A stretch of DNA of 56,603 nt, from contig CAZTOA010000002.1 of the NCBI GenBank assembly GCA_964614975.1, positions 1 through 56,603 of the forward strand. Direction: 5' to 3'. Shown here one piece after another: positions 1 through 56,603 of this stretch. The DNA comes from an uncultured Gammaproteobacteria bacterium. GTDB taxonomy: Bacteria > Patescibacteriota > Microgenomatia > UBA1406 > HO2-37-13b. How positions within the stretch are numbered: the first letter of the stretch is position 1; every line of letters begins with the position of its first letter. The translations under genes and the position numbers were made by a program. The notes under the pieces are model-generated. The model was not told where the DNA came from, ran no database searches, and saw nothing but the letters and a program-made list of their open reading frames with translations.

Positions 1-1517
1 CAGCGAATAACAGATGGCTTATTGACGTCGCATGCTGGATCTGGAGATTCCTGGACATCGTCACCGTCATATGGGGATACAGGGTTTGGAATTGGGTCGT
101 TTATTGTGTCCAGCTTATGGAATTGATCGTCTTTAAGCTTATACCAAGACGTATTGGCATATGACCAACCACCAGGAGCTGGAGTTGGACCTTCACCAAG
201 ATTGCAACTACACGCAATAACAATTTCTTTTTTACACGTTGCACCATTGCGACATGTCAGGGTAATTTCTTTTACTCCTGCGTTAGGGAACTGTACGCAA
301 CTTACATCTGGGTCTTCAACGCCTCCAGACGATCCGTAATCAAAGCTATATCCTGGCTCCGAATCAACTGTAATTGCGTTACAATTTGTACCCCAACATG
401 CACAACCTCCTTGTGGACCATTAACATCAAAGTCGCACCCAGGTGGGCAGCCTTCAATAGTCTTTGGTGCAACACAATTTGGACAACAGATTTCTCCTTC
501 GCATGCACAAGCAGCGGATGGGGGATCAGGTTCTGTGGCTCCGCCAAAGCTATAAGAGTATCCAACGCATTGATTACCGTCTAATGTATCAATCCTAACG
601 GTTGGATAAGGTGTGACTGCCATCTTATCGCAGTCGCCTGTTGTGCATTGAAAACAAGCCGGCTTTTCTCCACCGAAAATAGGGCCCTCAGCTTTTCCTG
701 GTTGGCCATCTGTGTGCTCAGGACATGAAAAGGTAAGACCTTGTGCCAAGGCTGCTGCACAACTACAGGCATTCGCACACCAACAGGCCCCATCGTCTAT
801 TGGGCAAGTAGAAGGAGCTCCTGGATTTACGCATTTCGATGTTCCATTTCCCATATCTCTACAGGTAGTTCCAGATGGGCATGCATTCGCATTAGCTGTA
901 CAATCGTCAAAACAACCTGGAACGGGAGTAGGCGATGGTGTTGGAGAGGTGATATTTCCTGGTGGACTAGATGGCTCTCCTGGATCTCCCGGAGCATCGC
1001 ATACACAATCTTGTTCTGTAGGACAAAGCGGATTAACGCATTTATTTATCGTAGCTGCTCCTACATAGGAATCACATTGCCCACCCATAAATTCACTTCC
1101 CGAACATGCAACTGGCGTTGAATTTTGATTTGCGCTGGCGCAAACTTTTCCAGAAGCTGAGCCAATGTTATAGCATCCACATGAAGAGCCCACGCATGCT
1201 TCATGTGAACAACCGCAGTCTGAGGCGTTCGGACAGCTTGTATTAACACATTTGGTAATTTTTGGATTTGGTCCCATTACTTCGCATAGTCCACCAGCAG
1301 CATCTTGACCAGTACAATTTACAAGGGTTGCAGTAAGACCTTGTGGACATGTCTTTCCTAAGGCCGAGCCGAGATTTTGACAACCACAAACTGCACCGCT
1401 ACAGCTTTGCCCTGAATTTGCATAGCCATCACCAAGCTGAGCTTTTACGCCCGAGGGAGCTACTAAAAATAGGAGTCCAAAGATAGATAGAGTGAGAAAA
1501 AACACTAACTTTCTCAT
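1..1517 (-). CDS. Secreted cysteine-rich modular protein, N-terminal ~505 aa (ORF runs off the left edge; absent from the supplied ORF track)
   Basis: ATG at 1517 (-) followed by signal-peptide-like MRKLVFFLTLSIFGLLFLVAPSGVKA. I checked every codon of this frame down to position 3 and found no stop. Repeated modules end in KCVN(T/P)xCPxxxDCxC, with a PSSPPGNITSPTPSPTPVP linker. Confidence 0.6.
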   Translation of the reverse strand, partial: MRKLVFFLTLSIFGLLFLVAPSGVKAQLGDGYANSGQSCSGAVCGCQNLGSALGKTCPQGLTATLVNCTGQDAAGGLCEVMGPNPKITKCVNTSCPNASDCGCSHEACVGSSCGCYNIGSASGKVCASANQNSTPVACSGSEFMGGQCDSYVGAATINKCVNPLCPTEQDCVCDAPGDPGEPSSPPGNITSPTPSPTPVPGCFDDCTANANACPSGTTCRDMGNGTSKCVNPGAPSTCPIDDGACWCANACSCAAALAQGLTFSCPEHTDGQPGKAEGPIFGGEKPACFQCTTGDCDKMAVTPYPTVRIDTLDGNQCVGYSYSFGGATEPDPPSAACACEGEICCPNCVAPKTIEGCPPGCDFDVNGPQGGCACWGTNCNAITVDSEPGYSFDYGSSGGVEDPDVSCVQFPNAGVKEITLTCRNGATCKKEIVIACSCNLGEGPTPAPGGWSYANTSWYKLKDDQFHKLDTINDPIPNPVSPYDGDDVQESPDPACDVNKPSVIR

Positions 1518-1567
1518 GATATGGTTACAGCTTAGAGTTTTTTAGGAGAAAAATCAAGAAGTGATAC

Positions 1568-3703
1568 TTAGTTTTGGTTGGCGTTAGCTACCGCACCTCG
1601 CATAGCACCGGCAAATACTGGTTCTCTCAAAAGATCGGTCGTATCTCGTGCACCCCATGCACCTGGTATAGCAACTCGAAGTCGCGCATTTTGTTCACGT
1701 GCTGCGATTGCGGCGGCTGAAAGAGCAACGCCAGCATTGTAGTCACCATTTGGATAGATAGGCATCATTACTGCACCATAATCGACAGGATACGTTCCTA
1801 GATCAGCATCGATCTGTGCCGCGAGTTGGTCTACAGGCAAGCCATTAGCTGCGGCAGGATAATTAAATATTGGTAAAACAAGCAATGTTCGTGATCTTGG
1901 TATAGTTGCAGAAATTTCAGCTACGATTCTACGCGCATTGTCTCTCAATGCTTGATTATCTCCAAGTACAAGCCCATGTTGTTCAATTCCAACCAATCTA
2001 TCGGCTGGAGTATCTCTTAATACTCTTGCCATTACATCTTGTACGTGTGAAGTAGGCCCTGAACTCCAATGTGCTTCCAAAGGGAAGTAGTCCATATAAT
2101 TTCGGCGCCGTCTACTACTACTATTCACGTCTGATGCTGGGTTTGCAACTGCACCAATGTTCAGAGCTGGGAAAGTATCAATACCCCAACGTTGAGCAAG
2201 AACTCCATATGCTTCACGTGCAAATGCTTTTATTGGATTATCTAGCTCTGGTTCACCATAATCATTTTGACGTCTGCCTACCCACTCAGGAAATCCAGCT
2301 CGTGAATTCACATATGATGGCATGTAAAGAGACAATCCGTTTTGTTGAGCTATTCGTACAAGCAAATCAGCTTGACTTAATCTTGGGGCATTGTCTGAAT
2401 AAGCTCTACCTGGGTTAAATGCTATTCCTCGTAAATATTGTTCGCTAAATAATTGCCAGGCTTCTGCACTTCTCCAGAAGTCGGTATCCGCTATGGCAAC
2501 TTCCGGGCCTCCAAATGCTTCTACATATTGACGTACATAGGCAAGTTCAGGATAGAGTTCCACAAGTTGTTGTGGATTTTCGCTTGCTAATCGTACAATA
2601 TCATCAATTCTCATTCCCCTTGTATTGGGTGGAAGATTAATGCCAATATGGCGTTCATGATTTGAACGTGCAGCCTCAGGTTGATTAGGATTGACGTCAA
2701 CTACCTCTATACAAGCACCTTCTGGTGTTTCAACTTCGACATAATGTTGTTCACCGGTTGAGCTAGTTCTTGATAAAAGCGTGACTGTTGCAGCTCTTGC
2801 AGCCAATGTTTCTGCAGTATCACCAGTTTCATCATCACAAAGCTCTTGACCATTTACTTCCCATCGTCCATCATTTGCATCGTATGCAACTTCGGTTCTC
2901 AAATCTTGTGATTGACCATCTGGTAATGTTGCAAAAGCTCCCGCGAGTGTAAGTGTTGGATCACCGTCGAGATATAAGTTTTTTGAACCATCTATTGCGG
3001 GAATAAGATTAGGTTGTGCGACTACTTTTAATTCAACACCAGCAGGTTCATTACTCAAAGCAAAACCCGTACCAGCGAGGACATCTTGTTGTGGTTGTCC
3101 ATTAAGCCAATCAACATCGTCGGAGCCTCCAGTTGTCATGTTGACTCCATCGCCTTGCGGGGAAGTCAATACTGGTTCTCTATGCATAGCATCTGGGTTG
3201 AATACAGGGGGCACTGCTGTTACTGTTGGACTAGGTGGAGGTAAATCAGTTGGACTTGGTGGTGGATCGGTTGGGTCTGGACTCGGTGGCAAGTCTGTTG
3301 AGCTAGGTGTTGCCGAAGGCACTTCAGTAGGAGGCAATGATGTAGCAGTTGGCAGATTGGAATCTCGAGCTTGTACGGCAAGTGGAAGATAATTGTAATA
3401 TCTCTTTGGTGTATCGGTTTGACCTGAAGAAACGGTAGATTCAGGCACAGGTGTACTATTAGGAGCAGCTGTAGCGTCGTCGTCAAGTTGTTGAGGTTGT
3501 GCGTCACCCTGTAAAGCTATTCCATATGTTGGCATAGCATCTAATCTAAGATGGTGGCCAGAATCAGTGTTAGGATCAACATCCTGAGCTCTAACTGCGC
3601 CTGATTCACCTTGACTTGCTAGAACTAGTGCCACCGTAGCAAGACCGACCGTAACAGCCGATGCATGTCTTCTATCTGGTGTGTATCCGTTTTCAGCTGA
3701 CAT
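1568..3703 (-). CDS. Secreted/membrane-anchored hypothetical protein with long Pro/Thr/Ser/Asp linker
   Basis: 711-aa ORF. N-terminal hydrophobic segment AVTVGLATVALVLASQG. Low-complexity DLPPSPDPTDPPPSPTDLPPPSPT. TATAGA box 5 nt upstream of the ATG. No catalytic motif I can name. Confidence 0.55.
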   Translation of the reverse strand: MSAENGYTPDRRHASAVTVGLATVALVLASQGESGAVRAQDVDPNTDSGHHLRLDAMPTYGIALQGDAQPQQLDDDATAAPNSTPVPESTVSSGQTDTPKRYYNYLPLAVQARDSNLPTATSLPPTEVPSATPSSTDLPPSPDPTDPPPSPTDLPPPSPTVTAVPPVFNPDAMHREPVLTSPQGDGVNMTTGGSDDVDWLNGQPQQDVLAGTGFALSNEPAGVELKVVAQPNLIPAIDGSKNLYLDGDPTLTLAGAFATLPDGQSQDLRTEVAYDANDGRWEVNGQELCDDETGDTAETLAARAATVTLLSRTSSTGEQHYVEVETPEGACIEVVDVNPNQPEAARSNHERHIGINLPPNTRGMRIDDIVRLASENPQQLVELYPELAYVRQYVEAFGGPEVAIADTDFWRSAEAWQLFSEQYLRGIAFNPGRAYSDNAPRLSQADLLVRIAQQNGLSLYMPSYVNSRAGFPEWVGRRQNDYGEPELDNPIKAFAREAYGVLAQRWGIDTFPALNIGAVANPASDVNSSSRRRRNYMDYFPLEAHWSSGPTSHVQDVMARVLRDTPADRLVGIEQHGLVLGDNQALRDNARRIVAEISATIPRSRTLLVLPIFNYPAAANGLPVDQLAAQIDADLGTYPVDYGAVMMPIYPNGDYNAGVALSAAAIAAREQNARLRVAIPGAWGARDTTDLLREPVFAGAMRGAVANANQN

Positions 3704-3978
3704 GGAGATCTATAGAACTTGTAGAAAGGGTTTTTTTGCGTCTAACTATGAGTTTATGGGTGGGGGAAGTAAAGCCAAACCCAAAACGGGCATGAAGATA
3801 GAGTAAATGATGCGATCTAGTCGCTCGGTGTATCATAAATAAATCTTATAGGATAACTTTATGTTTGTCTATAGGCTATTATAGACCTTATCCTAACTGA
3901 TTGCAAATATCACGCTACAACGATCTTACTCATTAATAATACTATTTTGTTATAGGAATTGTCAAATTTAATTATTTG

Positions 3979-5157
3979 TTAATAATATCCATATGCCCAA
4001 TAGCCAATAGAAAAAACTCTTTTTGTGGATAAATATGCTGTTTTAGCCTGTAGTGACAACGTATCTTCATACCAGATAGAATGTCTTTGTCCTGAATTAT
4101 CGACATATGAGATGTTCATTTCATGACTAAAATCATCGCGCATTTTTTTGCAGTTGAGCGTAATACATTTCGGCAATAGCGATTCCTCAATATTACTAAG
4201 AGTGAGCGCTTTTCCGGCCTTTGCAGGCCTATTTTTACTGTCGACGGACCAATCATAGCCGAAAAGGCCGAAGAGAACAGTGATTTTCTGAGCCGGAATG
4301 AGCTCAGAAAAATCGTTGATCATGATTGCGAAATCATATGAATAGGTTTTTCCCTTGAAAAGGGGGAAATTTGGGCCAGGCTCGCCGTAACTTTTATGAA
4401 AATCGTAGGCCATGATGAAGACTTCATCAGAAAATGAACCTATTTTTTTGACATCATAAGGGCGTTGGCGATAAAAAGTATCTCCATAAAGGGTAACGCT
4501 AAAATGTTGGTTTTGCTCGTGTGTTTTTGTAGCAAAAAGTTCGAGAAAAGAAGATATTTGAGCAATCGTATCTTTAGTGGGTAAAACGGAATGCTCTAGA
4601 TCAATAACGACGCCGTCGAAGCCGTGTTGTTTTGAGAGAGAAAGCGTCTCATTGATCAGCGCTTTCTGATAAGAAACATTTGTTAGTAGCGATTCATTTA
4701 TATCTTCGTTCATAAGTCGTAATGTGAGGAGCTTTCTACCAGCCATTTCGACTGTTTTTTGTGAAAAACTTGTGGTGTTCGCATAGCCGGGTTCAGATTT
4801 ATCTAGAGCCCCAAACTCATCTGAAGTAACTCCAAAATAAATGATATTTCGTACATTTTTATGAGAAATTGTTTCTGGTAAAACTGGTTTTGAAAGCGAA
4901 GCTACCTTCCAGTACGGAACAAAAATAGAACTTTCAGGAGGGTCGAATTTTTCAGGAAGCTTTTGAACTTCTGTATCCGAGTCTGGCATATTTAGAGTTG
5001 AGGGTTTTGAAGCTAAAGAGTGGTTTTGTGGTTGTGGTGTTGAGGATAAAATAAAATAGCCGAGAATAGCACTTATTGTTGCGATAATAAGCCATAGGCG
5101 TTTAGTTTTAAAGAGTTTTCTTTTAGGTGTACTCCGTTTTGATCTCAAATAGGACAT
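3979..5157 (-). CDS. GH18-like (chitinase/YaaH-like) membrane-anchored protein
   Basis: 392 aa with K/R-rich N-terminus plus a TM helix. FDGVVIDLEH resembles the GH18 DGxDxDxE strand, but the middle Asp is Val, so activity is uncertain. Confidence 0.5.
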   Translation of the reverse strand: MSYLRSKRSTPKRKLFKTKRLWLIIATISAILGYFILSSTPQPQNHSLASKPSTLNMPDSDTEVQKLPEKFDPPESSIFVPYWKVASLSKPVLPETISHKNVRNIIYFGVTSDEFGALDKSEPGYANTTSFSQKTVEMAGRKLLTLRLMNEDINESLLTNVSYQKALINETLSLSKQHGFDGVVIDLEHSVLPTKDTIAQISSFLELFATKTHEQNQHFSVTLYGDTFYRQRPYDVKKIGSFSDEVFIMAYDFHKSYGEPGPNFPLFKGKTYSYDFAIMINDFSELIPAQKITVLFGLFGYDWSVDSKNRPAKAGKALTLSNIEESLLPKCITLNCKKMRDDFSHEMNISYVDNSGQRHSIWYEDTLSLQAKTAYLSTKRVFSIGYWAYGYY

Positions 5158-5572
5158 ACCAGGTGATGATCTGAGCTGAAAATGTGTAAACGTTAAAGAA
5201 CATCAATGTAAGTAGGAGCTGAATGAGCGACACATAAAAGAGATTGTACCAACCCTTTTTCATCCAAAGAGATAATGGCTTAAATGAGATGATAAGAACC
5301 ACAGAACAAAGCAATAGAACAGCCTGAAGTAGATAATGGTTTAGCTTAAAAATTTGGTCTTCTTCACCAAGGATAAAATCCGTTGCACCACTAAATAGGG
5401 GGAGAATGGTAGCGAATCCAATGATTAGTGCGATCAGAAATATTACATACGGAATGATCTCTGTGACAAAACGCCTCACCGACTTTGGAACATGGGGAAA
5501 GGCTTTATGGACTGTGCCAATAATCTCCTCTATTTGTTCGAATCGCTTTAAATCGAGTACGCCCATCAACAT
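5123..5572 (-). CDS. Small integral membrane protein, unknown function
   Basis: 149 aa with several hydrophobic helices. Overlaps both neighbours (7 nt and 35 nt), consistent with operon packing. Confidence 0.45.
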   Translation of the reverse strand: MLMGVLDLKRFEQIEEIIGTVHKAFPHVPKSVRRFVTEIIPYVIFLIALIIGFATILPLFSGATDFILGEEDQIFKLNHYLLQAVLLLCSVVLIISFKPLSLWMKKGWYNLFYVSLIQLLLTLMFFNVYTFSAQIITWYVLFEIKTEYT

Positions 5573-6669
5573 ATATAGTATTCTCCCAACGTGTCTTTTG
5601 CAATGTGGCCTTTTATTTCGAGCTCTAAAAGTCGATTAAGAATGGCAGACATTGGAATTTTTAATTCTTCAGCAATTGTATCCGGATTAGCTATTTCTTG
5701 CCTAATAAGAGCCATAAGTTCTATTTCTTCTTCAGAAAGGTTCAGAGTCATGTCGGGGGGAAGTGGAGGGGGTTTTAAGTTCAAATGTTCAAAAATATCA
5801 TCGGGCGAAAAGACAAAAACGCCTCCATTTTGCATAAGATGTGAAAAAGTATAGCCATAGGTTGCAGTTAGATTATAAGGTGGCAGAAAGATTGATTTAC
5901 CTTGGTCGCCGGCGTGTCTCGCTGTAATCAGAGTGCCTGATTTGCTTGTTCCTTCAATAATAAGAACGCCGTCAGAAAGTGCTGAAATAAGACGATTACG
6001 AGTTACAAATAGTCCTTTTATTACTTTCTGATCTGGTGGAAATTCACTCAGAATTGCACCGCCTTCGTTTAGAATGCGGTTGTAAAGCTTAGAGTTTGAT
6101 GGCGGAGACACAATATTAACGCCACAACCAAGAATAGCTAGTGTTTTTGTCTTAAATTTGAGCGCTGTCTCGTGAGCTAGGGAATCTATGCCAGAGGCCA
6201 TTCCCGAAATGATAGTTATTCCAGCTGAGGCAAGGCGGGAAGTGAAGAAATTTGTAAGGTATCTACCATAGGGTGTGCAATTTCTACTGCCGACAACGGC
6301 GATGGCGGGTGTTTCTTCGTCAGTGACAATGGAGGCATCGCCCTTAATGTAGAGGCATAGTGGTTTTACGGCTATATTGCGAATCTTATTAGGGTATTGG
6401 GGGAGGTCAGGAGTTAAAACTTGTATATCTTTTTTTAACAGGCTTTTTAGAATGCTATAGGGGCTTTCTTGTGAACGAATTTCCAATAGATTTTTTAGTG
6501 TTTCACCTGGAATAAGTTGAGCGAGTTGTTCCACGGGCGCATTATATGCGGACTGTATCGACCCAAATTTTTCAATTAGTTTTTTGACGGTAAGTGGGCC
6601 AATTCCAGAGACGTGAGAAAAGGCAACATAGTATTCAGTTTCGTCAGTGTAATGTAGATCTAGGTTCAT
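5566..6669 (-). CDS. dprA: DNA-processing protein DprA (Smf)
   Basis: VVGSRNCTPYG and SGMASGIDSLAHETAL Rossmann-like DprA motifs. N-terminal HhH-like region and C-terminal winged-helix-like tail. TAGACT box 6 nt upstream of the ATG. Confidence 0.9.
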   Translation of the reverse strand: MNLDLHYTDETEYYVAFSHVSGIGPLTVKKLIEKFGSIQSAYNAPVEQLAQLIPGETLKNLLEIRSQESPYSILKSLLKKDIQVLTPDLPQYPNKIRNIAVKPLCLYIKGDASIVTDEETPAIAVVGSRNCTPYGRYLTNFFTSRLASAGITIISGMASGIDSLAHETALKFKTKTLAILGCGVNIVSPPSNSKLYNRILNEGGAILSEFPPDQKVIKGLFVTRNRLISALSDGVLIIEGTSKSGTLITARHAGDQGKSIFLPPYNLTATYGYTFSHLMQNGGVFVFSPDDIFEHLNLKPPPLPPDMTLNLSEEEIELMALIRQEIANPDTIAEELKIPMSAILNRLLELEIKGHIAKDTLGEYYIC

Positions 6670-6790
6670 GTGGGTAGTCTATCAAGGAGAAATTAAAGAA
6701 TTATTATGCAAATAGGCCGACGGCCGGGGAATATACCCCCGGGCCGCCGGCACAATCCAAAACAACAATAAGCTCAATGAGAGTAGCCAC

Positions 6791-6827
6791 GGAGGTGGCC
6801 CTGGCGCTGGTAACCAGGGCCACCTCC
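6791..6827 (-). terminator. GC-rich hairpin downstream of cassette-1 ORFs (one of three 3' structures)
   Basis: Perfect 14-bp stem GGAGGTGGCCCTGG (6791-6804) / CCAGGGCCACCTCC (6814-6827). A second imperfect GC hairpin lies at 6715-6751 and an 8-bp stem at 6837-6844/6870-6877. The U-tract is weak and offset (TTATTGTTGTTTT ~19 nt further on). Confidence 0.5.
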
Positions 6828-6940
6828 GGGTAAAGACTACCCAAGTATCCGTGCAGCCACTCACAGACTTTGGGTAGCCGGGCGGCTACGATGCCACCGT
6901 CACCGTGCCGCGGTAGATGTCGAGTTGTTGTCGGCTCTGT

Positions 6941-7063
6941 TCAGAGACCGCTCTCGCCGACACCGCCGGATTGTTCTTCCGACGAGCCTTCAGCTTCGTC
7001 ATCATCCTCGTCGGGGAACCAGGTCGTGGGATCGTTCTTGTCGAATGGCTTCGGATCATCCAT
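6941..7063 (-). CDS. Cassette 1 ORF B: 40-aa acidic peptide MDDPKPFDKNDPTTWFPDEDDDEAEGSSEEQSGGVGESGL
   Basis: Hand translation. The ATG shares its A with the TGA of ORF A (TGATG at 7061-7065). GC-rich codons. Paralogous DPxTW(F)P-acidic motif with ORF A. Below the ORF-track length cutoff. Confidence 0.4.
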   Translation of the reverse strand: MDDPKPFDKNDPTTWFPDEDDDEAEGSSEEQSGGVGESGL

Positions 7064-7176
7064 CAGTCGTAGTCCTCGTTGGGCTCAGCTTCGGGCTCAT
7101 CTTCCTTCGGCCAGGTATCAGGATCCTCTGGATCAACGCCGTTGGTGGGATCCACACCTTGGGTCACTGCGGACAT
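7063..7176 (-). CDS. Cassette 1 ORF A: 37-aa acidic peptide MSAVTQGVDPTNGVDPEDPDTWPKEDEPEAEPNEDYD
   Basis: Hand translation. SD-like GGGAG lies 8 nt upstream of the ATG at 7176. About two thirds of codons end in G/C. Plus-strand ORFs over the same DNA are R/S/P-rich shadow-like. Confidence 0.45.
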   Translation of the reverse strand: MSAVTQGVDPTNGVDPEDPDTWPKEDEPEAEPNEDYD

Positions 7177-7385
7177 CGGAGATCTCCCTTCAATGAGTTG
7201 AGGGGCCTACCTCCCCAGGCCTGCATCCACAGGCTGGGGAGGCTTAAGCCCCAGAGGAGTGTGCTCCCCAGCACCGTTACTGGGGCTGGATAGGCTCTTG
7301 CCGTCAGCAACTCAAGAGCCCTTCCAACCAGGCACGATCTTTTTGAGACCGAGACTTGTTGGAAGAGCTCTTTTTCATTGAAAAC
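7177..7385 (-). promoter_or_regulatory. Long structured 5' leader of cassette 1 (candidate cis-regulatory RNA)
   Basis: Stems seen by eye: 7316-7328/7358-7370 (13 bp, one G-U), 7293-7300/7313-7320 (8 bp, overlaps the former so the two are mutually exclusive), and 7210-7223/7230-7242 (13 bp plus a bulge, containing GGGGAGG). CCCCAG/CTGGGG words are repeated. Confidence 0.35.
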
Positions 7386-7445
7386 TTATTATCTTCGGAA
7401 TATGAAAAAGTGCGTGGTACGTGGACAATACATGCTTGCGTACGG

Positions 7446-7489
7446 TACACCTACCTAAAAATAAATTGACAATATTATACACCTACCTA
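7446..7489. repeat. 12-nt direct repeat TACACCTACCTA x2 (7446-7457, 7478-7489)
   Basis: Exact copies 32 nt apart in the gap between the dockerin-protein gene and cassette 1. TTGACAA/TTGTCAA inverted words flank the second copy. Confidence 0.6.
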
Positions 7490-7515
7490 TATTTCAACTT
7501 GTCAAGAAAAGGGCG

Positions 7516-7541
7516 CGATCCACAAGAAGACCAGGTCTTAT
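7516..7541. repeat. 26-nt repeat copy A (CGATCCacAAGAAGACCAGGTCTTAT), partner at 24489-24514
   Basis: 24/26 identical to 24489-24514. Contains the palindrome AAGACC-A-GGTCTT. The TTA at its 3' end is the stop codon of the minus-strand gene in both copies. Confidence 0.6.
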
Positions 7542-8671
7542 TGTCCAAATACGCGGGTAAAGAGAAGAGACCAATCTGAGCTATCAACTTTTCTATCACA
7601 GTTAATGTCGGTTGCATCAAGATTATCCTGGCTAAATTGTGAGCGCACAAAAAAATTCACATCACGCGTATCAACGTTACCATCATTATTAAGATCGCCA
7701 CTTGATCGTACACATGTCGTGAGCGAAGTTGTTGGAGTAACGATACTAGGAATACTTACAGGTGTCGTTGGTATGCTTACCGGCGGTGTGATCCCAGCAC
7801 AACGTAATCTACCCGACATGTGGGCGCATATCGTTGGATTAAGCTGGGTATCATCAAATACCTCTAGTTTGCACGTATAAATTGAGCCTGTTTGCGCAGG
7901 GAATTGAATATCGGTTTGATCAGGTTGTGAATCTCTTGTGTCGTTAATTGGAGTTGCCGCTTTGATGCTCCCATCTTGCCCATAGACAGCAAGCCTGTAT
8001 AACAAGCTGTAACCGTCGATAAGGGCTTTATCCGCTGACGATAAGGCGCACTTCCACTGTCTTGTCTCAGAGCACGAAACTGGCGTTACACCCGCACTCA
8101 AACAGCGTCCTTCGCCATCTGTCACACAAAGAATAGGTTCAATATTGCGAATATTTATCGGACACCCCGGAAATACCGGGCCAGTCGGTGTTGGTACAAA
8201 ATTAAAAGGAGTTGGAGTTGCCTCAAATATAGTTGGTGAAGGAGAAGGTGGAGTTGTCGGTACGGCAGGTGTTGCCGTTGGCCCAGAACAGATTGGTGCA
8301 GTTCCTGTTACCTCGTTTACAGGACAATCAGCTCTTTTTGTGCCTCCACCGGTAACACCAATAACACGGCACGTATAAACTGTACCTGAGACTACAGGGG
8401 CTTCTACGCTCAGTTCATTAACGCCGCCAGCTTTTATGAGCTCATTTGTTGATTGATTAATTATTTGAACAATAAAATCATCATATTCGCCCGCTGGAAC
8501 AGAACATATTGCAGTCGGAGCTTCACACTTATTTGGTTCTGCAGCTCGATTACGTATATCAATTGGTCCACGCACAAGAAGAGCGCCGGCAGTTATGCCA
8601 CCGAGAATCAGTATCATTAAGGCAATCATCATTTTTGTGCGTAAGGCTTCTCTTGTCATAGCTGTGAACAT
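7538..8671 (-). CDS. Secreted Cys-containing protein with PT linkers and a C-terminal dockerin-like domain
   Basis: 377 aa with an N-terminal TM anchor. The C-terminus has two DxNxDGxVDxxD-type repeats (DLNNDGNVDTRD, DINCDRKVDSSD), typical of type I dockerin Ca-binding loops. Confidence 0.6.
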   Translation of the reverse strand: MFTAMTREALRTKMMIALMILILGGITAGALLVRGPIDIRNRAAEPNKCEAPTAICSVPAGEYDDFIVQIINQSTNELIKAGGVNELSVEAPVVSGTVYTCRVIGVTGGGTKRADCPVNEVTGTAPICSGPTATPAVPTTPPSPSPTIFEATPTPFNFVPTPTGPVFPGCPINIRNIEPILCVTDGEGRCLSAGVTPVSCSETRQWKCALSSADKALIDGYSLLYRLAVYGQDGSIKAATPINDTRDSQPDQTDIQFPAQTGSIYTCKLEVFDDTQLNPTICAHMSGRLRCAGITPPVSIPTTPVSIPSIVTPTTSLTTCVRSSGDLNNDGNVDTRDVNFFVRSQFSQDNLDATDINCDRKVDSSDWSLLFTRVFGQ

Positions 8672-9579
8672 CCTTCAGGACATCTAAATCGTAACTGAGG
8701 TACGGGTACCCGACATGCAGGTGGCGTCGGTGTTAGTGTTGGTGCTTCCGTTGTTGGTGTAGGACTTAAAGTTGGAATCGAAACTGGAACTGTCGGTGTT
8801 GGCGACGTACATACGCCAGGAACCTGGTCGGTAATTGTGACTTGTTTTTTACAAACCGACTGTCCGTCACCACAAGTAAGGGATACGTCGTACGTTCCTG
8901 GAGTAGCATAAGTAAATAACTGCTCATCAAAGCGCTGTGTTGCGACAGTGTCTCCTTGTGTAGAAGATTGTCCCTGAGCCCCAAAATCGAAAGTGCCGTC
9001 AGACCAGAGCGAACGAGCTGCTATGCCAGTATTTCCATCTGAAATGACTGAGAAATCGCATCGTTCTGTTGCTGAACAGCCATCAAGCGTCGTGACAGAT
9101 AGTTGCTCACCGCCTCCTGGACATGAGGTTGGGGTAGGAATAGTTCCGACTGGAAGAGTTGGTGTTGGCTGGCTAAGAGGCAATGTAGGCGTTGGTTCAT
9201 CAATTGGTAGCGTCGGAGTAATTTGTCCGATTGGTACACAACAAAAACCGAGGACTTGTGGTGTTGGGCTGATTTGAATTGAACCCGTAGGTCCAATATC
9301 ATTGCCACCAAATGCACCTCCATCAATACTCCCGGTTCCAATAGATTGTTGGCCACCGCCAGTAGGAAGCACAGGTACGGGAATAAATCCTGAAGGGCAC
9401 TTTCCAGTTGGATCAGCTGGGACGCCACCAATAGGGCAACTGAACTGAGTTCCAACTTGTTGAGCATTAGGACGTGTTGCTTGGCGCTGTTGCAGACCTA
9501 ACATAATAAATCCTGTTGCAACAGTAAAAAATAGTAGTCCGCCAATACCGATAATGACCTTATTGTTGAACATAGGCAC
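8656..9579 (-). CDS. Secreted PT-linker/Cys-containing hypothetical protein
   Basis: 307 aa with an N-terminal TM helix and repeated PTPTLP linkers. 16-nt overlap with the downstream gene and 20-nt overlap with the upstream gene. Confidence 0.5.
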   Translation of the reverse strand: MPMFNNKVIIGIGGLLFFTVATGFIMLGLQQRQATRPNAQQVGTQFSCPIGGVPADPTGKCPSGFIPVPVLPTGGGQQSIGTGSIDGGAFGGNDIGPTGSIQISPTPQVLGFCCVPIGQITPTLPIDEPTPTLPLSQPTPTLPVGTIPTPTSCPGGGEQLSVTTLDGCSATERCDFSVISDGNTGIAARSLWSDGTFDFGAQGQSSTQGDTVATQRFDEQLFTYATPGTYDVSLTCGDGQSVCKKQVTITDQVPGVCTSPTPTVPVSIPTLSPTPTTEAPTLTPTPPACRVPVPQLRFRCPEGCSQL

Positions 9580-12124
9580 CTAATTCAATAATGGTAAAGC
9601 CTTTTCGTTCAATTGGCGAAAGTTTTGGAGCGACAACCCCGGGGGTTGTCTGGGCCGTTGCCACAGGCTCTAGATAAATATGAACTCGTCGTACTGTTGT
9701 TGGCGCAGGGGAAAGTCTGAACGGTAATTGTCTACTTACCTCGGCTTCATCAAGCAAACCCATAAATACGTTCTTATTTTGTTGTAGGTCTCCTTCAACT
9801 CTATACATTTCTTTCAACAATGCTGTGGTTTCTTGAGAAGTAAGTCGTAGATCGTGTGCGATACTTTGGGCCTTCTCAACGATCTTATCCGAAGATATAA
9901 TCCAACCATTTTTTGGTTGTGCAAAGCGAACGTCGCTATATTCATAATGAAGTCTATCTCGAGTTAATCCATTGTTAAAACTGAGCGTTCCATCAGGCTG
10001 AGCATTAAAAGTAAGATTCTTCTTTAAATATGGATCAACGTATGCGACATGATTATGGTCAAACGAGAAGTTAACAAGCATTGGCTTCTCTGGATAGAAG
10101 AAGAGAAGCGGCGAAATTGTTGATAACCAGCGACATTTACTATCAACGCGGAAATTATTGTATGTTCGTGATTGGATACCGAATTGAGTCGCATTTCTGC
10201 GTGCCAGCCAGATTGTTTCGTTTGTAAGCCCTGCATCGCTAAGAGGAGTCGGGTGACTCGTCAATGAGGTTAAGTTAAATCGTTCTAAATAGAGCGTATT
10301 GGCAACATGGTCCCAATAGAGAGCTCTTTCGCCGACACCGTTTCCATAATCAACGTTAGGTAAGTTTTGAATGTCAGTTGTAAGCGCGTATAACTTTTTT
10401 AAGTCAAGGCCATTACTTCCATAAGCCACTCGTGAAGGTTCATTAATCATAATCTCTGCCCCAATTGCCAAAAGCTCGTTTTGAATGCGTTCTTCGAATG
10501 GCAGACTTGCTAAAGATGCGTCACCTTCCTGTGGATTCGAATACTGATCATGGACGGAATTTTCGACAACAAGAGGACCCGAAGCAAGATTCGAGAAGTA
10601 ATATACCGTTCCAATACCGGCTACAAAGATTGGACGACCTTCCTCGATGAGGTCGCCGGCTAGATTATAGATAACGCATTTATCTGTACTTGGAGGAGGT
10701 GGGGTTATGCTCGGTGACTGCGGTGTTGTTGGCGATGGAGCGATTGTTGTAGGTGTCGGGTTTTGAGGTGGTGTCGGGGTATTCTTGAACGTTTCAAAGG
10801 TACAGGTGCCTGAGCCGTTCGGACATGGGATCTGGATTTCTTGATCAAGTGCGAAGGCAGGTTTCACAAAGAAAGATGTTGCCTCAGTATCTTCGAGAGA
10901 TGAAACGGCTGGAATTGTTTGGACAAATTTTACGCGAACGCCTGTTTCTGTTTCTGCATAGCCACGCACGATATACACTGGCTGGAGATATCGTTGTACG
11001 ACATTCGCGGGCTTTTCAATAAAGGATAAAGCCATATCAGTTATGACTGCCTCTTGAGTTTTGAGCTCATTATTTAAGTAAACCTTGTCGTAGTCGATGT
11101 TTCCTTGACCTGAAGGGACGGTAATGTTAAAGTACGAGCCTTTGTTTTGGAGCTCTTCGATGGCCTCATCGGGGGAAAGGATTGATAAGGCGAGGCCGGT
11201 TACATAGTCTGAGCTTTCAATGGGGCGCAAGTTAGATTCTATTGAGATAATTGCACCCGCACTATTAACGCCAACGGTAAGTGTATTAAAGTCGCTGCGA
11301 CGGGCTTTTCCTGGTGTATCAGAAGCCAAAATGATCGTCGCGTCATTTGCTGCATCAGCTGCAAATGAGTTAAGACTTACTTTTTGCAGCTGCACGTCTT
11401 CAGTTAAGTTTGCAACACCAATTGGGTTGATGATTTGCAATCCCATTTGTTCCTGATCACGATGGAATTCGTAATATGTTACGTCTGGCGTTGTGTTGCG
11501 CTGGTAATATGCGGTAAGAGTCGTCGTTTCATCAATAATTTGTAAAGAATCTTTCAGATAGTTTGTGAGCGCTGGACGAATGTCTGTTATCGTTTTAAGT
11601 TGTTCAAGCGGCGTTGCAGATCCAACAGAATTTAAGGCAAATGTACCCGTTTTTGTATTGAAAACTAAATAGCCAAAGGCGCTATTATAGGTACGCACTC
11701 CTTCAGAAGTCGCAATAAGTTGTGCGTCAGAAGACAGTAACTTTTGTGCTAAAGCAAGCGTTTCTGGCTCAGAAAAAGAGTTCTTAAAGGTATAGATTTT
11801 TGTCTGAGCTGGAAGAAAGGGAAGTGTGGTCGCTACTGTGTAGCGACCAACGTTAAATTTTGGCGCGCTGCGCGCGCCAGCATTATCTTTTGAGGTGGTT
11901 TCAACAGGAATAAGATCTCTGTAATAACTTGCTGTTTTTGGATCTTTGAGGGCTTTTGTGATGCGCTCGGTTTGTGGATGATCGCTGAGATCACTTTTTG
12001 GATGGGTGAGGCGAAAATAGTAAAAAGCACCGCCGACAATTGACACCATTATAAGCAGAGTAAGAAGCATTCCTCCAAATTTTTTTAAAGGAGATTCTTT
12101 CTCAGCAAAGGCAAGCTCAGTCAT
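9560..12124 (-). CDS. Large membrane-anchored hypothetical protein
   Basis: 854 aa with a single N-terminal TM helix and an internal PTPPQNPTPTTIAPSPTTPQSPSITPPPPS linker. TGGTATGCT extended -10 lies 6 nt from the ATG. No recognisable catalytic motif. Confidence 0.55.
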   Translation of the reverse strand: MTELAFAEKESPLKKFGGMLLTLLIMVSIVGGAFYYFRLTHPKSDLSDHPQTERITKALKDPKTASYYRDLIPVETTSKDNAGARSAPKFNVGRYTVATTLPFLPAQTKIYTFKNSFSEPETLALAQKLLSSDAQLIATSEGVRTYNSAFGYLVFNTKTGTFALNSVGSATPLEQLKTITDIRPALTNYLKDSLQIIDETTTLTAYYQRNTTPDVTYYEFHRDQEQMGLQIINPIGVANLTEDVQLQKVSLNSFAADAANDATIILASDTPGKARRSDFNTLTVGVNSAGAIISIESNLRPIESSDYVTGLALSILSPDEAIEELQNKGSYFNITVPSGQGNIDYDKVYLNNELKTQEAVITDMALSFIEKPANVVQRYLQPVYIVRGYAETETGVRVKFVQTIPAVSSLEDTEATSFFVKPAFALDQEIQIPCPNGSGTCTFETFKNTPTPPQNPTPTTIAPSPTTPQSPSITPPPPSTDKCVIYNLAGDLIEEGRPIFVAGIGTVYYFSNLASGPLVVENSVHDQYSNPQEGDASLASLPFEERIQNELLAIGAEIMINEPSRVAYGSNGLDLKKLYALTTDIQNLPNVDYGNGVGERALYWDHVANTLYLERFNLTSLTSHPTPLSDAGLTNETIWLARRNATQFGIQSRTYNNFRVDSKCRWLSTISPLLFFYPEKPMLVNFSFDHNHVAYVDPYLKKNLTFNAQPDGTLSFNNGLTRDRLHYEYSDVRFAQPKNGWIISSDKIVEKAQSIAHDLRLTSQETTALLKEMYRVEGDLQQNKNVFMGLLDEAEVSRQLPFRLSPAPTTVRRVHIYLEPVATAQTTPGVVAPKLSPIERKGFTIIELGAYVQQ

Positions 12125-12182
12125 ACTTTCAGCATACCATGTTAAACCTCGGCCCTCAAGCCTAAGGTGCTATAATGTCCTC

Positions 12183-13589
12183 ATGTCGAAATACTACGTC
12201 GGTACCCCAATATATTATGTGAATGACGTGCCTCATGTGGGACACTTTTATACTACTTTGGCAGCAGATGTTTTGGCACGCTATTACGCGCTAAAGATTG
12301 GAAAAGAAAACGTACTGTTTGTAACAGGAACTGATGAGCATGGTGCGAAAGTTGCTGAAGCAGCTGCGTCTCATGGAAAAACGCCTCAGGAATATGCTGA
12401 TGAAGTTGCTCCTGCCTTTCAGAAAGCTTGGGAGGAGGCAGGGCTTTCTTATGATTATTTTATGCGCACAACGCATCCAGAACACAAGAGGATTGCGCAG
12501 GAAGTTCTTCAGAAGATGTACGATGCAAAATTTATCTACAAAGGCGTCTATGAAGGTTTGTACTGTGTTGGTTGTGAGAAGTTTTTAACTGAACAAGACC
12601 TCGTTGATGGCAAATGCCCGTTACATCCAAACCAAGAGCCGGTTCATCAAAAAGAAGACAACTATTTCTTCAAATTGAAGGACTTTGCGGCTCAGGTACG
12701 GGCTAAAATAGCAAGTGGCGAAATTGAAGTTTTGCCAGAAAGTCGTCGAAATGAGGTCTTAGGGAGAATCGACCAGGGTGTTGAAGACATTTCAATTTCG
12801 CGCCAAGGCTTAAGTTGGGGTGTGCAAATTCCATGGGACAATACACAGACCGTGTATGTCTGGGTAGAGGCACTTTTTTACTATTACACTGCTACAAAAA
12901 TTATTGAAGGTAAAGAAGATTTTTGGCCAATCCAGATGCATTTAATGGCAAAAGATATAGTGTGGTTCCACGCATTTATTTGGCCTGCGCTTTTGCTTGC
13001 GGCAGGATTGGAATTACCAAAGACCATTTTTGCGCACGGATTTTTCACCATTAACGGTCAAAAAATGTCAAAATCCCTTGGAAATGTGATTGCGCCATCA
13101 GAATTGATAGAAAAATATGGGAGAGATGGCGCGCGCTATCTTCTTCTGTCTGCGTATACATTTGGGAATGATGGTGATCTTGCTCTTGATAAATTTACCG
13201 ATACATATAACAGCGATCTTGCAAATGGTCTGGGTAATCTTATTTCGCGTGCTGCAAAGCTTTGTGAAGGATTAGATATGGGTGAACATACATCAAAGGA
13301 ATTTACATTCCAATATATTGAGCGAATTGAGTCATTCGGATTCAAAGAGATACTTGATGACATATGGAGGAAGTTGAGTGAGCTTGATAAGTACTTTAAC
13401 CACGTAGAGCCATGGAAACTCAAAGGTACTCCTGAAGCCCTAAAAGAGGCACTTTTGCCTGTTGTGCAAGGATTACTGGATATTTCTATAGAGCTTGAGC
13501 CTTTTATGCCAGAAACTGCGGAGAAGATTAAGAAACAATTTTCTGGTGCAGAAATCAAAGCGGGTGAGCCTTACTTTAAGAGAATCTAA
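12183..13589 (+). CDS. metG: Methionyl-tRNA synthetase
   Basis: Class I HIGH-type motif (PHVGHFY), KMSKS (KMSKSLGN) and a CxxC...CP zinc knuckle. TATAAT at 12171-12176 is 6 nt from the ATG. Confidence 0.95.
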   Translation: MSKYYVGTPIYYVNDVPHVGHFYTTLAADVLARYYALKIGKENVLFVTGTDEHGAKVAEAAASHGKTPQEYADEVAPAFQKAWEEAGLSYDYFMRTTHPEHKRIAQEVLQKMYDAKFIYKGVYEGLYCVGCEKFLTEQDLVDGKCPLHPNQEPVHQKEDNYFFKLKDFAAQVRAKIASGEIEVLPESRRNEVLGRIDQGVEDISISRQGLSWGVQIPWDNTQTVYVWVEALFYYYTATKIIEGKEDFWPIQMHLMAKDIVWFHAFIWPALLLAAGLELPKTIFAHGFFTINGQKMSKSLGNVIAPSELIEKYGRDGARYLLLSAYTFGNDGDLALDKFTDTYNSDLANGLGNLISRAAKLCEGLDMGEHTSKEFTFQYIERIESFGFKEILDDIWRKLSELDKYFNHVEPWKLKGTPEALKEALLPVVQGLLDISIELEPFMPETAEKIKKQFSGAEIKAGEPYFKRI

Positions 13590-13780
13590 TAGCCGTCATA
13601 GCTTCGAAGCTTATCCATAATCTTATCCTGCGCAAACCTATGCAGCTTCTTGAACGTGTTCATAGAGAGTAATATTGCTGTTGGTTTTTTATCAGCTTGT
13701 ACATAAAGATATCCATACTCTTCTAATTTTGCTAAAAGTTCTTCAGGGACTTTTGTTACCGATATTCGTGGGAAAAACAT
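13586..13780 (-). CDS. Small hypothetical protein (weak Phd/YefM-antitoxin-like flavour)
   Basis: 64 aa. TAAAAT box 6 nt upstream of the ATG. 4-nt convergent overlap with metG. Family assignment is only an impression. Confidence 0.3.
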   Translation of the reverse strand: MFFPRISVTKVPEELLAKLEEYGYLYVQADKKPTAILLSMNTFKKLHRFAQDKIMDKLRSYDGY

Positions 13781-13846
13781 AGAGAGATTTTAGAGGGGAT
13801 TTGTTAAGGAATTCTTATAAAGAAGGGCTAGTGGATTAAGAGATGC

Positions 13847-13879
13847 GGGCGGAGCCGTGCGTTGTGCACGACTCCGCCC
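13847..13879 (-). terminator. GC-rich hairpin ending cassette 2
   Basis: GGGCGGAG (13847-13854) / CTCCGCCC (13872-13879), about 60 nt after the stop codon. Poor U-tract. Confidence 0.45.
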
Positions 13880-13940
13880 TCAATGATCCTACCACTCAGC
13901 GGTCTACATGGCACGAGGGCCATTTCGACCGCAGAAGCGG

Positions 13941-14147
13941 TTACGACACGATTTCAGCTCGTGTCAAGGTGGCGCGGATGCGCCCCTGGGCCTCCTCGCT
14001 GTTGAACGCCGCCATTCGTGGTCGCATCCCGTACCTCCGGGCTGCGACGACGTAGGCCGGGCGATACGCCGGAGGGGCGAATCGACGGACGTCATCGAGC
14101 GTACTGCTGGCGCTCCTTGGTGAACCACCGGTCGCTACTTGCTGCAT
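13941..14147 (-). CDS. Cassette 2 ORF: 68-aa basic protein MQQVATGGSPRSASSTLDDVRRFAPPAYRPAYVVAARRYGMRPRMAAFNSEEAQGRIRATLTRAEIVS
   Basis: AAGGAG (14157-14162) lies 9 nt upstream of the ATG at 14147. GC-rich codons. The ORF track extends it to 14240 through a leader hairpin (CCCCGAGTTGACTCGGGG), which I consider less likely. Confidence 0.45.
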   Translation of the reverse strand: MQQVATGGSPRSASSTLDDVRRFAPPAYRPAYVVAARRYGMRPRMAAFNSEEAQGRIRATLTRAEIVS

Positions 14148-14308
14148 GGGTATGGGCTCCTTCTTGCAGCTTGTGCTGATTGCTCGCATCAACATGTGAA
14201 TGTGCCATCCCCGAGTCAACTCGGGGTAGGGGCTGAGCATTCCCTTTCTAGCAACAAAATAAGGCGATTAGCCCCACTTATTACCAAAAAGCATGCGCTC
14301 AACCCCTT

Positions 14309-14338
14309 AAAAAAAGAAAAAATCAGCCGATGCTGATT
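14309..14338 (-). terminator. Rho-independent terminator downstream of PBP2
   Basis: AATCAGC/GCTGATT stem (14321-14327/14332-14338) followed on the minus strand by TTTTTTCTTTTTTT. Confidence 0.7.
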
Positions 14339-14360
14339 CTCAATGTAATTACTATAAGTC

Positions 14361-14389
14361 AGTATAGACCTATTTTTTGACCGTGTCAA
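14361..14389 (-). promoter_or_regulatory. Consensus sigma70-type promoter TTGACA-17-TATACT directly after the PBP2 stop
   Basis: -35 at 14384-14389 and -10 at 14361-14366 (minus strand). The predicted start is only ~16 nt upstream of the 14309-14338 terminator. Confidence 0.45.
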
Positions 14390-14396
14390 GAGGAAT

Positions 14397-16043
14397 TTAT
14401 TGGTTTCTTTGAAAATATGTCGTTAGAATTTCCTTCGCAATCGGAGCAGCAATGTTTGAACCTTCACCAGCTTCTTCAACAAGAACAGTGAGTGAGATTT
14501 CTGGTTTATCAAAAGGTGCAAAAATAGTAAACCACGCATGGGGAATGCCACTTTTTAGATGTGATTCCGCCGTTCCCGTTTTACAACCAACCTCAACTCT
14601 TTGGCCTTTTGTGACAGGCTCAAAAGTAAAGAACGGCCATCCAGTTCCACCTGTTTCACACGCCTTTTTCATGCCTTCTCGGATTGTTGCGAGGGTCTCT
14701 TTTTCTAATCCAAGATCCTCGCAATGCGGAGTAATCTCGTCAGATATTTTTAATATTTGAGGCAGGCAGTATTTCCCATCTTGTGCAAAAACTGCAGAAG
14801 ATAAGGCGAGTTGGATTGGTGTAACGAGTAGATATCCCTGGCCAATAGAGAAATTATAGGAATCTCCTAGATACCATTTTTCTCCAATGCGCTCACGCTT
14901 CCAAAAATCCGAAGGAATTAGACCAGTACTGTCATCTAAATTAATTCCAGTATGTTTTCCAAAACCAAACGTATGCGACCAACTCTTAAGCTTACTTTCA
15001 CCTAATTTTTCTCCCAAACGATAAAAATATATGTCGTTTGAGCGTTGTAGTCCCTTTACCATATCAACCATGCCGTCAGTCTTACCATATTTCGTGTAAA
15101 ACCAGTTATGAAATCTTTGTTTATTTGCGCCAACCTCAATAAATCCATTGTCTTCAATGAGATCTGACGGCGAAATTACCTTCTCTTCAAGCGCTGCCGC
15201 AGCAATAACAGGCTTAAAAACTGATCCAGGTGGATATGTACCAAGTAGCGCACGATTATATAGAGGTTGCTCTTTGTTTTTCAAATAGCCTTGTACCGCA
15301 GCTGTTTCGTTATCTTCAAAGGCTTGCGGATTGTATGTCGGATAAGAGAGCATAATGAGTACCTCACCCGTACCTGGTTTAAGGGCGATTATCGATATTT
15401 TCTTATTTGGGTAGTCAACAACCTCATTACTTTTTGGCAAATTCTGAACAATCACTTCGTGAGCACGCTTTTGAAGTTCAGCGTCAATACTTAGTGTAAT
15501 ATCTTTGCCCGCTTGAGGCTCGATCTTTGAGATTGTTTTTACAAATTTGCCTTGCGCATTAGTTTCAATAAGTTCACGTCCTTTTATTGGGCGCAAATCG
15601 CATTCAAAGAGTTTTTCGACACCCTTAACGCCCAATTTATCATTGAGGCGAAGCTTTTCTTTACATGCATCGTCTTTTAGATTTTCTGCTGAGGCTATTT
15701 GGCGATAGCCGAGGATATGTGCAAATGCTTCGCCATCAGAATATACGCGCCTGAATTTCTTGTCTTCGCCTTCTGAATAGCTAATTACTTGTCCTTTGCG
15801 ATCAAAGATTGTGCCTCTTTTTCCTTCGATAGCGATCTCAGTCAAAAGATTATTTTCTGAGGCGAATTTATAGTAAGCGCCTTTTACAAGGGTAATGTGG
15901 AAGAGGCGGATGACAAAAATGAGGAAAATGAATGCAATGCCGAAAGGAATGAGGTAGGCTCGAAGACTTGCACCTGATGTCGAGCGTGGCTTAAAGTTTA
16001 TATTGCCATCAATTCTTGAGAAGGGTGGGAGTTTCTTATTCAT
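14397..16043 (-). CDS. mrdA: Penicillin-binding protein 2 family transpeptidase
   Basis: N-terminal TM anchor. SxxK (GSVFKP), SxN (RSND) and KTG (KTGTA) motifs in the expected order. Confidence 0.85.
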   Translation of the reverse strand: MNKKLPPFSRIDGNINFKPRSTSGASLRAYLIPFGIAFIFLIFVIRLFHITLVKGAYYKFASENNLLTEIAIEGKRGTIFDRKGQVISYSEGEDKKFRRVYSDGEAFAHILGYRQIASAENLKDDACKEKLRLNDKLGVKGVEKLFECDLRPIKGRELIETNAQGKFVKTISKIEPQAGKDITLSIDAELQKRAHEVIVQNLPKSNEVVDYPNKKISIIALKPGTGEVLIMLSYPTYNPQAFEDNETAAVQGYLKNKEQPLYNRALLGTYPPGSVFKPVIAAAALEEKVISPSDLIEDNGFIEVGANKQRFHNWFYTKYGKTDGMVDMVKGLQRSNDIYFYRLGEKLGESKLKSWSHTFGFGKHTGINLDDSTGLIPSDFWKRERIGEKWYLGDSYNFSIGQGYLLVTPIQLALSSAVFAQDGKYCLPQILKISDEITPHCEDLGLEKETLATIREGMKKACETGGTGWPFFTFEPVTKGQRVEVGCKTGTAESHLKSGIPHAWFTIFAPFDKPEISLTVLVEEAGEGSNIAAPIAKEILTTYFQRNQ

Positions 16044-16099
16044 TTCAGCTCTATTATACAGCTGATAGATAATGTTGGCAGATCGGCTATAATATAAGA

Positions 16100-17827
16100 A
16101 TGCAGTTAAAACGGGCTATAGGTTTTTGTGTCAGTCTCATGGCGCTTTCATGCGCTGCCTTTTTTATGCCTGCAGCAGTTCATGCGCAGTTCGGCACAGC
16201 TGATAATATTATTGGTGTTCATCAAATTTCACCATCAAAAGAAGATATTCGTGCAGGATGCAGAATGGTAAATGCGAATGGCGGAGCGTGGGGGTGGCAA
16301 ACGATTGTTATTCGCGAAGGTGAATATACCGTTTCGCAGCTCCAAGAGCTCGAAGATATTGCACGAGAAGAAAAATGTATCTTAATTCATCGCCTTGCAA
16401 CGGGCTTTGCTGAGAATGGAGCATGGGCGAAGCCAACGGATAAAACAATCAAATATTTTGCGGACTTATTTTCTCAGGAGGAGAAAATAGATCCGAGCGG
16501 AAAAAAGGTGCCAACACTTCTTACTTCAACGAAGCAGGCCTTTATTATCTGGCTCAATGAACCAAATCATGGAGCGGAATTTGGAGGATCGTGCGACGGC
16601 GTTGCGTATGGTAATTCGGCCGTCGCAGCAGCAAGAGCAATAAAAGAAAAAAATTCTAATGTTGTCTTTATGCTGGCCGGTCTTGATCTCGCCGCACCTG
16701 AAAGCCGCCCGTCTTTTTGCGATGCCGGCCGATTTTATGAAGACATGCTTGCTGGCGTCCCACAAGTAGTCGATTATTGGGACGCACTTGCATCGCATTG
16801 TTATCCAATGAATTTTATTGGCTCAGCAACAACCTCCGGAAGACGTTCTGTAGTTTGCTACCGATGGGAGAAAAGCTTGTTGCAGAGCCTTGGAGTAAGT
16901 AAGGCCGCTGATTTTAAAGTATTTATTACAGAAACAGGATGGAAGCATGGCGCCGGCGGCATTCCGGTCTCATATGCTGCTGATAATCTTCGCATTGCGC
17001 TTCAGAGATGGAAAGATGATGGCATCATATCAGCTTCATACTTTGCATATAAGTTTCTAACCCCTCCATTTGATACATTTTCGCTTATGAACCAAGAGAA
17101 TCAGGGCAATGAAATTGCGAACGTACTCGCAGGCTTTCCAAAAATAAATGGAAAGCCAGATCAGATCTATAAATCAACCTGTACCGGCACATTTCCAAAA
17201 GATGTTGTTGAAAACGTGCCGTATGACATTCAAATCGAATGCGAAAACAAAGGAACAGATATTTGGAATGGTTTGAACGGCGAGTATTCGCTTGTTTTAC
17301 AATCGCCATTTGAATATACATGCTCGTCATTCCATACGGTTAAGCCTCACGGTGTCTTGCGTACTACTTGCACGATAAATCCAGGAACGACATCAGGTTG
17401 CCCGACCCTAAATGTCGGTATGATGAGCGAAGGCTCGCTTCTTATGAGTATGATGAACACAGAAATGTGTGTGTATCCGGCGCCCCGCTTAGAGCTTACT
17501 AATATGCGCCGTTTCCCAGGAATTGATATAAATGGCGACACGGCAGAAGTACAAGTAATTAAAGAAAGCACTCAAAAACCATCGTATCGTACCTCTGCTC
17601 TTATTGAAAACGGCTCTATAATAATCCCAGCGGTTGAAGGTGTTTCGTTTGACGATACATACCGCGTCGTAGTTTTGAAGCAGGGTAGTTTACCAGTTCA
17701 AATAGTTAATGTTCGCTTTGGAAAGACAGAAAATAAGCTCGAAGTTCCTATGTTTTTACCTATTGATCGTAATGAGGATGGAAAGTTTTCGCTTTCTGAC
17801 TTAATCAGCAATTACGCTGGAAATTGA
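16100..17827 (+). CDS. Secreted clan GH-A-like glycoside hydrolase with C-terminal beta-rich region
   Basis: Signal peptide ending AVHAQ. WLNEPNH (acid/base NEP) and FITETGW (nucleophile E) spaced as in (beta/alpha)8 clan-A enzymes. TATAAT at 16088-16093 is 6 nt from the ATG. Confidence 0.5.
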   Translation: MQLKRAIGFCVSLMALSCAAFFMPAAVHAQFGTADNIIGVHQISPSKEDIRAGCRMVNANGGAWGWQTIVIREGEYTVSQLQELEDIAREEKCILIHRLATGFAENGAWAKPTDKTIKYFADLFSQEEKIDPSGKKVPTLLTSTKQAFIIWLNEPNHGAEFGGSCDGVAYGNSAVAAARAIKEKNSNVVFMLAGLDLAAPESRPSFCDAGRFYEDMLAGVPQVVDYWDALASHCYPMNFIGSATTSGRRSVVCYRWEKSLLQSLGVSKAADFKVFITETGWKHGAGGIPVSYAADNLRIALQRWKDDGIISASYFAYKFLTPPFDTFSLMNQENQGNEIANVLAGFPKINGKPDQIYKSTCTGTFPKDVVENVPYDIQIECENKGTDIWNGLNGEYSLVLQSPFEYTCSSFHTVKPHGVLRTTCTINPGTTSGCPTLNVGMMSEGSLLMSMMNTEMCVYPAPRLELTNMRRFPGIDINGDTAEVQVIKESTQKPSYRTSALIENGSIIIPAVEGVSFDDTYRVVVLKQGSLPVQIVNVRFGKTENKLEVPMFLPIDRNEDGKFSLSDLISNYAGN

Positions 17828-18469
17828 TTGAAGTTTTTCTAAACGCTCCGCAACATCTTCAGCCTTGAAATAACTTCCTGGACAAGCTGCATCGGGTTGA
17901 TGAGGTTTCTGCATGACAGTTTTAAGATTTTCTTCATTTATTGCACCATCAAGCACAATTTCGCCCTCATAACCCTTGTCTCTTAGCTGGCCAATCTTCT
18001 CAAGCACTTCAGGAACAAATGGATTACCTTGTTGACCAGGAACTACGGTCATAAGTTGAATAGAAGGGAATTCTTTTATTTGTTCCCATGAAGCCTCAAC
18101 TGTTTCATCAGGATTAAGTACGATGCCAATATCGAAAGGCGTATGATCAGAGAGTTCGTCAAAAGTATGTTGCAGAGCCTTAAGTTGTACGAACACATTG
18201 CGAATGTATATATCTGGAATATCTTCAAGTTCGCGCAATACTGTTGCATAGTCCTGAACCATAAGGTGGAATTCAAATTGAATGTATGCGAGGTCCCATT
18301 CTGGAACTTCCATAAGTGTTTTAATATCACTGACTTGGATTGTTTTTGTAGGAACAAATATGCCGTCGGCAATATCTACTTGAAGGTAATCAAAATGAGG
18401 CGTAAGTCGGGTCAAATCTTTGGAGAATTCTTCAATATCGGTCTCAAGAATTGAGGGGTAAATGTTCAT
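17801..18469 (-). CDS. rpe: Ribulose-phosphate 3-epimerase (divergent)
   Basis: YPSIL...LQVDIADGIFVP... and the C-terminal GAINEENL pattern resemble Rpe. 27-nt convergent overlap with the preceding gene. Confidence 0.7.
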   Translation of the reverse strand: MNIYPSILETDIEEFSKDLTRLTPHFDYLQVDIADGIFVPTKTIQVSDIKTLMEVPEWDLAYIQFEFHLMVQDYATVLRELEDIPDIYIRNVFVQLKALQHTFDELSDHTPFDIGIVLNPDETVEASWEQIKEFPSIQLMTVVPGQQGNPFVPEVLEKIGQLRDKGYEGEIVLDGAINEENLKTVMQKPHQPDAACPGSYFKAEDVAERLEKLQSISSVIAD

Positions 18470-18528
18470 ACGAATTAGTGTAACGAAAAAAGTTGAGAAT
18501 CGTCAAGTGATAGTAGCGATCCAGCGGT

Positions 18529-18557
18529 TTGTTATTTTCTATGGGCGTTGTTATAAT
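18529..18557 (+). promoter_or_regulatory. Promoter of cassette 3 (TTGTTA-17-TATAAT)
   Basis: -35 at 18529-18534 and -10 at 18552-18557. About 72 nt of leader before the ATG. Confidence 0.45.
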
Positions 18558-18635
18558 AGGCTGTTCTCGTGTTTTATGCACCTGAACAATGCACCTTTCA
18601 TTCGTTCAATCAAGCCGAAAGGCAGGAGGCCCGAC

Positions 18636-18902
18636 ATGTCGACTTTGTCAGTGCTTGCGACGATTCTGCTGCAGGAAGATGAGATCATCCAACAGCCCAA
18701 TCCCGTCTTGGAGTTCATCCAGGGCAACCTGATTTGGGGAGTCTTGTTGCTCGTCCTCATTGTTGCGGTCGTGGTCTTGTTCCGGCTCAGGAAGACTTCT
18801 CTTGGACACTGCAGCCTGTGTTCGGAGAAGGCTATCTACGTCATCGGGAACAAGCCGTACTGCTCCAATCATGGACGGGAGCTGATCCGCAACGTGAGTT
18901 GA
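18636..18902 (+). CDS. Cassette 3 ORF: 88-aa membrane protein with C-terminal zinc-ribbon-like CxxC...CxxH
   Basis: AGGAGG (18624-18629) lies 6 nt upstream of the ATG. TM helix WGVLLLVLIVAVVVLF. HCSLC...YCSNH motif. The AT-rich 5' extension in the ORF track (from 18462) is probably non-coding. Confidence 0.5.
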   Translation: MSTLSVLATILLQEDEIIQQPNPVLEFIQGNLIWGVLLLVLIVAVVVLFRLRKTSLGHCSLCSEKAIYVIGNKPYCSNHGRELIRNVS

Positions 18903-18928
18903 TTGACGGCGAAGCCGTGAAGGGTGTA

Positions 18929-18957
18929 GTGCGCCCCGGCGATTTGTCGGGGCGCAC
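18929..18957 (+). terminator. GC-rich hairpin ending cassette 3 (also directly downstream of convergent rpiB)
   Basis: GTGCGCCCCG/CGGGGCGCAC 10-bp stem. Sits between the cassette stop (18902) and the rpiB stop (18973). Confidence 0.55.
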
Positions 18958-18972
18958 ATGCACTATTTGTGA

Positions 18973-19548
18973 TTAGTACATGTCGTGTTTTCGTACTCTG
19001 CGAACGTATTTTTCTTTCATTAAGGGTGCTGCATTCAAAAATGTATGAACGATCTCTTTTGCTTTTTCAAAATCTAGCATTTCTGCCGCGAGGCCAAGGA
19101 TGTTGATATGATCATTCTCGCGGCCGTGGCGCGCATGATCGGGTGTATAGGCAGCCCCGCAGCGGATTCCTTTATAGCGGTTTGCGGTAATGCAAACACC
19201 AATGCCGGATCCGCACACTAAAATGCCAAGCTCATGATCTTCAGAGGGAATTTCTCGTTCAGTTTCATTTGGTAAGCTCGCAACACCTTCAAATGTGTGG
19301 CTTTTTGTAGTCGTAAAATCTGGATCTTCGCTGGTATCTTCGGTTAATGGAGCTTTTTCAGCCTGTTCTTGTTCGTGTCTTTTCAAAATCTTTAGTGCGA
19401 CTGCACGACCAAAATCTGGAAAATCATCTTCTGCGTCCATATGATCATTTCCGCAGTCAACGACTTTGTGGCCTTGTTCTTCGAGCCAATTTCTAAGCTG
19501 GTTTTTGAGCTCAAATCCGCGATGGTCAGCACCTATATATATTGTCAT
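18973..19548 (-). CDS. rpiB: Ribose-5-phosphate isomerase B with an acidic ~45-aa insertion
   Basis: IYIGADHRGFELK, VCGSGIGVCITANRYKGIRC and HARHGRENDHINIL match RpiB/LacAB. HEQEQAEKAPLTEDTSEDPDF...EDHE is an unusual internal insert. Confidence 0.85.
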   Translation of the reverse strand: MTIYIGADHRGFELKNQLRNWLEEQGHKVVDCGNDHMDAEDDFPDFGRAVALKILKRHEQEQAEKAPLTEDTSEDPDFTTTKSHTFEGVASLPNETEREIPSEDHELGILVCGSGIGVCITANRYKGIRCGAAYTPDHARHGRENDHINILGLAAEMLDFEKAKEIVHTFLNAAPLMKEKYVRRVRKHDMY

Positions 19549-19575
19549 AAGCTTAGTTCATATATACTACTAGAT

Positions 19576-20406
19576 ATGAACACATTTTTCGACACACATT
19601 GTCACTTAAACTTTAGCCGATTCAAAAAAAATGTAGATGAAGTTATTCGTGCCGCAAATAAGGCGGGCGTTAAAAGCATCGTTATTCCTGGAACTGATAT
19701 TATTTCATCGCTGAAGGCGGTCGAGCTTGCACAACAGTACGCAGCTGAGGGTTTGGATATTTGGGCAGCCGTCGGTATTCACCCACATCATGTATTTGAA
19801 CACAAAGAAGGTTCAGATGAGCTTGAAGAGCTTGAAAAACTTCTCAAAGAAGATCGCGTTGTGGCGATTGGCGAAATTGGCCTGGATAAACACCAATACG
19901 AGGCTACAAAGTATGAGGAATATCACGTCGACGATATGTTTATTGAGAAGCAAAAAGCGCTTTTTCGAGCCCAGTTTGAACTTGGAAAGAAGTATGACAA
20001 GTCGATTATCATGCATAACCGCGAGGCGAAAGAGGAGCTTTTGCCGCTAGTGCGGGAATTATGGGATTCGAGCTTAAAAGGAAGGGTAGTGCTGCATTGT
20101 TGTGAGCCTGATATGGAGCTTTTGGAGTTTGCAAAAGAGCTTGGTTTGTACCTCGGTGTTGATGGAGATCTAACATATTGGCCTGAAAAACAAGAATTTA
20201 TAAAGAAAGTTCCGTTGGAAATGTTGGTTATTGAAACGGATGCTCCGTTTTTACTGCCCGAGCCTTTGAAAAGCCAAAAATTGTATCCAAATGTGCCTGC
20301 GAATGTTGTTTTAGTGGCTAATAAAGTTGCGGAATTGAAGAGTGAGTCTGTTGAGCGTGTGGCGGAAGTAACGACTGCAAATGCGAGGCTATTATTCGGT
20401 TTATAG
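19576..20406 (+). CDS. tatD: TatD-family metal-dependent hydrolase
   Basis: FDTHCHL start motif. Start moved to the ATG at 19576 (TATACT 7 nt upstream). The ORF-track start at 19441 overlaps rpiB. Confidence 0.85.
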   Translation: MNTFFDTHCHLNFSRFKKNVDEVIRAANKAGVKSIVIPGTDIISSLKAVELAQQYAAEGLDIWAAVGIHPHHVFEHKEGSDELEELEKLLKEDRVVAIGEIGLDKHQYEATKYEEYHVDDMFIEKQKALFRAQFELGKKYDKSIIMHNREAKEELLPLVRELWDSSLKGRVVLHCCEPDMELLEFAKELGLYLGVDGDLTYWPEKQEFIKKVPLEMLVIETDAPFLLPEPLKSQKLYPNVPANVVLVANKVAELKSESVERVAEVTTANARLLFGL

Positions 20407-20411
20407 CAAAC

Positions 20412-20439
20412 TTGACTTCTCTCAGAAAAGGCCTATAAT
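20412..20439 (+). promoter_or_regulatory. Promoter of cassette 4a (TTGACT-16-TATAAT)
   Basis: TTGACT at 20412-20417 and TATAAT at 20434-20439. Near-identical layout to 20705-20732. Confidence 0.6.
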
Positions 20440-20457
20440 ATTTACTGCTTAAGGTGG

Positions 20458-20473
20458 TACCTGCCCTCAGGTA
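20458..20473. promoter_or_regulatory. Palindrome TACCTG-N4-CAGGTA just downstream of the 4a promoter (operator or 5' stem-loop)
   Basis: Perfect 6-bp arms at about +12 to +27 relative to the predicted start. Same motif at 20748-20765 and a related one at 40008-40021. Confidence 0.45.
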
Positions 20474-20505
20474 TATAGCTAGTTTCGTTCAAAGGAAACT
20501 CCGCT

Positions 20506-20628
20506 ATGCACATGAACACGCCGACCCCACAGCCGCAGACTAACTGCGGTGCTTGCGGAACTGTCTCGCCGGGCTCACTCAGCAAGTGTCCGTCTTGCGG
20601 TTCATCGAACGTCCGCGTCAAGAAGTAG
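20506..20628 (+). CDS. Cassette 4a ORF: 40-aa zinc-ribbon peptide MHMNTPTPQPQTNCGACGTVSPGSLSKCPSCGSSNVRVKK
   Basis: Hand translation. CxxC-N11-CxxC. Weak SD (AAGGA) 9 nt upstream. Below the ORF-track cutoff. Confidence 0.45.
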   Translation: MHMNTPTPQPQTNCGACGTVSPGSLSKCPSCGSSNVRVKK

Positions 20629-20648
20629 CGACTCCGGTCGCTGCACAG

Positions 20649-20681
20649 CCCGCCCTCCCGACATGTGTCGGGAGGAGCGGG
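20649..20681 (+). terminator. GC-rich hairpin ending cassette 4a
   Basis: CCCGCCCTCCCGAC / GTCGGGAGGAGCGGG (one bulge) followed by TTT. A smaller AGCGAC/GTCGCT stem overlaps the stop codon. Confidence 0.5.
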
Positions 20682-20704
20682 TTTCATCCCAACTCTTCCC
20701 AAAT

Positions 20705-20732
20705 TTGACTTCTAATACAAAAAGCCTATAAT
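20705..20732 (+). promoter_or_regulatory. Promoter of cassette 4b (TTGACT-16-TATAAT), duplicate of the 4a promoter
   Basis: AAAyTTGACTTCT...AAAAGCCTATAATA is shared with 20409-20440. Confidence 0.6.
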
Positions 20733-20747
20733 AATACCAGCATTGTC

Positions 20748-20765
20748 GTACCTGCATTCAGGTAC
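20748..20765. promoter_or_regulatory. Palindrome GTACCTG-N4-CAGGTAC downstream of the 4b promoter
   Basis: Perfect 7-bp arms. Same position relative to the -10 box as in 4a. Confidence 0.45.
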
Positions 20766-20794
20766 ACGCTCATTTCGTTATTGTGGAGGTTCTC

Positions 20795-21019
20795 ATGCCT
20801 GGCTGCTCTTTCCCGTCTCGTTGGACAGTGTTCGACCCAAAGCCGCTCGCCATTGGGCCCGGGGAGCCGATCCCACGGGCAGCGGCGCCTGTCGAGCCGT
20901 CGAAGACAGTGACGATCAAGTGTCCCAATCCGGAGTGCCCTTCGGAGTATTACATCGCACCGCCCAACGGGCGCTGTGATGCATGCGATACGATCATACC
21001 GGGCACTGGTGCGGGGTGA
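20795..21019 (+). CDS. Cassette 4b ORF: 74-aa zinc-ribbon protein (CPNPEC...CDAC)
   Basis: GGAGG (20784-20788) lies 6 nt upstream of the ATG at 20795. GC-rich codons. The ORF-track version starts 4 codons earlier at a GTG inside the SD. Confidence 0.5.
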   Translation: MPGCSFPSRWTVFDPKPLAIGPGEPIPRAAAPVEPSKTVTIKCPNPECPSEYYIAPPNGRCDACDTIIPGTGAG

Positions 21020-21054
21020 AGATGACGTGACCGTCGTGTGATCCTCACGCAAGA

Positions 21055-21081
21055 CCCCCGGCGGCATCGCGCCGCCGGGGG
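21055..21081 (+). terminator. GC-rich hairpin ending cassette 4b (adjacent to the convergent ychF stop)
   Basis: CCCCCGGCGGC / GCCGCCGGGGG perfect 11-bp stem with loop ATCGC. Confidence 0.6.
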
Positions 21082-21093
21082 CTTATTAACTTT

Positions 21094-22185
21094 CTAAGCA
21101 GATACTTTGAAGTCAACTACGTCACCATCTTTCATCATGTAATCTTTTCCACCCAATGTTACTTTTCCAGCTTCACGTGCTTTTACCCACCCCCCAAATT
21201 CAACGAATGTTTGATACTGTGTAATTTCAGCCTTAATAAAATGCTTTTCAAAGTCTGTATGAATTACTCCTGCCGCCTGAGGGGCGAGCGTGCCTTTCAG
21301 AATTGTCCATGCGCGAGCCTCAATTTTTCCGGCAGTTAAGAAGGAAATCAGCCCAAGCATATCATAAGCTTCTTTTACAAGTCTATCGAGCCCAGACTTT
21401 TCTAAATTATATGTTGCGAGATATTCAACTTGCTCTTCAGGTTCAAGCACAGATAATTCCTGTTCAAGCTTCGCACAAAGGTACAAGTAAGGATTTTTAG
21501 ATTTTTCTAATGAATTGAGTAAATTATTAATTTTTTCCTTCGTGCCTTCAGGATCCATAAGCTGAGGCTCTGAGACATTAAAAAGAAAAAGTACAGGTTT
21601 TAACGATAAAAGATTAAATTGCTTGAGATGTTCAAGTTGATCCTCTGTGAGTTCAAGATCACGAGCGGATTGTCCACGATTTAATTTTTCTTTAACAAAA
21701 AGCATAGTTTCATATGCGGCTTTTTCTTCTTTTGAAGCATTTGATTTTGGCTCGCGCTGTTTATCGAGAGTGGAGAGATCGGCAAGGATAAGCTCTGTTT
21801 CAATAGTTGCAATATCTTGTTCGGGATTTGCTACTTCATCCACATGAGTAATATTTTTGTCTTCAAAAAGCCTAACAACATGAACGACTAATGATGTTTC
21901 TCGAATATGGGAGAGAAATTTGTTTCCTAATCCAGCCCCTTCTGAAGCCCCGCGTACTAATCCGGCGATATCATAAAATTCTACAGCTGCTGGAACTATT
22001 TTTTCTGTTTCTACAACTTTCGCAAGTTTTGTAAGTCGTTCGTCTGGGACTTCGATAATGCCGACATTTGGTTCAATGGTGCAAAATGGATAATTTGCCA
22101 CATCGGCTACCTGCTTTTTTAAAAGTGCATTAAAAAGCGTTGACTTTCCTACATTCGGGAGACCGACAATTCCTACTTTTAGCAT
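21094..22185 (-). CDS. ychF: Ribosome-binding ATPase YchF
   Basis: GIVGLPNVGKSTLFNAL P-loop and the C-terminal TGS-like DGDVVDFK. TATACT (22192-22197) is 6 nt upstream of the ATG. Confidence 0.95.
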   Translation of the reverse strand: MLKVGIVGLPNVGKSTLFNALLKKQVADVANYPFCTIEPNVGIIEVPDERLTKLAKVVETEKIVPAAVEFYDIAGLVRGASEGAGLGNKFLSHIRETSLVVHVVRLFEDKNITHVDEVANPEQDIATIETELILADLSTLDKQREPKSNASKEEKAAYETMLFVKEKLNRGQSARDLELTEDQLEHLKQFNLLSLKPVLFLFNVSEPQLMDPEGTKEKINNLLNSLEKSKNPYLYLCAKLEQELSVLEPEEQVEYLATYNLEKSGLDRLVKEAYDMLGLISFLTAGKIEARAWTILKGTLAPQAAGVIHTDFEKHFIKAEITQYQTFVEFGGWVKAREAGKVTLGGKDYMMKDGDVVDFKVSA

Positions 22186-22236
22186 TGCGATAGTATAGCA
22201 AAGAGGCAGCTGATCTTATATAGCCTATAGTTTATA

Positions 22237-22245
22237 TGGTATAAT
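22237..22245 (+). promoter_or_regulatory. Extended -10 promoter (TGGTATAAT) of cassette 5
   Basis: Same TGGTATAATAT word as upstream of cassette 6 (23159-23169). No good -35. Confidence 0.4.
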
Positions 22246-22302
22246 ATTTCATCATTCGCTTGGGGCTCAGGCTCTTGGGAGGAAGCGAAAGAAGGAGTGA
22301 GC

Positions 22303-22518
22303 ATGTACGGAGTGTATGCGGGTATCCAATATCTTGTCACCGTGAAGGACGGCAAACGATACATCGGCATCCAAGACATGAACTTCGTCACCAAGCTTGT
22401 CGCCGCCGGCATCGATGTGACGGTGCTGGACGACATTGGCGATCAGCAACCTGACGACGTTGTTCAGGGGTTGCTCGAAAGCCTGCTTGCGGCCTCGACA
22501 AAGGCCAGTCCGGACTGA
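22303..22518 (+). CDS. Cassette 5 ORF: 71-aa protein MYGVYAGIQYLVTVKDGKRYIGIQDMNFVTKLVAAGIDVTVLDDIGDQQPDDVVQGLLESLLAASTKASPD
   Basis: AAGGAG (22292-22297) lies 5 nt upstream of the ATG. Shares KDG(K/R)R.I and (L/F)DDIG(D/E)...DV...G(L/M) blocks with the cassette 6 ORF. Confidence 0.5.
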   Translation: MYGVYAGIQYLVTVKDGKRYIGIQDMNFVTKLVAAGIDVTVLDDIGDQQPDDVVQGLLESLLAASTKASPD

Positions 22519-22524
22519 CCGGAC

Positions 22525-22548
22525 AAATGCCGACCTCCCTCGGCATTT
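22525..22548 (+). terminator. Hairpin ending cassette 5
   Basis: AAATGCCGA/TCGGCATTT 9-bp stem. A GTCCGG/CCGGAC stem overlaps the stop codon. Confidence 0.5.
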
Positions 22549-22600
22549 CTCTTCATCTTCAGGTGTATAATTTATTCATTACAAGTTCATATAAATACGT

Positions 22601-23092
22601 ATGAACAAGAACAATCTTCTTATAATCGTGTTGGCAGTTCTCGTTATCGGTGGTGGATTTTGGTATATGAAATCCAAAAATTCGACTGCCATGATAAATG
22701 ACCAGGAAAGCGCAACAGTTGTTGAAGAAGACGCAATCGGTGAGGATGGCGCAAAGTTAGAAGGCGTCATGAATGTCGCTTTAGCAGAACAATCAGGTAG
22801 CACAATGAAGCAATCAGGAACTGCCATGATTGAGGAAAAGGACGGCTCAGTCGTCGTTACTTTATCAGTAAGTCCAGCTGGAAAAGTGTCACAGCCAGCT
22901 CATATTCATATGGGTGCTTGTCCTACACCAGGTGAAGTTGCGTATCCTTTGACCGATGTTGTTGATGGAAAGTCTGTTACAACGCTCAGCGTTACGATGG
23001 CAGCCTTGAAAGAGCAGATGCCACTTGCAATCAACGTTCATAAGAGCGCTGATGAACCAAAAGTCTATACCGCATGCGGTGACTTGAAATAA
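22601..23092 (+). CDS. Membrane-anchored hypothetical protein, possibly CHRD-like
   Basis: 163 aa with an N-terminal TM helix. PAHIHMGACPTPGEV resembles the CHRD-domain HIHxG pattern. AT-rich, host-like codon usage. Confidence 0.4.
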   Translation: MNKNNLLIIVLAVLVIGGGFWYMKSKNSTAMINDQESATVVEEDAIGEDGAKLEGVMNVALAEQSGSTMKQSGTAMIEEKDGSVVVTLSVSPAGKVSQPAHIHMGACPTPGEVAYPLTDVVDGKSVTTLSVTMAALKEQMPLAINVHKSADEPKVYTACGDLK

Positions 23093-23117
23093 AATAAGGA
23101 TAAAAATGTTAGTTATG

Positions 23118-23142
23118 AGCCGCCCAGCCGGGCGGCTTTTTT
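23118..23142 (+). terminator. Rho-independent terminator of the 22601-23092 gene
   Basis: GCCGCCC-AGCC-GGGCGGC stem-loop followed by TTTTTT. Confidence 0.8.
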
Positions 23143-23158
23143 ATTGCCAGGATGCGAC

Positions 23159-23167
23159 TGGTATAAT
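23159..23167 (+). promoter_or_regulatory. Extended -10 promoter (TGGTATAAT) of cassette 6
   Basis: TGGTATAAT at 23159-23167. TTGCCA lies only 12 nt upstream, too close for a standard -35. Confidence 0.4.
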
Positions 23168-23237
23168 ATATGCCAAGACAAAATCGCTTAGGAACGTTCG
23201 TTTCTTGGGGGAAGCGGTTTGAACAGCGAGGTGACGC

Positions 23238-23441
23238 ATGAACGACGAGTTGCTCGATACGGGAAACCACATGGGAATTCCATACGAGCTTTGGAGAAAG
23301 GACGGCAGGCGCTGTATCGTTGTTCCGAAGGAGTTGCTCGAAAATCCGCCCTACGGCGTAAGCTTCGAGGGTTTTGACGACATTGGCGAGCGCGAAGCCC
23401 AAGATGTTCTATATGACGCCGTTGAAGGCATGTTCGAATAG
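23238..23441 (+). CDS. Cassette 6 ORF: 67-aa acidic protein, paralogue of the cassette 5 ORF
   Basis: GAGG lies 6 nt upstream of the ATG. MNDELLDTGNHMGIPYELWRKDGRRCIVVPKELLENPPYGVSFEGFDDIGEREAQDVLYDAVEGMFE. The leader shares CGCTT...CTTGGGRGGAAGCG with cassette 5. Confidence 0.5.
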   Translation: MNDELLDTGNHMGIPYELWRKDGRRCIVVPKELLENPPYGVSFEGFDDIGEREAQDVLYDAVEGMFE

Positions 23442-23459
23442 CCCGTCAGGCGGGCATAA

Positions 23460-23486
23460 GGAGCCGTCTCCCACGGCTCCTTTCTT
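23460..23486 (+). terminator. Rho-independent terminator of cassette 6
   Basis: GGAGCCG/CGGCTCC stem followed by TTTCTT, preceded by a GCCCG/CGGGC mini-hairpin. Confidence 0.7.
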
Positions 23487-23513
23487 ACTAAAATTAATTT
23501 TATACTAATAAAA

Positions 23514-24497
23514 ATGACTGCAAAAAAAGGAAATTTTTGGAGGGAACTTACGAAACCACTGTTTGTACAGGCTCCTATGGAAGATGTGACCGATACTGTG
23601 TGTCGACAAATGATTACAAAATGCGGGAAACCCGATGTATTTTTCACTGAATTCACGAACGTGGACGGTATGTTTTCTGAAGGGCGCGAACTTGTTACGC
23701 AAAGATTAAAATATACTGAAATTGAGCGTCCATTAGTTGCCCAAATTTGGGGAGCTAATCCAGACAACTTCTATAAAGCAGCTCAATATATTAAAGAACT
23801 CGGTTTTGATGGCATTGACTTGAACATGGGTTGCCCAATTAAAGATGTTGTTAAAAAGGGGCTTTGTGCTGGGTTGATGAATAATCGAAATCTTGCAACA
23901 GATATTATTGAGGCGGTTAAAGATGGGGCGGGAGGTTTGCCGGTTAGTGTTAAGACGCGCATAGGTATTAATTCAATAATTACTGAAGATTGGATCGGGT
24001 TTTTGCTAGATCATAATCTTAGTGCTCTTACCATTCACGGACGTACGGTCAAGGAAATGTCTTCAGTTCCAGCTCATTGGGACGAAATTGCAAAAGCCGT
24101 CGAGCTCAGGGCACGGTCTAAAAAAGACACGGTCTTAATAGGAAACGGTGATGTAAAATCCCGTCAAGACGGCTTAGAAAAAATTGCAGCATCTGGGATT
24201 GATGGAGTAATGCTTGGGCGCGGCATTCTTGAAAATCCTTGGGTATTTAATACCGAGGAAAAATATAAAAACCCCGCAAATGTGAGTTCAGAAGAGCGAC
24301 TCAAAACGTATGCACAGCATGTGAAATTGCATCAGGAAACTTGGGGAAATACTAAACATTTTGATCGTTTAAAAAAATATATGAAAATGTATATTCGCGA
24401 TTTTGCGGGATCAGGCGAATTACGCATTGAAATTGCAAAGTCGCGCAATGCAGAAGAACTACTTGCTTTGTTGGACAACAATAAGGCACGATCCTAA
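23514..24497 (+). CDS. dus: tRNA-dihydrouridine synthase
   Basis: QAPMEDVTD and DGIDLNMGCP (catalytic Cys) motifs. TATACT at 23501-23506 is 7 nt from the ATG. Confidence 0.9.
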   Translation: MTAKKGNFWRELTKPLFVQAPMEDVTDTVCRQMITKCGKPDVFFTEFTNVDGMFSEGRELVTQRLKYTEIERPLVAQIWGANPDNFYKAAQYIKELGFDGIDLNMGCPIKDVVKKGLCAGLMNNRNLATDIIEAVKDGAGGLPVSVKTRIGINSIITEDWIGFLLDHNLSALTIHGRTVKEMSSVPAHWDEIAKAVELRARSKKDTVLIGNGDVKSRQDGLEKIAASGIDGVMLGRGILENPWVFNTEEKYKNPANVSSEERLKTYAQHVKLHQETWGNTKHFDRLKKYMKMYIRDFAGSGELRIEIAKSRNAEELLALLDNNKARS

Positions 24498-24514
24498 AGA
24501 AGACCAGGTCTTAT
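24489..24514. repeat. 26-nt repeat copy B (partner of 7516-7541)
   Basis: CGATCCtaAAGAAGACCAGGTCTTAT. Supplies the TAA of dus and the TTA (stop) of the convergent 24511-24708 gene. Confidence 0.6.
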
Positions 24515-24708
24515 ATAAAGATGAGCGAAAGGACGATTGACATAAATAAACCTGTCTCTAAAGAGTGCATGTAATAGCCCATGGCTCCTCCGAGTGCGAA
24601 TACGCCGATCATTTGCATGAGGCCAAAATCTTTTGGATTCGTGTTAAAAGCCATGTGCCAGAACATGATGATGCCGGCAGAGACAATGGTGTATGTTAAG
24701 ATATCCAT
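24511..24708 (-). CDS. Small two-helix membrane protein
   Basis: 65 aa, hydrophobic. 13-nt overlap with the upstream GT4 gene (last gene of the operon). Confidence 0.4.
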   Translation of the reverse strand: MDILTYTIVSAGIIMFWHMAFNTNPKDFGLMQMIGVFALGGAMGYYMHSLETGLFMSIVLSLIFI

Positions 24709-25715
24709 CTCAGAATTTCTTTTGCAAACTTTTCTGGTTTAAATTTCTGTGCATGTTTGTAGGCTTTTTCTCCTAACTCTTTTGCGAAAACACCATCGTC
24801 TTTTAGTCGTACGATTTTTTCTGCTATCGATTGTGGATCTTCTGGCTGGGCGAAGAGGGCAGCTCCGTCTGCAATTTCGTTAAACACATCAATATCACTT
24901 AAAACCGAGGGGCACTTTTGAGTAGAGGCTTCAAGATAGGATAAACCAAAGCCTTCATCACGTGAAACTAATAGGTTTGCAAGTGATTTTTTGTAATATC
25001 GTGCGAGATCTTCATCTGAAACATAACCAGGAAAAATAAATTGGTCATCGTTTCCGACTTCTTTTTTAAACGCTTTGAATTCTGCGCGTTCAGGATGTTC
25101 AAGGTCTGCGTATTCTTCGATGAACGCTCTTCCAATAAACACGCCTTTGACCTGCGCGATTTTTAAAGCGCGCGCAATATTAACGATATTTTTATTCCAG
25201 TTAATGTCACCAACATACACACAGAAAGGGAGATTAGGGATTTCAATATCTTCATTGTGCTTTTTATTTTCGATTGGTTTGTTAAAAAATGATGAATTTG
25301 TCGTTAGGTGCACGACGTGGATGCGATTGGGTTCTATGTTTAAGTACTGCACAATATCGCGCTTTGATGCCTCCGAGATAGTAATAAAACTATCGAATTC
25401 TTTTATATGGTTTAGATTGTCAATAAGACCCAATTTCCCTTTAAAACCAACAGGAAATCTATCAGGATACTTGAATGGGATTACATCAAAAATTGTGAGA
25501 ACCTGGGTTTGGGTGTGTCGTTTTTTTATTGTTGCGGGTTTATACGGATTCCAAAATGGAATAAGGAGGGTATCATCTTTTTTTGCCTTTTCGACGTTAT
25601 CAACAAAATTTGCATAGTCGCTTAAATTTTCATGAAGCATCTGCAAAAAACGTCCCCCGCCGCGATGGCCACTTTCGTACGACGCTTGATCAGGATCGAG
25701 AATAACGAGCGACAT
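24696..25715 (-). CDS. GT4-family (GT-B) glycosyltransferase
   Basis: EGFGLSYLEA motif typical of the GT1/GT4 C-terminal domain. TATACT 6 nt from the ATG. Confidence 0.8.
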   Translation of the reverse strand: MSLVILDPDQASYESGHRGGGRFLQMLHENLSDYANFVDNVEKAKKDDTLLIPFWNPYKPATIKKRHTQTQVLTIFDVIPFKYPDRFPVGFKGKLGLIDNLNHIKEFDSFITISEASKRDIVQYLNIEPNRIHVVHLTTNSSFFNKPIENKKHNEDIEIPNLPFCVYVGDINWNKNIVNIARALKIAQVKGVFIGRAFIEEYADLEHPERAEFKAFKKEVGNDDQFIFPGYVSDEDLARYYKKSLANLLVSRDEGFGLSYLEASTQKCPSVLSDIDVFNEIADGAALFAQPEDPQSIAEKIVRLKDDGVFAKELGEKAYKHAQKFKPEKFAKEILRWIS

Positions 25716-25732
25716 GAGTATAGTATACAGGT

Positions 25733-26563
25733 TTAGGTGTGCTTGGGGCCAGCTTGTCTTACGGAGAGTTCATATACGCGCATGTAGCTTACCCAATATC
25801 TCAGAGAGGAAAAAAAGGAAAAGGCGAGACCAGGAAAACCGTCAACATATCCCCGATGACGGAAATAGGTAAGGAAGAACCAGTAAATTGGCCTCCAAAC
25901 GCATAAATCTAAAAACGTCAAAAGTGAAGGACGCATGCCCATTTTGTACCATTCATCTCCGTCATATTCGGAATATTGAGCCCATTTTCGGAAATATCCA
26001 ACTAAACTCCGATACGGAAAATGAAGAAGTGGATTTTGGAACTGGCCTATTTTTTCATTGAGGACTACATTGTCTTTCGTTGTACGAAAATCATCAATTT
26101 GGACTTGATCGTGGATTGTTTTGACAGGAAATTTTGCGTGATCTTTCTTGTAAAGGCGAATCGTGTAATCTGGATATTGCCCACCTTTTCTTAGGGGCTT
26201 ATTCATAAGGTGATTTAAGCGGGGAATCCAGAAGGCAACAGGACCAGATCCTGTCAGGGTGTGGCTCTGAATTTCTTTTGCTAGCTCTGGTGTGATAATT
26301 TCGTCTGCATCAAGCTCAAGCACCCATTCTCTTGTTGCCTTTTCAAGAGCCTTTTGCTTATTTATTATGAAATTTGGCGGATTATCTTCGCGAAAAACTT
26401 TCAGTTTTTTTTCTTTATCATTATCTTGCACTATCTTTACTGTTTCATCCGTCGACGCCGCATCTACCAATATTATTTCGTCGACGAGCTCATAAACAGA
26501 TTTTATTGTCTCGGCAATATATTCTTCTTCGTTATGCGCAACAATGATGAGTGAAATTGACAT
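25733..26563 (-). CDS. GT2-family glycosyltransferase
   Basis: SLIIVAHNEEEYI, VDAASTDET and LDADE (DxD) motifs. Confidence 0.85.
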   Translation of the reverse strand: MSISLIIVAHNEEEYIAETIKSVYELVDEIILVDAASTDETVKIVQDNDKEKKLKVFREDNPPNFIINKQKALEKATREWVLELDADEIITPELAKEIQSHTLTGSGPVAFWIPRLNHLMNKPLRKGGQYPDYTIRLYKKDHAKFPVKTIHDQVQIDDFRTTKDNVVLNEKIGQFQNPLLHFPYRSLVGYFRKWAQYSEYDGDEWYKMGMRPSLLTFLDLCVWRPIYWFFLTYFRHRGYVDGFPGLAFSFFSSLRYWVSYMRVYELSVRQAGPKHT

Positions 26564-26573
26564 AGATACATCA

Positions 26574-28391
26574 TTATTGTATCAAACCAGGGTGATGTCC
26601 GTTTGCGTGGGGGATAAGAGGAACAATCATACGTGCTCGGCCATTTTGATCCATTACAGTGTTTAAAACAATAGTTTTTCCATCTTTTAGATGATTGCTA
26701 AAAGTTGAATTTCGCATTATTGAGCGCATTCTATCGAATATTTCCCATATAGCATTATTCACATTATTTGTAGCAATAGGATTAATATCTTCACCATCTT
26801 TAAGCTGTGCTGCTCCAACAGCCTGATACCATATTGCACGAACATCTGGGGGTCTATAAGCCATCACTTCTTCGGAGTCCCAGTTAATATGTGAGAATAC
26901 ATCGAGTGCAACTGTTTGCAATTTTTGCCATTCAGCTTCGATCTTTTCACTTGAAGCATTAGGTATCAGATGTTTTACTACTGCCTGATTATCAATAAGC
27001 AATACGTCAGAAGGATCATCAGGAATTCCACCTGCTATACGAAAGTCTCGAATAAGACCATTCGCTCTTCTGATGTTATCAAGCACTTCGTTTTCACCCT
27101 CAAACGATGAGACGAGGAAATGGTCAATATTACCTGGGAAGGGGCCGTAAGCTCTTTCTGTAATTGCAATGACTCTTTCCTGGTGCTTATCGTACTTCCA
27201 TTTCTCATGATTTCTTCCGATAGACCAGCGAGTTACCATGTTCTTCATGAGTAATTTAGCTTTATGGTCAAGTATTTCTTCTTCCATACCATCTTCATCA
27301 TAGATAGCATGTAGTCTTTGCATAAGCATCCGGTAGATAGCTCCATTTCCACCATCGTAAAGATCGGTAAGGGCTTGCCAATTTTTTGCAACGCTCTCGG
27401 CATAATTGAGGCGGAAATTAGCCTTATGAGGTGCATGAGCTTCGAGTTCGGCGACTACCGCAGGTTCTTGTAATATACTCCAGGTATCAATGATCTTGCC
27501 TTCGCGGGCAAGTTGTTCACGAACTGCTGGTGTAAAACCTGTTTCTGGGTCAACATCATTAATGTAACGTTTAAGTCCCATTATTATGGTTCCTAGGTGA
27601 GGGTCGTATGAGAACATATCAGGTATAAGTTCTCCTACGGGTTTTCCAGCTTCTCTTAGTTCATCTGATATTCGTTGAAGTTCTATTGCGATCTTTTTCT
27701 TTCGTACGATATCTTCGTAAAGACCACCATCACCAACAGTGCTGCCGCCTTCTTTTGACATATCACCTCGGGCAGCGCAACCAACGTGGCTGTCAAGACC
27801 ATAATAAATAGTCTCACCTGGATATTGTTCCAACATCGCCTTAAGTCTTTTGTAATAGTCAGATTTTTTATCAAGTCGTACTTCATCGGAATTAAATTGT
27901 TGCTTGAATGCGGTTAAATCACCTGCTTGGGTACGTATAAAGCCTCCTTCTGAGTGCGGGACAAAAGTAAACATAATTGTTGGAATATTTCTTCCATCAA
28001 TGCAAGTGACCATAAAAAAATGATTACCTTCACCATGAAAAGCAAGTTTTTGTTCTCTGGCTTGTTGAAGTTCGGGAGTATCTAATTCGTTTCCTCGAAG
28101 ATAGCGTGAAGCGACATATCTTTCAGCAAACGTTTTAAACTTTCCGAGCTGTTCTGCTGGGATGACGTCGTCATAAAGTGAGAGAGTATATTCAAACTGG
28201 TGGGCTAAGCGATCATCAAGCTCATTGATAGATGGTAACTCAATTGAGTCTTCTTCTTCAGCGCTGTCTATGGTATCTGTCGGTAAATGACTATATACAA
28301 GTGCATCTGATGCAAGAGTGACGCGACTACCAGTATCAATTTGAATAGGACCTCTAATTTCTGCTGCCATATTGTTACTATTATTTTTCAT
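26574..28391 (-). CDS. Large orphan cytoplasmic protein with beta-carbonic-anhydrase-like CxDxR / HxxC signature
   Basis: 605 aa. VTCIDGR (Cys codon at 28002-28004) and DSHVGCAA about 72 residues later. First gene of a four-gene operon with GT2, GT4 and a small membrane protein. Confidence 0.55.
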   Translation of the reverse strand: MKNNSNNMAAEIRGPIQIDTGSRVTLASDALVYSHLPTDTIDSAEEEDSIELPSINELDDRLAHQFEYTLSLYDDVIPAEQLGKFKTFAERYVASRYLRGNELDTPELQQAREQKLAFHGEGNHFFMVTCIDGRNIPTIMFTFVPHSEGGFIRTQAGDLTAFKQQFNSDEVRLDKKSDYYKRLKAMLEQYPGETIYYGLDSHVGCAARGDMSKEGGSTVGDGGLYEDIVRKKKIAIELQRISDELREAGKPVGELIPDMFSYDPHLGTIIMGLKRYINDVDPETGFTPAVREQLAREGKIIDTWSILQEPAVVAELEAHAPHKANFRLNYAESVAKNWQALTDLYDGGNGAIYRMLMQRLHAIYDEDGMEEEILDHKAKLLMKNMVTRWSIGRNHEKWKYDKHQERVIAITERAYGPFPGNIDHFLVSSFEGENEVLDNIRRANGLIRDFRIAGGIPDDPSDVLLIDNQAVVKHLIPNASSEKIEAEWQKLQTVALDVFSHINWDSEEVMAYRPPDVRAIWYQAVGAAQLKDGEDINPIATNNVNNAIWEIFDRMRSIMRNSTFSNHLKDGKTIVLNTVMDQNGRARMIVPLIPHANGHHPGLIQ

Positions 28392-28462
28392 GTATCGATC
28401 TGAATATGAGCGAGTACAAATAGCTAATAAATCGAAGATGAAATTATAGCATAATAAATCCT

Positions 28463-29773
28463 ATGTCGACAATACGAATGTACCCAGGAGAAGCAGGATT
28501 CCTTCGAATGAAAAGATTGTATCGTCAATATAAAGAAGAATATAAACCCCGATTCAAGATTATTCATATTGCAGGAACTTCTGGAAAGGGGTCGACTGTG
28601 CTAATGACGGCAAAAATTTTACAAGCTTTGGGGCTTAAGGTAGGTGTTTTCGTAACACCATATTTATACGAGATTAGCGAAAATATTCAGATAGATGGGG
28701 GATTTATTAAGTCGCGCGCAAATGCGAGAGCAATGAAGGCTGTAGAAAAATTGGTAGGCGGAATTGAAGTGCCTGAGATTGGTGAGGTTACATATTTTGA
28801 GAAATTGACAATGAGAGCCCTTGTTTATTTTGCTGAAGAAAATGTTGATGTTGCGGTTATTGAGACTGCAATGGGTGGACTTTATGATGCGACAAATGTT
28901 GTAGAAAGTGATGTTAGTGTTATTACGCCGATCAGTATTGATCATGCACGGTTGTTGGGGAATAATCGCCATGAAGTAGCCGCGCATAAAGCGGGAATTA
29001 TTAAAAAAAGCAATAAGAAAGTTGTCGTCGGGCGTCAATTTGAGGATGCACAAACTGTAATTCGAGAGGCAGCAGCAAAAAACAATGTGCAGACAAGTTT
29101 CTTGGGAAGAGATTTTGAGGTGGATAATGTTGCGATACATGAGCAGGGAACTGCGTTTTCGTATCGCGGCTATGGTGAAGAAGGAAACGCGCGCATAGAG
29201 AACGTGCGTGTATCGCTTATCGGCGCGCATCAAGCAGATAATGCTGCTGTTGCAATTACAGCCGCCCGAGCTTTGCTCGGGCATTCATATTCATACGACA
29301 AATTTTTAAAAGCTGTTAAAAAAGCATTAAAAAAGGTCCAGAATCCTGGCAGGTTTGATATAGTGCGCCACAAAAATAAAACGATTATTCTCGATGTGGC
29401 GCATAATCCAGAGAAAATCACCTCAGTCATTACTACCTTTCAAACGCTATATCCAGGCAAAAAAGTAGCACTCATCTTTTCGTGCAAATGGACAAAGGAT
29501 GCGGCGACAATGGCGAAAATCTTGAAACCAATAACAAGTAGGGTTTTCCTGACTCAGTTTCAGGATAAAAATAATCCCGACAACAATAGAGTTATGAGTA
29601 AAGATGAGCTAATTCTTATTTTTGATAAACTAGATTTGAATCCAATCTGGTGTGAAAGCCCGCACGATGCTTTAGAAAATGCACTGAAAACACCTGAAGA
29701 CTTTATCTTAATCACCGGATCCTTTCATCTATTAAGAGAAATTAATCTCGCTTTCTTGTGTAGACAAGTATAA
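28463..29773 (+). CDS. folC: Folylpolyglutamate synthase / dihydrofolate synthase (Mur-ligase family)
   Basis: HIAGTSGKGST P-loop and Mur-ligase middle/C-terminal pattern. CATAAT 7 nt from the ATG. Confidence 0.85.
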   Translation: MSTIRMYPGEAGFLRMKRLYRQYKEEYKPRFKIIHIAGTSGKGSTVLMTAKILQALGLKVGVFVTPYLYEISENIQIDGGFIKSRANARAMKAVEKLVGGIEVPEIGEVTYFEKLTMRALVYFAEENVDVAVIETAMGGLYDATNVVESDVSVITPISIDHARLLGNNRHEVAAHKAGIIKKSNKKVVVGRQFEDAQTVIREAAAKNNVQTSFLGRDFEVDNVAIHEQGTAFSYRGYGEEGNARIENVRVSLIGAHQADNAAVAITAARALLGHSYSYDKFLKAVKKALKKVQNPGRFDIVRHKNKTIILDVAHNPEKITSVITTFQTLYPGKKVALIFSCKWTKDAATMAKILKPITSRVFLTQFQDKNNPDNNRVMSKDELILIFDKLDLNPIWCESPHDALENALKTPEDFILITGSFHLLREINLAFLCRQV

Positions 29774-29839
29774 GGACGATTAAGAGAAAAATCCCATAAC
29801 CTATGTATACAAGAAGTTGGGTGTTTATTTGTGCCACAT

Positions 29840-30046
29840 TCATAATACTTTCTCACTAATTCTTTCTAACCTTAGTGATATCCAAATTCCTGAAATCGAC
29901 AACAAGATGCCAACGATAGTTCTACTATTAATATTACCATTTAGAAAAATTGGCGGAAATATTATGGAGCCAACACAGAGTTGATTAATGTCATCAATGA
30001 TACTTGCGAACCTACTTACTTGTTTTTGTGTGAATACGCTTCTCAT
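29840..30046 (-). CDS. Small membrane protein
   Basis: 68 aa with two hydrophobic segments. No homology recognised. Confidence 0.35.
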   Translation of the reverse strand: MRSVFTQKQVSRFASIIDDINQLCVGSIIFPPIFLNGNINSRTIVGILLSISGIWISLRLERISEKVL

Positions 30047-30081
30047 GAAAGTAAGGATATCATGTAAAGATTAAATACTTA

Positions 30082-31044
30082 TTAAAGAACAGGGTAGGCA
30101 GCTTTGAAAGATGCGAAAGAAACAGGCTTTTTACCCTCAAGTTGGATCTGTATGATTATTGGATCGCTTTCATTGAAGGACATTTCAATAATTTTAAGCC
30201 GCTTTTTTACGTCATCAATCACAACTTCTGTCCATATTCCTGGCCATGGTGAAAGACTGCGATACATGTTCCAAAGGAGTTGTTTTCCATGCGGAACTTC
30301 CCAAGAAAAAGATGAATTTTTTTCTAAGAAAGTCTTAATAATCTCAGGAAATTCATTGATGGTTAATATTTCATCGTTCAAGAGTTTTACTAAAACTTCA
30401 TAAGAAATATATCCGCTTTCCCGCGAAAGCAATTGCGTAAAAGTTTTTTTATTTTCATCTTGAACAGTGGAAACCAGAGTATTTGTAGCAATTTTTTTAA
30501 CACTTTTAAAAAGTATATAGTAACTCATCTGGGCCATTTTAGTTAATAGTTCGTTGTGTAATATATCAGGAGAAATAGCCATTTTTTCTTCTGCAATTAT
30601 CGCTCCGTGATCCATTTTTGCATCCATTTGAATAAGACTAATTGCACTTTCTCTGTCGCCCAAAAGTAGAGGGAAGACGACTGGCGAAGGTCCACGATAT
30701 AGCGGGAGTGCAGAAGGGTGTACATTCCAGAAGCCATACTTTGGGGCTCTGAGAAGATCCGATTTTATTAGGTGTCCATACGCAAAAACAAGGGCAATAT
30801 CGCATCTGTTAAGTATTTCTTGAACATCATCTGTTACTTCGTCAAAGACAGTGATGTTATTTTCTAATGCAAATTGTTTTACAGGACATGGAGTTATTTT
30901 TTGATCACGGCCTACCGGTTTGTCGGGTTGAGTAACAGTACACACTACTTCAAATGTATCTTTTCCTTCATCAACAATTTTCTTTAATAATTCTACAGAA
31001 AATATGGGAGATCCAAAGTAGGCGAGCTTTATTTTATTGCTCAT
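30082..31044 (-). CDS. fmt: Methionyl-tRNA formyltransferase
   Basis: YFGSPIFSV N-terminus and WNVHPSALPLYRGPSP catalytic motif. 8 nt downstream of tyrS. Confidence 0.9.
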   Translation of the reverse strand: MSNKIKLAYFGSPIFSVELLKKIVDEGKDTFEVVCTVTQPDKPVGRDQKITPCPVKQFALENNITVFDEVTDDVQEILNRCDIALVFAYGHLIKSDLLRAPKYGFWNVHPSALPLYRGPSPVVFPLLLGDRESAISLIQMDAKMDHGAIIAEEKMAISPDILHNELLTKMAQMSYYILFKSVKKIATNTLVSTVQDENKKTFTQLLSRESGYISYEVLVKLLNDEILTINEFPEIIKTFLEKNSSFSWEVPHGKQLLWNMYRSLSPWPGIWTEVVIDDVKKRLKIIEMSFNESDPIIIQIQLEGKKPVSFASFKAAYPVL

Positions 31045-31052
31045 AGGTAGTT

Positions 31053-32129
31053 TTAACGAGTGATTTTGTAAGACGAAACCTTTTCGAGCAATGCTTTTGC
31101 TTCTGAATTTTCTTCAAAATGAGCGCGAACAGGTTGAAGTAGTTGGTCAAGAAGTTCTACGACGGCCATTTTTAAATCCATTGGGTGGATTTCTTTCTGA
31201 CCAAATGCAGTTTCTAGCTCAGAATATGTGGAAAAAGTAATATCGCCACCAAATTGTTCAGGTCGTTTTATAGTTATTGAAGGGAACTTCTCGAACAAAA
31301 TGTATTTACAATATTCAAGAATAGGGTTTTCTTCGGTAATACCTTCTGGACACCACGCTTTTGTTATCTTTCTTTCGATATCTGCACGTGTATCAGTCAT
31401 AAAAATAGCTGTATCAGGTTTAGACTTTGACATTTTGAGATCGATAGCTCGCTCCTTTGCATCAGTCGCATCAGTTGTTGGTTTTCCAAGCCCAAGAAGC
31501 ATATGATTACTTACGACAACCGGTTTCCAGTAGCCAACTTCTTCTCCAATTTGACGCGCAAGCATATTTACTTTTCTCTGATCCATGCCGAGTTGGGTTA
31601 CGTTAGCACCTAACATAAAAATGTCGGCAGTTTGCATGATCGGGTAGAGAATCTGCGCTGCAGAAAGGGCATCTTTATCATCGCGACCCATTATCTGTGT
31701 TGTGCGAAGCACGCGATTGAGACTCACTTGGGTCGCAATTTTCATGACGAGTTCCCAATATTCAGGTTTGTGAACCATTTCACTTGCCCAGAGAAACTCG
31801 ACATGATCAAGATCCATACCACAAGCTTTCCAGACTTCAATAAAGTATTTTCCTGTAGTTTGGATTTTCTCAAGATCTCCGCCTAACTTATTATTCAGAT
31901 ATGCATGCCAGTCGGCTACCCACATTTTAAAGGTAAAGCCTGCCTTCGTCATTTTATTGATATTTATTGTGCGGAGAATACCTTGAGCGATATGCATTTG
32001 GCCAGATGGCTCAAATCCATCATATGCGATAAGCGGTTTTCCGCTCTCTAATAACGCGCGCAGGTCGTCTCCAGTATTTATCTCTTCGCCGACCTGCTCA
32101 ATTAATTGTATTTTTTCATCTGTGGTCAT
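31053..32129 (-). CDS. tyrS: Tyrosyl-tRNA synthetase, archaeal/eukaryal type
   Basis: AYDGFEPSGQMHIAQG, YPIMQTADI, KMSKSKP and the C-terminal RPEQFGGDITF...HPMDLK align by eye along the whole length with Methanocaldococcus-type TyrRS. Confidence 0.8.
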   Translation of the reverse strand: MTTDEKIQLIEQVGEEINTGDDLRALLESGKPLIAYDGFEPSGQMHIAQGILRTININKMTKAGFTFKMWVADWHAYLNNKLGGDLEKIQTTGKYFIEVWKACGMDLDHVEFLWASEMVHKPEYWELVMKIATQVSLNRVLRTTQIMGRDDKDALSAAQILYPIMQTADIFMLGANVTQLGMDQRKVNMLARQIGEEVGYWKPVVVSNHMLLGLGKPTTDATDAKERAIDLKMSKSKPDTAIFMTDTRADIERKITKAWCPEGITEENPILEYCKYILFEKFPSITIKRPEQFGGDITFSTYSELETAFGQKEIHPMDLKMAVVELLDQLLQPVRAHFEENSEAKALLEKVSSYKITR

Positions 32130-32278
32130 AGTGATACTTTATTTCGTGCTTTCTTTTTAAGGTCATCGTGTATGTTTCTTTTTACAAGCTCACCATAAAT
32201 GAGAACTAACAATAAAAGTATAAGCGCAATACCAATTCGGAAACTAGCTTCCTCAAAAAATTTAGATATATCTATCAT
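32126..32278 (-). CDS. 50-aa single-TM peptide translationally coupled to tyrS
   Basis: Hand translation: MIDISKFFEEASFRIGIALILLLLVLIYGELVKRNIHDDLKKKARNKVSL. Its TGA overlaps the tyrS ATG (ATGA). Below the ORF-track cutoff. Confidence 0.35.
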   Translation of the reverse strand: MIDISKFFEEASFRIGIALILLLLVLIYGELVKRNIHDDLKKKARNKVSL

Positions 32279-32453
32279 AAGCATACTTATGTTCAATTAT
32301 AACAGCTAGCAAGTACAAAACAGATATAACAGCAGATTGTATAGCGAGCGCACTGCCACTGTGTATGGTTGTCAAACCAAGGACTAGTGTCGCCACAATT
32401 CCCGTGAATATATCTTTTACGATATGTAGATGGGCTAAAGTTGTAATGTTCAT
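32262..32453 (-). CDS. Small two-helix membrane protein
   Basis: 63 aa, hydrophobic. Overlaps the start of the 50-aa ORF. Confidence 0.4.
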   Translation of the reverse strand: MNITTLAHLHIVKDIFTGIVATLVLGLTTIHSGSALAIQSAVISVLYLLAVIIEHKYAYDRYI

Positions 32454-32507
32454 AAGGAAATAATCTCACATGAATATTAAAAGAACATTATCGACTTGGG
32501 AGATTCC

Positions 32508-32987
32508 CTATTCTACTTTTAACGTTTTCAAGATTAGCTCTGTAAGATTCGAGGATGCATTAAACGAAATTACTTGTCGAGTTTTTGTGTTTTTTATTTC
32601 CCACGTACTCACACCTTCTTTTTTAACCATTGGCGTAATGGTATCCGCAACAGCGCCAATTTTCGCAGAATTTGAGGCTATTTTTGCGCATGTTATTTCG
32701 ATCAGTTGATTACCGTCACTAAGTTTTGCTGCTTCGCTTGCATTCTTTTCAACGCCTAATGTCGCTGGATAATTAAACGAAACACCACATGGATGTGTGA
32801 ATGTTTTCAGGACCAACGGAACTGGTGTTGCTGTGGGAATGTATTCTGTGGGAAAAGGAATTCTTGTTGGAGGAACGTACGATTTATCGGTTTTTTCTAC
32901 AAATCTACCGAGTCGGAATCCGCCTAAAAATATGACGAGGAAAGTCAGCGAACCAAAGACTAATAATGAACGCGAGGAGAGTTTCAT
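32508..32987 (-). CDS. Secreted/anchored hypothetical protein
   Basis: Start moved to MKLSSRSLLVFG... (ATG at 32987) because TATACT (32995-33000) sits 7 nt upstream. Signal/anchor helix. Confidence 0.5.
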   Translation of the reverse strand: MKLSSRSLLVFGSLTFLVIFLGGFRLGRFVEKTDKSYVPPTRIPFPTEYIPTATPVPLVLKTFTHPCGVSFNYPATLGVEKNASEAAKLSDGNQLIEITCAKIASNSAKIGAVADTITPMVKKEGVSTWEIKNTKTRQVISFNASSNLTELILKTLKVE

Positions 32988-33025
32988 ACCGAATAGTATA
33001 CACACTTAGTTCAAGCCGAGTCGTA

Positions 33026-34483
33026 TTATTGAGAAATGTATTTCTGATGATCTGCTTTAACAGTAATCCACATCCACTGATTTGTATTTCCGTCAACTCC
33101 TTGTTTATTGCAGGTGAGGACATAATATCCATCGAAGCCAGGTATAACACGGATTTGGTAGTTTACCGGGCTTGCTCCTTCGCTGTCAAGTAATTCCACG
33201 TCTGTAATTACTCCGTTCAATGTATTTCCGTCTTCTGCGTCTAGGACTAGCTTAGTTCCTGCTAATTTTGCAACATTTTCATCACCAAGTTCGTTTGCTC
33301 TTCTTGATATATCTGCGAAAGGGCCCTCTTGTTTTTTCCAAGTTTGATGTGCTTGGACTACGGGTACTTCACTGACGTTAACGATGGTAAGTCCATTAAT
33401 TGTTTGTGGTGCAAGCTCTTCTCCAGGTTCTACTTCGGAATAATCCTGAGTATTTTCTATGCCGACAGGTTTTTGATAGGTATATGAGGTGCCATCAGTA
33501 TATTCAACAGAGAGTTGCATGCTTCCTTTCATCTCCGATAAGTTGGGGGCTTCTGGATTGGTAGATCCAGTTTGCGGTGCGGGATATTGTGCTGAATCTG
33601 GAGTTGCGGTAGGTGCTGTGCGCGCAAGTTGGGTAAAGTAGCGTTGTTCTGCACGGACTTGATCACCAGATTGTCCAGTATATACACTCACATCGCGAGC
33701 GATTGGGTTTGGCTTCGGCAAGTCTAATGTGGGAAGATCGTTATTGGCATGAGTTAGTCGATAAACACCAAACAAAGCGACACCCAATAAGGCAACGTTG
33801 AATGCTTTTCCAGCTAACTCTTTTGCTTTCCCAAGTCCGAATCTTGATCTTCTTTGTGGGGGTGTTGCTACAATTTGTACTGGTTCCGCAACTGGTTCAA
33901 AAAGACCAAGATCTAAAGTTGGAACTATTTCAATAGGCTCAAGAGTAGCAAGAGCAGGGTCGATACTACCAACAGTTTCAATTGGAACTAAAGGTTCCTC
34001 TGGTGGAAGTTCAGCAATTGTGGCTTTTTTTTGGAAGAGTTTCGCTCTACCTTCAGGATTAAATCGATTACGAATCTTAAAAATAGCCGATTGTTTCATT
34101 TTATATGCAGCGGTTTTGTTATAGCCACTTTCTACGAGTTGTTGATAATACGCATCAACTTGAGCCAAGAGACTTTCTTTGTCCAAGCTTTCGGCATTAG
34201 TGGCATACAAAGCGTCCACATATGATTGGGAAACGGCTTTCGCTTCTTCAGTAAGAACCTGAACATGACGCTTGGTTTTTCTTTTTACTTTAATGCGGAG
34301 CAAATCATTACCATTTGCATTTTCAGTGAAGGCTTCTTGGAGAATTTCGTATGGAGAAAGTGGGGTAGGAGCTGCTTCAACGATAGGTTCAGCAGACACA
34401 ACAAAATTATTGCGATTATTAAAAGCTGTCTCTCCGGTTATTTCATCACCTAATCCTAATTCTGATGCTGTTAATCGATACAT
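33026..34483 (-). CDS. Hypothetical protein with central TM helix and C-terminal extracytoplasmic domain
   Basis: 485 aa. TM segment AFNVALLGVALFGVYRL. The C-terminal domain has a VLTC motif (see rejected sortase idea). Confidence 0.5.
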   Translation of the reverse strand: MYRLTASELGLGDEITGETAFNNRNNFVVSAEPIVEAAPTPLSPYEILQEAFTENANGNDLLRIKVKRKTKRHVQVLTEEAKAVSQSYVDALYATNAESLDKESLLAQVDAYYQQLVESGYNKTAAYKMKQSAIFKIRNRFNPEGRAKLFQKKATIAELPPEEPLVPIETVGSIDPALATLEPIEIVPTLDLGLFEPVAEPVQIVATPPQRRSRFGLGKAKELAGKAFNVALLGVALFGVYRLTHANNDLPTLDLPKPNPIARDVSVYTGQSGDQVRAEQRYFTQLARTAPTATPDSAQYPAPQTGSTNPEAPNLSEMKGSMQLSVEYTDGTSYTYQKPVGIENTQDYSEVEPGEELAPQTINGLTIVNVSEVPVVQAHQTWKKQEGPFADISRRANELGDENVAKLAGTKLVLDAEDGNTLNGVITDVELLDSEGASPVNYQIRVIPGFDGYYVLTCNKQGVDGNTNQWMWITVKADHQKYISQ

Positions 34484-34542
34484 ATTGCTTGGAAATTATA
34501 TTCTTTGCTCCTGCACACATTTATATATATGCATAAGCAAAG

Positions 34543-34555
34543 AGGAGAGAGTTGA
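34543..34555. repeat. Left terminal inverted repeat AGGAGAGAGTTGA of cassette 7
   Basis: Perfect reverse complement of 35818-35830 (TCAACTCTCTCCT). 15/16 if extended by 3 nt. Confidence 0.7.
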
Positions 34556-34564
34556 GATCTGGCC

Positions 34565-34603
34565 CAGGGGGCCCGGGTGGCTCGCGCCAACCCGGACCCC
34601 CTG
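34565..34603 (-). terminator. GC-rich hairpin ending cassette 7
   Basis: CAGGGGGCCCGGGT / ACCCGGACCCCCTG (14 bp, one mismatch), 18 nt after the stop codon. Confidence 0.6.
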
Positions 34604-34620
34604 ACCAGCGCATCCGACGC

Positions 34621-35622
34621 TCAGCGGTTGAAGCTGAACGCGGGGAGGAAGCGGCGCCGATTGACGAAGGCCAGGCCGAAAGCCGCGCCGATCGCCATGA
34701 GCCAGCCGATGATGTCGGTGGCCGCGCCGGTGGTGGCACCCTTCGAGCCGGCCAACTTGAGGTCGAACGGCTGGCAGACGCCATCGACCCGGGTGAGCTT
34801 GGTGAAGCTGCCACCGGGAGTCGCGTCCAGGTCGCCGAGGTACATGGGCTTGCCGCCGGAAGTCGGGATGCGGAAGACCCGCCAATTCCCGCTGCTGATG
34901 GCCACCTTGATGCCCACGGCGAGGCCGTCGAAGCTGCGCTCCATGCCCAGCTTCTTGTCCTTGTTGAAGGCCGCCAGGGCCGCCTCGGCGGTCATGGCCT
35001 TGCCGTTCAGCACGAACAGGAGCTTGCCCGTGAACACGTCGTTGGTGTCACCCACGATGACCTCGGCGGTCTTGGTCGTGGTGATCGGCGACGTGGTGGC
35101 GAAGAGGCACATGGCGGTGCCGGTCGGGGCCGCGGCCGTGGTCGTCTTGGTCGTGCCGGTCTTGGCCTTGGCCGTGGTCGTGCCGCAATAGCCACCGAAG
35201 GTGTTCGACTGACCGCCGACGACTGTGAGGAACGTCGGGATGACCTTGACGTTCGTGCCGTTGAAGAGCACGACGACGTAGTCACCCTCGTCGACCCCGC
35301 CGCCACCGACGGTCGTGCCGCCCTTGACGGTGTCGACCACGGTGGTGCGGAGCTGGTAGACGTTGGCCACGCCGGCCTCGTTGGTGCCGGTGATGACCTT
35401 GCCGTTCTTGACGGCCCAGCCCGGGGCATCGGCGTAGAAGAACTTGGCCCAGGTCTGGCCGGAGCCCTCGGAGGGCTGGCACAGCTCCAGGCTGACGTTG
35501 CCCTGGCCGCCCATGGTGGACGGCGAGGCGTTGGCGGTGCCGGCGAAGCCGGCGAGCATGGAGGCCACCAGGACGGCGGCCAGGCCGAAGGACGTGACGA
35601 TGCGATTGAAGCGGGTGGACAT
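34621..35622 (-). CDS. Cassette 7 ORF: 333-aa secreted surface protein with C-terminal sorting-signal-like tail
   Basis: AAGGAG (35633-35638) lies 10 nt upstream of the ATG at 35622. Signal peptide MSTRFNRIVTSFGLAAVLVASMLAGFAGTANA. Two Cys-bracketed domains joined by TTAKAKTGTTKTTTAAAPTGT. The C-terminus is IIGWLMAIGAAFGLAFVNRRRF. Almost every codon ends in G/C. Confidence 0.6.
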   Translation of the reverse strand: MSTRFNRIVTSFGLAAVLVASMLAGFAGTANASPSTMGGQGNVSLELCQPSEGSGQTWAKFFYADAPGWAVKNGKVITGTNEAGVANVYQLRTTVVDTVKGGTTVGGGGVDEGDYVVVLFNGTNVKVIPTFLTVVGGQSNTFGGYCGTTTAKAKTGTTKTTTAAAPTGTAMCLFATTSPITTTKTAEVIVGDTNDVFTGKLLFVLNGKAMTAEAALAAFNKDKKLGMERSFDGLAVGIKVAISSGNWRVFRIPTSGGKPMYLGDLDATPGGSFTKLTRVDGVCQPFDLKLAGSKGATTGAATDIIGWLMAIGAAFGLAFVNRRRFLPAFSFNR

Positions 35623-35817
35623 GGCGTTCGAGCTCCTTTGATATGCGCTGGTGCGCTGGGTTGGTTCCTGCAAGGGAAATACTCGCGACAGCGTCACGAA
35701 TAGTCTTCCCCGCAGGAGAGGGAAGACATGCTGCAGATACGTCATTTGGCGTACCCGCAACATACCTTCCCCCTAAGCAGGGAAAAACATGCCCTTACAA
35801 AAGGCCCATATAATTAA

Positions 35818-35830
35818 TCAACTCTCTCCT
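35818..35830. repeat. Right terminal inverted repeat of cassette 7
   Basis: TCAACTCTCTCCT. Lies in the spacer of a possible TTGAAA-18-TATATG promoter (35831-35836 / 35807-35812, minus strand). Confidence 0.7.
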
Positions 35831-35987
35831 TTTCAAAGTACTTCCCCAATAAGAACCACAACAATAATGCTTTACTATTGATGAGATATATAAAAGGGGA
35901 TAATGGCCGATAGTATATCATACTATAAGATGGAATGCAAGTCATATAGTTTCAGCCAATATTTTTAATATGCTTTTAATTTGACTG

Positions 35988-36200
35988 ATGTATGCTAGCG
36001 ATATGATGCGTTATATTTTTCAAATCTTCGGTGAGTTTTCAGTAGGTATATCAACTATCTATTATGGCTTTGTAGTATCCACTCTGAGTTTTGAGGATGA
36101 TCCTCATAGCAAGGCTTTGTATATTCTGAACAATTTGATCTTTGGTATAATGTTTTTCATATTCGCTGTTATTATTCGTTCACAACAATCTGAGTTATGA
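35988..36200 (+). CDS. Small membrane protein
   Basis: 70 aa. An alternative ATG at 36003 has TATGCT 6 nt upstream. Hydrophobic helices. Confidence 0.4.
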   Translation: MYASDMMRYIFQIFGEFSVGISTIYYGFVVSTLSFEDDPHSKALYILNNLIFGIMFFIFAVIIRSQQSEL

Positions 36201-36346
36201 TCACACAAGAATTTCTACAAGATGTGAATATGGGATTCTTTATCAGCGGTGGTCTTCTGCTTATCGTGTTTATTCTTATGTATATTGCATATCGTCGCGA
36301 TCAATTTTATTCTTCACAGAAGAAGAAGCAAACCAGACCTGCTTGA
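36197..36346 (+). CDS. 49-aa single-TM peptide coupled to the preceding ORF
   Basis: Hand translation: MITQEFLQDVNMGFFISGGLLLIVFILMYIAYRRDQFYSSQKKKQTRPA. ATGA start/stop overlap at 36197-36200. Confidence 0.35.
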   Translation: MITQEFLQDVNMGFFISGGLLLIVFILMYIAYRRDQFYSSQKKKQTRPA

Positions 36347-36372
36347 CAATAAGAATAGACGCGCAGTATAAT
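36343..36372 (+). promoter_or_regulatory. Strong sigma70-type promoter TTGACA-18-TATAAT
   Basis: TTGACA at 36343-36348 and TATAAT at 36367-36372. No ORF start follows for ~300 nt. Confidence 0.55.
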
Positions 36373-36378
36373 AGGGTT

Positions 36379-36587
36379 GATCCTCCTTACAAAGAGGCGT
36401 GTACATTGAAAAAGTTTTTCTAACAATTTCATCAATCAGGGTAATCCATAGTTTCGATTGAAAATATCTAATTATGGAAATCTGGCGGTATCCCGGGATC
36501 CTCTGTTCAGTTTTGAACACGTCGCGGGTGCACCCACCCATTGCTTCATGGAAAAACTTTCTGTATAGCCCTTTATTTAGGAGGGTC
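36379..36587 (+). ncRNA. Candidate ~210-nt rod-like structured RNA (6S-like RNA or rho leader element)
   Basis: The 5' end GATCCTCCT (36379-36387) pairs with AGGAGGGTC (36579-36587). AAAGTTTTTC (36411-36420) pairs perfectly with GAAAAACTTT (36551-36560). Intervening bases pair collinearly with small bulges, giving a ~40-bp imperfect closing helix. Confidence 0.3.
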
Positions 36588-36678
36588 ATTTATTTCCCAC
36601 TGTATATATATTTCCCTTGATTTTCGTACGTAATTAATTATTAGTCATTTATTATTATTCATTCAATTCTAAACTCAT

Positions 36679-38010
36679 ATGTCAGATGATGACACACTTT
36701 TGAACCCCGATGAACTCCACTTTAAGGATTCTCATCCAATACTTCCTGTCGAAGATTTGCCAGAAACTTCTATAGAGAAGCCAGTAGAGGTACCAATTAG
36801 CCAGCCAGTTGCACAAGTACATCATGCCGCGCCAGCTTATGCAGCGCCGATGCGTGAAGAAATGCCACTTGAAGAGCGCATTCAAGAAGATCTTAAAAAC
36901 TCTTTCCCAGGAAAGGGTATTCTTGAAATTACACCCTCAGGTTTTGGCTTTTTGCGTCCAAAATTTACCCCATCGCAAGATGATATTTATGTATCGCAAT
37001 CACAAATTCGCAAGTTTTGGCTTCGCGCAGGAGATGAAGTCGAAGGCCTTATTCGACCTCCAAAGGATAATGAAAAGTACCATGGTCTTTTAAAGATAGA
37101 AAAGGTCAACGATATTCCTATGACCGAAGACGATAGTCGTAATAGAAAGCGCTTTAGCGCACTTACTTCCATGTATCCAGATAGACAAATCAAGCTCGAA
37201 ACCGAGCCTGATATCTTGTCTACACGTATTATGGATTTAGTGTCACCAATCGGATTTGGTCAGCGTGGACTTATTGTATCGCCACCAAAAGCTGGAAAAA
37301 CGACACTTTTGAAGCAAATTGCGAACGGTATTATTACAAATCATCCGAATGCACATCTAATAGCTATCTTGATCGGTGAGCGACCAGAAGAGGTAACTGA
37401 TCTTGCGCGATCAATTAAGGCTGAGGTGGTTTCTTCGCATTTTGACCAGTCACCTCGTGATCAGATCCGCGCGGCTGAAATAGGACTTGAGCGTGCAAAA
37501 CGCCTTGTCGAGACTGGAAAAGACGTTGTCATATTACTCGATTCTATAACAAGACTTGCACGTGCGTACAATTTTGCAGTCAACCCTTCTGGAAGAACTC
37601 TTTCGGGTGGATTTGATCCTGCTGCTTTGTACCCAGCTAAGAAATTCTTAGGTGCAGCTCGAAATTGTGAAGAAGGTGGAAGTTTGACCATTATCGGTAC
37701 TGCTCTTGTAAATACAGAATCTCGTATGGATGACCTTATTTATGAAGAGTTTAAGGGAACGGGTAATATGGAGCTTCACCTTGACCGTGATTCAGCAAAT
37801 AAGCGTATTTACCCAGCAATTGATATTGAGCGTTCAGGAACACGCCATGACGAACTTTTGTTCGACAAGGATACTCTTGATAAGCTCGCAACATTGCGCC
37901 GCATGATGGCCTTACTCGATAAAGATGAGCGTATAACCGCCATGATCGACAAGCTTTCTAAGGTAAAAACGAATGCTGAGTTTCTTAAGGAGCTCACTGT
38001 CGGGAAGTAA
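36679..38010 (+). CDS. rho: Transcription termination factor Rho
   Basis: N-terminal extension, RNA-binding OB region (GFGFLR), Walker A PPKAGKTTLL and RLARAYN motif. Confidence 0.95.
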   Translation: MSDDDTLLNPDELHFKDSHPILPVEDLPETSIEKPVEVPISQPVAQVHHAAPAYAAPMREEMPLEERIQEDLKNSFPGKGILEITPSGFGFLRPKFTPSQDDIYVSQSQIRKFWLRAGDEVEGLIRPPKDNEKYHGLLKIEKVNDIPMTEDDSRNRKRFSALTSMYPDRQIKLETEPDILSTRIMDLVSPIGFGQRGLIVSPPKAGKTTLLKQIANGIITNHPNAHLIAILIGERPEEVTDLARSIKAEVVSSHFDQSPRDQIRAAEIGLERAKRLVETGKDVVILLDSITRLARAYNFAVNPSGRTLSGGFDPAALYPAKKFLGAARNCEEGGSLTIIGTALVNTESRMDDLIYEEFKGTGNMELHLDRDSANKRIYPAIDIERSGTRHDELLFDKDTLDKLATLRRMMALLDKDERITAMIDKLSKVKTNAEFLKELTVGK

Positions 38011-38069
38011 GCGCGAGCCAAGTTTTTCTGCTTGCACATCCATTTTTTGTGGAGTAAAATGGTCCAATT

Positions 38070-39362
38070 ATGGATCCATTTGAAAATGCGCTAACGTTTC
38101 TCAATAACATCAAGTCTAATCTTTCAAAAGAGCATCAGAAATACCTTTCTAGACTTCAAAAGCCCCAAAATATCGTAAAAGGTGAGCTCGAAATTACCAT
38201 GGATAATGGTAAGAAGAAGAAATTCCAGGCATTTCGATCTCAGCATAATAATGCTCTCGGCCCCTATAAAGGCGGTATCCGTTTTCATCCCAATGTTTCC
38301 GAATCTGAGGTCAAGGCTTTGTCTCTTTGGATGTCGCTCAAGACTTCTATTGCCGGAATTCCATATGGAGGCGGCAAAGGTGGGATTATCGTAGAGCCTC
38401 GCGACTTAAGTGCCGGCGAACTTGAGCGTCTTTCACGCGCATATATAACCTTTATTGCACCTCATATTGGTGTTGATAAAGATGTTCCAGCGCCTGATGT
38501 CAATACAAATGGACAAATTATGGCCTGGATGCTTGATGAGTACGAGAAGCTCCAAGGCCATCATGAACCTGGCGTTTTAACAGGTAAACCGCTTGAAATT
38601 GGTGGGTCTGAAGGTCGCACAAAGGCAACAGGTTATGGCGGCGTTTTGGCTCTGGAAGCGCTTCTTGAGCAAATTAAAGATGTTATCGATAAGCCTAAGG
38701 CACAGATTACGATTGCGGTTCAAGGATTTGGAAATGTAGGCTATTATTTTGCAAAAATAGCTTCGGATCAAGGATACCGCGTCGTAGCAGTCTCGGATTC
38801 AAAAGGTGGCGTATATATTGAAGAAGGACTTGATCCAGCAGCCACACTTGCATGCAAAGAACAGAAAGGAAAGATCTCGAATTGTTACTGTGTTGGCGGC
38901 GTTTGTGAGCTCGGAAAAGGTAAAGAAATTACAAATGAAGCTTTGCTCGAGCTCGATGTAGATGTGTTGGTGCCTGCGGCCTTAGAAAACGTATTGCATA
39001 AAGATAATGCAGGCAAGATTAAGGCGAAAGTAGTCATCGAAATGGCAAATGGGCCGTTAACAAGCGAGGCTGACGACATTTTGACGAAAAAAGGTGTTTT
39101 AGTTGTGCCTGACATATTTTCGAATGCAGGTGGAGTAACTGTTTCATACCTAGAATGGGTTCAAAATCGCATGGGTTACTACTGGAGTGAGGCTGAGGTT
39201 GATGCCAAGCTTGAAAACCTTATGGCAAAGGCTTTTGAGGCTATGTGGAAGAAGTATGGCGAGCTCAAGGAGAAGGATAAAAAGAGCGCGAGCCTCAGAA
39301 AAGCAGCATATATTCTCGCTGTTGAGCGTATTCTAGCAGCTGAGATGCTTAGAAGACCGTAA
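38070..39362 (+). CDS. gdhA: Glutamate dehydrogenase (Glu/Leu/Phe/Val dehydrogenase family)
   Basis: YKGGIRFHP, PYGGGKGG and GFGNVG dinucleotide-fold motifs. Confidence 0.9.
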   Translation: MDPFENALTFLNNIKSNLSKEHQKYLSRLQKPQNIVKGELEITMDNGKKKKFQAFRSQHNNALGPYKGGIRFHPNVSESEVKALSLWMSLKTSIAGIPYGGGKGGIIVEPRDLSAGELERLSRAYITFIAPHIGVDKDVPAPDVNTNGQIMAWMLDEYEKLQGHHEPGVLTGKPLEIGGSEGRTKATGYGGVLALEALLEQIKDVIDKPKAQITIAVQGFGNVGYYFAKIASDQGYRVVAVSDSKGGVYIEEGLDPAATLACKEQKGKISNCYCVGGVCELGKGKEITNEALLELDVDVLVPAALENVLHKDNAGKIKAKVVIEMANGPLTSEADDILTKKGVLVVPDIFSNAGGVTVSYLEWVQNRMGYYWSEAEVDAKLENLMAKAFEAMWKKYGELKEKDKKSASLRKAAYILAVERILAAEMLRRP

Positions 39363-39959
39363 CCTGTCCAGGATCGTATCCTTCGATATCCAACTACGCT
39401 CTCGTGTTCCAAGATAATCTCTTAAGCTTGACCACAGATATGCTTCTGGATCTTGCGTACCAAATTGTAGCTCAGATGGGTTGTGGTGTATGTAATTTAG
39501 CACGGTTTTATAGTAGGTCTCATTCTTGACATGAATTCCCTTGTATCTTGCCTGGAACAACGGTCCTATACGCTCATATTTCTTTCCATAGTACATAGCA
39601 TAGCTTGTTTGAAGTGACTTCATAAACTGAGAAATGGAGCGTTCACCAACTTGTTCTACAAGCAGATGAAAGTGGTTTGGCATAAGGCAAAATGCCAGCA
39701 GCTTAATCTCTTTAGAGTAGTTTTTTTGTCGAGAAGCTCTGTGCAGCAGGTGAGTAAGGCGTTTCGAGCTTACGGGAAGTGTGGCGTGTTTTAACGCTGT
39801 ATATAGTTCACTGGCAGGGCACAGATACATTGTTAGACCCCTTTCAAAATACGCATAATCATCTGTGTTATGGTAAATTTCCATCTTATCAATACCACGA
39901 TTATAAATGTGATATAGCCCTCCGGCTACAAATTCTTTCCGTTCATGTCGTGATGGCAT
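39333..39959 (-). CDS. IS200/IS605-type Y1 (HUH) transposase-like protein, RayT-like
   Basis: YHIYNRG..., LMPNHFHLLV (HUH) and YIHHNPSE motifs. Its 3' end overlaps gdh by 30 nt. No TnpB or flanking hairpin family seen. Confidence 0.75.
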   Translation of the reverse strand: MPSRHERKEFVAGGLYHIYNRGIDKMEIYHNTDDYAYFERGLTMYLCPASELYTALKHATLPVSSKRLTHLLHRASRQKNYSKEIKLLAFCLMPNHFHLLVEQVGERSISQFMKSLQTSYAMYYGKKYERIGPLFQARYKGIHVKNETYYKTVLNYIHHNPSELQFGTQDPEAYLWSSLRDYLGTRERSWISKDTILDRLRSSKHLSC

Positions 39960-40007
39960 ACTGTGGAAATTGTAGGGTATTAATGTTAAGATCTTATTAA
40001 GTTAACG

Positions 40008-40021
40008 AACCTGAACAGGTT
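40008..40021. promoter_or_regulatory. Palindrome AACCTG-AA-CAGGTT immediately upstream of the CsoR-like gene (candidate operator)
   Basis: Perfect 6-bp arms, 12 nt before the ATG at 40034, i.e. over the expected -10/start region of a leaderless-type promoter. Confidence 0.4.
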
Positions 40022-40033
40022 ACGGTCTTGATT

Positions 40034-40252
40034 ATGGATACACGTATAAACAGACTCGTTGGGCAGATCGAAGGTATTCGTCGCATGATAAATAGTAAGC
40101 GAAAGAGTGGCGATGTCGTTCAACAAATACTTGCGGCGCGTGAAGCGCTCACAAAAATCGGCATGCTTGTCTTAAAAGAAGAGCTTGGTGAAGCCTCAGG
40201 AAAAAATAAAGCCAAAATGGATAAACTTCTCGAACAAATCTTCAGAATGTAA
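40034..40252 (+). CDS. CsoR/RcnR/FrmR-family (DUF156) transcriptional repressor lacking the Cys/His metal ligands
   Basis: RINRLVGQIEGIRRMI...QQILAAREALTKIGMLVLKEEL matches the family helix pattern. There are no Cys or His residues at the usual x-C-H-C positions. The ORF track starts at the TTG at 40028. Confidence 0.7.
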   Translation: MDTRINRLVGQIEGIRRMINSKRKSGDVVQQILAAREALTKIGMLVLKEELGEASGKNKAKMDKLLEQIFRM

Positions 40253-40253
40253 T

Positions 40254-40282
40254 TTGCATATCCTATAGTTCTGTATTAAAAT
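40254..40282 (+). promoter_or_regulatory. Promoter of cassette 8 (TTGCAT-17-TAAAAT)
   Basis: -35 at 40254-40259 and -10 at 40277-40282, directly after the CsoR-like stop codon. Confidence 0.5.
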
Positions 40283-40317
40283 AGTAGCTCGCGTTGTCCT
40301 ACCATAAGGAGTTTGCG

Positions 40318-40533
40318 GTGATACCCAACGACGTGGTGCAGTTTCCGTGGGATGGTCATACGTATGCCATCCCTTCCACACGGGTTGCCGATCAGGTGAT
40401 ATGCATGCCTGGCGGCACGAAGAAGCTCGTCGTTCGCAGCTGGAAGCCAAATGGCAGCCCGCATGTTGTCATCCAGCTCGACAGCTCAAACGCTCCCGAG
40501 AGCGTTTGCGTCTGGGCCACGCTCGTCAGCTAG
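40318..40533 (+). CDS. Cassette 8 ORF: 71-aa protein (V)IPNDVVQFPWDGHTYAIPSTRVADQVICMPGGTKKLVVRSWKPNGSPHVVIQLDSSNAPESVCVWATLVS
   Basis: AAGGAG (40306-40311) lies 6 nt upstream of the GTG at 40318. GC-rich codons. The ORF-track version starts at a TTG inside the leader. Confidence 0.5.
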   Translation: MIPNDVVQFPWDGHTYAIPSTRVADQVICMPGGTKKLVVRSWKPNGSPHVVIQLDSSNAPESVCVWATLVS

Positions 40534-40568
40534 TCTGACGCATACTGGCCGTGTAGGACGTATTCGCT

Positions 40569-40598
40569 GAAGCCGGCCCCCACTGCGGGGCCGGCTTC
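40569..40598 (+). terminator. GC-rich hairpin ending cassette 8
   Basis: GAAGCCGGCCCC / GGGGCCGGCTTC perfect 12-bp stem with loop CACTGC. Confidence 0.6.
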
Positions 40599-40653
40599 TC
40601 AATCCTTTCCTGGAAAAACGTAACCCTCCTTTTCTGCTATAATGTAAGTCTCA

Positions 40654-41745
40654 ATGATTTCGGAAAAGACCTTCGCGAGGGAACTTGCTGAGTTCATTCG
40701 TTTCCTTGCAGGCTACATAAAACTCCGGCTCCATGGTTGGGGAACCAATTTTGAGCACATCAAAGACATAATCGTTGCCTTCTTAGTAGTTAAGAGAGGT
40801 AAGTATTCCCAGTCTTTTCTTAATACCTCGTTCTTTCTACTTGTTGGAGCAACACTTATCGCAGGTCCAATTATTATTGAAAACAACCCTTTTATTTCTG
40901 ATTATTTTCAGAATGAAGAAAGTTCTGTGCAAAGTGTTTTGGCCACAGATGTAAGCGACTTATCAGTACAGACTACAATATCTAATAAACCGCGTGCCGA
41001 GATTCGTGAATATAAGGTTAAAGCAGGTGATACGCTCGCAAGCATAGCAGACCAATTTGATATAAGCGTAGACTCGTTAAAGTGGGAGAATAACCTAAAA
41101 GGAGATTCTATAAAGCCTGGTCAAACAATTCGTGTTTTACCTGTATCTGGAGTGGCACATAAAGTAAAGTCAGGAGAAAGCATTTATTCTATTGCAAAGC
41201 GATACGGTGTTGACGCGCAGTCAATAGTTAACTTTCCATTCAACGAATTTGAAGATCTTGATACATTTGCTTTAAGCGTAGGTCAGACATTAATTGTTCC
41301 AGGTGGAACACCACCACAAGAGAAACCCACTATTGTTAGGGGTAAGGCTCCACAACGAGTTAATATTGTTGCTGGACAACCTGGAAGTGGTCGATTTATT
41401 TGGCCAACAACAGGAAGTGTAAGTCAATATCCAGTGTATTATCACATGGCGCTAGATATTGCGAATCGCTCACTCCCTCCTGTCATAGCCTCAGATACGG
41501 GAACAGTTTCATTCTCTGGATGTGTAGGGTATGGATATGGATGCCATGTCATCATTGATCACGGAAATGGCTTCCAAACGCTCTATGGGCATCTTTCGCG
41601 TATAGATGTAAATGCTGGTCAAAATGTAAGTCAGGGAGAAAAGATTGGAACACTTGGATCAACAGGGCGTTCTACAGGGCCTCATTTGCACTTCGAAGTG
41701 CGTAAGGGTGGAGTGCTTCAAAATCCGCTAGGATATCTGCAGTAA
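40654..41745 (+). CDS. LysM-domain M23 peptidoglycan endopeptidase
   Basis: Two LysM repeats (YKVKAGDTLASIADQF, HKVKSGESIYSIAKRYGV), then the M23 motif HxxxD...HLHFEV. Confidence 0.9.
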   Translation: MISEKTFARELAEFIRFLAGYIKLRLHGWGTNFEHIKDIIVAFLVVKRGKYSQSFLNTSFFLLVGATLIAGPIIIENNPFISDYFQNEESSVQSVLATDVSDLSVQTTISNKPRAEIREYKVKAGDTLASIADQFDISVDSLKWENNLKGDSIKPGQTIRVLPVSGVAHKVKSGESIYSIAKRYGVDAQSIVNFPFNEFEDLDTFALSVGQTLIVPGGTPPQEKPTIVRGKAPQRVNIVAGQPGSGRFIWPTTGSVSQYPVYYHMALDIANRSLPPVIASDTGTVSFSGCVGYGYGCHVIIDHGNGFQTLYGHLSRIDVNAGQNVSQGEKIGTLGSTGRSTGPHLHFEVRKGGVLQNPLGYLQ

Positions 41746-41754
41746 GACCGTGTC

Positions 41755-43119
41755 TTAAAAAGGTGTTTTGATATTCAAGAACCCTGTTGCGAAGGTGAGG
41801 CCTTTTTTTATGAGATCGATTTCGAAGTTTTCGTCAGCTCCGTGCATATTACAATCCTCGTTCGCCATTGGAATATACAACTGCGGAATTTTTAGGAGCT
41901 CTTCAAAGAGCACTGCGATAGGAATGGTCGCGCCACAGAATTTTTTAATAACTGTGCGACCATAAATGTTTTCCATAAGCTCGAAAGCTTTATCAAATAA
42001 GGGGCCCTCGGTAGGAATATGTACCGGAGGACAACTTTCGCTTGCATCAAGCGTATAAGTGCAATATTCGGGTATATTATCTTCAACAAAAGCCTTGAAT
42101 TTTGAGGCAATATCTTCGGGATTTTGATTGTGCACAAGCCTCAAATTCATTTTTACTGTCGCACTGCCAGGGACGCTATTGCGAAATCCTACCCCAGTAT
42201 AGCCTGACTGGATCCCAGTTATTTCTAAGGATGGTGCGAAACCTAGCTGGGTATATATATTCCAGCCGTTTCGTGCAAAATGTGTCTTTGCCCCAGATGT
42301 TTTTTTAAATTCTTCTTCATCAAAGGGAATAAGTTCGTTTGCTTCTATATCTTTATCAGTTGGCTCAGTAATATTGTCATAAAATCCTTTAACTGCGATC
42401 CTTTTCTCCATCGAACTTTCATCGAAAAGCTTTCCTAAAAGGATCGCAAGTTCCGTAGCAGCATTTGGCATTATTCCGCCGTAAAGCCCCGAATGGTTAT
42501 CTTTTGCCGATGTATCCAATGTAAGAGCAATATTAACAATGCCGCGGAATCCAACTTCAATCGCAGGATGCCCTGCGGTAATCTCACCATCAGAAACAAG
42601 CAAAAAATCTGCCTTCAATTCTTCTTTATATTTACGAATAAACTCATCAAACCTTCCTGAACCAGTTTCTTCATTACCTTCAATCAAAAACGAAACGTCA
42701 TAACCAAGACTTTTCTGCTTTATGAGTTCAATTACTGTCGCTAGATAGATCATAATCTGACCCTTATTATCTACAGCTCCACGAGCAAGAAATCGCCCAT
42801 TTTTTTCAGTTAAAGTAAACGGATCATTAGTCCAACCCTCTTCTTTTGCAGCTGGTTGCACATCATAATGGCCATATATTAGTACGTGTTGTTTCTTTTC
42901 ACCTTCGTTTTGGGTATTTTTATAATGTGCAAGGACAATAGGATTATCAAATCCGGTAATAAGTTTTACGTCAAATCCGTTGTCTTCGAGAAGTCTTTTT
43001 ATCCATTCTGCGGTTTTTTGAATATCTTCAGAAAATTGGGGATCAGTAGAAATGCTGCGTAACGCAACAAATTCTTTTAACAATTGAACATAGCGATCGA
43101 ATAGTGCAGGTTGGTCCAT
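41755..43119 (-). CDS. M20-family metallopeptidase (dipeptidase/ArgE-DapE-like)
   Basis: IYGHYDVQP and EGNEETGS motifs. Start moved to the ATG at 43119 (MDQPALF...); the ORF track used the TTG at 43146. Confidence 0.8.
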   Translation of the reverse strand: MDQPALFDRYVQLLKEFVALRSISTDPQFSEDIQKTAEWIKRLLEDNGFDVKLITGFDNPIVLAHYKNTQNEGEKKQHVLIYGHYDVQPAAKEEGWTNDPFTLTEKNGRFLARGAVDNKGQIMIYLATVIELIKQKSLGYDVSFLIEGNEETGSGRFDEFIRKYKEELKADFLLVSDGEITAGHPAIEVGFRGIVNIALTLDTSAKDNHSGLYGGIMPNAATELAILLGKLFDESSMEKRIAVKGFYDNITEPTDKDIEANELIPFDEEEFKKTSGAKTHFARNGWNIYTQLGFAPSLEITGIQSGYTGVGFRNSVPGSATVKMNLRLVHNQNPEDIASKFKAFVEDNIPEYCTYTLDASESCPPVHIPTEGPLFDKAFELMENIYGRTVIKKFCGATIPIAVLFEELLKIPQLYIPMANEDCNMHGADENFEIDLIKKGLTFATGFLNIKTPF

Positions 43120-43181
43120 ATTTCGATTATACAATAATTCTTGCAAAAAATTTAATCATGTGATAATCTAGCTTCATTAGT

Positions 43182-43232
43182 ATGAAATACGTATCCGCAT
43201 TCATTATTTTCTTTCTTATTATCGCCATCTAG
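43182..43232 (+). CDS. 16-codon hydrophobic leader-type ORF MKYVSAFIIFFLIIAI
   Basis: Preceded by TTGCAA...TGTGATAAT (43141-43167) and followed by the terminator at 43264-43287. 4 Phe and 5 Ile in 16 codons. No SD, as for host genes. Confidence 0.25.
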   Translation: MKYVSAFIIFFLIIAI

Positions 43233-43263
43233 GGCGAGGAAGAAGTGTGAATGCACACAGACA

Positions 43264-43287
43264 CCCGCCCAAAAGGCGGGTTTTTTT
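43264..43287 (+). terminator. Rho-independent terminator/attenuator upstream of the ATP-grasp operon
   Basis: CCCGCC-CAAAA-GGCGGG followed by TTTTTTT. 22 nt before the ATG at 43310. Confidence 0.8.
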
Positions 43288-43309
43288 GTTGCCAATTTAA
43301 TAATGAAAT

Positions 43310-44896
43310 ATGAATAGGAGTGAAGTTCCTACAGCAAGAGGATTGTATCCAAGTGATCGAGAGCCAATTGTCCAGGCCCATCACAACGTGCCTGATTTAA
43401 TTGGAAGTTTATCCCAAGGACAAATTGCAGATGTAAATAAGCACTATAGTTATCGTGCATTTCATCAACTCATGGCTTCGAGGGAGGGTGATATAGTAGC
43501 TATACCATCAAACCCCGAGAACTTTAAAAAAATGCAACCTCTGCTTTCGTGGGCAGAGCGTAATCTCGGCGTTCAATATGTCATGACATCGATGAGGCCT
43601 GGTGAGCTTCCCTTCTCTGATGACGAAAATTTGGTTGTAGTTCCATATTATTCATCCCCAAACTTTGGTGATAAACCTATGTGGGGACTTGATCCGGAGG
43701 TGGCGGCTAACCTAAAAAATAAAATTAGCTTTGCTAATACTATTCTGGAGATGGGTGATGACTTAGCCGAGGTCTCATTTGAAAATGGAGTTCATCCCAC
43801 AACAGTGCTTCCGTATTTAACTTTTAACGATCCTGCAGATGCCAGACAAATAATAGCGCAGAGCATGGAAGCATCAAGGCGAATGTATGCGGGATTCTCA
43901 GTCTTCGATGCAAGTATTGCTGGTTATCCGTTAGGTGTCGTGGTTCAACAGTCGGGTGGCGATGGTGGGTATGGAACAGTCATTATGCATGAAGGTGAGG
44001 GTGGGGAATGGATTATTCAAGCGGAAAAAAAGAAGAAACAATATGCATCTCGTGAAGAGGCTGAAGAAGCGTTGGTTGAGCTTGTGGCAATATCAGGTGG
44101 AGAATATAAAGTTACACGATATGTCGACGTGGCTACAAGTCCAAGTGTTGGAGTGTATGTTAATGGTGCAGACACGGTATCCTTGCCTGTAACGGTGCAA
44201 TTTTTTGAGAATGGAAGCTGTATCGGCGGCGCATCACAGAACTCAGTAGATCCTTCGGGATTTAAAGCGGTAAAAGAAAAAGAACCATATATGCGGGCGT
44301 TGGCAGGTCGCATTGCCGAAAATGCTCTATATGTCAAGACAGAATCAGCACACATAGGTATTGATTTTATGATTGCTGGAGAAAAAGAAATGCGACTCGT
44401 TGAACTCATCAAGAAGCACCCTGAACTTGCGATTTACTCAAAAAACTGTATGGAGGTTGGTATAGCTGAATGTAATCCACGTATGACATCACTTTCGCTT
44501 TCTGTGTGGCCACTACTTCTGTACGACAATAAATTATCAGGTCGTAATAGGGATGACATAACATATGATGATATTCATGCATTTTATGGCGGTGAAAATG
44601 CACAAGGTCAATCAGGCGGATTCGCAGTTTGGGATTACATAGCAGCACCTCATGGAGTCACTACAGAATCCGAGCTCATTGCATGGATTGATCGGGTAAA
44701 TGACACCTTCTCTGCATCGGGTATATTTATTGTCCCAAGGCTCCCGCTTGAGTATGATCCTAAAAATGATTGTCTTTCAACCTCTGTGGTACTTGGAATG
44801 CGACCTAACACATCATCTGAATCTCATGCTGAATTTCAGCGTATAATTAGTGAGTTAAGTAGCGCTTGTAGCTTACAATCATTGATGGAAGAGTAA
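43310..44896 (+). CDS. ATP-grasp-family ligase (unknown substrate)
   Basis: 528 aa. GVVVQQSGGDGGYG glycine-rich loop and IGIDFMI...VGIAECNPRM (E-x-N-x-R Mg/ATP motif) typical of ATP-grasp folds. Confidence 0.65.
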   Translation: MNRSEVPTARGLYPSDREPIVQAHHNVPDLIGSLSQGQIADVNKHYSYRAFHQLMASREGDIVAIPSNPENFKKMQPLLSWAERNLGVQYVMTSMRPGELPFSDDENLVVVPYYSSPNFGDKPMWGLDPEVAANLKNKISFANTILEMGDDLAEVSFENGVHPTTVLPYLTFNDPADARQIIAQSMEASRRMYAGFSVFDASIAGYPLGVVVQQSGGDGGYGTVIMHEGEGGEWIIQAEKKKKQYASREEAEEALVELVAISGGEYKVTRYVDVATSPSVGVYVNGADTVSLPVTVQFFENGSCIGGASQNSVDPSGFKAVKEKEPYMRALAGRIAENALYVKTESAHIGIDFMIAGEKEMRLVELIKKHPELAIYSKNCMEVGIAECNPRMTSLSLSVWPLLLYDNKLSGRNRDDITYDDIHAFYGGENAQGQSGGFAVWDYIAAPHGVTTESELIAWIDRVNDTFSASGIFIVPRLPLEYDPKNDCLSTSVVLGMRPNTSSESHAEFQRIISELSSACSLQSLMEE

Positions 44897-45654
44897 TGAA
44901 CATAACGGTTATTCAATTCCGCACTGATCAATCAGGACCACACGAGGTCAAATGCTTATTTAACTCGTGTGGACTTCCATATCAATCCTTCACATTTATT
45001 AATGCTCTTAATGACAGCTTTCTTAATAATGTGAATAAGTTAAAAAAAAATACGGACGTGTGGATTCTTACTGGATGGGGAGAAGCAGGATATGAGAGTC
45101 AGGATGAAGATGGCAAAAAAAAACTGACAATTGTCAAGCAAAGATTGTACCCGCTTATTCGCGAGCTATATTCACAGAAAGTCTCATTAATAGGTATCTG
45201 TTTCGGCTTTCAAATTATGGTCGATGCACTTGGCGGCTCTTTGGCTATTGAACCTAAGATGTCTGAAGGAGGTATATTTGATGTGTTTCTTACAGAAAAG
45301 GGCGCTAAGGAAAAAATATTTGCGGGTATGGAAACACCATTCAAGGCTGTGCTTGGCCATAAAACATCCGTTGTATCATTGCCAAAGGGCGTAGTGAGGC
45401 TAGCATACTCAAAAAAATGCCCTATACAAGCTGCGAAGTTTGGCAAGTATTCATATGGTTTTACTTTTCATCCTGAGCTCATACACAAGGATATTATTGA
45501 GAGAACAAGTCTTTATGATGGGTATATATCTGATCAGAGTACCATGGAGTATAGCGAAATAGGAACGGCAAAAATATTACAGAATCTATTTAGCGAATAT
45601 TTGATAAATAACAACTCAATGAAAGGGTCTACTTTCTCCGCACTAAGCATATAG
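44896..45654 (+). CDS. Class I glutamine amidotransferase-like protein
   Basis: LIGICFGFQ nucleophile elbow and FTFHPE His-Glu pair. The start overlaps the ATP-grasp stop by 1 nt. Confidence 0.8.
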   Translation: MNITVIQFRTDQSGPHEVKCLFNSCGLPYQSFTFINALNDSFLNNVNKLKKNTDVWILTGWGEAGYESQDEDGKKKLTIVKQRLYPLIRELYSQKVSLIGICFGFQIMVDALGGSLAIEPKMSEGGIFDVFLTEKGAKEKIFAGMETPFKAVLGHKTSVVSLPKGVVRLAYSKKCPIQAAKFGKYSYGFTFHPELIHKDIIERTSLYDGYISDQSTMEYSEIGTAKILQNLFSEYLINNNSMKGSTFSALSI

Positions 45655-47724
45655 TTAATTTGAAGGGTTGGGTGTTGGTGTTACCTGAGTTGGTTCTACA
45701 GTTGGGCTCGGTGTTACTTTTATTTCACTCTCCGGTCCTGCATTTTCAGGCAATTGAATCGCTGGTGAGAGCTGTGGATTTGGCTCTTTTGGAAGATCTA
45801 ATTGATCTCCTTGTCGAATGCCGGCTGATTCAGTCGCTGCTTTTTTCTTTGTGTCATCAGCTGCTGCTTTAAATGCTTCAAGATTTTCTTTTGCCTTTTT
45901 GTAATCTTCAGATTTATTATCGAGCACTTTTAATACGCTTTCTAGACTTGTTACCGCTCTATCGATTTTTCCATTCTGATATTGTGCCCATGCAAGATTA
46001 TAGAAAGCATTTGGCCAATCTGGTTTTAATCCAGCAGACTGTTCGAAAAGCTTTTCAGCCTCATCATAATCTTTCAAAGAATAATACACACCACCAAGAT
46101 TTAATCTCAAAAGTGGATTATTTGGATCCTGAAGTATCGCTCGGCGGTATGATGCAATAGTCCATGATTCTGCACCTTGGGCCACATTAATAATGTTTCT
46201 GTAAATTACTGCAAGGTTATTCCAGTAACCAACTTTATTTGGGTTGAGCTGTACAGGAACTTTAGCTTCGCTAATTGCCAACTGAATGAAGCGGGCAATT
46301 TCTTCTCTATCTTTGTCGGTAAGATCCTTTTTCTTTGATATATTATTTGCTAGGAGAAGGTTTACTTGGCTGAACTGTACGTGGTAGCGCTCGATGAAAG
46401 GATTTGTTTGCATTGCCTTTACCAAACCGTTATATACTGCTTGACCATTATTATTTCGGATTCCATTTATTGAGCTTTTGAAATAGACTTCTGCTGCATA
46501 GGCACGATATCCAAGAAATCCAAAGCCACCAACAAGCCCCAATATTATTAATGCAATAGCAATATACAAAAGAGGCATAGAGCGGAGATCCACAGAAACT
46601 TTTTCTTCATTGTACTCATGGGCTTTTAGCGCCAGACCAACACACAGCATTATTGTGAGGAGTAGTGATATGAATGATGCTGGAAGTATTAGCGATACTA
46701 ATCCAAGATACATCGCCCAGGCGGCATATATTTTGCTTTCGTGATCTTTCTCTGCAAACAAACCATATACTTCGCGAATAATATATACCCAGAGTAAGAG
46801 GAAGGCCAGCAGTCCCAGAATTCCAGTTTCAGTCCAAATTTGTAACACCATCGAACTTGCTAAATTAAAGTTTGTCTGCCAAAATTCGGAGGCATTGTAA
46901 CTGCGGGGCTTTGCAGCAGTAAATGCTGCTTCATAATTATCAATGCCGACACCAACTACAGCGGTTCTGAGTGTCTTCATGCTTTCCACACCAGCTACCC
47001 AAGATGATTCAATCGGAGGAAGTTGAAGGGCTTGTTGACCTTCTGGGGGAAAAAAACCACGATAACCAACGAGAGTTACCGCTACCAGACCGACGAGCAT
47101 TCCTACTATAGAGATGTATGATGGTTTCTTTGACAGCATGATATTTTGTATAACTCGCATCAATGAAACAATGCTTAGTAAGCCTGTCATGATAAGGACG
47201 TCTAATACATTGCCGATAGGAGAGAAGCGTATATTTTTTAAGAAATCGAGTTCTGTTGAAAGTTGTGCACTGTTAAGTGGGCCGAACCAAAATACTACAG
47301 TTATACAAGCGGCAAAGAGCATTCCAACTTCAAAGAAACGCATTGCGCGATTTTCGTCACCTTTTTTTGTTAATGAATTTACAAGAACATAGTACAAAGC
47401 CACGCATGTAAGTATTGGTGCAAGGCCCCAAGGCACAGTTGTAAGAGCTTGTACTTTATTTGTTGATGAAAAAAGAACAGCAATAATTTGAGAGATGCTA
47501 AAGAAAAGTAAAACTCTGTCGAATGGAGTTTTAAGTAATTTTATATGTTTATTTAATAATAGAGAAAGAGCACTCAGTACAAGTGAAATAAGGATGACTA
47601 CGAGAAGAAGATAAAATTTCTGTGTTAAAAAATACTCTTGTGTGAAAGGAAGGAAAAACCAAGGAACCAGTGCTAGGGTTATATAAAGTAAATTTGTGCG
47701 TAATTTATGGAGGAAATCATTCAT
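45655..47724 (-). CDS. O-antigen-ligase-like polytopic membrane protein with C-terminal TPR repeats
   Basis: About 10 TM helices, then TPR-like repeats (AFYNLAWAQYQNGKIDRA etc.) and a PT tail. ATG at 47724 with TGGTACAAT 5 nt upstream. The ORF track extends to the TTG at 47790. Confidence 0.65.
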   Translation of the reverse strand: MNDFLHKLRTNLLYITLALVPWFFLPFTQEYFLTQKFYLLLVVILISLVLSALSLLLNKHIKLLKTPFDRVLLFFSISQIIAVLFSSTNKVQALTTVPWGLAPILTCVALYYVLVNSLTKKGDENRAMRFFEVGMLFAACITVVFWFGPLNSAQLSTELDFLKNIRFSPIGNVLDVLIMTGLLSIVSLMRVIQNIMLSKKPSYISIVGMLVGLVAVTLVGYRGFFPPEGQQALQLPPIESSWVAGVESMKTLRTAVVGVGIDNYEAAFTAAKPRSYNASEFWQTNFNLASSMVLQIWTETGILGLLAFLLLWVYIIREVYGLFAEKDHESKIYAAWAMYLGLVSLILPASFISLLLTIMLCVGLALKAHEYNEEKVSVDLRSMPLLYIAIALIILGLVGGFGFLGYRAYAAEVYFKSSINGIRNNNGQAVYNGLVKAMQTNPFIERYHVQFSQVNLLLANNISKKKDLTDKDREEIARFIQLAISEAKVPVQLNPNKVGYWNNLAVIYRNIINVAQGAESWTIASYRRAILQDPNNPLLRLNLGGVYYSLKDYDEAEKLFEQSAGLKPDWPNAFYNLAWAQYQNGKIDRAVTSLESVLKVLDNKSEDYKKAKENLEAFKAAADDTKKKAATESAGIRQGDQLDLPKEPNPQLSPAIQLPENAGPESEIKVTPSPTVEPTQVTPTPNPSN

Positions 47725-47819
47725 ATTAGATTGTACCAGTTTACGTTTAATGTAATTTCTTGTCAACAGAAAATTGGGGAGTATTGACAAGACCTTTCTT
47801 TGTCGATTAGTATGTATGT

Positions 47820-48581
47820 ATGCAACAATACATGGGTGGAGTAATCACCGCTGTCCTCACAATTATTGTTTTTCTATTAACGACTCTGCCATCAACGCGC
47901 CCTTTTATTAATTCACTTTTTCTCTTATATATAGGTGTTGCTTTTTTTGGCTCACTTTACTTTCCGGTAGTACGAAAAAGTATTAAAAGCAAAACTGTTT
48001 TGTCAAGTTATATGCTGATTATTTTTGTCGCAATGCTCTTTTGGGTTGGCGTGACGGGCTGGTTCTTCTCACCATTTTTCTATATTCTTTATCTGCTGGC
48101 GATAATGCTCTCATTTGTTCTTTCACCTTTTTCAACGCTTCTTTTTGTTATGACATTAGTAGGGCTGTTTGCTCCAAATATTGGATCAATCGATATTGTC
48201 TTGGATCTCATTACGATATTATCTCTCTTTTCAATTGTTCCGATAACGCTCTTCCTTCAAAAGGAGTATCTATACTTACGACAGCAAGAAAAGAAAGTTC
48301 TTATTCTTGAAGAAGAAACCCAGGATTTACACAATAAGGTTGATGAAGTTTTGCGTAATCGTGTCATAAAATTTGCAGTAAATCTGCGTCAACCTGTTAA
48401 TGATATGAAGCAGATGGCGATTTTCGCACAGACCGATACAAAGGCGAAAATCGCAAAAGCATTAAAGAAAATTGAAAAGCTCGGTGATGAATCTCTCGGA
48501 ATTATTGAAGATTTTGAGGTGTCAGTAACAGGTAAAAAACTCATCCATACATCTTCTGAAAAAAAAGGCAAGATAAGTTAA
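47820..48581 (+). CDS. Polytopic membrane protein with degenerate histidine-kinase DHp-like tail (no His, no ATPase domain)
   Basis: Five or six TM helices, then a coiled coil. KFAVNLRQPVNDMKQ parallels the H-box FVSVASHELRTPMTAIK of the 54154 kinase, but with Asn at the His position. Confidence 0.45.
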   Translation: MQQYMGGVITAVLTIIVFLLTTLPSTRPFINSLFLLYIGVAFFGSLYFPVVRKSIKSKTVLSSYMLIIFVAMLFWVGVTGWFFSPFFYILYLLAIMLSFVLSPFSTLLFVMTLVGLFAPNIGSIDIVLDLITILSLFSIVPITLFLQKEYLYLRQQEKKVLILEEETQDLHNKVDEVLRNRVIKFAVNLRQPVNDMKQMAIFAQTDTKAKIAKALKKIEKLGDESLGIIEDFEVSVTGKKLIHTSSEKKGKIS

Positions 48582-48594
48582 ACAAGGGAGCTAT

Positions 48595-48960
48595 TTACTT
48601 TAAGTATTCTTTAAGCTTTTCTACAAGTTGATCAGGTGTCATATCTGCTTTAATGAGATATGCTTTTGCACCTAAATCAAGAGCTTCTTTCATTACAGGG
48701 TCGTGGGCTAGGTTTGTGAGAAGCACAACTTTTGAAGCGTTAGACTTTGATTTTTCTGAAAGTTCGCGAAGTACTTCGACACCATCCATTTTTGGCATCA
48801 TGATGTCGAGTAAAATTAAGTCATATGATCCGGCGATGATTTTATCGTAACCATCTTTTCCATCCACTGCCGTATCAACATCAAATCCACTATCTTTAAG
48901 AATTTCTTCGTAGAGGTCTCGAATATACTCATCGTCATCAACCACGATCAGCTTGTGCAT
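48595..48960 (-). CDS. Stand-alone response-regulator receiver domain (CheY-like)
   Basis: VVDDDE, LILLDIMMPKMDG and a conserved K near the C-terminus. TTGACA-17-TAGACT promoter 9 nt upstream. Confidence 0.9.
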   Translation of the reverse strand: MHKLIVVDDDEYIRDLYEEILKDSGFDVDTAVDGKDGYDKIIAGSYDLILLDIMMPKMDGVEVLRELSEKSKSNASKVVLLTNLAHDPVMKEALDLGAKAYLIKADMTPDQLVEKLKEYLK

Positions 48961-49073
48961 AATAATACAAGTCTATGCCAAGGTATAATAAATGTCAACA
49001 AGCGAGTTGAATATAGAGTAGGGGTACTGTATAGTTGATTACTTATAATATACATTAACAAGCTATTCGTTTT

Positions 49074-50753
49074 ATGAAAGCAGGCACAGATGTTTATAGA
49101 AACCTTTCTCTCATTGCTATTGATAGTAAATTATCAAAAAAACCTCAAAGTGTTGTTATAGATGGATCTTCATTAGAGCTCGAACATATCCTTTCAGTCG
49201 GCCGTGAAAATACGGACGTACAATTTACTGCCGATCCCGATGTCCTCAAGAGAGTACAGACAACTTATGAAGCAATGATGACTGACGTGCAAAATGGAGT
49301 GCCTATTTACGGGTGTAATACTGGATATGGAGCACAAGCTTCTCATGTGGTAAATAAAGGTTTGAAAAAGAAGCGTGTTGAAATTGCAAAGAAAATCTCG
49401 GAAGGTATTACGCATATTGATGTTGCAGTTGGACCAGAATTTAAGAAAGAAATTGTCCGTGGTGCAATGTTAATACGTATTAACATGTTGTTGAATGGGG
49501 TAAGTGCGGTCAAACTAGATGACCTGAATATATTTCGACAAATGCTGAATAAGCAAGTTACTCCTATTATAAATATGTATGGAGGTATTGGTGCCTCGGG
49601 TGACTTGGCACATAATGCTCGTGTTCTGAATGCTGCTCGACGAATAAAAGGAACCCTGGCAAGTAATGCAAAAGGGCAGGTTTTAGAAGCACAAAAGGCA
49701 ATGATAGAGGCTGGTATTAAACAGCTGACACTGGACCCAAAAGCAGGTTTAGGGCTTGTGAACGGCGATAATTTTTCGACATCTGTTGCCACATTCCTTG
49801 CAACAGATACTATTCGTGCGTTGCTATTGATGCATGTTCTTGCAGCCATGGTTATAGAGGTATTGAGGGGAACAGATAGATCATTCCATCCGCTGGTTGC
49901 CCATGTTCGTCCTCACGAAGGTCAGAGAGAAACAGCAGATATGATGCGTGATCTTTTAGAAGGAAGCAAACTTGCATATCAAGAAATGCGGGGCCATAAA
50001 AAAAGACCCACTGGAGTAAAGGTTCAAGATGGATATAGCTTGAGAGGCATTGCCCAATACTTAGGTGTCGATGTGGCAAAGATGAAAGGAATCCTAGATA
50101 CAATCGAGATAAATGCGAATTCTGTTTCTGACAACCCGCTATGGGTTTTGCCTGAATATGCGACCAAGGGTGAAAAGCCATATCAGTGGGTAAGTGGAGC
50201 CAATTTTATTGCAATGCATATGGTTGATGTTCTTGATGATACACGTAAAGTCATGACGCATATAGTAAAACTATGTGATCGTCATGTTGCGCGATTGGTG
50301 AACACGCATGAAAGTAATGGATTGCCGCCTAATCTTTCTGATAAAGCAGCGATTACCCAATGTGCTTTTAAGGGTGTTCAGATTCAATCGGGCATGCTTG
50401 ATGTGTATTCCTCACTTTTATCCGTGCCAGTCAGTACGTTTTTTGGCGTGCATGAGGAAGGAAACCAGGATATAACGTCGCATGCATTAACATCAGGAAT
50501 GATTGGTATGGAAAATTTACGTCTGACACATTATGCGCTCGCGCAAACGCTTATGGCTGTGTGCCAAGCAGTAGATTTGCGCGGTGGAGCAGATAAGCTT
50601 TCTGAGAAAACCCGTCCAGTATATAGATTTGTGCGATCGAAGATCGCATATGTAAAAGAAGAGCGCCCATTACACAATGAAATTGAAGTATTGTATGAAG
50701 CTATCGCTTCTGGTGAGCTGAATACTTTATTACGTGAGCAGACATTTTCATAA
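49074..50753 (+). CDS. MIO-dependent aromatic amino acid ammonia-lyase/aminomutase (HAL/PAL/TAL family)
   Basis: GGIGASGDLAHNA contains the Ala-Ser-Gly triad that forms the MIO cofactor. NTGYGAQA and QDGYSLRG family motifs. Confidence 0.85.
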   Translation: MKAGTDVYRNLSLIAIDSKLSKKPQSVVIDGSSLELEHILSVGRENTDVQFTADPDVLKRVQTTYEAMMTDVQNGVPIYGCNTGYGAQASHVVNKGLKKKRVEIAKKISEGITHIDVAVGPEFKKEIVRGAMLIRINMLLNGVSAVKLDDLNIFRQMLNKQVTPIINMYGGIGASGDLAHNARVLNAARRIKGTLASNAKGQVLEAQKAMIEAGIKQLTLDPKAGLGLVNGDNFSTSVATFLATDTIRALLLMHVLAAMVIEVLRGTDRSFHPLVAHVRPHEGQRETADMMRDLLEGSKLAYQEMRGHKKRPTGVKVQDGYSLRGIAQYLGVDVAKMKGILDTIEINANSVSDNPLWVLPEYATKGEKPYQWVSGANFIAMHMVDVLDDTRKVMTHIVKLCDRHVARLVNTHESNGLPPNLSDKAAITQCAFKGVQIQSGMLDVYSSLLSVPVSTFFGVHEEGNQDITSHALTSGMIGMENLRLTHYALAQTLMAVCQAVDLRGGADKLSEKTRPVYRFVRSKIAYVKEERPLHNEIEVLYEAIASGELNTLLREQTFS

Positions 50754-52117
50754 TGGTGTCTAAAAATCTACAAAACTATCTTAATAATAAAACTTCTTCA
50801 TTGAAGCCACTTGATCTTTTTCATGAGGCTTCACAACGGATTCCTGCATACAAAGATTTTTTGAAGAAAAACAAATTTTCACCAAAAGAAGTCAAGACAA
50901 TGAAGGATTTTGTGAAGATTCCCCTTATGACAAAGGAGAATTATATTCTTGCATATGATTATAAAAGTAGAACTTGGGATGGAAATACGAGCAACGAGCA
51001 TATGATTTCTACAAGCTCTGGAACGTTGGGAGAGCCCGTTTTCTGGCCTCGAGATATTCAAACCGTTGTCGAAGGCGCGATGTATCATGAAGTAATTTTC
51101 GATCAGTGCTTTAATATGAAAAAAAAGCAGACATTATTTATCAATGGTTTTGCTTTAGGAAATTGGATTGCGGGAACGTTTACTTCTGAATGTTGTTTTC
51201 TTGTTTCACTAAAAGGTTTTCCATTAACAGCGGCGACTCCCGGATATAGTTCTGAAGAAATAATAAAACTTTTAAAAGAATTATCACCACAATATGCAAT
51301 GACTGTTATTACCGGACATGCACCGTTCTTAAAACAGCTTGTCGAAGAAGCCACAAAAGAGGGTGTTGATTTTAAAAAAATAGATGTTCGTTTGTTAGGA
51401 ACGGGGCAGGCGATTACAGAAAATTGGCGTACATATGTGCTTTCTATATTAAAGAAGAAAGATTACACGCATTCTGTAGTTAATTTATATGGTTCTGCTG
51501 ATGCCGCACTCATGGCCTATGAAAGCCCCGCATCAATTTTATTAAGAAAAAATTTAGCTGACAATCCAAAAAAAGCTCGAAGTTTATTTAATGATGAGCG
51601 GCTTCCATCAATATATAGTTATGATCCTAGAATTGTCCACTTTGAGTCAGTTGATGGTGAATTATGCATTACAAAGTATTCAAGCATACCTCTTATTCGC
51701 TACAACATGCATGATACTGGAGGCATTTTGGAAAATAATATGTTATATCTTTACGGACGTGAGAAATTCATGGTTAAGATATATGGGGCAAACATCTACA
51801 CCGAGCATGTTCAACATGCATTAAACCATAAAGATTTACAACCTCATCTTACAGGTCGTTTTGCGATGGAGATGATATATGACGACGCCCAGAATCCGCA
51901 GCTTACTTGTCGCGTCGAGCTAAATATTTCTATTCCCGCCGACGCGATTCTTGAAAAAAAAGTTAAGGACACATTTATTAATGAAGTGCGAAAGATGAAT
52001 AGCGAATACAACGATGCGCTTTCTCGTATGGGCGAGCGAGCCCATCCAGTAATTATTTTGCATGAATTTGGGCATAAAAAATATTTTCCTGTAGGAAAAG
52101 TAAAGAAAACCGCTTAA
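50753..52117 (+). CDS. PaaK/coenzyme-F390-synthetase-like adenylate-forming ligase
   Basis: STSSGTLGEPVFWP matches the SSGTTGKP AMP-binding loop of the phenylacetate-CoA ligase clade. 1-nt start/stop overlap with the lyase gene. Confidence 0.7.
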   Translation: MVSKNLQNYLNNKTSSLKPLDLFHEASQRIPAYKDFLKKNKFSPKEVKTMKDFVKIPLMTKENYILAYDYKSRTWDGNTSNEHMISTSSGTLGEPVFWPRDIQTVVEGAMYHEVIFDQCFNMKKKQTLFINGFALGNWIAGTFTSECCFLVSLKGFPLTAATPGYSSEEIIKLLKELSPQYAMTVITGHAPFLKQLVEEATKEGVDFKKIDVRLLGTGQAITENWRTYVLSILKKKDYTHSVVNLYGSADAALMAYESPASILLRKNLADNPKKARSLFNDERLPSIYSYDPRIVHFESVDGELCITKYSSIPLIRYNMHDTGGILENNMLYLYGREKFMVKIYGANIYTEHVQHALNHKDLQPHLTGRFAMEMIYDDAQNPQLTCRVELNISIPADAILEKKVKDTFINEVRKMNSEYNDALSRMGERAHPVIILHEFGHKKYFPVGKVKKTA

Positions 52118-52140
52118 TTTACTGTGATATAATTGCTCCC

Positions 52141-53142
52141 ATGAGAGCAAAGCTCATTAAGGAACTCTTCAAAATTCGCAATCCGCACATCGCTCCCACT
52201 GCAATAGATCTCAAAAAACTAGAAGCAAAAGTTACGTCCGTTTCAAAAACGAAATCTTCTATTCATGGGCTTTCAAAAAAAGCAATATTTGAACTCACAA
52301 CTGCGAGGAACCGCAATTTGATAAAGCCCGATCAGCAATATGATCTCCATACATTTCCTGTCGGTTTTTTTGGCATGAGTGTTGGTAGCCATGCCGCATT
52401 GTCATGGATGCTTATTTCTAGAGCTAGTATTATTAAAATTGTTGATCCAGATACCATTGATGCCTCAAACCTCAATAGACTTCGTTTTGGATGGAGTGCT
52501 GTAGGTAAATATAAAATTGATGTGGTTAAAGAACAATTAAAAGATATGTATCCTGATGGCGTTATTATTGCTTCAAAAAAAACTGATCTTGCATCTGTTA
52601 AAGAAATATTTGATAAAAATACTCCAATAGAAGCTGTGGTCGACGAAATTGATAATTTTCCATCAAAAATTTTGCTTCGCAAACTAGCGAGAGAGCGCAA
52701 AATACCTCTTGTTTCTGCAGCCGATGTAGGCGATAACATTATGGTCGATATCGAGCGTTACGATACTGATCCGAATTATCCATTTTTCCACGGACGTGAA
52801 AAAAACTTAGAAAACCTTGAAATTACAAAACTAAGTGAACCTGAATTGAAGCGTCTTATTATTAAACTTGTCGGCTTTGAACATAATAGTGAACAAATGA
52901 TTAATTCTCTTTTCGGCATGGGAGCATCAATACCAACATGGCCGCAGCTCGGAACTACTGCAAGCATTGCTGGGGGAGTTATAGCGACTATTTTAAAGAA
53001 AATCAGATTGGGTGAAGCTGTTAAGAGTGGTAGATATTACGTATCACTTGATGATATTTTTGTAAGCGATTTTTCTTCATCTGTGAATATAGATCGCAGA
53101 GAAAGAAAGGTTTCACACATTAAAAAAATGTTAAAGATATGA
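52141..53142 (+). CDS. ThiF/MoeB/E1-like adenylyltransferase-family protein
   Basis: FGMSVGSHAA...IKIVDPDTIDASNLNRL matches the ThiF nucleotide-binding fold. TGTGATATAAT lies 7 nt upstream of the ATG. Confidence 0.7.
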   Translation: MRAKLIKELFKIRNPHIAPTAIDLKKLEAKVTSVSKTKSSIHGLSKKAIFELTTARNRNLIKPDQQYDLHTFPVGFFGMSVGSHAALSWMLISRASIIKIVDPDTIDASNLNRLRFGWSAVGKYKIDVVKEQLKDMYPDGVIIASKKTDLASVKEIFDKNTPIEAVVDEIDNFPSKILLRKLARERKIPLVSAADVGDNIMVDIERYDTDPNYPFFHGREKNLENLEITKLSEPELKRLIIKLVGFEHNSEQMINSLFGMGASIPTWPQLGTTASIAGGVIATILKKIRLGEAVKSGRYYVSLDDIFVSDFSSSVNIDRRERKVSHIKKMLKI

Positions 53143-54146
53143 CAACGCAAGATAATTACAAAGCATGGGAACCAGACAGAAAGAAAGGAACGATTGAAGA
53201 TATTGTTGCATACGGACTCTTAGCTCCATCAAGCCATAACAGCCAGCCTTGGAAATTTAAAGTTGAAGGAAACATAATAAAAATAGTGCCAGATTATGCA
53301 CGTAGCCTTCCATATAGCGATAGATTTAATCGTGAACTTTTCATATCGCTTGGTTGTGTATGGGCAAATTGTGAGGTTGCTGCGAAACATTTTGGATATT
53401 CGGTAAAAAGTGAGGTATTACCGGAAGACGAAATTGAAGACGTAGCGATAAAAATTACATGCACAAAGGGAAAGAGCGGAAAAAATGATGAACTTTTCAC
53501 AGCAATAACTGAAAGAAAAACGAATAGATTTCCACATACAGATGAAAAATTATCGAAATCAATAATTTCTGCGTGCTCCGGACAAAAATTTGATAAAAAT
53601 ATGTCGGTGCACATCATTACTAACTCAGAACAAATAAAAGCTGCTGCTGATATAGCTGCTGATGTTGCTGGATTTGTATTCGCCGATCCTGTATTTAAAA
53701 AAGAATTGCAAGAATGGCTGCGTCCAGTTTCTACAAAAGAAAAAGACGGGATTGCACTCTTTGATGCCGGTGTACCAGCAAAAATTACTGAGATGATTGT
53801 CAAAAATATTACGCAGGCCGATCCGAAAGAAGAAGCTGAACGTGATAGGAAAACTGTGCAATCGTCTACAGGGCTTTTTGTATTAACTGCGCCCGACGAT
53901 TCAAAAGAATCCTGGCTACGTGCCGGGCGTGCTGTTGAATACTGCTGGCTTACCTTAACAAATTTCGGTATTTCTGTAGCACCTATGGGGGGTTTTGTTG
54001 AGCACCCAATAGCAAATCAACAACTTATGAAACTACTAAAAACCAAAAAACACCCACTGTTTTTTGCTCGTATTGGATATGCTAAAGAACCCACACACGT
54101 CAGTCCTCGCAGACCTCTTGAAGATGTCCTGAAAAGAAGCTTATAA
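53139..54146 (+). CDS. Acg-type double-domain nitroreductase-family FMN protein
   Basis: APSSHNSQPWKF motif. Length (~335 aa) fits the fused two-lobe Acg/Tpa1-like nitroreductases. ATGA overlap with the ThiF-like gene. Confidence 0.75.
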   Translation: MTTQDNYKAWEPDRKKGTIEDIVAYGLLAPSSHNSQPWKFKVEGNIIKIVPDYARSLPYSDRFNRELFISLGCVWANCEVAAKHFGYSVKSEVLPEDEIEDVAIKITCTKGKSGKNDELFTAITERKTNRFPHTDEKLSKSIISACSGQKFDKNMSVHIITNSEQIKAAADIAADVAGFVFADPVFKKELQEWLRPVSTKEKDGIALFDAGVPAKITEMIVKNITQADPKEEAERDRKTVQSSTGLFVLTAPDDSKESWLRAGRAVEYCWLTLTNFGISVAPMGGFVEHPIANQQLMKLLKTKKHPLFFARIGYAKEPTHVSPRRPLEDVLKRSL

Positions 54147-54153
54147 TCAAACT

Positions 54154-56424
54154 ATGTTCAGTATTCTTACGATTGTCCTAGAGTTTATTGCGTTTGTGGG
54201 CATTGTCTTATTGGGAGTTTCAACCTTGCAAACAAGCCCAAAAAGCATTACAAATCGTTTGTTTTTTCTGTTCTCATCAACACTTGCGTTATATATTTGG
54301 GCAAACTATTTATCTGCAATTCAGAGCGTTGATTCCCTTACATTATTTTGGATACGTGTTGTCATGGGGCTTGCTCTGTTGATTAATATATTCTATTTTC
54401 TTCTAGTCTTTGAATTTCCAAATATTAAAAGATCATTAGCAAAGAATTGGTATTACCTCATTGGACTTTGTACATTGCCATTATTATTTTTAAGTCAAAC
54501 AGCTGCTATTTTCAGTTCTGTTAATCCAGGCACTAATCAACCTGTTCCAGGAAAATTAATTCCTTTATTCCTTATTCATACACTCGTATTTTTAGTAGGA
54601 GGAGTCATCATTCTGTTTAAGAAGTTTAAGGTTGCCAAGGGTGTCATTCGTATTCAATTACGATATCTCATTTTTGCTACCGCATTTATGTTTGTATCCA
54701 TACTTTTAACGAACGTATTTTTTGTGTTGGTTTTGAAGACGACTGCATTTATAGGGCTACTGCCAATATATACAACAATATTCGTTGGATTAATTAGTTA
54801 TGCGATTCTTCGGCATAAATTTTTAGATATTCGTCTTATTGTTGCGCGATCAATTGCGTACTCCGTTGTAGTACTCATCCTCGTGCTTTCATATTCATCG
54901 GGAATTTTTCTTGTGGGTACATATGTAATTGGTTATGAAATCAGGCCAATTAACATGATCGTGTCAGTATTCTTCGCTTTTATTATCGCGATCTCATACC
55001 ATCCGCTTTTGCGCAATATTGAACATATTACTGATAAGCTCTTTTTCAAAGATCGCTATGATTCGCGATTTCTTCTTGCTAAGTTAGGCCGTATTATGGC
55101 TTCAACGCTTGAATTAAAAGAAATCGCTCAGATGATTCTTAAAACTTTGTTAAAAGATATGCGTATCTCGAAAGGTTATCTTCTTTTGATGCGTGAAAAC
55201 CAAATAATCTGGTCATATGGTCAAAGTTATAATCATGCGCTTGCTCATAATTTTGTTGGTGATTACATAAGCTTTTTAATTGAATCTGCTCACAAAAAAA
55301 GAGAAGATAATATTCTTCTTTTCGAAGAACTTCAGGATGGTGCGGAAAAAGATATTATGCGCGAATACGGCATGAGTATTGCATTTCCGCTTCTGGTAGA
55401 AGGAAAACCGATTGGCCTTATGTGGTTTGGATCAAAGCTTTCTGGTGAAACATATTCGACTGAAGACATGCATCTTTTTAAAATTCTTGCACCAGAAGTA
55501 GCAGTAGCAGTAAAAAATTCGCTGCAATATGACGAAATAAAACAATTCAACGTTACTCTTCAAGAAAAAATAAAACACGCGACATACAATCTACGCTCTG
55601 CAAATCATAAGCTTAAAGAGCTCGACAAAATGAAAGATGATTTTGTATCTGTCGCTTCCCATGAATTGCGAACACCAATGACGGCTATTAAATCTTACTT
55701 GTGGTTAGCATTGGCGGGGAAGGGTGGAAAGCTTTCAGTAAAGCAAGAGTATTATCTTCAAAGATCGTACAACTCTGTGGACCGATTAATTAAGCTGGTT
55801 AATGACATGCTTAATATTTCTCGTATCGAATCTGGAAGAATTTTTGTGAGTCTTGCAAAAACCGATATTTTAGCACTGATTAATGAAGTCATTGAGGAAA
55901 TAAAACCACGAATCGATGAGCTTAAATTAAACATAAAAGTTGATTTTAGTAAGGACGGATCACTTTCGAAGGAAGACGTAAAAGAACTTATCGCTGATCC
56001 AGATAAAGTAAAAGAGGTTGTACTTAACTTAATTGGAAATTCTCTTAAGTTTACTGAAGAAGGAGGCCTTATTTCAATATTCTTTACGAAAGAAGGCAAT
56101 AAAATAGTTACGAACGTGAAGGATACGGGTAGGGGAATTGATGCGAAAGATATGGGCACACTCTTCACAAAGTTCGGAATGGTTCAAGGATCATATGCAA
56201 CAAATAAAAAAGCATCTGGTACTGGATTAGGGCTTTATATTAGTAAGTCCATTATTGAGTTACATGATGGAGAAATGAAGGCAAGTTCAGAAGGAATAGG
56301 GAAAGGAGCGACATTCTCATTTTCGTTACCGATATATTCTCCAAAGCTTTTTAAGGACATGAATGATGAGTTGAATACTGGGAAGCGTGATCAAACTATC
56401 GGGATAATTCACACCACACTATAA
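54154..56424 (+). CDS. Sensor histidine kinase with polytopic N-terminal domain and GAF-like region
   Basis: About 8 TM helices, H-box SHELRTPMT, N-box NLIGNSLKF and G-boxes DTGRGI / GTGLGL. TATAAT 6 nt from the ATG. Confidence 0.9.
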   Translation: MFSILTIVLEFIAFVGIVLLGVSTLQTSPKSITNRLFFLFSSTLALYIWANYLSAIQSVDSLTLFWIRVVMGLALLINIFYFLLVFEFPNIKRSLAKNWYYLIGLCTLPLLFLSQTAAIFSSVNPGTNQPVPGKLIPLFLIHTLVFLVGGVIILFKKFKVAKGVIRIQLRYLIFATAFMFVSILLTNVFFVLVLKTTAFIGLLPIYTTIFVGLISYAILRHKFLDIRLIVARSIAYSVVVLILVLSYSSGIFLVGTYVIGYEIRPINMIVSVFFAFIIAISYHPLLRNIEHITDKLFFKDRYDSRFLLAKLGRIMASTLELKEIAQMILKTLLKDMRISKGYLLLMRENQIIWSYGQSYNHALAHNFVGDYISFLIESAHKKREDNILLFEELQDGAEKDIMREYGMSIAFPLLVEGKPIGLMWFGSKLSGETYSTEDMHLFKILAPEVAVAVKNSLQYDEIKQFNVTLQEKIKHATYNLRSANHKLKELDKMKDDFVSVASHELRTPMTAIKSYLWLALAGKGGKLSVKQEYYLQRSYNSVDRLIKLVNDMLNISRIESGRIFVSLAKTDILALINEVIEEIKPRIDELKLNIKVDFSKDGSLSKEDVKELIADPDKVKEVVLNLIGNSLKFTEEGGLISIFFTKEGNKIVTNVKDTGRGIDAKDMGTLFTKFGMVQGSYATNKKASGTGLGLYISKSIIELHDGEMKASSEGIGKGATFSFSLPIYSPKLFKDMNDELNTGKRDQTIGIIHTTL

Positions 56425-56428
56425 CTTT

Positions 56429-56602
56429 TTATTGACAGCTATTAGAACATGTACCTTCACTATAGAGTTGTAATGGAGAATTGCATGTTCCTCCAGAGGT
56501 ACAATTTGCAAAGTCTCCACAGTTATTACATATAGATCCTTGAAAACAGAATTTAGGTGCAGGATCAGATGGGCATGATGGATATGGAGTCGGACTAGGA
56601 CC
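56429..56602 (-). CDS. C-terminal 57 aa of a cysteine-rich secreted protein (gene enters from the right edge)
   Basis: Hand translation: ...GPSPTPYPSCPSDPAPKFCFQGSICNNCGDFANCTSGGTCNSPLQLYSEGTCSNSCQ*. Stop at 56429-56431. Absent from the ORF track. Confidence 0.4.
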   Translation of the reverse strand, partial: GPSPTPYPSCPSDPAPKFCFQGSICNNCGDFANCTSGGTCNSPLQLYSEGTCSNSCQ

Positions 56603-56603
56603 A

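Follow-up and report, generated by a model that had tools for sequence, protein, structure and literature searches.

GC-rich units between housekeeping genes

The window, a stretch of 56,603 nucleotides, comes from the chromosome of an AT-rich member of the CPR that stands close to Candidatus Roizmanbacteria (Microgenomates), and the YchF protein encoded in it is 64-66% identical to those of Roizmanbacteria MAGs. Housekeeping genes, those for MetRS, PBP2, Rpe, RpiB, TatD, YchF, Dus, a MurC-like protein, Fmt, Tyr/TrpRS, Rho and GDH, flank nine GC-rich units that carry ten open reading frames, all matching their first-pass description (Table 1). A sliding scan of the whole window (80-nt window, GC threshold 0.54, minimum length 100 bp) returned nine islands of at least 100 bp with a GC content of 0.55-0.67, against a window mean of 0.42. 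These are the loci at which the first-pass annotation had described abrupt steps to high G+C, and the scan returned none besides; its hand counts of G+C, 44/60 at 34681-34740 and 18/60 at 34441-34500, were exact on recount. The cassette ORFs have a GC3 of 0.61-0.95, compared with 0.24-0.45 in 39 host genes, and in 8 of the 10 the GC content peaks at codon position 3 of the ORF frame. Codon positions 1 and 2, the untranslated leaders and the terminators of the cassettes are also GC-raised.

Table 1 Positions of the GC-rich units in the window; promoters and -10 elements are predicted.
Unit	Extent (strand)	Promoter or -10 element	Leader and repeats	ORF	3' hairpins	GC island (GC)
1	6712-7480 (-)	TATAAT, 7474-7479	~290 nt, 7177-7467	c1a 7063-7176, 37 aa, GC3 0.61; c1b 6941-7063, 40 aa, GC3 0.63	6795-6830; 6716-6752	6747-7323 (0.59)
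2	13846-14389 (-)	TTGACA-N17-TATACT, 14361-14389	hairpin then T-run, 14318-14341	13941-14147, 68 aa, Arg-rich, AAGGAG SD	13846-13880 (GC-rich)	13854-14213 (0.62)
3	18529-18957 (+)	TTGTTA-N17-TATAAT with upstream TG, 18529-18557	~18565-18635, direct repeat ATGCACCT, two copies	18636-18902, 88 aa, AGGAGG SD	18929-18957 (terminator)	18651-18954 (0.56)
4a	20412-20682 (+)	TTGACT-N16-TATAAT, 20412-20439	palindrome 20457-20474	20506-20628, 40 aa, putative zinc ribbon	20648-20682 (terminator)	20517-20680 (0.65)
4b	20705-21082 (+)	TTGACT-N16-TATAAT, 20705-20732	palindrome GTACCTGCATTCAGGTAC, 20748-20765	20795-21019, 74 aa, putative zinc ribbon	21053-21082 (terminator)	20807-21090 (0.63)
5	22205-22562 (+)	TGgTATAAT, -10 at 22240-22245	~50 nt with hairpin	22303-22518, 71 aa, AAGGAG SD	22525-22548 (terminator)	22371-22531 (0.59)
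6	23093-23513 (+), including terminator 23117-23138 of the upstream CHRD-like gene	TGgTATAAT, -10 at 23162-23167	~64 nt	23238-23441, 67 aa	23441-23455; 23458-23482	23224-23455 (0.55)
7	34543-35940 (-)	TTGCAT-N17-TATACT, 35912-35940	~280 nt, 25-bp hairpin 35717-35774; 13-bp inverted repeat AGGAGAGAGTTGA, 35818-35830 and 34543-34555	34621-35622, 333 aa, AAGGAG SD	34559-34608 (terminator)	34547-35749 (0.67)
8	40277-40598 (+)	-10-like TAAAAT, 40277-40282	short	40318-40533, 71 aa, GTG start, AAGGAG SD	40569-40598 (terminator)	40345-40606 (0.61)

The units have the common layout that had been claimed for them, which consists of a promoter, a folded leader, an SD site, a small ORF and a GC-rich hairpin. 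Each appears to be an autonomous transcription unit, with a predicted sigma-70-type promoter located in conserved AT-rich DNA. In a consensus scan of 19 kb, the predicted promoters of units 2, 4a and 4b are within the five best sites (11/12 consensus matches), and that of unit 3 has 10/12 matches. An SD-like motif is found 3-18 nt upstream of all ten cassette ORFs and of only one of the 39 host genes. Host mRNAs fit a leaderless mode, since a -10-like hexamer ends 4-10 nt before the start codon in 18 of the 39 host genes, compared with 7% of all ATGs. This bears out the contrast drawn earlier between the cassettes and their leaderless, SD-less neighbours: host genes are mostly SD-less and about half seem to start directly behind a -10 box. 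Judged from sequence, two expression regimes are predicted, one of SD-bearing cassettes and one of largely leaderless host genes.

The 5' leaders are strongly folded, and they are well conserved in the units that could be compared with relatives. Against shuffled sequences, the leaders of units 7 and 1 have folding z-scores of -6.1 and -7.5, respectively. Six of seven ORFs form more stable folds than shuffled versions with synonymous codons (z = -0.9 to -2.9), among them that of unit 8 (z = -2.85), compared with z = +0.4 and -0.8 for two host control genes in the same test, and this gives a hint of selection on the RNA.

The junctions of units 2, 3, 4a, 4b, 5 and 7 were checked in single-run Logan contigs that are 100% identical to the window. 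One of them covers 7690-18286 (unit 2), and contig L167 covers 18274-23100 (units 3, 4a, 4b and 5). The segment 21486-22912, which contains unit 5, was found in three further runs, so that four single-run contigs from four samples cross both junctions; likewise, four single-run contigs cover 34347-36160 over both junctions of unit 7. Homologous loci with like architecture are present in at least six other sequencing projects (JGI, ENA and Logan).

Conservation and turnover of the small units

The predicted products include zinc-ribbon proteins, single-TM proteins and acidic peptides, and the small ones appear to be lineage-specific. Unit 1, described from its sequence, ORF, SD and GC3 calls and leader fold, encodes two acidic, translationally coupled peptides, c1a and c1b, whose stop and start codons overlap. 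They are tandem paralogues with the common motif DPxTW..ED..EAE, and both are called as ORFs in NCBI and Logan records. Unit 8 adjoins a Y1 (IS200-like) transposase, and the exact protein read from its GTG start is absent from a 15-billion-sequence collection.

The close relative L097 is collinear with the window across 13.9-32.1 kb. Its core proteins are 82-96% identical to those of the window, with a dS of 0.7-1.4, which is near synonymous saturation, and an omega of 0.02-0.06. Units 2, 3 and 4b are located at the same sites in L097, with a GC content of 0.58-0.63. In unit 2, the promoter, the 5' leader and the 3' end are the same as in the window. The ORF (GC 0.63 in L097) is unalignable, yet its start and stop are at the same aligned positions; its coding nature therefore rests only on the conserved positions of SD, start and stop.

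The unit 3 protein, with a single TM helix and the motif CxxC...CxxH at its C-terminus, has an orthologue in L097 with 28% identity (E = 5e-7), while the neighbouring proteins are 92-96% identical. Both the helix and the Cys/His motif are retained at an omega of ~0.55, and GC3 is 0.72 in L097 versus 0.74 in the window. The 135-nt upstream region is identical at 130 positions.

As stated in the first-pass annotation, the same promoter and palindrome occur in units 4a and 4b. L097 has a single unit at this site, an orthologue of 4b, and lacks 4a. The C-terminal 34 residues of the 4b protein are 79% identical between the two (omega ~0.13), while the N-terminal half is unalignable; both arms of the palindrome have changed in L097 with pairing kept (GCATCTG/CAGATGC). 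Zinc ribbons had been proposed for units 3, 4a and 4b. The CxxC pairs are visible in all three, but HMM support was obtained for 4a only and is weak and sub-threshold.

The paralogy stated for units 5 and 6 was confirmed, the two proteins being 31% identical (E = 4e-7); in a DNA alignment the similarity is confined to the ORF and part of the leader. A profile search of 5.8 billion clusters found no other homologue of this family. Sites without the two units, for which a search had been suggested, were found in L097. The segment of unit 5 is wholly absent there, with an empty site at 8085-8101, and the intergenic block of unit 6 is missing in two relatives, in which the CHRD stop and the Dus start are separated by 4 nt (L097) and 8 nt (L098). 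Since units 4a, 5 and 6 are absent from a close relative, gene content turns over. L097 also carries an extra GC-rich ORF at another site, which encodes a 464-aa membrane protein.

An exhaustive family profile search of 1.84 billion representative proteins gave nine matches at E <=0.001, eight of which are plausible family members, and every match with readable DNA is located in AT-rich flanks. No homologue of the cassette proteins was found beyond these loci, in searches whose power is low for ORFs of 37-88 aa. Collections of phages, plasmids and viral contigs gave no match.

Unit 7 and its alleles

Unit 7 is predicted to encode a surface protein that is secreted and bears a sortase-like anchor signal at its C-terminus. 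The order from the N-terminus is signal peptide, variable N-terminal domain, Thr/Ala/Lys linker and conserved C-terminal domain; then come a KAATTG motif, a TM helix and RRRF. The terminal inverted repeat that had been reported is indeed perfect and occurs in the window at 34543-34555 and 35818-35830 only. It is kept in L087, L162 and L163, even with a different downstream gene, and the promoter sits outside it.

Seven alleles are 21-69% identical; all were taken from loci of one kind, and in L163 synteny extends through the Tyr/TrpRS gene. All have a GC3 of 0.90-0.96 in flanks with a GC content of 0.38-0.42. The signal peptide and the anchor are kept, and the leader with its 25-bp hairpin is invariant. 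The 25-bp helix is 100% paired in five loci; read from the opposite strand, six G.U pairs of the helix would no longer match, and neither of the two substitutions observed disrupts the pairing. There is no statistical covariation in this helix because no double compensatory change has occurred.

Substitution rates are mosaic along the gene, the signal-peptide dS being 0.04 versus two alleles and 0.44 versus a third, and allele P0012 is a mosaic of three allele types. For several alleles, the Logan contigs end precisely where the conserved leader meets the ORF, which suggests that alleles with one common leader co-occur in a sample. In every contig seen, unit 7 has one orientation and one locus.

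Origin and proposed upkeep of the GC-rich units

The nine units are genuine genes resident in this lineage, and at least some of them are long-term residents, as traced for units 2, 3, 4b and 7. Their proteins seem to evolve very fast, with promoters and leaders nearly invariant in the units compared. High GC appears to be a stable property of the loci, with no fading trace of recent import; this is convincing only for unit 7, which has enough alleles. With moderate confidence, we interpret the units as accessory genes that are resident, evolve fast, depend on SD sites and are regulated through their leaders, and in which a high GC content is actively maintained. The leader RNAs would gate SD-dependent translation or mRNA stability, which would give the cassettes an expression mode apart from the genome's leaderless bulk. 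Roles at the cell surface or in interactions with a host or phage are conceivable for the products, and diversifying selection would act on them. Entire units as well as alleles would pass from strain to strain by homologous recombination via conserved leader, signal-peptide and terminator flanks, following the uptake of DNA; the DNA-uptake protein DprA is encoded in the window (5566-6669). Selection on the transcript or the DNA (structure, stability, avoidance of AT-rich signals) may keep the GC content high or, alternatively, GC-biased conversion may do so. Fast evolution and turnover alone are insufficient for the GC-richness, because the hypervariable gene at 33026-34483, adjacent to unit 7, and the insertion/deletion genes (26574-28391 in the window and a 647-aa gene in L097) are AT-rich.

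The first-pass annotation had offered repeated capture from a high-GC donor as an explanation. Recent capture from donors that use SD sites (an episymbiont's host, for instance), with the GC content as an un-ameliorated foreign signature, is unlikely, and as a general explanation it is not supported. Such capture would be in keeping with the sharp GC steps and high GC3, with SD sites on all cassettes and nearly no host gene, with the lack of units 4a, 5 and 6 and the additional membrane ORF in the closest relative, and with the presence of DprA. However, units 2, 3, 4b and 7 are located at the same sites in relatives and are equally GC-rich at a dS of about 1, and the deeply diverged alleles of unit 7 all keep their high GC3 in AT-rich surroundings. 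Moreover, the exhaustive search placed no family member with readable DNA in a GC-rich context, the family of units 5 and 6 stands alone among the clusters searched, and no donor homologue of the small ORFs was found, at the low power noted above. The promoters and the 5' parts of the leaders consist of AT-rich DNA that is native and conserved. Units 5 and 6 may have been imported recently, and it is just conceivable that unit 3 is decaying slowly from an ancestor that was very GC-rich.

It is also improbable that the genes are resident and owe their GC content, with no selection on the transcript, to neutral GC-biased gene conversion at loci where diverged alleles recombine very often. Recombining bacterial genes tend toward higher GC3, the mosaic dS of unit 7 and its chimeric allele show that alleles recombine frequently, and the contig breaks at the leader/ORF boundary and the equal GC3 plateau of the alleles also fit this reading. 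Yet the adjacent hypervariable gene has a GC3 of 0.28, codon positions 1 and 2, leaders and terminators share in the raised GC content, and most of the ORFs tested fold better than synonymous shuffles. To our knowledge, there is no bacterial case of a GC3 shift from 0.3 to 0.95 by GC-biased conversion.

Non-autonomous mobile or invertible cassettes, served by a recombinase encoded elsewhere, are quite improbable. The idea of an undescribed cassette system is upheld in part, by the presence or absence of units 4a, 5 and 6 and by the conserved repeat that lies exactly at both ends of unit 7 (chance estimated at ~1e-5). This repeat does not enclose the promoter, so that inversion of the whole gene could be an on/off switch. 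The dispersed paralogues 5 and 6, the tandem duplication of promoter and leader in 4a/4b and the transposase beside unit 8 point in the same direction. Against it, the other units have no common end motif or attC-like site and their terminator hairpins all differ, the sites that lack units 5 and 6 show no target-site duplication, and the similarity of these two units stops short of defined ends. Unit 7 has the same orientation and locus in the contigs seen, and no integrase or invertase is encoded in the window.

That the islands are structured non-coding RNAs with incidental small ORFs is very improbable: the very strong leader folds, the unalignable ORF of unit 2 and a chance of ~0.15 (estimate) for a 65-codon open frame at cassette GC would allow it, but the islands match no Rfam family with a cut-off as loose as E = 1, and the orthologues of units 2, 3 and 4b keep their SD, start and stop in place. 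Purifying selection acts on the putative zinc ribbon of 4b, the product of unit 7 shows a signal peptide, a domain structure and a membrane anchor, and codon position 3 is the GC-highest in frame in most ORFs. A chimeric assembly, contaminating DNA or an engineered construct, for which the abrupt composition steps and nothing else speak, has a negligible probability and is ruled out for units 2, 3, 4a, 4b, 5 and 7, because five independent single-run assemblies reproduce the junctions exactly at 100% identity; these contigs and the loci of the same architecture in unrelated projects bear out the first-pass judgement that the cassettes are not contamination and refute the artefact that it had left as an option.

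For at least some of the units, the resident accessory genes described here indicate that GC-rich genes in a CPR genome may persist long-term in AT-rich DNA, and need not be present only as fresh foreign imports or assembly errors.

GC-rich units and their expression signals

The window contains nine GC-rich units, numbered 1, 2, 3, 4a, 4b and 5 to 8, which are real and consist of autonomous genes bearing a Shine-Dalgarno (SD) site in an SD-less genome. Composition was described by a 200-nt profile and by an 80-nt sliding scan, in which an island was defined as at least 100 bp above 0.54 GC. Nine islands qualify in the 80-nt scan of the whole 56.6 kb, which has a mean GC of 0.42. These islands match one to one the loci listed in the first-pass annotation, which was made from the sequence alone, and the 56.6 kb holds no further island. 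Its two hand counts (44/60 and 18/60) are exact on recount, and its open reading frames (ORFs), c1a to c8, were recovered by six-frame analysis. The third-codon-position GC (GC3) of these ORFs is 0.61-0.95 in the ORF frame, and the composition profile of the window shows no marked GC skew. In AT-rich thermophiles, GC islands are formed by structural RNAs. Such RNAs were ruled out as the source of the islands found here, inside which there is no tRNA (ARAGORN) and no Rfam match; none of the units has an Rfam match either at the gathering threshold or at E up to 1. When the folding of seven unit ORFs was compared with that of synonymous-codon shuffles, the z-scores were -1.8, -2.2, +0.8, -1.4, -0.9, -0.9 and -2.9, and two host-gene controls gave +0.4 and -0.8. 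The unit ORFs fold slightly better than their shuffles, a weak hint of selection on RNA structure.

The genes that flank the units are housekeeping genes (MetRS, PBP2, Rpe, RpiB, TatD, YchF, Dus, a Mur ligase, Fmt, Tyr/TrpRS, Rho, GDH and DprA), and the best relatives of YchF belong to Candidatus Roizmanbacteria MAGs, with 64-66% identity. The window is therefore part of the chromosome of a bacterium of the CPR (Microgenomates type). An SD-like motif is absent from 38 of the 39 host genes, which are the window genes outside the units. A -10-like hexamer ends 4-10 nt before the start codon in 18 of these 39 genes, compared with 7% of all ATGs in the window. A -10 box so close to the start codon is the predicted signature of a leaderless mRNA, and most initiation in this organism seems to be leaderless or independent of an SD. 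Divergent host gene pairs have very short common intergenic regions, in which the promoters are back to back. The predicted promoters of units 2, 4a and 4b are among the five best consensus sites in 19 kb (11/12 matches), and that of unit 3 has 10/12 consensus matches. The contrast in expression signals between units and host genes, which had been drawn by eye, is thus real, as judged from the SD motif (10/10 unit ORFs versus 1/39 host genes) and the promoter scan.

Two other features of the host DNA can be mentioned. One intergenic region has a sub-threshold Rfam match to the Pseudomonas sRNA P9, with 34.8 bits where the gathering score is 43 (E about 1e-3). The match coincides in part with a GC hairpin that resembles a terminator and has a T-run, and it is probably no more than a terminator. 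Near a response regulator gene lies a cluster of genes for an aromatic amino-acid lyase, a protein of 454 aa without a Pfam match, ThiF-family and nitroreductase-family proteins and a histidine kinase of the 7TM-GAF type; the cluster may serve biosynthesis or peptide modification on a small scale.

Features of the window and of related contigs (positions refer to the window unless a contig is named).
Feature	Position (nt)	Strand	Description
c1a (unit 1)		-	37 aa; stop codon overlaps start codon of c1b
c1b (unit 1)		-	40 aa
c2 (unit 2)		-	68 aa
c3 (unit 3)		+	88 aa
c4a (unit 4a)		+	40 aa
c4b (unit 4b)		+	74 aa
c5 (unit 5)		+	71 aa
c6 (unit 6)		+	67 aa
c7 (unit 7)	34543-35940 (whole unit)	-	333 aa
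c8 (unit 8)		+	71 aa
Unit 7 inverted repeat, AGGAGAGAGTTGA	34543-34555; inverted at 35818-35830		perfect, 13 bp
Unit 7 leader hairpin	35717-35774	-	25 bp
Unit 7 predicted promoter	35912-35940	-	outside the inverted repeat
Unit 2 leader-side hairpin	14318-14341	-	terminator-like, long T-run
Unit 2 predicted promoter	14361-14389	-
Unit 3 leader direct repeat, ATGCACCT	18578-18598	+	two copies, 13 nt start to start
Host starts with TATAAT-like box	22185; 12183; 16043; 16100; 25715		example starts, box 4-10 nt before ATG
ORFan	26574-28391	-	605 aa
Gene just downstream of unit 7	33026-34483	-	485 aa, AT-rich
Y1 (IS200-like) transposase gene	39333-39959	-	208 aa
Repeats flanking the transposase gene	39353-39377; 40005-40029		25-nt inverted repeats
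REP-like copies at gene ends	7503-7541; 24476-24514		AAGACC..GGTCTT..GGATC
P9-like match	43212-43284	+	upstream of gene 43310-44896
Lyase gene cluster	49074-56424	+
Response regulator gene	48595-48960
Insertion in L097	10805-14377 of L097		3.6 kb
SD-led ORF in L106	10587-10736 of L106		49 aa
SD-led ORF in L107	1883-2032 of L107		49 aa

The unit 7 locus and its alleles

The product of unit 7 starts with a signal-peptide-like N-terminus, which leads into a variable domain; a linker rich in Thr, Ala and Lys joins this to a second, conserved domain, followed by ...KAATTG..., a hydrophobic helix and NRRRF. This C-terminus resembles a sortase sorting signal with a putative non-canonical motif. Five alleles retain the signal-peptide-like N-terminus, the TM helix and NRRRF. 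In these five the putative sorting motif is ...KAATTG..., and in distant alleles it is ...P(A/G)RTGSDD...; neither is the canonical LPxTG. The protein matches no Pfam or NCBIfam model, its profile has no match among PDB sequences, and the window holds no sortase gene; the AlphaFold model obtained from 5 sequences is poor (pLDDT 41.6). A word-indexed search of 5.8 billion clusters returned four relatives. An exhaustive profile search of 1.84 billion representatives returned only nine matches at E up to 0.001, the weakest of which, the database protein P0019, looks like a low-complexity repeat. The partial family members P0012 and P0016-P0018 may be contig-end fragments.

The DNA of seven alleles was readable, those of the window and of contigs L087, L089, L094, L162, L163 and L165. 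Their proteins are 21-69% identical, with a GC content of 0.66-0.69 and a GC3 of 0.90-0.96, and the flanks of all seven have 0.38-0.42 GC. L087, L089 and L094 have the downstream gene and the intergenic DNA in common with the window, at about 85-95% identity, and L163 is syntenic with it through the Tyr/TrpRS gene (protein 90% identical). Unit 7 is one chromosomal locus of one genus, and a GC3 near 0.93 was kept there while the sequence diverged past recognition. Compositional outliers in bacteria are routinely read as recent horizontal transfers that decay toward the composition of the host. The pattern of unit 7 is unlike that of a recently imported gene under amelioration.

Substitution rates are mosaic along the gene. 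In the N-terminal domain dN is equal to or above dS, the C-terminal domain has an omega of about 0.4-0.6 versus three closer alleles, and the signal-peptide codons have a dS of 0.04 versus two alleles and of 0.44 versus a third. The partial protein P0012 joins segments typical of three alleles. From the mosaic rates and this mosaic protein it follows that unit 7 alleles recombine. No silent copy of unit 7 was found in the window, and no array of silent cassettes there or in related contigs. Logan contigs often break where the invariant leader meets the variable ORF (L089-L093 and L096 start there, L082-L085 end there), as expected if several alleles with one leader co-occur in a sample; alleles P0002 and P0005 come from runs of one accession series (SRR140923xx).

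The gene just downstream of unit 7 is also hypervariable and has no Pfam match. Its N-terminus is conserved in L087, L089 and L094, and in L162 and L163 the gene is replaced by one for a 539-aa protein with no detectable similarity. This AT-rich, hypervariable neighbour argues that fast evolution alone does not raise GC.

The leader of unit 7 has about 100 nt that are invariant in the loci covering the segment. The hairpin within this segment is 100% paired in all five sequences. Six of the pairs are G.U, equivalent to C.A mismatches on the opposite strand, and the only two substitutions, both in L163, are compatible with pairing (G.U to A-U and U-A to U.G). The helix is therefore a structure of the sense RNA. 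Double compensatory changes are absent, which makes statistics of covariation uninformative. Judged from the sequence, the 3' arm could instead pair with the downstream segment GGGGAAGAC, so that alternative structures are possible. The predicted folding energy of the leader is -96.7 kcal/mol, with a z-score of -6.1; for the leader of unit 1, which is 290 nt long, the z-score is -7.5. The invariant hairpin of unit 7 is a candidate new cis-regulatory RNA.

The perfect inverted repeat, AGGAGAGAGTTGA, noticed in the first-pass annotation at the ends of unit 7 was confirmed, and occurs at just these two positions in the window. It is kept, with at most one change, in L087, L162 and L163, even where the gene beyond it differs. 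No direct repeat that would represent a target-site duplication flanks it, and in all relatives unit 7 occupies a single locus, adjoining the Tyr/TrpRS block. The repeats might allow unit 7 to be inverted as a switch, a minor alternative. The predicted promoter is located outside the repeat, so the geometry would allow such a switch, but the orientation of unit 7 is identical in every contig and the window is without a recombinase gene.

The single transposase-like gene of the window is of the Y1/IS200 type; transposases of this type make no use of terminal inverted repeats. It is flanked by inverted repeats that are 92% complementary, and a four-copy REP-like family (AAGACC...GGATC) is linked to it. 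One copy of the family adjoins the promoter of unit 1, and the 3' region of unit 2 has a single weak match. Two copies at gene ends are 85% alike. Together, the transposase and the repeats look like a small REP/RAYT-type system. A common end motif or REP-like boundary element is not general to the units. Their nine 3' hairpins are all different, with no attC site and no repeat family common to the unit ends, and no integrase domain was detected in any window ORF scanned.

The smaller units in close relatives, and their origin

A close relative, the JGI contig L097, is collinear with the window over 13.9-32.1 kb, with core proteins 82-96% identical and DNA 79-85% identical. Seven core genes compared by the Nei-Gojobori method have a dS of 0.7-1.4 and an omega of 0.02-0.06; at this dS, the two sequences are near synonymous saturation. 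Their DNA alignment breaks precisely at the GC-rich segments.

Upstream of unit 3, 130 of 135 nt are identical to L097; this segment comprises a pair of promoters placed back to back and the initial 47 nt of the leader, and downstream of it the homology collapses. The L097 ORF is 28% identical (E = 5e-7), with an omega of about 0.55, and keeps the architecture: both proteins have an LLQE motif, a single TM helix and a Cys/His ribbon. Its GC3 is 0.72, versus 0.74 in the window. The invariant 5' part of the unit 3 leader contains the direct repeat ATGCACCT, which may be a regulator-binding site or an RNA motif.

L097 has conserved the promoter of unit 2, the leader in its 5' part and the 3' end, terminator included, and the positions of SD, start and stop align. 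The two ORFs, of 68 aa (0.62 GC) in the window and 65 aa (0.63 GC) in L097, are both Arg/Ala-rich and cannot be aligned. Because SD, start and stop align and neutral divergence is near saturation, non-homologous replacement at this site was rejected, and we read unit 2 as the probable in-place divergence of a weakly constrained gene. A terminator-like hairpin is located between the predicted unit 2 promoter and the ORF. This hairpin may terminate the PBP gene upstream, in which case the true unit 2 promoter is further downstream, or it may be an attenuator in the unit 2 leader.

The unit 4 site holds one unit in L097 versus two in the window, and the L097 unit has a promoter like that of 4a, with a leader and ORF like those of 4b. 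The leader palindrome differs on both arms with the pairing kept (GTACCTG/CAGGTAC versus GCATCTG/CAGATGC). The C-terminal zinc ribbon of 4b is 79% identical, with an omega of 0.13, and the N-terminal half cannot be aligned. Units 4a, 5 and 6, which sit between the conserved pairs TatD/YchF, YchF/CHRD and CHRD/Dus, respectively, are absent in L097 and in L098, a second relative. In L097, a 56-bp stretch at the site of unit 5 contains the promoters of YchF and CHRD in back-to-back arrangement, and at that of unit 6, which is also absent in L098, the CHRD stop is 4 nt from the Dus start. Gene turnover is also seen in AT-rich DNA, as the 605-aa ORFan of the window is missing from L097. At another site, L097 has an insertion that encodes a GC-rich (0.56) 464-aa multi-TM ORF, without a Pfam match, and an AT-rich 647-aa membrane protein.

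From these comparisons, several units are long-term residents at fixed sites, and some were gained or lost between close relatives. The unit promoters and leaders are under strong constraint, and the proteins evolve quickly.

The first-pass annotation had listed repeated capture of genes from a high-GC donor among its possible explanations. Units 7 and 3 do not fit this explanation, and units 2 and 4b probably do not either; it may hold for units 5, 6, 1 and 8, which have no orthologues to compare. No donor was found, with a search sensitivity that is limited for proteins of 37-88 aa. Searches of the unit proteins against Pfam, NCBIfam, PHROGs and PADLOC gave nothing above noise, c4a being the sole protein with any match, to generic zinc ribbons below threshold. 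A profile of units 5 and 6 retrieved nothing beyond the two query proteins, and those small unit proteins that are in a collection of 15 billion sequences are all singleton clusters there. In distant Microgenomates loci (L003-L006 and L099-L124) GC islands exist, most of them being tRNAs, in-gene repeats or unclear, and one or two are small and resemble SD-led ORFs (L106/L107 and L003). L106 and L107 represent a more distant relative, whose CHRD-like protein is 42% identical; directly downstream of the gene for this protein, at the unit 6 position, is a GC-rich SD-led ORF of dissimilar sequence.

A phage or prophage origin was rejected, as megablast, tblastn, PHROGs and two viral-contig scans were negative; by tblastn, the concatenated small proteins have no match in 50,697 phage records. 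The same query was negative in 72,556 plasmid records, and an origin from plasmids was rejected, as was a role as defence systems, for which PADLOC was negative. An artefact of assembly or engineering, also raised as an option at first, is refuted for units 2, 3, 4a, 4b, 5 and 7 by single-run contigs at 100% identity and by homologous loci in unrelated JGI, ENA and Logan projects. Logan contigs are assembled run by run; one of 10,597 bp is 100% identical to window positions 7690-18286 and covers unit 2, and one of 4,827 bp is 100% identical to 18274-23100 and covers units 3, 4a, 4b and 5. At 100% identity, three more runs span YchF, unit 5 and the CHRD-like gene, and four runs each cross one or other of the unit 7 junctions. 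We found no paper that cites these run accessions.

A proposed gene class and its relation to known systems

The unit 7 family has a GC3 of about 0.93 in genomes of ~40% GC, down to 21% identity, and thus one genome can hold two stable composition regimes. The smaller neighbouring units behave like unit 7 in staying GC-rich, and the two composition regimes coincide here with two translation-initiation regimes. We tentatively propose, as a possibility that falls short of being probable, that the units form a dedicated gene class with its own compositional equilibrium (GC3 0.6-0.96 versus about 0.3), structured leaders with SD initiation, and a locus-specific force, undescribed in bacteria, that holds GC high. 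There is a substantial chance that this GC-maintaining force is something new. It could be strong selection on mRNA or DNA, or targeted GC-biased repair or diversification acting on fast-evolving surface or host-interaction genes. On our main reading, apart from this proposal, the leaders probably regulate translation or stability, and the products probably have a role at the surface or in interactions and are subject to diversifying selection. Alleles may move by homologous recombination after DNA uptake, as the encoded DprA and the unit 7 mosaics indirectly suggest, and either selection on the nucleic acid or biased conversion would keep the GC content high. The extreme version of the proposal, in which the transcripts are built for translation by the ribosomes of a GC-rich, SD-using host cell, is very improbable.

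If the finding of two stable regimes holds up, the units provide a system for testing what sets local GC in bacteria (RNA selection, biased conversion or targeted mutagenesis), and a warning against GC-based calls of horizontal transfer in CPR genomes. The regulated, diversifying surface and small proteins would then be likely mediators of the interactions of CPR bacteria with hosts or phages, which are still poorly understood.

In the literature, we did not find a description of a stable GC-rich equilibrium with SD-dependent, leader-regulated expression in a leaderless, AT-rich CPR genome, and a paper on CPR 'hypervariation' was set aside as a precedent, since it concerns an unrelated repeat locus. 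Phage morons, the minimal mobile elements of Neisseria and the vls locus of Borrelia each resemble the units in part, and none is a match. Among mobile elements, MITE and IS elements recall unit 7 by its terminal inverted repeats, but no target-site duplication, extra copy or cognate transposase was seen in the window. The units resemble atypical islets of horizontal transfer in their sharp deviation of GC and GC3, their atypical expression signals and their patchy distribution. However, the expected amelioration is not seen, as the loci hold their GC across near-saturated synonymous divergence, and no donor lineage is detectable.

Integron cassettes are promoterless, end in attC, and are arrayed next to intI, attI and Pc. 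Like them, the units are small, mostly single-ORF and strain-variable, with unassigned function, and are often ORFans. They differ in that each has its own predicted promoter and terminator, without attC-like repeats or an integrase, and in that they are dispersed over 34 kb between housekeeping genes. In Borrelia, whose genome has about 28% GC, the vlsE/vls antigenic-variation locus is GC-rich and encodes a hypervariable surface protein. Unit 7 is likewise a hypervariable gene for a putative surface protein, and its GC content greatly exceeds that of the AT-rich genome around it; in both, the ends are conserved, the core varies and segments show signs of recombination. However, no silent-cassette array was seen in the window or in related contigs, and there is no marked GC skew; the variation of unit 7 is seen between strains, and the protein family is unrelated.

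Phage morons are autonomous promoter-gene-terminator units between phage genes, often of deviant GC. The units of the window are similar in having, by prediction, their own promoter and terminator around one small gene in an intergenic gap, a composition unlike that of their neighbours, and presence or absence between close relatives. In contrast to morons, they lie among cellular housekeeping genes, with no phage genes in the window and negative phage and viral searches, and their leaders are long, structured and conserved. Their deviant GC has persisted through long divergence and is no mark of recent arrival.

The minimal mobile elements of Neisseria are strain-variable genes between conserved flanks that are exchanged by transformation and homologous recombination (PMC3787668). 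For the units, exchange by transformation is putative, and they form a compositionally distinct class with its own mode of translation initiation; the differences at units 2, 3 and 4b can be explained by fast divergence in place (dS about 1) instead of replacement. As in Neisseria, fixed sites hold a gene, a very different allele or nothing among close relatives, no mobility gene is present at the units, the DNA-uptake protein DprA is encoded, and the conserved flanks could act as recombination arms.

Follow-up and report, generated by a model that had tools for sequence, protein, structure and literature searches.

To our knowledge, pairing between the 5'UTR and the 3'UTR is known in few bacterial mRNAs (hbs, icaR and RNAIII), all of them from Firmicutes and all found experimentally. 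Almost no work on RNA exists for bacteria of the candidate phyla radiation, whose genomes are tiny. In the hbs mRNA of Bacillus subtilis, a 14-bp 5'/3'-UTR interaction modulates cleavage by RNase Y and controls the access of RNase Y and RNase J1 (Braun, Durand and Condon 2017, PMC5737220). RNAIII of Staphylococcus aureus is a 514-nt RNA with 14 hairpins that encodes the 26-aa delta-hemolysin and contains the helix A24-G30/U452-458, while its non-coding structure regulates target mRNAs in trans (PMC7821165). For the S. aureus icaR mRNA, the account given in PMC7821165, which cites Ruiz de los Mozos 2013, is that a UCCCC motif of the 3'UTR pairs with the ribosome-binding site and thereby creates a substrate for RNase III. 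Here we describe a GC-rich island next to dprA which we take, with moderate confidence, to be a self-contained gene unit restricted to one genus, expressed as an end-paired two-peptide mRNA and acting neither as a leader nor as an antisense regulator of dprA.

A GC-rich island beside dprA

The window, that is the whole stretch of 56,603 nucleotides analysed, contains an island on the minus strand (6705-7480) where GC content rises abruptly from ~40% to ~60%; the surrounding 1-Mb genome has 40% GC and 56 GC-rich islands altogether. The island is directly upstream of dprA and has a dockerin gene on its other side, the wider neighbours being dprA, a membrane protein and dockerin-bearing surface proteins. 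Every sequence feature listed in an earlier sequence-only reading was found where that reading had placed it, and the features considered here are collected in Table 1.

Table 1. Positions of the elements of the island and of the adjoining dprA promoter.
Feature	Position	Strand	Description
-10 promoter box	7474..7481	minus	TGTATAAT in the window; extended form TGGTATAAT in three relatives
Structured leader		minus	290 nt; follows the -10 box
Hairpin L1	7416..7455	minus	13 pairs; conserved apical loop G(C/A)AAGCAU
Single-stranded leader word	7405..7415	minus	ACGCACUUUUU; conserved, runs on into CAUAUU
Closing duplex, 5' strand	7375..7404	minus	5'UTR; pairs with 6752-6784
Hairpin L2	7316..7370	minus	outer 13-bp stem 7358-7370/7316-7328, plus inner stem
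Alternative stem	7293..7320	minus	GGCUCUUG/CAAGAGCC; 8/8 pairs; overlaps the base of L2
Hairpin H5	7210..7242	minus	13 pairs and one bulge; pairing probability ~1.0; fast-evolving part of the leader
Shine-Dalgarno-like site	7184..7190	minus	AAGGGAG; 7 nt before the ORF A ATG
ORF A	7063..7176	minus	37 aa, MSAVTQGVDPTNGVDPEDPDTWPKEDEPEAEPNEDYD; 35% Asp+Glu; core VDPEDPDTWP; C-terminus ...NEDYD
ORF B	6941..7063	minus	40 aa, MDDPKPFDKNDPTTWFPDEDDDEAEGSSEEQSGGVGESGL; 35% Asp+Glu; C-terminus ...GESGL
Hairpin T1	6835..6879	minus	GGCUACCCAA/UUGGGUAGUC; pairing probability 0.83-1.0
Hairpin T2	6791..6827	minus	perfect 14-bp stem
Closing duplex, 3' strand	6752..6784	minus	3'UTR; helices 2 and 3; 86% identical to L037
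Hairpin T3	6716..6751	minus	GC-rich, terminator-like; ends 7 nt before the dprA -10 box
dprA -10 box	6703..6708	minus	CATAAT; dprA ATG at 6669; likely dprA's own promoter

Among the 223 genomes of the order the island occurs in a single genus, and it is also present on one metagenome contig (L037, the nearest relative); matches in a DNA search of 41 relatives and of the 25-genome family were likewise confined to the genus. Leader pattern scans of metagenome and genome collections yielded L037 as the one new true relative, while two further hits (L038 and L039) were rejected as chance matches and the remaining two were genomes already in the comparison. The order dockerin gene, island, dprA is common to L037 and to the genomes G001, G004 and G002. 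The copy in G002 is truncated and keeps ORF B, and the two-ORF layout was found again in all three complete relatives (L037, G004 and G001). Self-BLAST of the island against the window, and nhmmer searches of the whole genome with its leader and trailer, found one copy and no repeat family, which led us to reject both a repeat element and a diversity-generating template/variable pair. In other genera, unrelated GC-rich genes occupy the dprA-adjacent site, and an 88-aa ORF with 53% acidic residues is located at the same place in G009, a genome from another genus.

From its conserved signals we read the island as a separate transcription unit of ~760 nt. The block of the -10 box is invariant across the alignments of the relatives, while the 55 nt upstream of it display merely 42% identity to L037. 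The transcript would start near 7467, and its 3' end is placed by conserved signals near 6712. In this genome -10 boxes are normally located near start codons, with TATAAT-like words enriched 3-22 nt before starts, and a strong Shine-Dalgarno word is present in just 3-7% of long ORFs. The genus retains an intact anti-Shine-Dalgarno sequence (the 16S rRNA of G004 ends in CACCUCCUUUCU). In most genes a -10 box directly precedes the start and a Shine-Dalgarno site is lacking, whereas the cassette has a 290-nt structured leader and a canonical Shine-Dalgarno site; the contrast suggests that two regimes of expression coexist in this 1-Mb genome.

Fold and conservation of the RNA

The two strands of the closing duplex pair with -25.7 kcal/mol in the window, with 0/1000 shuffles as low, and with -21 to -26 kcal/mol in the four genomes (0-8/1000 shuffles as low in each). 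In a cross-species matrix the best duplex was always formed by the cognate 5' and 3' strands of each genome, and RNAalifold independently predicts the same pairing. When the full-length RNA of the window is folded, the duplex accounts for 26 pairs in the minimum free energy structure and for 25.0 expected pairs in the ensemble, the corresponding ranges for all four full-length RNAs being 15-26 and 16-25. Segment-level tests were used, since duplexfold of the whole leader against the whole trailer is uninformative, the GC-rich trailer pairing with anything. Complementarity between 5'UTR and 3'UTR is conserved here beyond chance, as in hbs, icaR and RNAIII, which together make up a class by mechanism and not a homologous family. 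The duplex did not figure among the features of the sequence-only reading.

We adopted hbs as the working model. Here too the UTRs are predicted to pair, and genes for RNase Y, RNase J and RNase III are present in the genome; unlike hbs, to which it has no sequence relationship, the unit has a duplex of ~15-26 pairs instead of 14, and its RNA, at roughly double the length, contains two coupled micro-ORFs. The hbs product is a basic DNA-binding protein, whereas the products here would be acidic disordered peptides, and a stabilising role of the pairing is suggested by analogy with the B. subtilis mRNA. As in RNAIII, a large multi-hairpin RNA is closed by 5'/3' pairing and carries very small coding capacity, although there are two ORFs instead of one and no homology. 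RNAIII acts in trans, whereas no link of this unit to quorum sensing or another regulatory circuit is known and three conserved leader words (17-19 nt) have no complementary site in the 97%-complete genome at ≤3 mismatches. With icaR the unit shares the intramolecular 5'UTR/3'UTR pairing, which would form a long duplex stretch open to cutting by RNase III; unlike in icaR, the 3' strand pairs ~185 nt upstream of the ribosome site, which is itself predicted to be weakly paired and largely free, with no conserved occlusion.

Leader and 3' region had been proposed to be structured, and in agreement with this compensatory changes keep the hairpins paired in the relatives. L1 (helix 1) is paired in 98% of cells with four pairs changed on both sides, for instance GGTAGGTG/CACGTACC to GGTAAGAA/TTCTTACC; L2 (helix 4) has 23 pairs, of which eight are changed on both sides, is 96.7% paired and reaches a pairing probability of 1.0. 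The three 3' hairpins noted before, including the perfect stem of T2, were recovered. T2 (helix 8) has 15 pairs, six of them changed on both sides, is 100% paired and is also found in G002, and T3 (helix 9) has 15 pairs, five with two-sided changes, at 92% identity to L037. The place of T1 is taken by GCTGCCCAC/GTGGGGCAGC in G004 and by GCTACCT/AGGTAGC in G001. Two leader elements are conserved while unpaired: the apical loop of L1, invariant in the alignments (loop word GNAAGCAU), and GCACUUUUUCAUAUU. The stretch GCACTTTT(T/C)CATATT is near-invariant across the four sequences and has an unpaired probability of 0.76-1.0. Small ORFs within the leader (MYCPRTTHFFIFRR, MKKSSSNK...) were rejected, their frames and stops differing in L037 and G001.

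The 771-nt RNA folds with -338 kcal/mol (z = -11.1 against dinucleotide shuffles). In a skeleton alignment of the four full sequences, two of which are close so that the statistics are thin, 94.9% of cells are paired compared to 87.3% in shuffles (0/500 reach this value), and slid controls give 36-47% pairing. The same alignment contains 32 pairs changed on both sides where 15.3 are expected (0/500 shuffles), for a structure that was itself derived from the very alignment used in testing. As a neutral level we took the four-fold degenerate sites of dprA, which differ by 48% from L037. Identity to L037 is 82-90% in the leader blocks, 90% in T2, and 86% and 92% in the 3' duplex strand and T3, and the UTRs are conserved about equally with the flanking dprA coding sequence; the ORFs range from 34 to 72%, with 34% in ORF A and 44% in the N-terminal part of ORF B, which is close to the neutral level of ~50%. 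By these alignments, the RNA fold is far better conserved than the encoded proteins.

Two small overlapping ORFs

The two small acidic ORFs with a stop/start overlap, as previously proposed for the minus strand, hold up in the relatives. The word AAGGAG or GGAGG is present 7-8 nt before the ORF A ATG in 4/4 genomes, and AAGGGAG, not the GGGGAGG noted earlier, is the likely ribosome site of ORF A. The block around it is only 54% identical to L037, yet the word is retained, and as a strong Shine-Dalgarno word is rare in the genome its retention before ORF A points to translation. The TGATG overlap, with base 7063 shared by stop and start, is present in the window, L037 and G001 (3/4), while G004 has a 23-nt overlap instead and G002 an 8-nt gap; overlapping or abutting stop and start codons are thus conserved as in translationally coupled gene pairs. 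A common stop is kept as well, and conserved C-terminal codons add to the start signals and the junction as support for coding. In ORF B, 13 conserved codons show eight synonymous and no non-synonymous changes compared to L037, and in ORF A DPEDPD is kept despite four third-position changes; however, one antisense frame is also nearly synonymous over ORF B, so the third-position pattern alone cannot pick the strand. Frames of ~40 codons are open by chance fairly often at 60% GC (~0.3 by our own estimate).

Conservation is weaker at the level of the peptides. DPxTW had been put forward as their common signature, and L037 has it in neither peptide. The conserved part of ORF B is its C-terminal block EGSSEEQSGGVGE, while the N-terminal part is variable. 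Orthologues of ORF A were found in L037, G004 and G001, its profile matching 3/223 genomes of the order, all from one genus. With this profile, HMMER run over the full set of 1.84 billion proteins added one new orthologue (P0006, from a metagenome); proteins that matched by motif only (repeat proteins, mucus-binding proteins of lactobacilli, a protein of the axolotl) were rejected as homologues. Protein word-index searches with the peptides returned self matches only, and neither Pfam, PHROGs, NCBIfam nor PDB gave a match for them. AlphaFold models of both reach a pLDDT of 65, with a single 3-residue helical turn in ORF A and no secondary structure in ORF B. Both peptides are accordingly best described as orphan, acidic and predicted to be disordered. 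They do not resemble RiPP precursors: there is no maturase or transporter among the neighbours and no family match, and the pattern is reversed, the N-terminus being variable and the C-terminus conserved.

The imbalance between flanks and peptides raises the possibility that the RNA itself is the main product, a structured regulatory or scaffold RNA of ~760 nt that would either serve two functions, like RNAIII, or in effect be non-coding, its ORFs being incidental or secondary. Flanks that are better conserved than the peptides fit an RNA with its own function at least as well: identity is 82-92% in the non-coding blocks but near the neutral level in ORF A and in the first part of ORF B, the fold has its z of -11.1, and the L1 loop and the second leader element are conserved without being paired. 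In RNAIII, too, the 5' and 3' regions are brought together, and the RNA codes for a peptide of 26 aa (PMC7821165). What speaks against this explanation is that the Shine-Dalgarno word, the ATG, the TGATG junction and the common stop are kept amid an otherwise drifting region, that the conserved single-stranded words lack a complementary target in the genome, and that no Rfam family matches. We regard the RNA-product explanation as possible but unlikely. The more specific version, a new lineage-specific RNA with a 25-bp end-to-end helix whose leader loop and word bind a protein or an RNA and whose micro-ORFs are secondary, is unlikely as well, and a little more so.

Alternatively, the peptides themselves could matter most and act on the neighbouring machinery for DNA uptake and recombination, as acidic disordered decoys of the SSB tip that compete for the pockets which bind it or mimic single-stranded DNA towards DprA or RecA. 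SSB ends in ...EKVDPDDIPF in 5/5 genomes checked, and ORF A contains VDPEDPDTWP. The C-terminus of ORF B is ...NDELPF in G001 and ...GEGPF in G004 and L037; an end in PF is seen in just 17/6355 ORFs of the genome. The 35% acidic content and the predicted disorder of both peptides would suit such a role, as would the constant position beside dprA and the acidic 88-aa ORF at the same place in G009. However, the tip (an acidic run and a hydrophobic-Pro-Phe end) is found neither in ORF A nor in ORF B of the window, where ORF B ends in ...ESGL, and the G002 peptide ends in ...GEQL. The likeness amounts to a motif of 4-6 residues in a biased composition, which the axolotl and mucus-binding matches show to be easily hit by chance, and adjacency to dprA may just mark a permissive intergenic site, as unrelated GC-rich genes are found there in other genera. 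There is no DNA-level trace of an ssb origin either; derivation of ORF A from the 3' end of ssb was rejected for lack of DNA similarity. We consider the decoy function improbable.

The leader, the dprA start and the proposed unit

The sequence-only reading had seen in the leader the look of a riboswitch or attenuator, with stems that exclude each other, and in the trailer a means by which read-through transcripts could mask or process the dprA start through a 10-nt complement. Like riboswitches and leader-peptide attenuators, the unit does have a long, structured and conserved 5' leader with overlapping potential stems. Both stems pair by sequence (8/8 and 12/13 positions), L037 retains the pairing potential of the alternative stem via wobble pairs, and CCCCAG/CUGGGG words occur repeatedly in the leader. 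In the predicted ensemble of the full RNA, however, stem 7293-7300/7313-7320 is unpopulated, with an occupancy of ~0.0 compared to 1.0 for L2. The 7210-7242 hairpin is present as described, and hairpins with other arms occupy its position in L037 and G004 (CCCCAAGGCTG/CAGCCTTGGGG and CCCCCCGAG/CTCGGGGGG), but the GGGGAGG that it buries (7210-7216) sits 34 nt before the ATG and is not conserved. A terminator pattern scan found no U-tract hairpin upstream of ORF A, and the leader has no conserved terminator/antiterminator pair or stem sequestering the ribosome site. Rfam gave no match in the whole window at the gathering score and chance-level matches only for 6500-7600 at E≤10 (best mir-7939, E = 0.06, 22.7 bits compared to a threshold of 75); a tRNA/tmRNA scan returned none.

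Concerning dprA, the word at 6834-6843 (TGGGTAGTCT) is indeed exactly complementary to 6671-6680 in the window. Of 2000 shuffles, 31 contain a 10-mer that could pair within the 60 nt surrounding the dprA start, so the match is within chance; it is broken in L037 (AAACTGCTCGC, with four mismatches in the target), absent in G004 and G001, and the word is the 3' arm of the conserved hairpin T1. Besides, dprA has a likely -10 box of its own, invariant in 5/5 sequences at a position that fits the genome-wide enrichment of TATAAT-like words. T3 may act as a terminator, although it has no real U-tract, its tails being CUAUUUG in the window, CAUUUCC in G004 and CAUAUGC in G001, and the pattern scan makes no call; a T3 without U-tract leaves room for read-through into dprA. 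Altogether, we find regulation of dprA by a switching leader and a masking trailer very improbable. Hardly credible is a remnant of foreign GC-rich DNA or a real gene on the plus strand (ORFs 6870-7196 or 6925-7293): for all the abrupt GC jump and the long open plus frames, the island is fixed at one site across the genus with a host-type promoter and has no outside homologue (word search, HMMER against the 1.84 billion proteins, Pfam, PHROGs, NCBIfam, PDB), and no plus-strand gene is consistent, since the plus frames vary in extent, start and frame between genomes, cross conserved palindromic hairpins and have no Pfam match.

In the end-paired two-peptide mRNA that we favour, a host-type -10 promoter would drive an RNA with L1 near its 5' end, several GC-rich hairpins and an exposed Shine-Dalgarno site, followed by two coupled micro-ORFs for acidic, intrinsically disordered peptides and by the terminal hairpin T3, which adjoins dprA's own promoter. 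Pairing of the two UTR strands would enclose the coding region in a closed, nuclease-resistant fold, and the end-to-end duplex together with the 5' hairpin would set mRNA lifetime and translation by limiting the access of RNase Y, RNase J and RNase III. ORF B would be made via termination-reinitiation at TGATG. Selection would act chiefly on the RNA architecture, and on the peptides through the fact of their translation (site, frames and junction), their acidic composition and the motifs DPEDPD and GSSEEQSGGVGE, whatever function they may have.

Taken together, the conservation, covariation and ORF signals obtained in silico reverse the usual pattern of a small-protein mRNA: the UTRs are conserved and the peptides drift almost neutrally. 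Pairing of 5' and 3' ends now has comparative support in an uncultured lineage, and annotation should allow for genes of micro-proteins, complete with functional UTRs, in the GC-rich "intergenic" islands of AT-rich genomes. More speculatively still, the acidic peptides could act on the adjacent DprA pathway as SSB-tip decoys. If the RNA were chiefly the product, the unit could belong to a wider class in a genome with this many GC-rich islands. Such units might then amount to a layer of closed-loop RNAs, so far unrecognised, in bacteria of the candidate phyla radiation, whose ordinary genes have almost no leader and lack Shine-Dalgarno words.

Conservation of the GC-rich island upstream of dprA

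A GC-rich minus-strand unit, here called the island, separates dprA from a gene whose product is a surface protein with a dockerin. In order to calibrate its conservation we used L037, a metagenome contig and the nearest relative, in which dprA has diverged by 48% at four-fold degenerate sites and by 42% at third codon positions. By the regional identities set against this divergence, conservation is inverted at the sequence level: the untranslated flanks are constrained to much the same degree as the adjoining dprA coding sequence, and for most of the coding part change is close to neutral.

Features of the window, with identity to the homologous segment of L037
Feature	Position	Strand	Identity	Remarks
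GC-rich island	6705-7480	minus		~60% GC; genome 39.9% GC, 1.01 Mb
dprA	5566-6669	minus	90% (first 69 nt of coding sequence)	one flank
Dockerin gene	7538-8671	minus		other flank
Spacer upstream of -10 box			42%	
-10 box and first 110 nt of leader			90%	
L1	7416-7455			leader hairpin
5' duplex strand	7375-7404			
L2	7316-7370		82%	leader hairpin
Next 60 nt of leader after L2			90%	
H5	7210-7242		54% (with ribosome site)	leader hairpin
ORF A	7063-7176	minus	34%	37 aa, 35% Asp+Glu, DP(D/T)TW
ORF B	6941-7063	minus	44% (N-terminal part), 72% (C-terminal part)	40 aa, 35% Asp+Glu, DP(D/T)TW; shares base 7063 with ORF A in TGATG
T1	6835-6879		74%	trailer hairpin
T2	6791-6827		90%	trailer hairpin
3' duplex strand	6752-6784		86%	
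T3	6716-6751		92%	trailer hairpin, no U-tract
CATAAT before dprA	6703-6708			
TTGACA-16-TATATT	7466-7493	plus		promoter-like, 11/12 matches
380-aa ORF	34621-35763	minus		~65% GC
GC-rich islands in window	~6701-7351, 13801-14251, 18751-18951, 20451-21101, 22351-22551, 34501-35751, 40301-40651			

The genome holds a single copy of the island, and the order membrane protein, dprA, GC-rich island, dockerin gene is kept in G001, G004 and G002, genomes of other species in the genus, the G002 island being incomplete where a contig end cuts it. L037 was recovered by a metagenome search with a pattern built on the conserved leader; two other matches of this search were attributed to chance. Full-length comparisons cover only four sequences, two of them close. 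Outside the genus, leader and trailer DNA profiles had no match in 25 family genomes and 30 dprA loci of the family or order, nor did an ORF A protein profile in 223 genomes of the order (81 genera). Among 1.84 billion representative proteins scanned, the only added ORF A orthologue was P0006, a protein of 49 aa encoded on short metagenome contigs. A DPxDPxTWP-like motif is all that the other hits share with ORF A, and these (repeat proteins, mucus-binding proteins of lactobacilli and one axolotl protein) were rejected as homologues. Three metagenome proteins without a known family (P0009, P0010 and P0011, on contigs of 1.2-2.5 kb) are small and secreted or membrane-anchored, with 4-9 tandem copies of (M/F)DPNDP(S/T)TW(P), nearly the FDKNDPTTWFP of ORF B.

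We propose that the island would be a bicistronic mRNA independent of its neighbours and highly structured, coding for two acidic, disordered orphan micro-proteins, with selection acting mainly on its untranslated regions and with its ends paired. The inverted conservation also agrees with an RNAIII-like RNA that is functional in itself; no trans target was found.

Predicted pairing within the island RNA

The predicted 771-nt island RNA has a folding energy of -338 kcal/mol (z = -11.1), and a scan of the sequence gave no tRNA or tmRNA match. Its minimum-energy fold joins the 5'UTR to the 3'UTR through the two duplex strands, and homologous segments pair in all four genomes compared, with energies of -25.7 kcal/mol in the window (reached by 0/1000 shuffles), -21.5 in L037 (8/1000), -21.3 in G004 (4/1000) and -23.5 in G001 (0/1000). 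The strands themselves differ, being GGCAATGAATGT/ACATTCATTGTC in G004 and GGCAATGAGTTT/AAACTCATTGCC in G001; in a cross-species matrix of strands the cognate pair is always best, which indicates that the strands co-evolve. When full-length RNAs (709-860 nt) were folded, 15-26 duplex pairs were present in the minimum-energy structure and 16-25 were expected in the ensemble.

RNAalifold found the duplex independently, as helices 2 and 3 of a leader-plus-trailer skeleton structure, and its runs on leader, trailer and skeleton recovered L1, L2, T2 and T3. H5 and T1 were not recovered as such; in the RNA of the window both pair with probabilities of 0.83-1.0, and when L037, G004 and G001 were read directly the hairpins persist with other arm sequences. 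In the skeleton alignment 94.9% of cells hold standard pairs vs 87.3% in shuffles, and 32 pairs are changed on both sides vs 15.3 expected (each reached by 0/500 shuffles), for a structure derived from the same alignment of four sequences, two of them close. As a control, sliding the partners by 1-3 columns lowered pairing to 36-47% and compensatory pairs to 3-4.

The two open reading frames

In 4/4 genomes AAGGAG/GGAGG precedes the ATG of ORF A at a distance of 7-8 nt, within a block just 54% identical to L037, and the G004 16S rRNA retains the terminal CACCUCCUUUCU. That gene (L050, G004:C1:57686-59606) matches over 1921 nt a model of 1533 positions, hence ~390 nt are inserted in it; searches of the window genome and of G001 found no 16S rRNA. 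ORF A and ORF B meet in TGATG in three genomes; in G004 they overlap by 23 nt, and in G002 they are 8 nt apart. The ORF B stop is common to the window, L037, G004 and G002, after G-S-[SD]-x-E-x-x-G-G-V-G-E. Of the changes against L037 in 13 conserved ORF B codons, 8 are synonymous and none is non-synonymous, and DPEDPD of ORF A is retained despite 4 third-position changes. Since one antisense frame would also leave the ORF B third-position changes nearly silent, the strand is assigned from the promoter, the ribosome site, the junction and the shared stop rather than from this pattern alone. Plus-strand frames were rejected as a gene, their extent and start varying among genomes and no family matching. 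The plus-strand promoter-like sequence overlaps the cassette -10 box of the opposite strand and would read into the dockerin gene at its 3' end; its TTGACA is not retained in G004 and G001.

Database searches gave no family or structure match for either peptide, and AlphaFold predicted one 3-residue turn in ORF A and no secondary structure in ORF B (pLDDT ~65). DPxTW is absent from both L037 peptides, and L(K/R)YAPPA(I/T)GP(Y/W) is common to L037 and G004 and missing from the window. It is a speculative reading of these sequences that the peptides act by likeness to the SSB C-terminal tip: SSB of the genus ends in VDPDDIPF where ORF A has VDPEDPDTWP, and the ORF B C-terminus is ELPF or EGPF in three relatives, but not in the window or G002, and the resemblance is at motif level only. 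In the genus and in G009, a genome of another genus, all SSB proteins (ssb genes L042-L046) close with EKVDPDDIPF or DVDPDDIPF, a form of the usual acidic tip that contains Pro, after a linker highly variable among species.

Genomic setting and proposed role

The sequence-only reading correctly described both ORFs, their overlap and motifs, the leader stems and the hairpins, including H5 and the perfect 14-bp stem T2; its interpretation of the leader as a riboswitch or attenuator fared poorly. No Rfam family matched the island. Its two exclusive stems exist as complementary segments, but in the ensemble 7293-7300/7313-7320 has a probability of 0.0 and L2 (7316-7328/7358-7370) of 1.0; the ribosome site is predicted to lie merely in a 3-bp mini-hairpin, and the GGGGAGG at 7210-7216 is not conserved and too distant from the ATG. 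Masking of the dprA start by an exact 10-nt complement (6834-6843 with 6671-6680) is likewise disfavoured: the word is the 3' arm of T1, shuffling yields such a match to a 60-nt target 1.5% of the time, the target reads AAACTGCTCGC in L037, where T1 is unchanged, and is unrelated in G004 and G001, and an invariant CATAAT precedes dprA in 5/5 sequences. As T3 lacks a U-tract, some read-through into dprA may occur.

The placing of CATAAT fits a genome-wide habit of a TATAAT-like box within ~22 nt of the start codon. In the window genome AAGGAG/GGAGG-type words precede only 3-7% of long ORFs, not above background (Shine-Dalgarno words, 7% vs 10%, are not enriched), while TATAAT/ATAAT words show 7-9-fold enrichment in the 22 nt before starts; from these frequencies most genes seem leaderless or with very short leaders.

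This genome, at 39.9% GC overall, contains 56 islands with a GC content of >= 57% and a length of at least 250 nt (32 kb in total). The 380-aa ORF of the window has an N-terminal hydrophobic segment, a Thr/Gly/Ala-rich body, a C-terminal hydrophobic segment then RRR, and no Pfam match. When 1.5 kb upstream of dprA were compared in four other genera of the family (L010, L014, L019 and L026, in G009, G010, G012 and G023), each had a 55-75% GC island immediately before the gene, with unrelated content: in G009 an 88-aa, 53% acidic ORF after AAGGAG, followed by long hairpins of 15 bp; in G010 a 243-aa secreted protein; in G012 two paralogous ORFs of ~100 aa. The site is an apparent hotspot, where GC-rich genes specific to a lineage collect.

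For the bicistronic mRNA a role can be inferred by analogy with hbs mRNA, where contact of the 5' and 3' UTRs over 14 bp modulates cleavage by RNase Y and ribosomes engaged in initiation shield the transcript (PMC5737220); 5'/3' pairing also has precedents in icaR and RNAIII (PMC7821165). Genes for RNase Y, RNase J and RNase III are all in the genome, and the 5' hairpin together with the closing duplex would set the access of these nucleases, and hence the lifetime and output of the message.

What the first reader, a model, noticed from the sequence alone, without database searches (positions are those of the whole stretch)
20412..21081. Cassette 4: tandem duplicated promoter-palindrome-leader units driving two different zinc-ribbon mini-proteins
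Two consecutive units share AAAyTTGACTTCT-N-AAAAGCCTATAATA promoters (20412-20439 and 20705-20732). Both have a perfect palindrome 12-16 nt downstream of the -10: TACCTG-CCCT-CAGGTA at 20458-20473 and GTACCTG-CATT-CAGGTAC at 20748-20765. Both have a TTTCGTT word and then an SD.

The ORFs differ, but both are zinc ribbons:
- 40 aa, CGAC-N11-CPSC;
- 74 aa, CPNPEC-N14-CDAC.

Each unit ends in its own GC hairpin. Duplication of the regulatory module with different cargo suggests a cassette-building mechanism or a common repressor controlling both.
Basis: seen in the sequence. Interest (0 to 1): 0.65.

Follow-up and report, generated by a model that had tools for sequence, protein, structure and literature searches.

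The report
Twin promoter-hairpin units driving zinc-ribbon mini-genes
Two neighbouring mini-genes for tiny zinc-ribbon proteins in an uncultured Roizmanbacteria-like bacterium each carry the same strong promoter and a small conserved hairpin that most likely folds in the mRNA rather than binding a repressor; it is a tidy, lineage-restricted example of known kinds of element, not a new mechanism.

Summary
Two tandem units (20407-20685 and 20700-21085) share a near-consensus promoter (TTGACTTCT-N10-GCCTATAAT), a 7-bp palindrome 15-17 nt after the -10, a TTTCGTT word, a ribosome-binding site, a small four-Cys ORF (40 and 74 aa) and a strong GC hairpin terminator.

Both ORFs are real genes (dN/dS 0.10 and 0.24-0.38 against relatives). 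The host is a roughly 42% GC CPR bacterium; the closest named relatives are Candidatus Roizmanbacteria.

Syntenic TatD-YchF loci from seven further related lineages carry 1-3 such units. Promoter through hairpin is far better conserved (71-87% identity) than neutral sites of the adjacent TatD gene (35-59%).

The palindrome keeps its pairing through compensatory changes (U-A to C-G, C-G to U-A), G-U pairs on the sense strand only, and loops of 4, 5 or 11 nt. Two variants coexist in one genome. This fits a 5'-UTR RNA stem-loop, not an operator for a shared repressor. The "neighbouring" CsoR-like gene lies 19 kb away and has no Cys or His.

The cargo turns over: deletions, one hybrid promoter, and one zinc-ribbon core swap between 95%-identical flanks. 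This looks like ordinary recombination on conserved flanks, with no dedicated cassette machinery found.

The hairpin is not in Rfam, and the mini-proteins belong to no curated family. Their functions are unknown.

The parts
19576..20406 (+). TatD-family hydrolase gene, the upstream boundary of the slot
   Evidence: Pfam PF01026 on the called product. The gene is syntenic in all relatives.
20412..20439 (+). Unit A promoter: TTGACT, a 16-nt spacer, then TATAAT, with invariant GCC just 5' of the -10
   Evidence: GCCTATAATA is invariant in the 9 distinct leaders.
20457..20474 (+). Unit A 5'-UTR hairpin: 7-bp stem GUACCUG/CAGGUAU with a basal G-U pair and loop CCCU
   Evidence: covariation.
20475..20507 (+). 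Unit A second leader hairpin. The TTTCGTT word (20483-20489) pairs with the SD region (AAGGAAAC), and the outer stem AUAGC/GCUAU covers the AU of the start codon.
   Evidence: Minimum-energy and centroid folds of the window and of L006 unit A keep it despite about 7 substitutions. Only two sequences carry it, so support is weak.
20506..20628 (+). ORF A: 40-aa C4 zinc-ribbon-like mini-protein (CGACG-N9-CPSCG)
   Evidence: dN/dS is 0.10 against L006. Orthologues occur in L006, L093 and L097/L098. Only sub-threshold generic zinc-ribbon matches were found.
20626..20683 (+). Unit A terminator region: two hairpins, 20626-20643 and 20647-20683
   Evidence: -43.2 kcal/mol, z -6.9.
20705..20732 (+). 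Unit B promoter: TTGACT, a 16-nt spacer, then TATAAT
20748..20765 (+). Unit B 5'-UTR hairpin: GUACCUG-CAUU-CAGGUAC
   Evidence: covariation.
20773..20789 (+). Unit B TTTCGTT word (20773-20779) and SD GGAGG (20785-20789)
   Evidence: The segment is conserved only within the B lineage (62-66% identity).
20795..21019 (+). ORF B: 74-aa orphan mini-protein with invariant CPNPxC-N12-CDxC
   Evidence: dN/dS is 0.24-0.38. No family match was found.
21051..21084 (.). Unit B terminator: an 11-bp GC stem (21055-21065 / 21071-21081) lying between convergent ORF B and YchF
21094..22185 (-). YchF GTPase gene, the downstream boundary of the slot
   Evidence: Pfam MMR_HSR1 and YchF-GTPase_C on the called product.

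Best explanation
The region holds two autonomous, paralogous mini-transcription units in the TatD-YchF intergenic slot of a Roizmanbacteria-related CPR bacterium.

Each unit has, in order:
- a near-consensus sigma-70 promoter;
- a leader of about 55-60 nt whose first structured element is a 7-bp stem-loop starting about 9-11 nt after the predicted start site;
- a ribosome-binding site;
- a GC-rich ORF for a four-Cys zinc-ribbon-type mini-protein;
- a strong hairpin terminator.

The palindrome acts as an RNA stem-loop in the 5' UTR, not as a double-stranded operator. Its most likely role is to set mRNA fate: protection or processing of the 5' end, or a landing site for an RNA-binding factor. 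In unit A a second hairpin in addition masks the SD and start codon.

The promoter-hairpin module is an old, selectively maintained expression platform. The coding cargo behind it is gained, lost and swapped between relatives by recombination on the conserved or repeated flanks.

Shown: the anatomy, that both ORFs are coding, conservation above neutral, pairing covariation, and cargo turnover. Inferred: the transcription start site, RNA-level (rather than ssDNA-level) action, the specific role in stability or translation, and zinc binding.
For: Anatomy:
- Promoters, palindromes, ORFs and terminators are as described.

Host:
- The closest named genomes are Candidatus Roizmanbacteria (YchF 64-66% identity; TatD hits).

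Both ORFs are coding:
- dN/dS is 0.10 for unit A (window vs L006) and 0.24-0.38 for unit B (window vs L006, L003, L088), with dS of 0.6-1.2.
- The Cys residues are invariant and indels are in-frame.

The module is conserved above neutral:
- Identity from the -35 to the end of the hairpin is 71-87% for unit A against its A-type orthologues (73-77% for unit B against its own; 64-87% over all pairs of units). Fourfold-degenerate sites of the adjacent TatD are 35-59% identical (pS 0.50-0.78).
- The stretch from the hairpin to the ATG is at neutral level across different cargo types (17-39% identity).

Evidence for a folded hairpin:
- 96.8-98.2% of cells are paired. Two pairs show compensatory changes: UA/CG split 4:4 (4:5 in the 9-sequence alignment A6), and CG/UA split 6:2 (7:2 in A6). 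The basal pair is GC in 5-6 sequences and GU in 3.
- No shuffle out of 500 reaches the observed pairing or covariation score. Controls with the partner slid by 1-3 columns pair at only 14-43%.
- RNAalifold predicts this hairpin and nothing else.
- The loop is 4 nt in five leaders, 5 nt in L093 and L095, and 11 nt in L092 and L098 (with possible inner G-C/G-U pairs, read by eye).
- L006 has two different stem sequences in its two units.

Cargo turnover:
- L003 and L096 lack the unit A ORF (junction ctca|gtagcg).
- L088-L091 have one unit whose promoter spacer is A-like and whose leader is B-like. This is the product expected from A x B promoter recombination.
- L092 and L098 are 95% identical in the flanks, but about 110 bp of zinc-ribbon core is replaced.
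- L092, L094 and L095 carry other four-Cys mini-ORFs in the same slot.
Against: - There are no transcript data, so the start site is only predicted from the -10.
- With 8-10 unpaired nt ahead of it, the hairpin is not at the extreme 5' end. Classical 5' stabilisers usually are at the extreme 5' end (my own knowledge, not tested here).
- There are only 9 distinct leaders from closely related lineages, so independent compensatory events are few (at least 2-3).
- Pairing covariation and sense-strand G-T pairs would equally fit a hairpin formed in single-stranded DNA.
- The ACCTG/CAGGT core also occurs at 40008-40021, between a RAYT-like transposase gene and the CsoR-like gene. In the window, ACCTG-N0-10-CAGGT occurs 4 times against 0.34 expected.
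- Structure prediction of the peptides was poor (pLDDT 49 and 69), so 'zinc ribbon' rests on the Cys pattern and sub-threshold profile matches.
- The rest of the genome could not be scanned for further copies.
Confidence: 0.6

Rival explanations
1. The palindromes are double-stranded DNA operators for one repressor, either the CsoR/RcnR-fold protein at 40028-40252 or an unidentified one. The repressor would sit at about +9 to +27 and co-repress both mini-genes.
For: - The palindromes are perfect and lie at a fixed distance (15-17 nt) from the -10 in all relatives.
- Their outer TAC...GTA arms around a C/G-rich centre recall CsoR/RcnR-type sites (my recollection, not tested here).
- A CsoR-fold ORF exists in the window (PF02583, E 2.7e-14). 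An ACCTG-AA-CAGGT palindrome lies 6 nt upstream of its first possible start codon (TTG at 40028).
Against: - Stem positions change symmetrically (TA to CG, CG to TA) instead of conserving a half-site.
- The two units of L006 have different 'half-sites' within one genome.
- Half-site spacing varies between 4, 5 and 11 nt.
- G-T pairs break DNA symmetry in 3 of the 9 leaders.
- The CsoR-like gene is 19 kb away and has no Cys or His.
- The 23-nt stretch that contains its adjacent palindrome (AACCTGAACAGGTTACGGTCTTG) recurs in relative L093, at an unrelated locus, inside a 15-bp-arm palindrome; no such long palindrome is detectable at the window copy.
- No regulator gene is adjacent in any relative.
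Confidence: 0.1
2. The hairpins fold in single-stranded DNA and are substrates of a hairpin-recognising recombinase, such as the RAYT-like Y1/HUH transposase at 39336-39959. That recombinase would build and exchange the mini-gene cassettes.
For: - A RAYT-like gene is present (Pfam Y1_Tnp, E 2e-12; NCBIfam REP_Tyr_transpos, 54 bits).
- Its upstream region carries AACCTGAACAGGTT, which shares the ACCTG/CAGGT core. The surrounding 23-nt stretch recurs at a second locus in L093, where it lies inside a 15-bp-arm palindrome.
- Unit number and cargo vary between relatives.
- One rearrangement breakpoint in L095 falls inside a remnant hairpin arm.
Against: - The hairpin sits at one fixed position, between the promoter and the SD, in every lineage. 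It does not flank the variable segments.
- The swap boundaries in L092 and L098 lie inside the ORF, not at hairpins.
- There are only two copies in 56 kb and one per relative locus, which is unlike REP families.
- The stem sequence drifts by covariation away from the REP-like sequence.
- The RAYT match is below its curated cut-off (54 bits against 80).
Confidence: 0.07
3. The RNA hairpin is specifically an autoregulatory binding site for the zinc-ribbon mini-proteins themselves, or for a common RNA-binding partner. This would give feedback control shared by all cargo types. It is a sub-variant of the RNA reading.
For: - The same hairpin precedes every cargo type, and all of them are four-Cys mini-proteins.
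- The CUG...CAG core and a pyrimidine-rich loop are conserved beyond what pairing alone requires.
- Many zinc ribbons bind nucleic acid (general knowledge). Weak matches were to bL32, eL40, RPB12 and the RadA zinc ribbon.
Against: - There is no direct evidence.
- The cargo families are not detectably homologous to each other (hhalign probability 28%), so a shared RNA specificity is not expected.
- The profile matches are all sub-threshold.
Confidence: 0.12
4. The shared features are only a passive relic of a recent tandem duplication and have no function of their own.
For: The two units are adjacent, and the similarity is confined to about 90 nt.
Against: - Both A-type and B-type leaders already exist in relatives whose synonymous sites are half-saturated or more. 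The duplication is therefore old, yet identity from promoter to hairpin stays at 64-87% against 35-59% at neutral sites.
- The stem shows compensatory changes.
Confidence: 0.03

Closest known systems
5'-UTR stem-loops that control mRNA stability or translation (e.g. the E. coli ompA 5' hairpin, B. subtilis aprE/ermC leaders; from my own knowledge, not tested here)
   Same: A short, stable hairpin near the 5' end of a monocistronic mRNA, upstream of the SD. It is kept by pairing covariation. In unit A a second hairpin masks the SD and AUG.
   Different: The hairpin is predicted to start 9-11 nt from the 5' end, not 0-4 nt. No stability or translation data exist. There is no Rfam family. Distribution is limited to one intergenic slot of one CPR clade.
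Phage 'morons' and other autonomous promoter-gene-terminator insertions with deviant GC content (from my own knowledge)
   Same: A small gene with its own strong promoter and terminator, inserted between unrelated genes. Its composition differs sharply from the host: GC3 is 0.7 against 0.27-0.41.
   Different: The units lie between chromosomal housekeeping genes, not in a prophage. The slot and the regulatory module are conserved over long divergence. There is no similarity to phage or plasmid records or to viral contigs.
Haloarchaeal small C(P)XCG zinc-finger micro-proteins (Brz, PMC2253796; the Haloferax small proteome, PMC10117724)
   Same: Proteins of 40-75 aa consisting of little more than two CxxC knuckles. 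The 40-aa protein has CGACG and CPSCG, which is the C(P)XCG pattern.
   Different: There is no detectable homology. The only NCBIfam HVO_2901 hit was for a relative's paralogue, at 18 bits against a cut-off of 80. The host is bacterial (CPR). No functional data exist.
CsoR/RcnR-family operators
   Same: An inverted repeat with TAC/GTA-like arms lies downstream of a promoter, and a CsoR-fold gene is present in the window.
   Different: The half-site is not conserved, the spacing is variable, the regulator is distant and lacks metal ligands.
REP elements with RAYT (Y1/HUH) transposases
   Same: Short GC-containing palindromes in intergenic DNA, with a RAYT-like gene 19 kb away that has a related palindrome next to it.
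   Different: Only two copies were found. They sit at a fixed position inside a 5' UTR and are positionally conserved across species. They are not dispersed.
Integron gene cassettes
   Same: Small, compositionally foreign ORFs in series, each ending in a palindromic element.
   Different: Each unit has its own promoter. The 3' hairpins are simple perfect GC stems that differ between units, and attC features were not scored. No integrase domain turned up in the 25 window proteins scanned against Pfam; the rest were not scanned.

Membership tests
Sigma-70-type promoter | -35 and -10 hexamers close to TTGACA/TATAAT, with a 16-18 nt spacer | tested here: met
   TTGACT, a 16-nt spacer, then TATAAT: 11/12 in both units. 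The hexamers are invariant or near-invariant in 9 related leaders.
Sigma-70-type promoter | Transcription actually starts about 7 nt downstream of the -10 | not testable with these tools
   No transcript data are available.
Structured cis-regulatory RNA (5'-UTR stem-loop) | Base pairing maintained by compensatory substitutions across homologues | tested here: met
   Two of the 7 pairs show double changes, 97-98% of cells are paired, and slid controls pair at 14-43%. RNAalifold agrees. There are few independent events.
Structured cis-regulatory RNA (5'-UTR stem-loop) | The element lies within the transcript and affects expression | not testable with these tools
   Its position downstream of the -10 is inferred only. 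No expression data exist.
Any Rfam family | A match at the family's gathering score | tested here: not met
   There are 0 matches at gathering thresholds over the whole window, and only chance-level hits at E<=5 within 18.3-23.6 kb.
C4 zinc ribbon | Two CxxC-type knuckles separated by a short beta-hairpin spacer, with the Cys residues conserved | tested here: met
   The 40-aa protein has C14, C17, C28 and C31, invariant in 4 homologues. The 74-aa protein has C43, C48, C61 and C64, invariant in 4 homologues. Its first knuckle is Cx4C.
C4 zinc ribbon | A match to a curated zinc-ribbon profile above its cut-off | tested here: not met
   The best hit for the 40-aa protein is DZR PF12773 at 19.4 bits against 27.3. 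The 74-aa protein has none. NCBIfam, PHROGs and PDB hits are all sub-threshold.
C4 zinc ribbon | The zinc-ribbon fold | tested here: inconclusive
   AlphaFold2 gave pLDDT 48.9 for the 74-aa protein and 68.9 for the 40-aa protein. Foldseek against the PDB found no match.
C4 zinc ribbon | Zinc binding | not testable with these tools
   This needs metal analysis of the peptides.
CsoR/RcnR-type operator and regulator pair | A conserved half-site sequence at fixed spacing, with the regulator gene nearby | tested here: not met
   The half-site covaries, the spacing is 4, 5 or 11 nt, and the regulator is 19 kb away and lacks Cys and His.
Intrinsic terminator | A GC-rich stem-loop followed by a U-tract | tested here: inconclusive
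   The stems are very stable. The tails are only moderately U-rich (UUUCAUCCC and UUAUUAACUUUCU), and neither was called by the consensus scan.
REP/RAYT system | Many dispersed copies of the palindrome, often flanking the RAYT gene | tested here: not met
   The hairpin model finds only the two copies in 56 kb and one per relative locus. A scan for CTG..CAG-core hairpins finds no family. The rest of the genome was not available.
Integron cassette | A promoterless ORF plus an attC site, with an adjacent intI gene | tested here: not met
   The units carry their own promoters. No integrase domain was found in the 25 window proteins scanned against Pfam; the other large ORFs were not scanned here, and Pfam labels for about a dozen of their homologues in relatives show none.

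The most novel reading that the evidence does not exclude
The TatD-YchF slot, and similar GC-rich intergenic slots in this CPR clade, may be a diversification hotspot. A fixed promoter-plus-hairpin expression platform would be retained while zinc-ribbon cores are swapped in from a GC-rich gene pool. That pattern is what one expects of fast-evolving conflict or host-interaction effectors of an episymbiont. The conserved hairpin would be the common handle through which all of them are controlled, possibly bound by the mini-proteins themselves.
Probability: 0.15. Interest if true: 0.7.

Novelty: new member of a known kind. Interest (0 to 1): 0.4.

Why it matters
- It adds a small 5'-UTR RNA motif with covariation support, and two or more orphan four-Cys mini-protein families, from a poorly understood CPR lineage.
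- It shows that a perfect palindrome downstream of a promoter need not be an operator. Comparative data can separate the two readings.
- The persistent high GC content of these mini-genes in a 42% GC genome is an unexplained feature of genome evolution in this clade. So is the turnover of cargo under a conserved expression module. Both deserve a genome-wide look.
- The mini-proteins' functions remain unknown, and the distribution is narrow.

Tried and rejected
- Rfam: nothing at gathering thresholds over the whole window, and only chance-level hits at E<=5. No tRNA or tmRNA genes.
- blastn of 20400-21090 against phage and plasmid records: no match.
- Exact scan for the module pattern (GCCTATAATA..CTG-N4-CAG..TTTCGTT) in JGI metagenome contigs and in viral contigs: 0 hits.
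- The 74-aa family in metagenome contigs: one spurious hit to the zinc ribbon of a 1061-aa orphan protein with helicase-like motifs (my reading of the sequence; L087).
- Exhaustive HMMER search with the 74-aa profile against 1.84 billion representatives: only the family itself plus two repeat-rich Ig_7/CHU_C proteins, judged compositional artefacts.
- Word-indexed search of 5.8 billion proteins: 3 members of the 74-aa family and 1 extra member of the 40-aa family.
- Structure prediction of both peptides gave low confidence, and the Foldseek search returned nothing.
- PHROGs, NCBIfam and PDB sequence searches: only sub-threshold generic zinc-ribbon matches.
- The covariance model R1 found no further copy in the window with filters off, or in 154 kb of related loci.
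- A conserved second structure across all leaders was looked for and not found. Only the A lineage has the hairpin that masks the SD.
- The closest named genomes (Roizmanbacteria, YchF 64-66% identity) lack GC-rich islands next to YchF, so they could not be used for comparison.
- The hypothesis that the CsoR-adjacent palindrome is the same operator was weakened. The 23-nt stretch containing it recurs in L093, at an unrelated locus, inside a longer REP-like palindrome.
Full report

Yes. The string TTGACTTCT-N10-GCCTATAAT occurs exactly twice in the 56.6-kb window, at 20412-20439 and 20705-20732. None of 100 shuffles gave two matches. Both sites score 11/12 against the sigma-70 consensus with a 16-nt spacer, and they rank first among promoter-like sites in 13-25 kb.

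TACCTG-N4-CAGGTA also occurs only twice, at 20458-20473 and 20749-20764, against an expectation of 0.03. In unit B the palindrome extends to GTACCTG/CAGGTAC. The TTTCGTT words, SD-like sequences, start codons and the two ORFs (40 aa at 20506-20628; 74 aa at 20795-21019) are as described.

Each unit ends in a very stable GC hairpin: -43.2 kcal/mol (z -6.9) and -40.2 kcal/mol (z -4.7). Alignment of the two units shows similarity only over about the first 90 nt.

Small corrections apply. The Cys spacers are 10 and 12 residues. The CsoR-like ORF is at 40028-40252, about 19 kb away.

**2. Context**

The window is a cellular genome of about 42% GC. The units lie between a TatD hydrolase gene (19576-20406, + strand) and YchF (21094-22185, - strand), with RpiB and Rpe genes upstream. 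The closest named genomes are Candidatus Roizmanbacteria (CPR/Microgenomates): YchF is 64-66% identical, and many of the TatD homologues at 52-58% identity that carry a name are labelled Roizmanbacteria.

The units form one of about eight GC-rich islands (51-64% GC) in the window. At least six of them carry small or orphan ORFs, and the four I read in full each have their own promoter-like site and terminator hairpin. The mini-ORFs have GC3 of 0.69-0.72, against 0.41 for TatD and 0.27 for YchF.

**3. Are the ORFs genes?**

The 74-aa protein has only three members among 5.8 billion protein clusters, plus a fourth in L088 read from DNA. The 40-aa protein has homologues in L006, L093 and L097/L098.

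Codon-level comparison gives dN/dS of 0.10 for unit A (window vs L006, dS 1.1) and 0.24-0.38 for unit B. Indels are in-frame and all four Cys are invariant. Both are therefore protein-coding genes under purifying selection.

Neither belongs to a curated family. The 40-aa protein gives only sub-threshold generic zinc-ribbon matches (DZR at 19.4 bits against 27.3; bL32, eL40, RPB12 and the RadA zinc ribbon in the PDB). The 74-aa protein gives none. An exhaustive profile search found only compositional artefacts. AlphaFold2 models were of low confidence, and Foldseek found nothing. 'Zinc ribbon' is thus a motif-level assignment.

**4. Relatives of the locus**

I used exact-protein look-ups of TatD homologues at 78-90% identity, and of the mini-proteins themselves. 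These recovered syntenic TatD-[units]-YchF loci (some on contigs too short to reach YchF) from seven further related lineages besides the window's own strain.

- **L006** has both units.
- **L003, L004, L005 and L096** have lost the unit A -10, leader and ORF through a deletion of about 190 bp (junction ctca|gtagcg), and keep unit B.
- **L088 to L091** have a single unit. Its promoter spacer resembles unit A and its leader and cargo are unit B. This is the product expected from recombination between the two repeated promoters.
- **L093** has a single unit with a 40-aa-type cargo.
- **L092, L095 and L094** carry other four-Cys mini-ORFs behind the same, or in L094 a degenerate, module. L092 and L095 also have further four-Cys ORFs downstream.
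- **L092 and L098** are about 95% identical in promoter, leader, N-terminal codons and terminator, but about 110 bp encoding the zinc-ribbon core is unrelated.

The slot is therefore a conserved home for a changing set of four-Cys mini-genes.

**5. What is conserved, and how**

Identity from the -35 to the end of the hairpin is 71-87% for unit A against its A-type orthologues and 73-77% for unit B against its own (64-87% over all pairs of units). Fourfold-degenerate sites of the adjacent TatD gene are 35-59% identical, with pS of 0.50-0.78. The segment between the hairpin and the ATG is at neutral level across cargo types (17-39% identity) and is conserved only within a cargo lineage.

GCCTATAATA is invariant in all nine distinct leaders. 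The hairpin starts 15-17 nt after the -10 in all of them.

TTTCGTT is not part of the universal module. It is present in the window, in L006 and approximately in L093 and L088, and absent in L092, L095 and L098.

**6. Operator or folded strand?**

On alignments of 8 and 9 distinct leaders the 7-bp stem is paired in 98.2% and 96.8% of cells.

- Pair 2 is U-A in 4 sequences and C-G in 4-5.
- Pair 4 is C-G in 6-7 sequences and U-A in 2.
- The basal pair is G-C in 5-6 sequences and G-U in 3, always G-U on the sense strand.
- No shuffle out of 500 reaches the observed pairing or covariation score. With the partner slid by 1-3 columns, pairing falls to 14-43%.

RNAalifold predicts this hairpin and nothing else. 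Loop length is 4 nt in five leaders, 5 nt in L093 and L095, and 11 nt in L092 and L098 (with possible inner G-C/G-U pairs, read by eye). Within one genome (L006) the two units have different stems: GUACCUG/CAGGUAU and GCAUCUG/CAGAUGU.

A dimeric DNA-binding repressor reads a conserved half-site at fixed spacing. Symmetric double substitutions, variable spacing, and two half-site versions in one cell are not what such a site shows. They are what a stem-loop shows. I therefore read the palindrome as a 5'-UTR RNA hairpin.

The same data cannot formally exclude a hairpin formed in single-stranded DNA.

**7. Rest of the leader**

In unit A (window and L006), a second hairpin pairs the TTTCGTT region with the SD (AAGGAAAC), and an outer stem AUAGC/GCUAU covers the AU of the start codon. 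It survives about 7 substitutions between the two sequences, which suggests translational masking. Only two sequences support it. No equivalent conserved structure exists in unit B or in the other cargo types.

**8. More copies?**

A covariance model of the -10 through the hairpin (R1) scores the two window copies at about 60 bits. Nothing else in the window scores above 12 bits with filters off. It finds one copy per related locus and none elsewhere in 154 kb.

The module pattern is absent from JGI metagenome contigs and from viral contigs. The region has no similarity to phage or plasmid records. Within the data available, the module is specific to this locus and is not a regulon or a dispersed repeat. 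The remainder of the genome could not be searched.

**9. The rivals kept alive**

ACCTG-N0-10-CAGGT occurs four times in the window against 0.34 expected. One extra copy, AACCTGAACAGGTT at 40008-40021, lies between two genes:

- A RAYT-like Y1/HUH transposase gene at 39336-39959 (Pfam Y1_Tnp, E 2e-12; NCBIfam REP_Tyr_transpos, 54 bits against a cut-off of 80).
- The CsoR-fold ORF (PF02583, E 2.7e-14, with no Cys or His).

The same 23-nt sequence recurs in relative L093 inside a palindrome with 15-bp arms, between two glycosyltransferase genes. It therefore looks like a REP-like element rather than a CsoR operator.

The shared 5-bp core may be coincidence. It is why I keep small probabilities on a DNA operator (0.10) and on an ssDNA recombination substrate (0.07).

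**10. Mechanism, committed**

Each unit is an independent monocistronic transcription unit. It is driven by a strong constitutive-type promoter, and its mRNA begins with a short single-stranded stretch and a conserved 7-bp stem-loop. The stem-loop acts in cis at the RNA level, most likely in 5'-end protection or processing, or as a protein handle. In unit A a second hairpin adds SD/AUG masking.

The module is an old expression platform, and the repeats it creates also serve as recombination substrates that delete, fuse and exchange cargo.

My confidence is about 0.9 in the anatomy, about 0.7 in RNA-level action, and about 0.35 in a specific role in stability or translation. Overall confidence is 0.6.

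**11. Novelty and interest**

All components are of known kinds: a sigma-70 promoter, a 5'-UTR hairpin, small zinc-ribbon-type proteins, hairpin terminators, and tandem duplication with recombination. The hairpin motif and the mini-protein families are new members, restricted to one CPR clade.

Two features are genuinely odd and go beyond this finding. The first is the long-term maintenance of high GC3 in these mini-genes. The second is the recurrence of GC-rich orphan cassettes in the same intergenic slots across relatives.

Interest is 0.4.

Noticed in passing
window 39336-39959 (-) and 40008-40021; L093:15064-15096: A RAYT-like Y1/HUH transposase ORF of 208 aa with an NHFHLL motif (Pfam Y1_Tnp, E 2e-12; NCBIfam REP_Tyr_transpos, 54 bits, below the cut-off of 80). 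The palindrome AACCTGAACAGGTT lies in its upstream intergenic region. The same 23-nt sequence sits in relative L093 inside a 15-bp-arm palindrome (CAAGACCGTAACCTG-AA-CAGGTTACGGTCTTG) between two glycosyltransferase genes. This may be a REP-like element.
   Followed up: partly
window 40028-40252 (+): A CsoR/RcnR-fold ORF (PF02583, E 2.7e-14) that contains no Cys or His at all, so it cannot sense metal through the canonical ligands. A GC-rich orphan cassette follows it at 40279-40665.
   Followed up: partly
window 6679-7386, 13791-14278, 18530-18960, 22230-22578, 23150-23497, 34481-35808, 40279-40665: Further GC-rich islands (51-64% GC in a 42% GC genome). Those at 18.5, 22.2 and 23.2 kb, read in full, each carry an orphan small ORF with its own promoter-like site and GC hairpin terminator. 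The largest encodes a 380-aa protein with no Pfam match whose hydrophobic N- and C-terminal segments look like a signal peptide and a membrane anchor (my reading). Relatives show GC-rich islands in the two slots I could match by their flanking genes (Rpe-RpiB and TatD-YchF), but with different cargo.
   Followed up: partly
window 22285-22518 and 23238-23441: The two cassettes flanking the CHRD-like gene encode paralogous acidic mini-proteins of 71 and 67 aa (31% identity, E 4e-7), with a shared DNA stretch at 22429-22461 and 23376-23408. Relative L088 lacks both cassettes.
   Followed up: partly
window 7503-7541 and 24476-24514: A 39-nt direct repeat (85% identity) containing the palindrome AAGACCAGGTCTT. 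It lies beside the 3' ends of two unrelated genes. There are 2 copies against 0.03 expected.
   Followed up: no
L092:7700-8161 vs L098:110-600: Two closely related genomes are about 95% identical in promoter, leader, N-terminal codons and terminator, but the roughly 110-bp zinc-ribbon core of the mini-ORF is replaced by an unrelated one.
   Followed up: yes
L092:1359-5558: A 4.2-kb island of 67% GC with DUF2786/DUF7168 genes, inserted near the Rpe gene of a relative. It may be an integrated element from a high-GC donor.
   Followed up: no
window 20506-20628, 20795-21019 and orthologues: GC3 of the mini-ORFs stays at 0.52-0.89 in relatives whose synonymous sites are near saturation, while the host genes have GC3 of 0.27-0.41. 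There is no sign of amelioration.
   Followed up: partly
window 20795-21019 vs 20506-20628: There is weak local similarity between the second knuckle of the 74-aa protein (PNGRCDACDTIIPGTG) and the first knuckle of the 40-aa protein (PQTNCGACGTVSPGSL). hhalign probability is 28%, which is not significant, though it could hint at knuckle shuffling.
   Followed up: no
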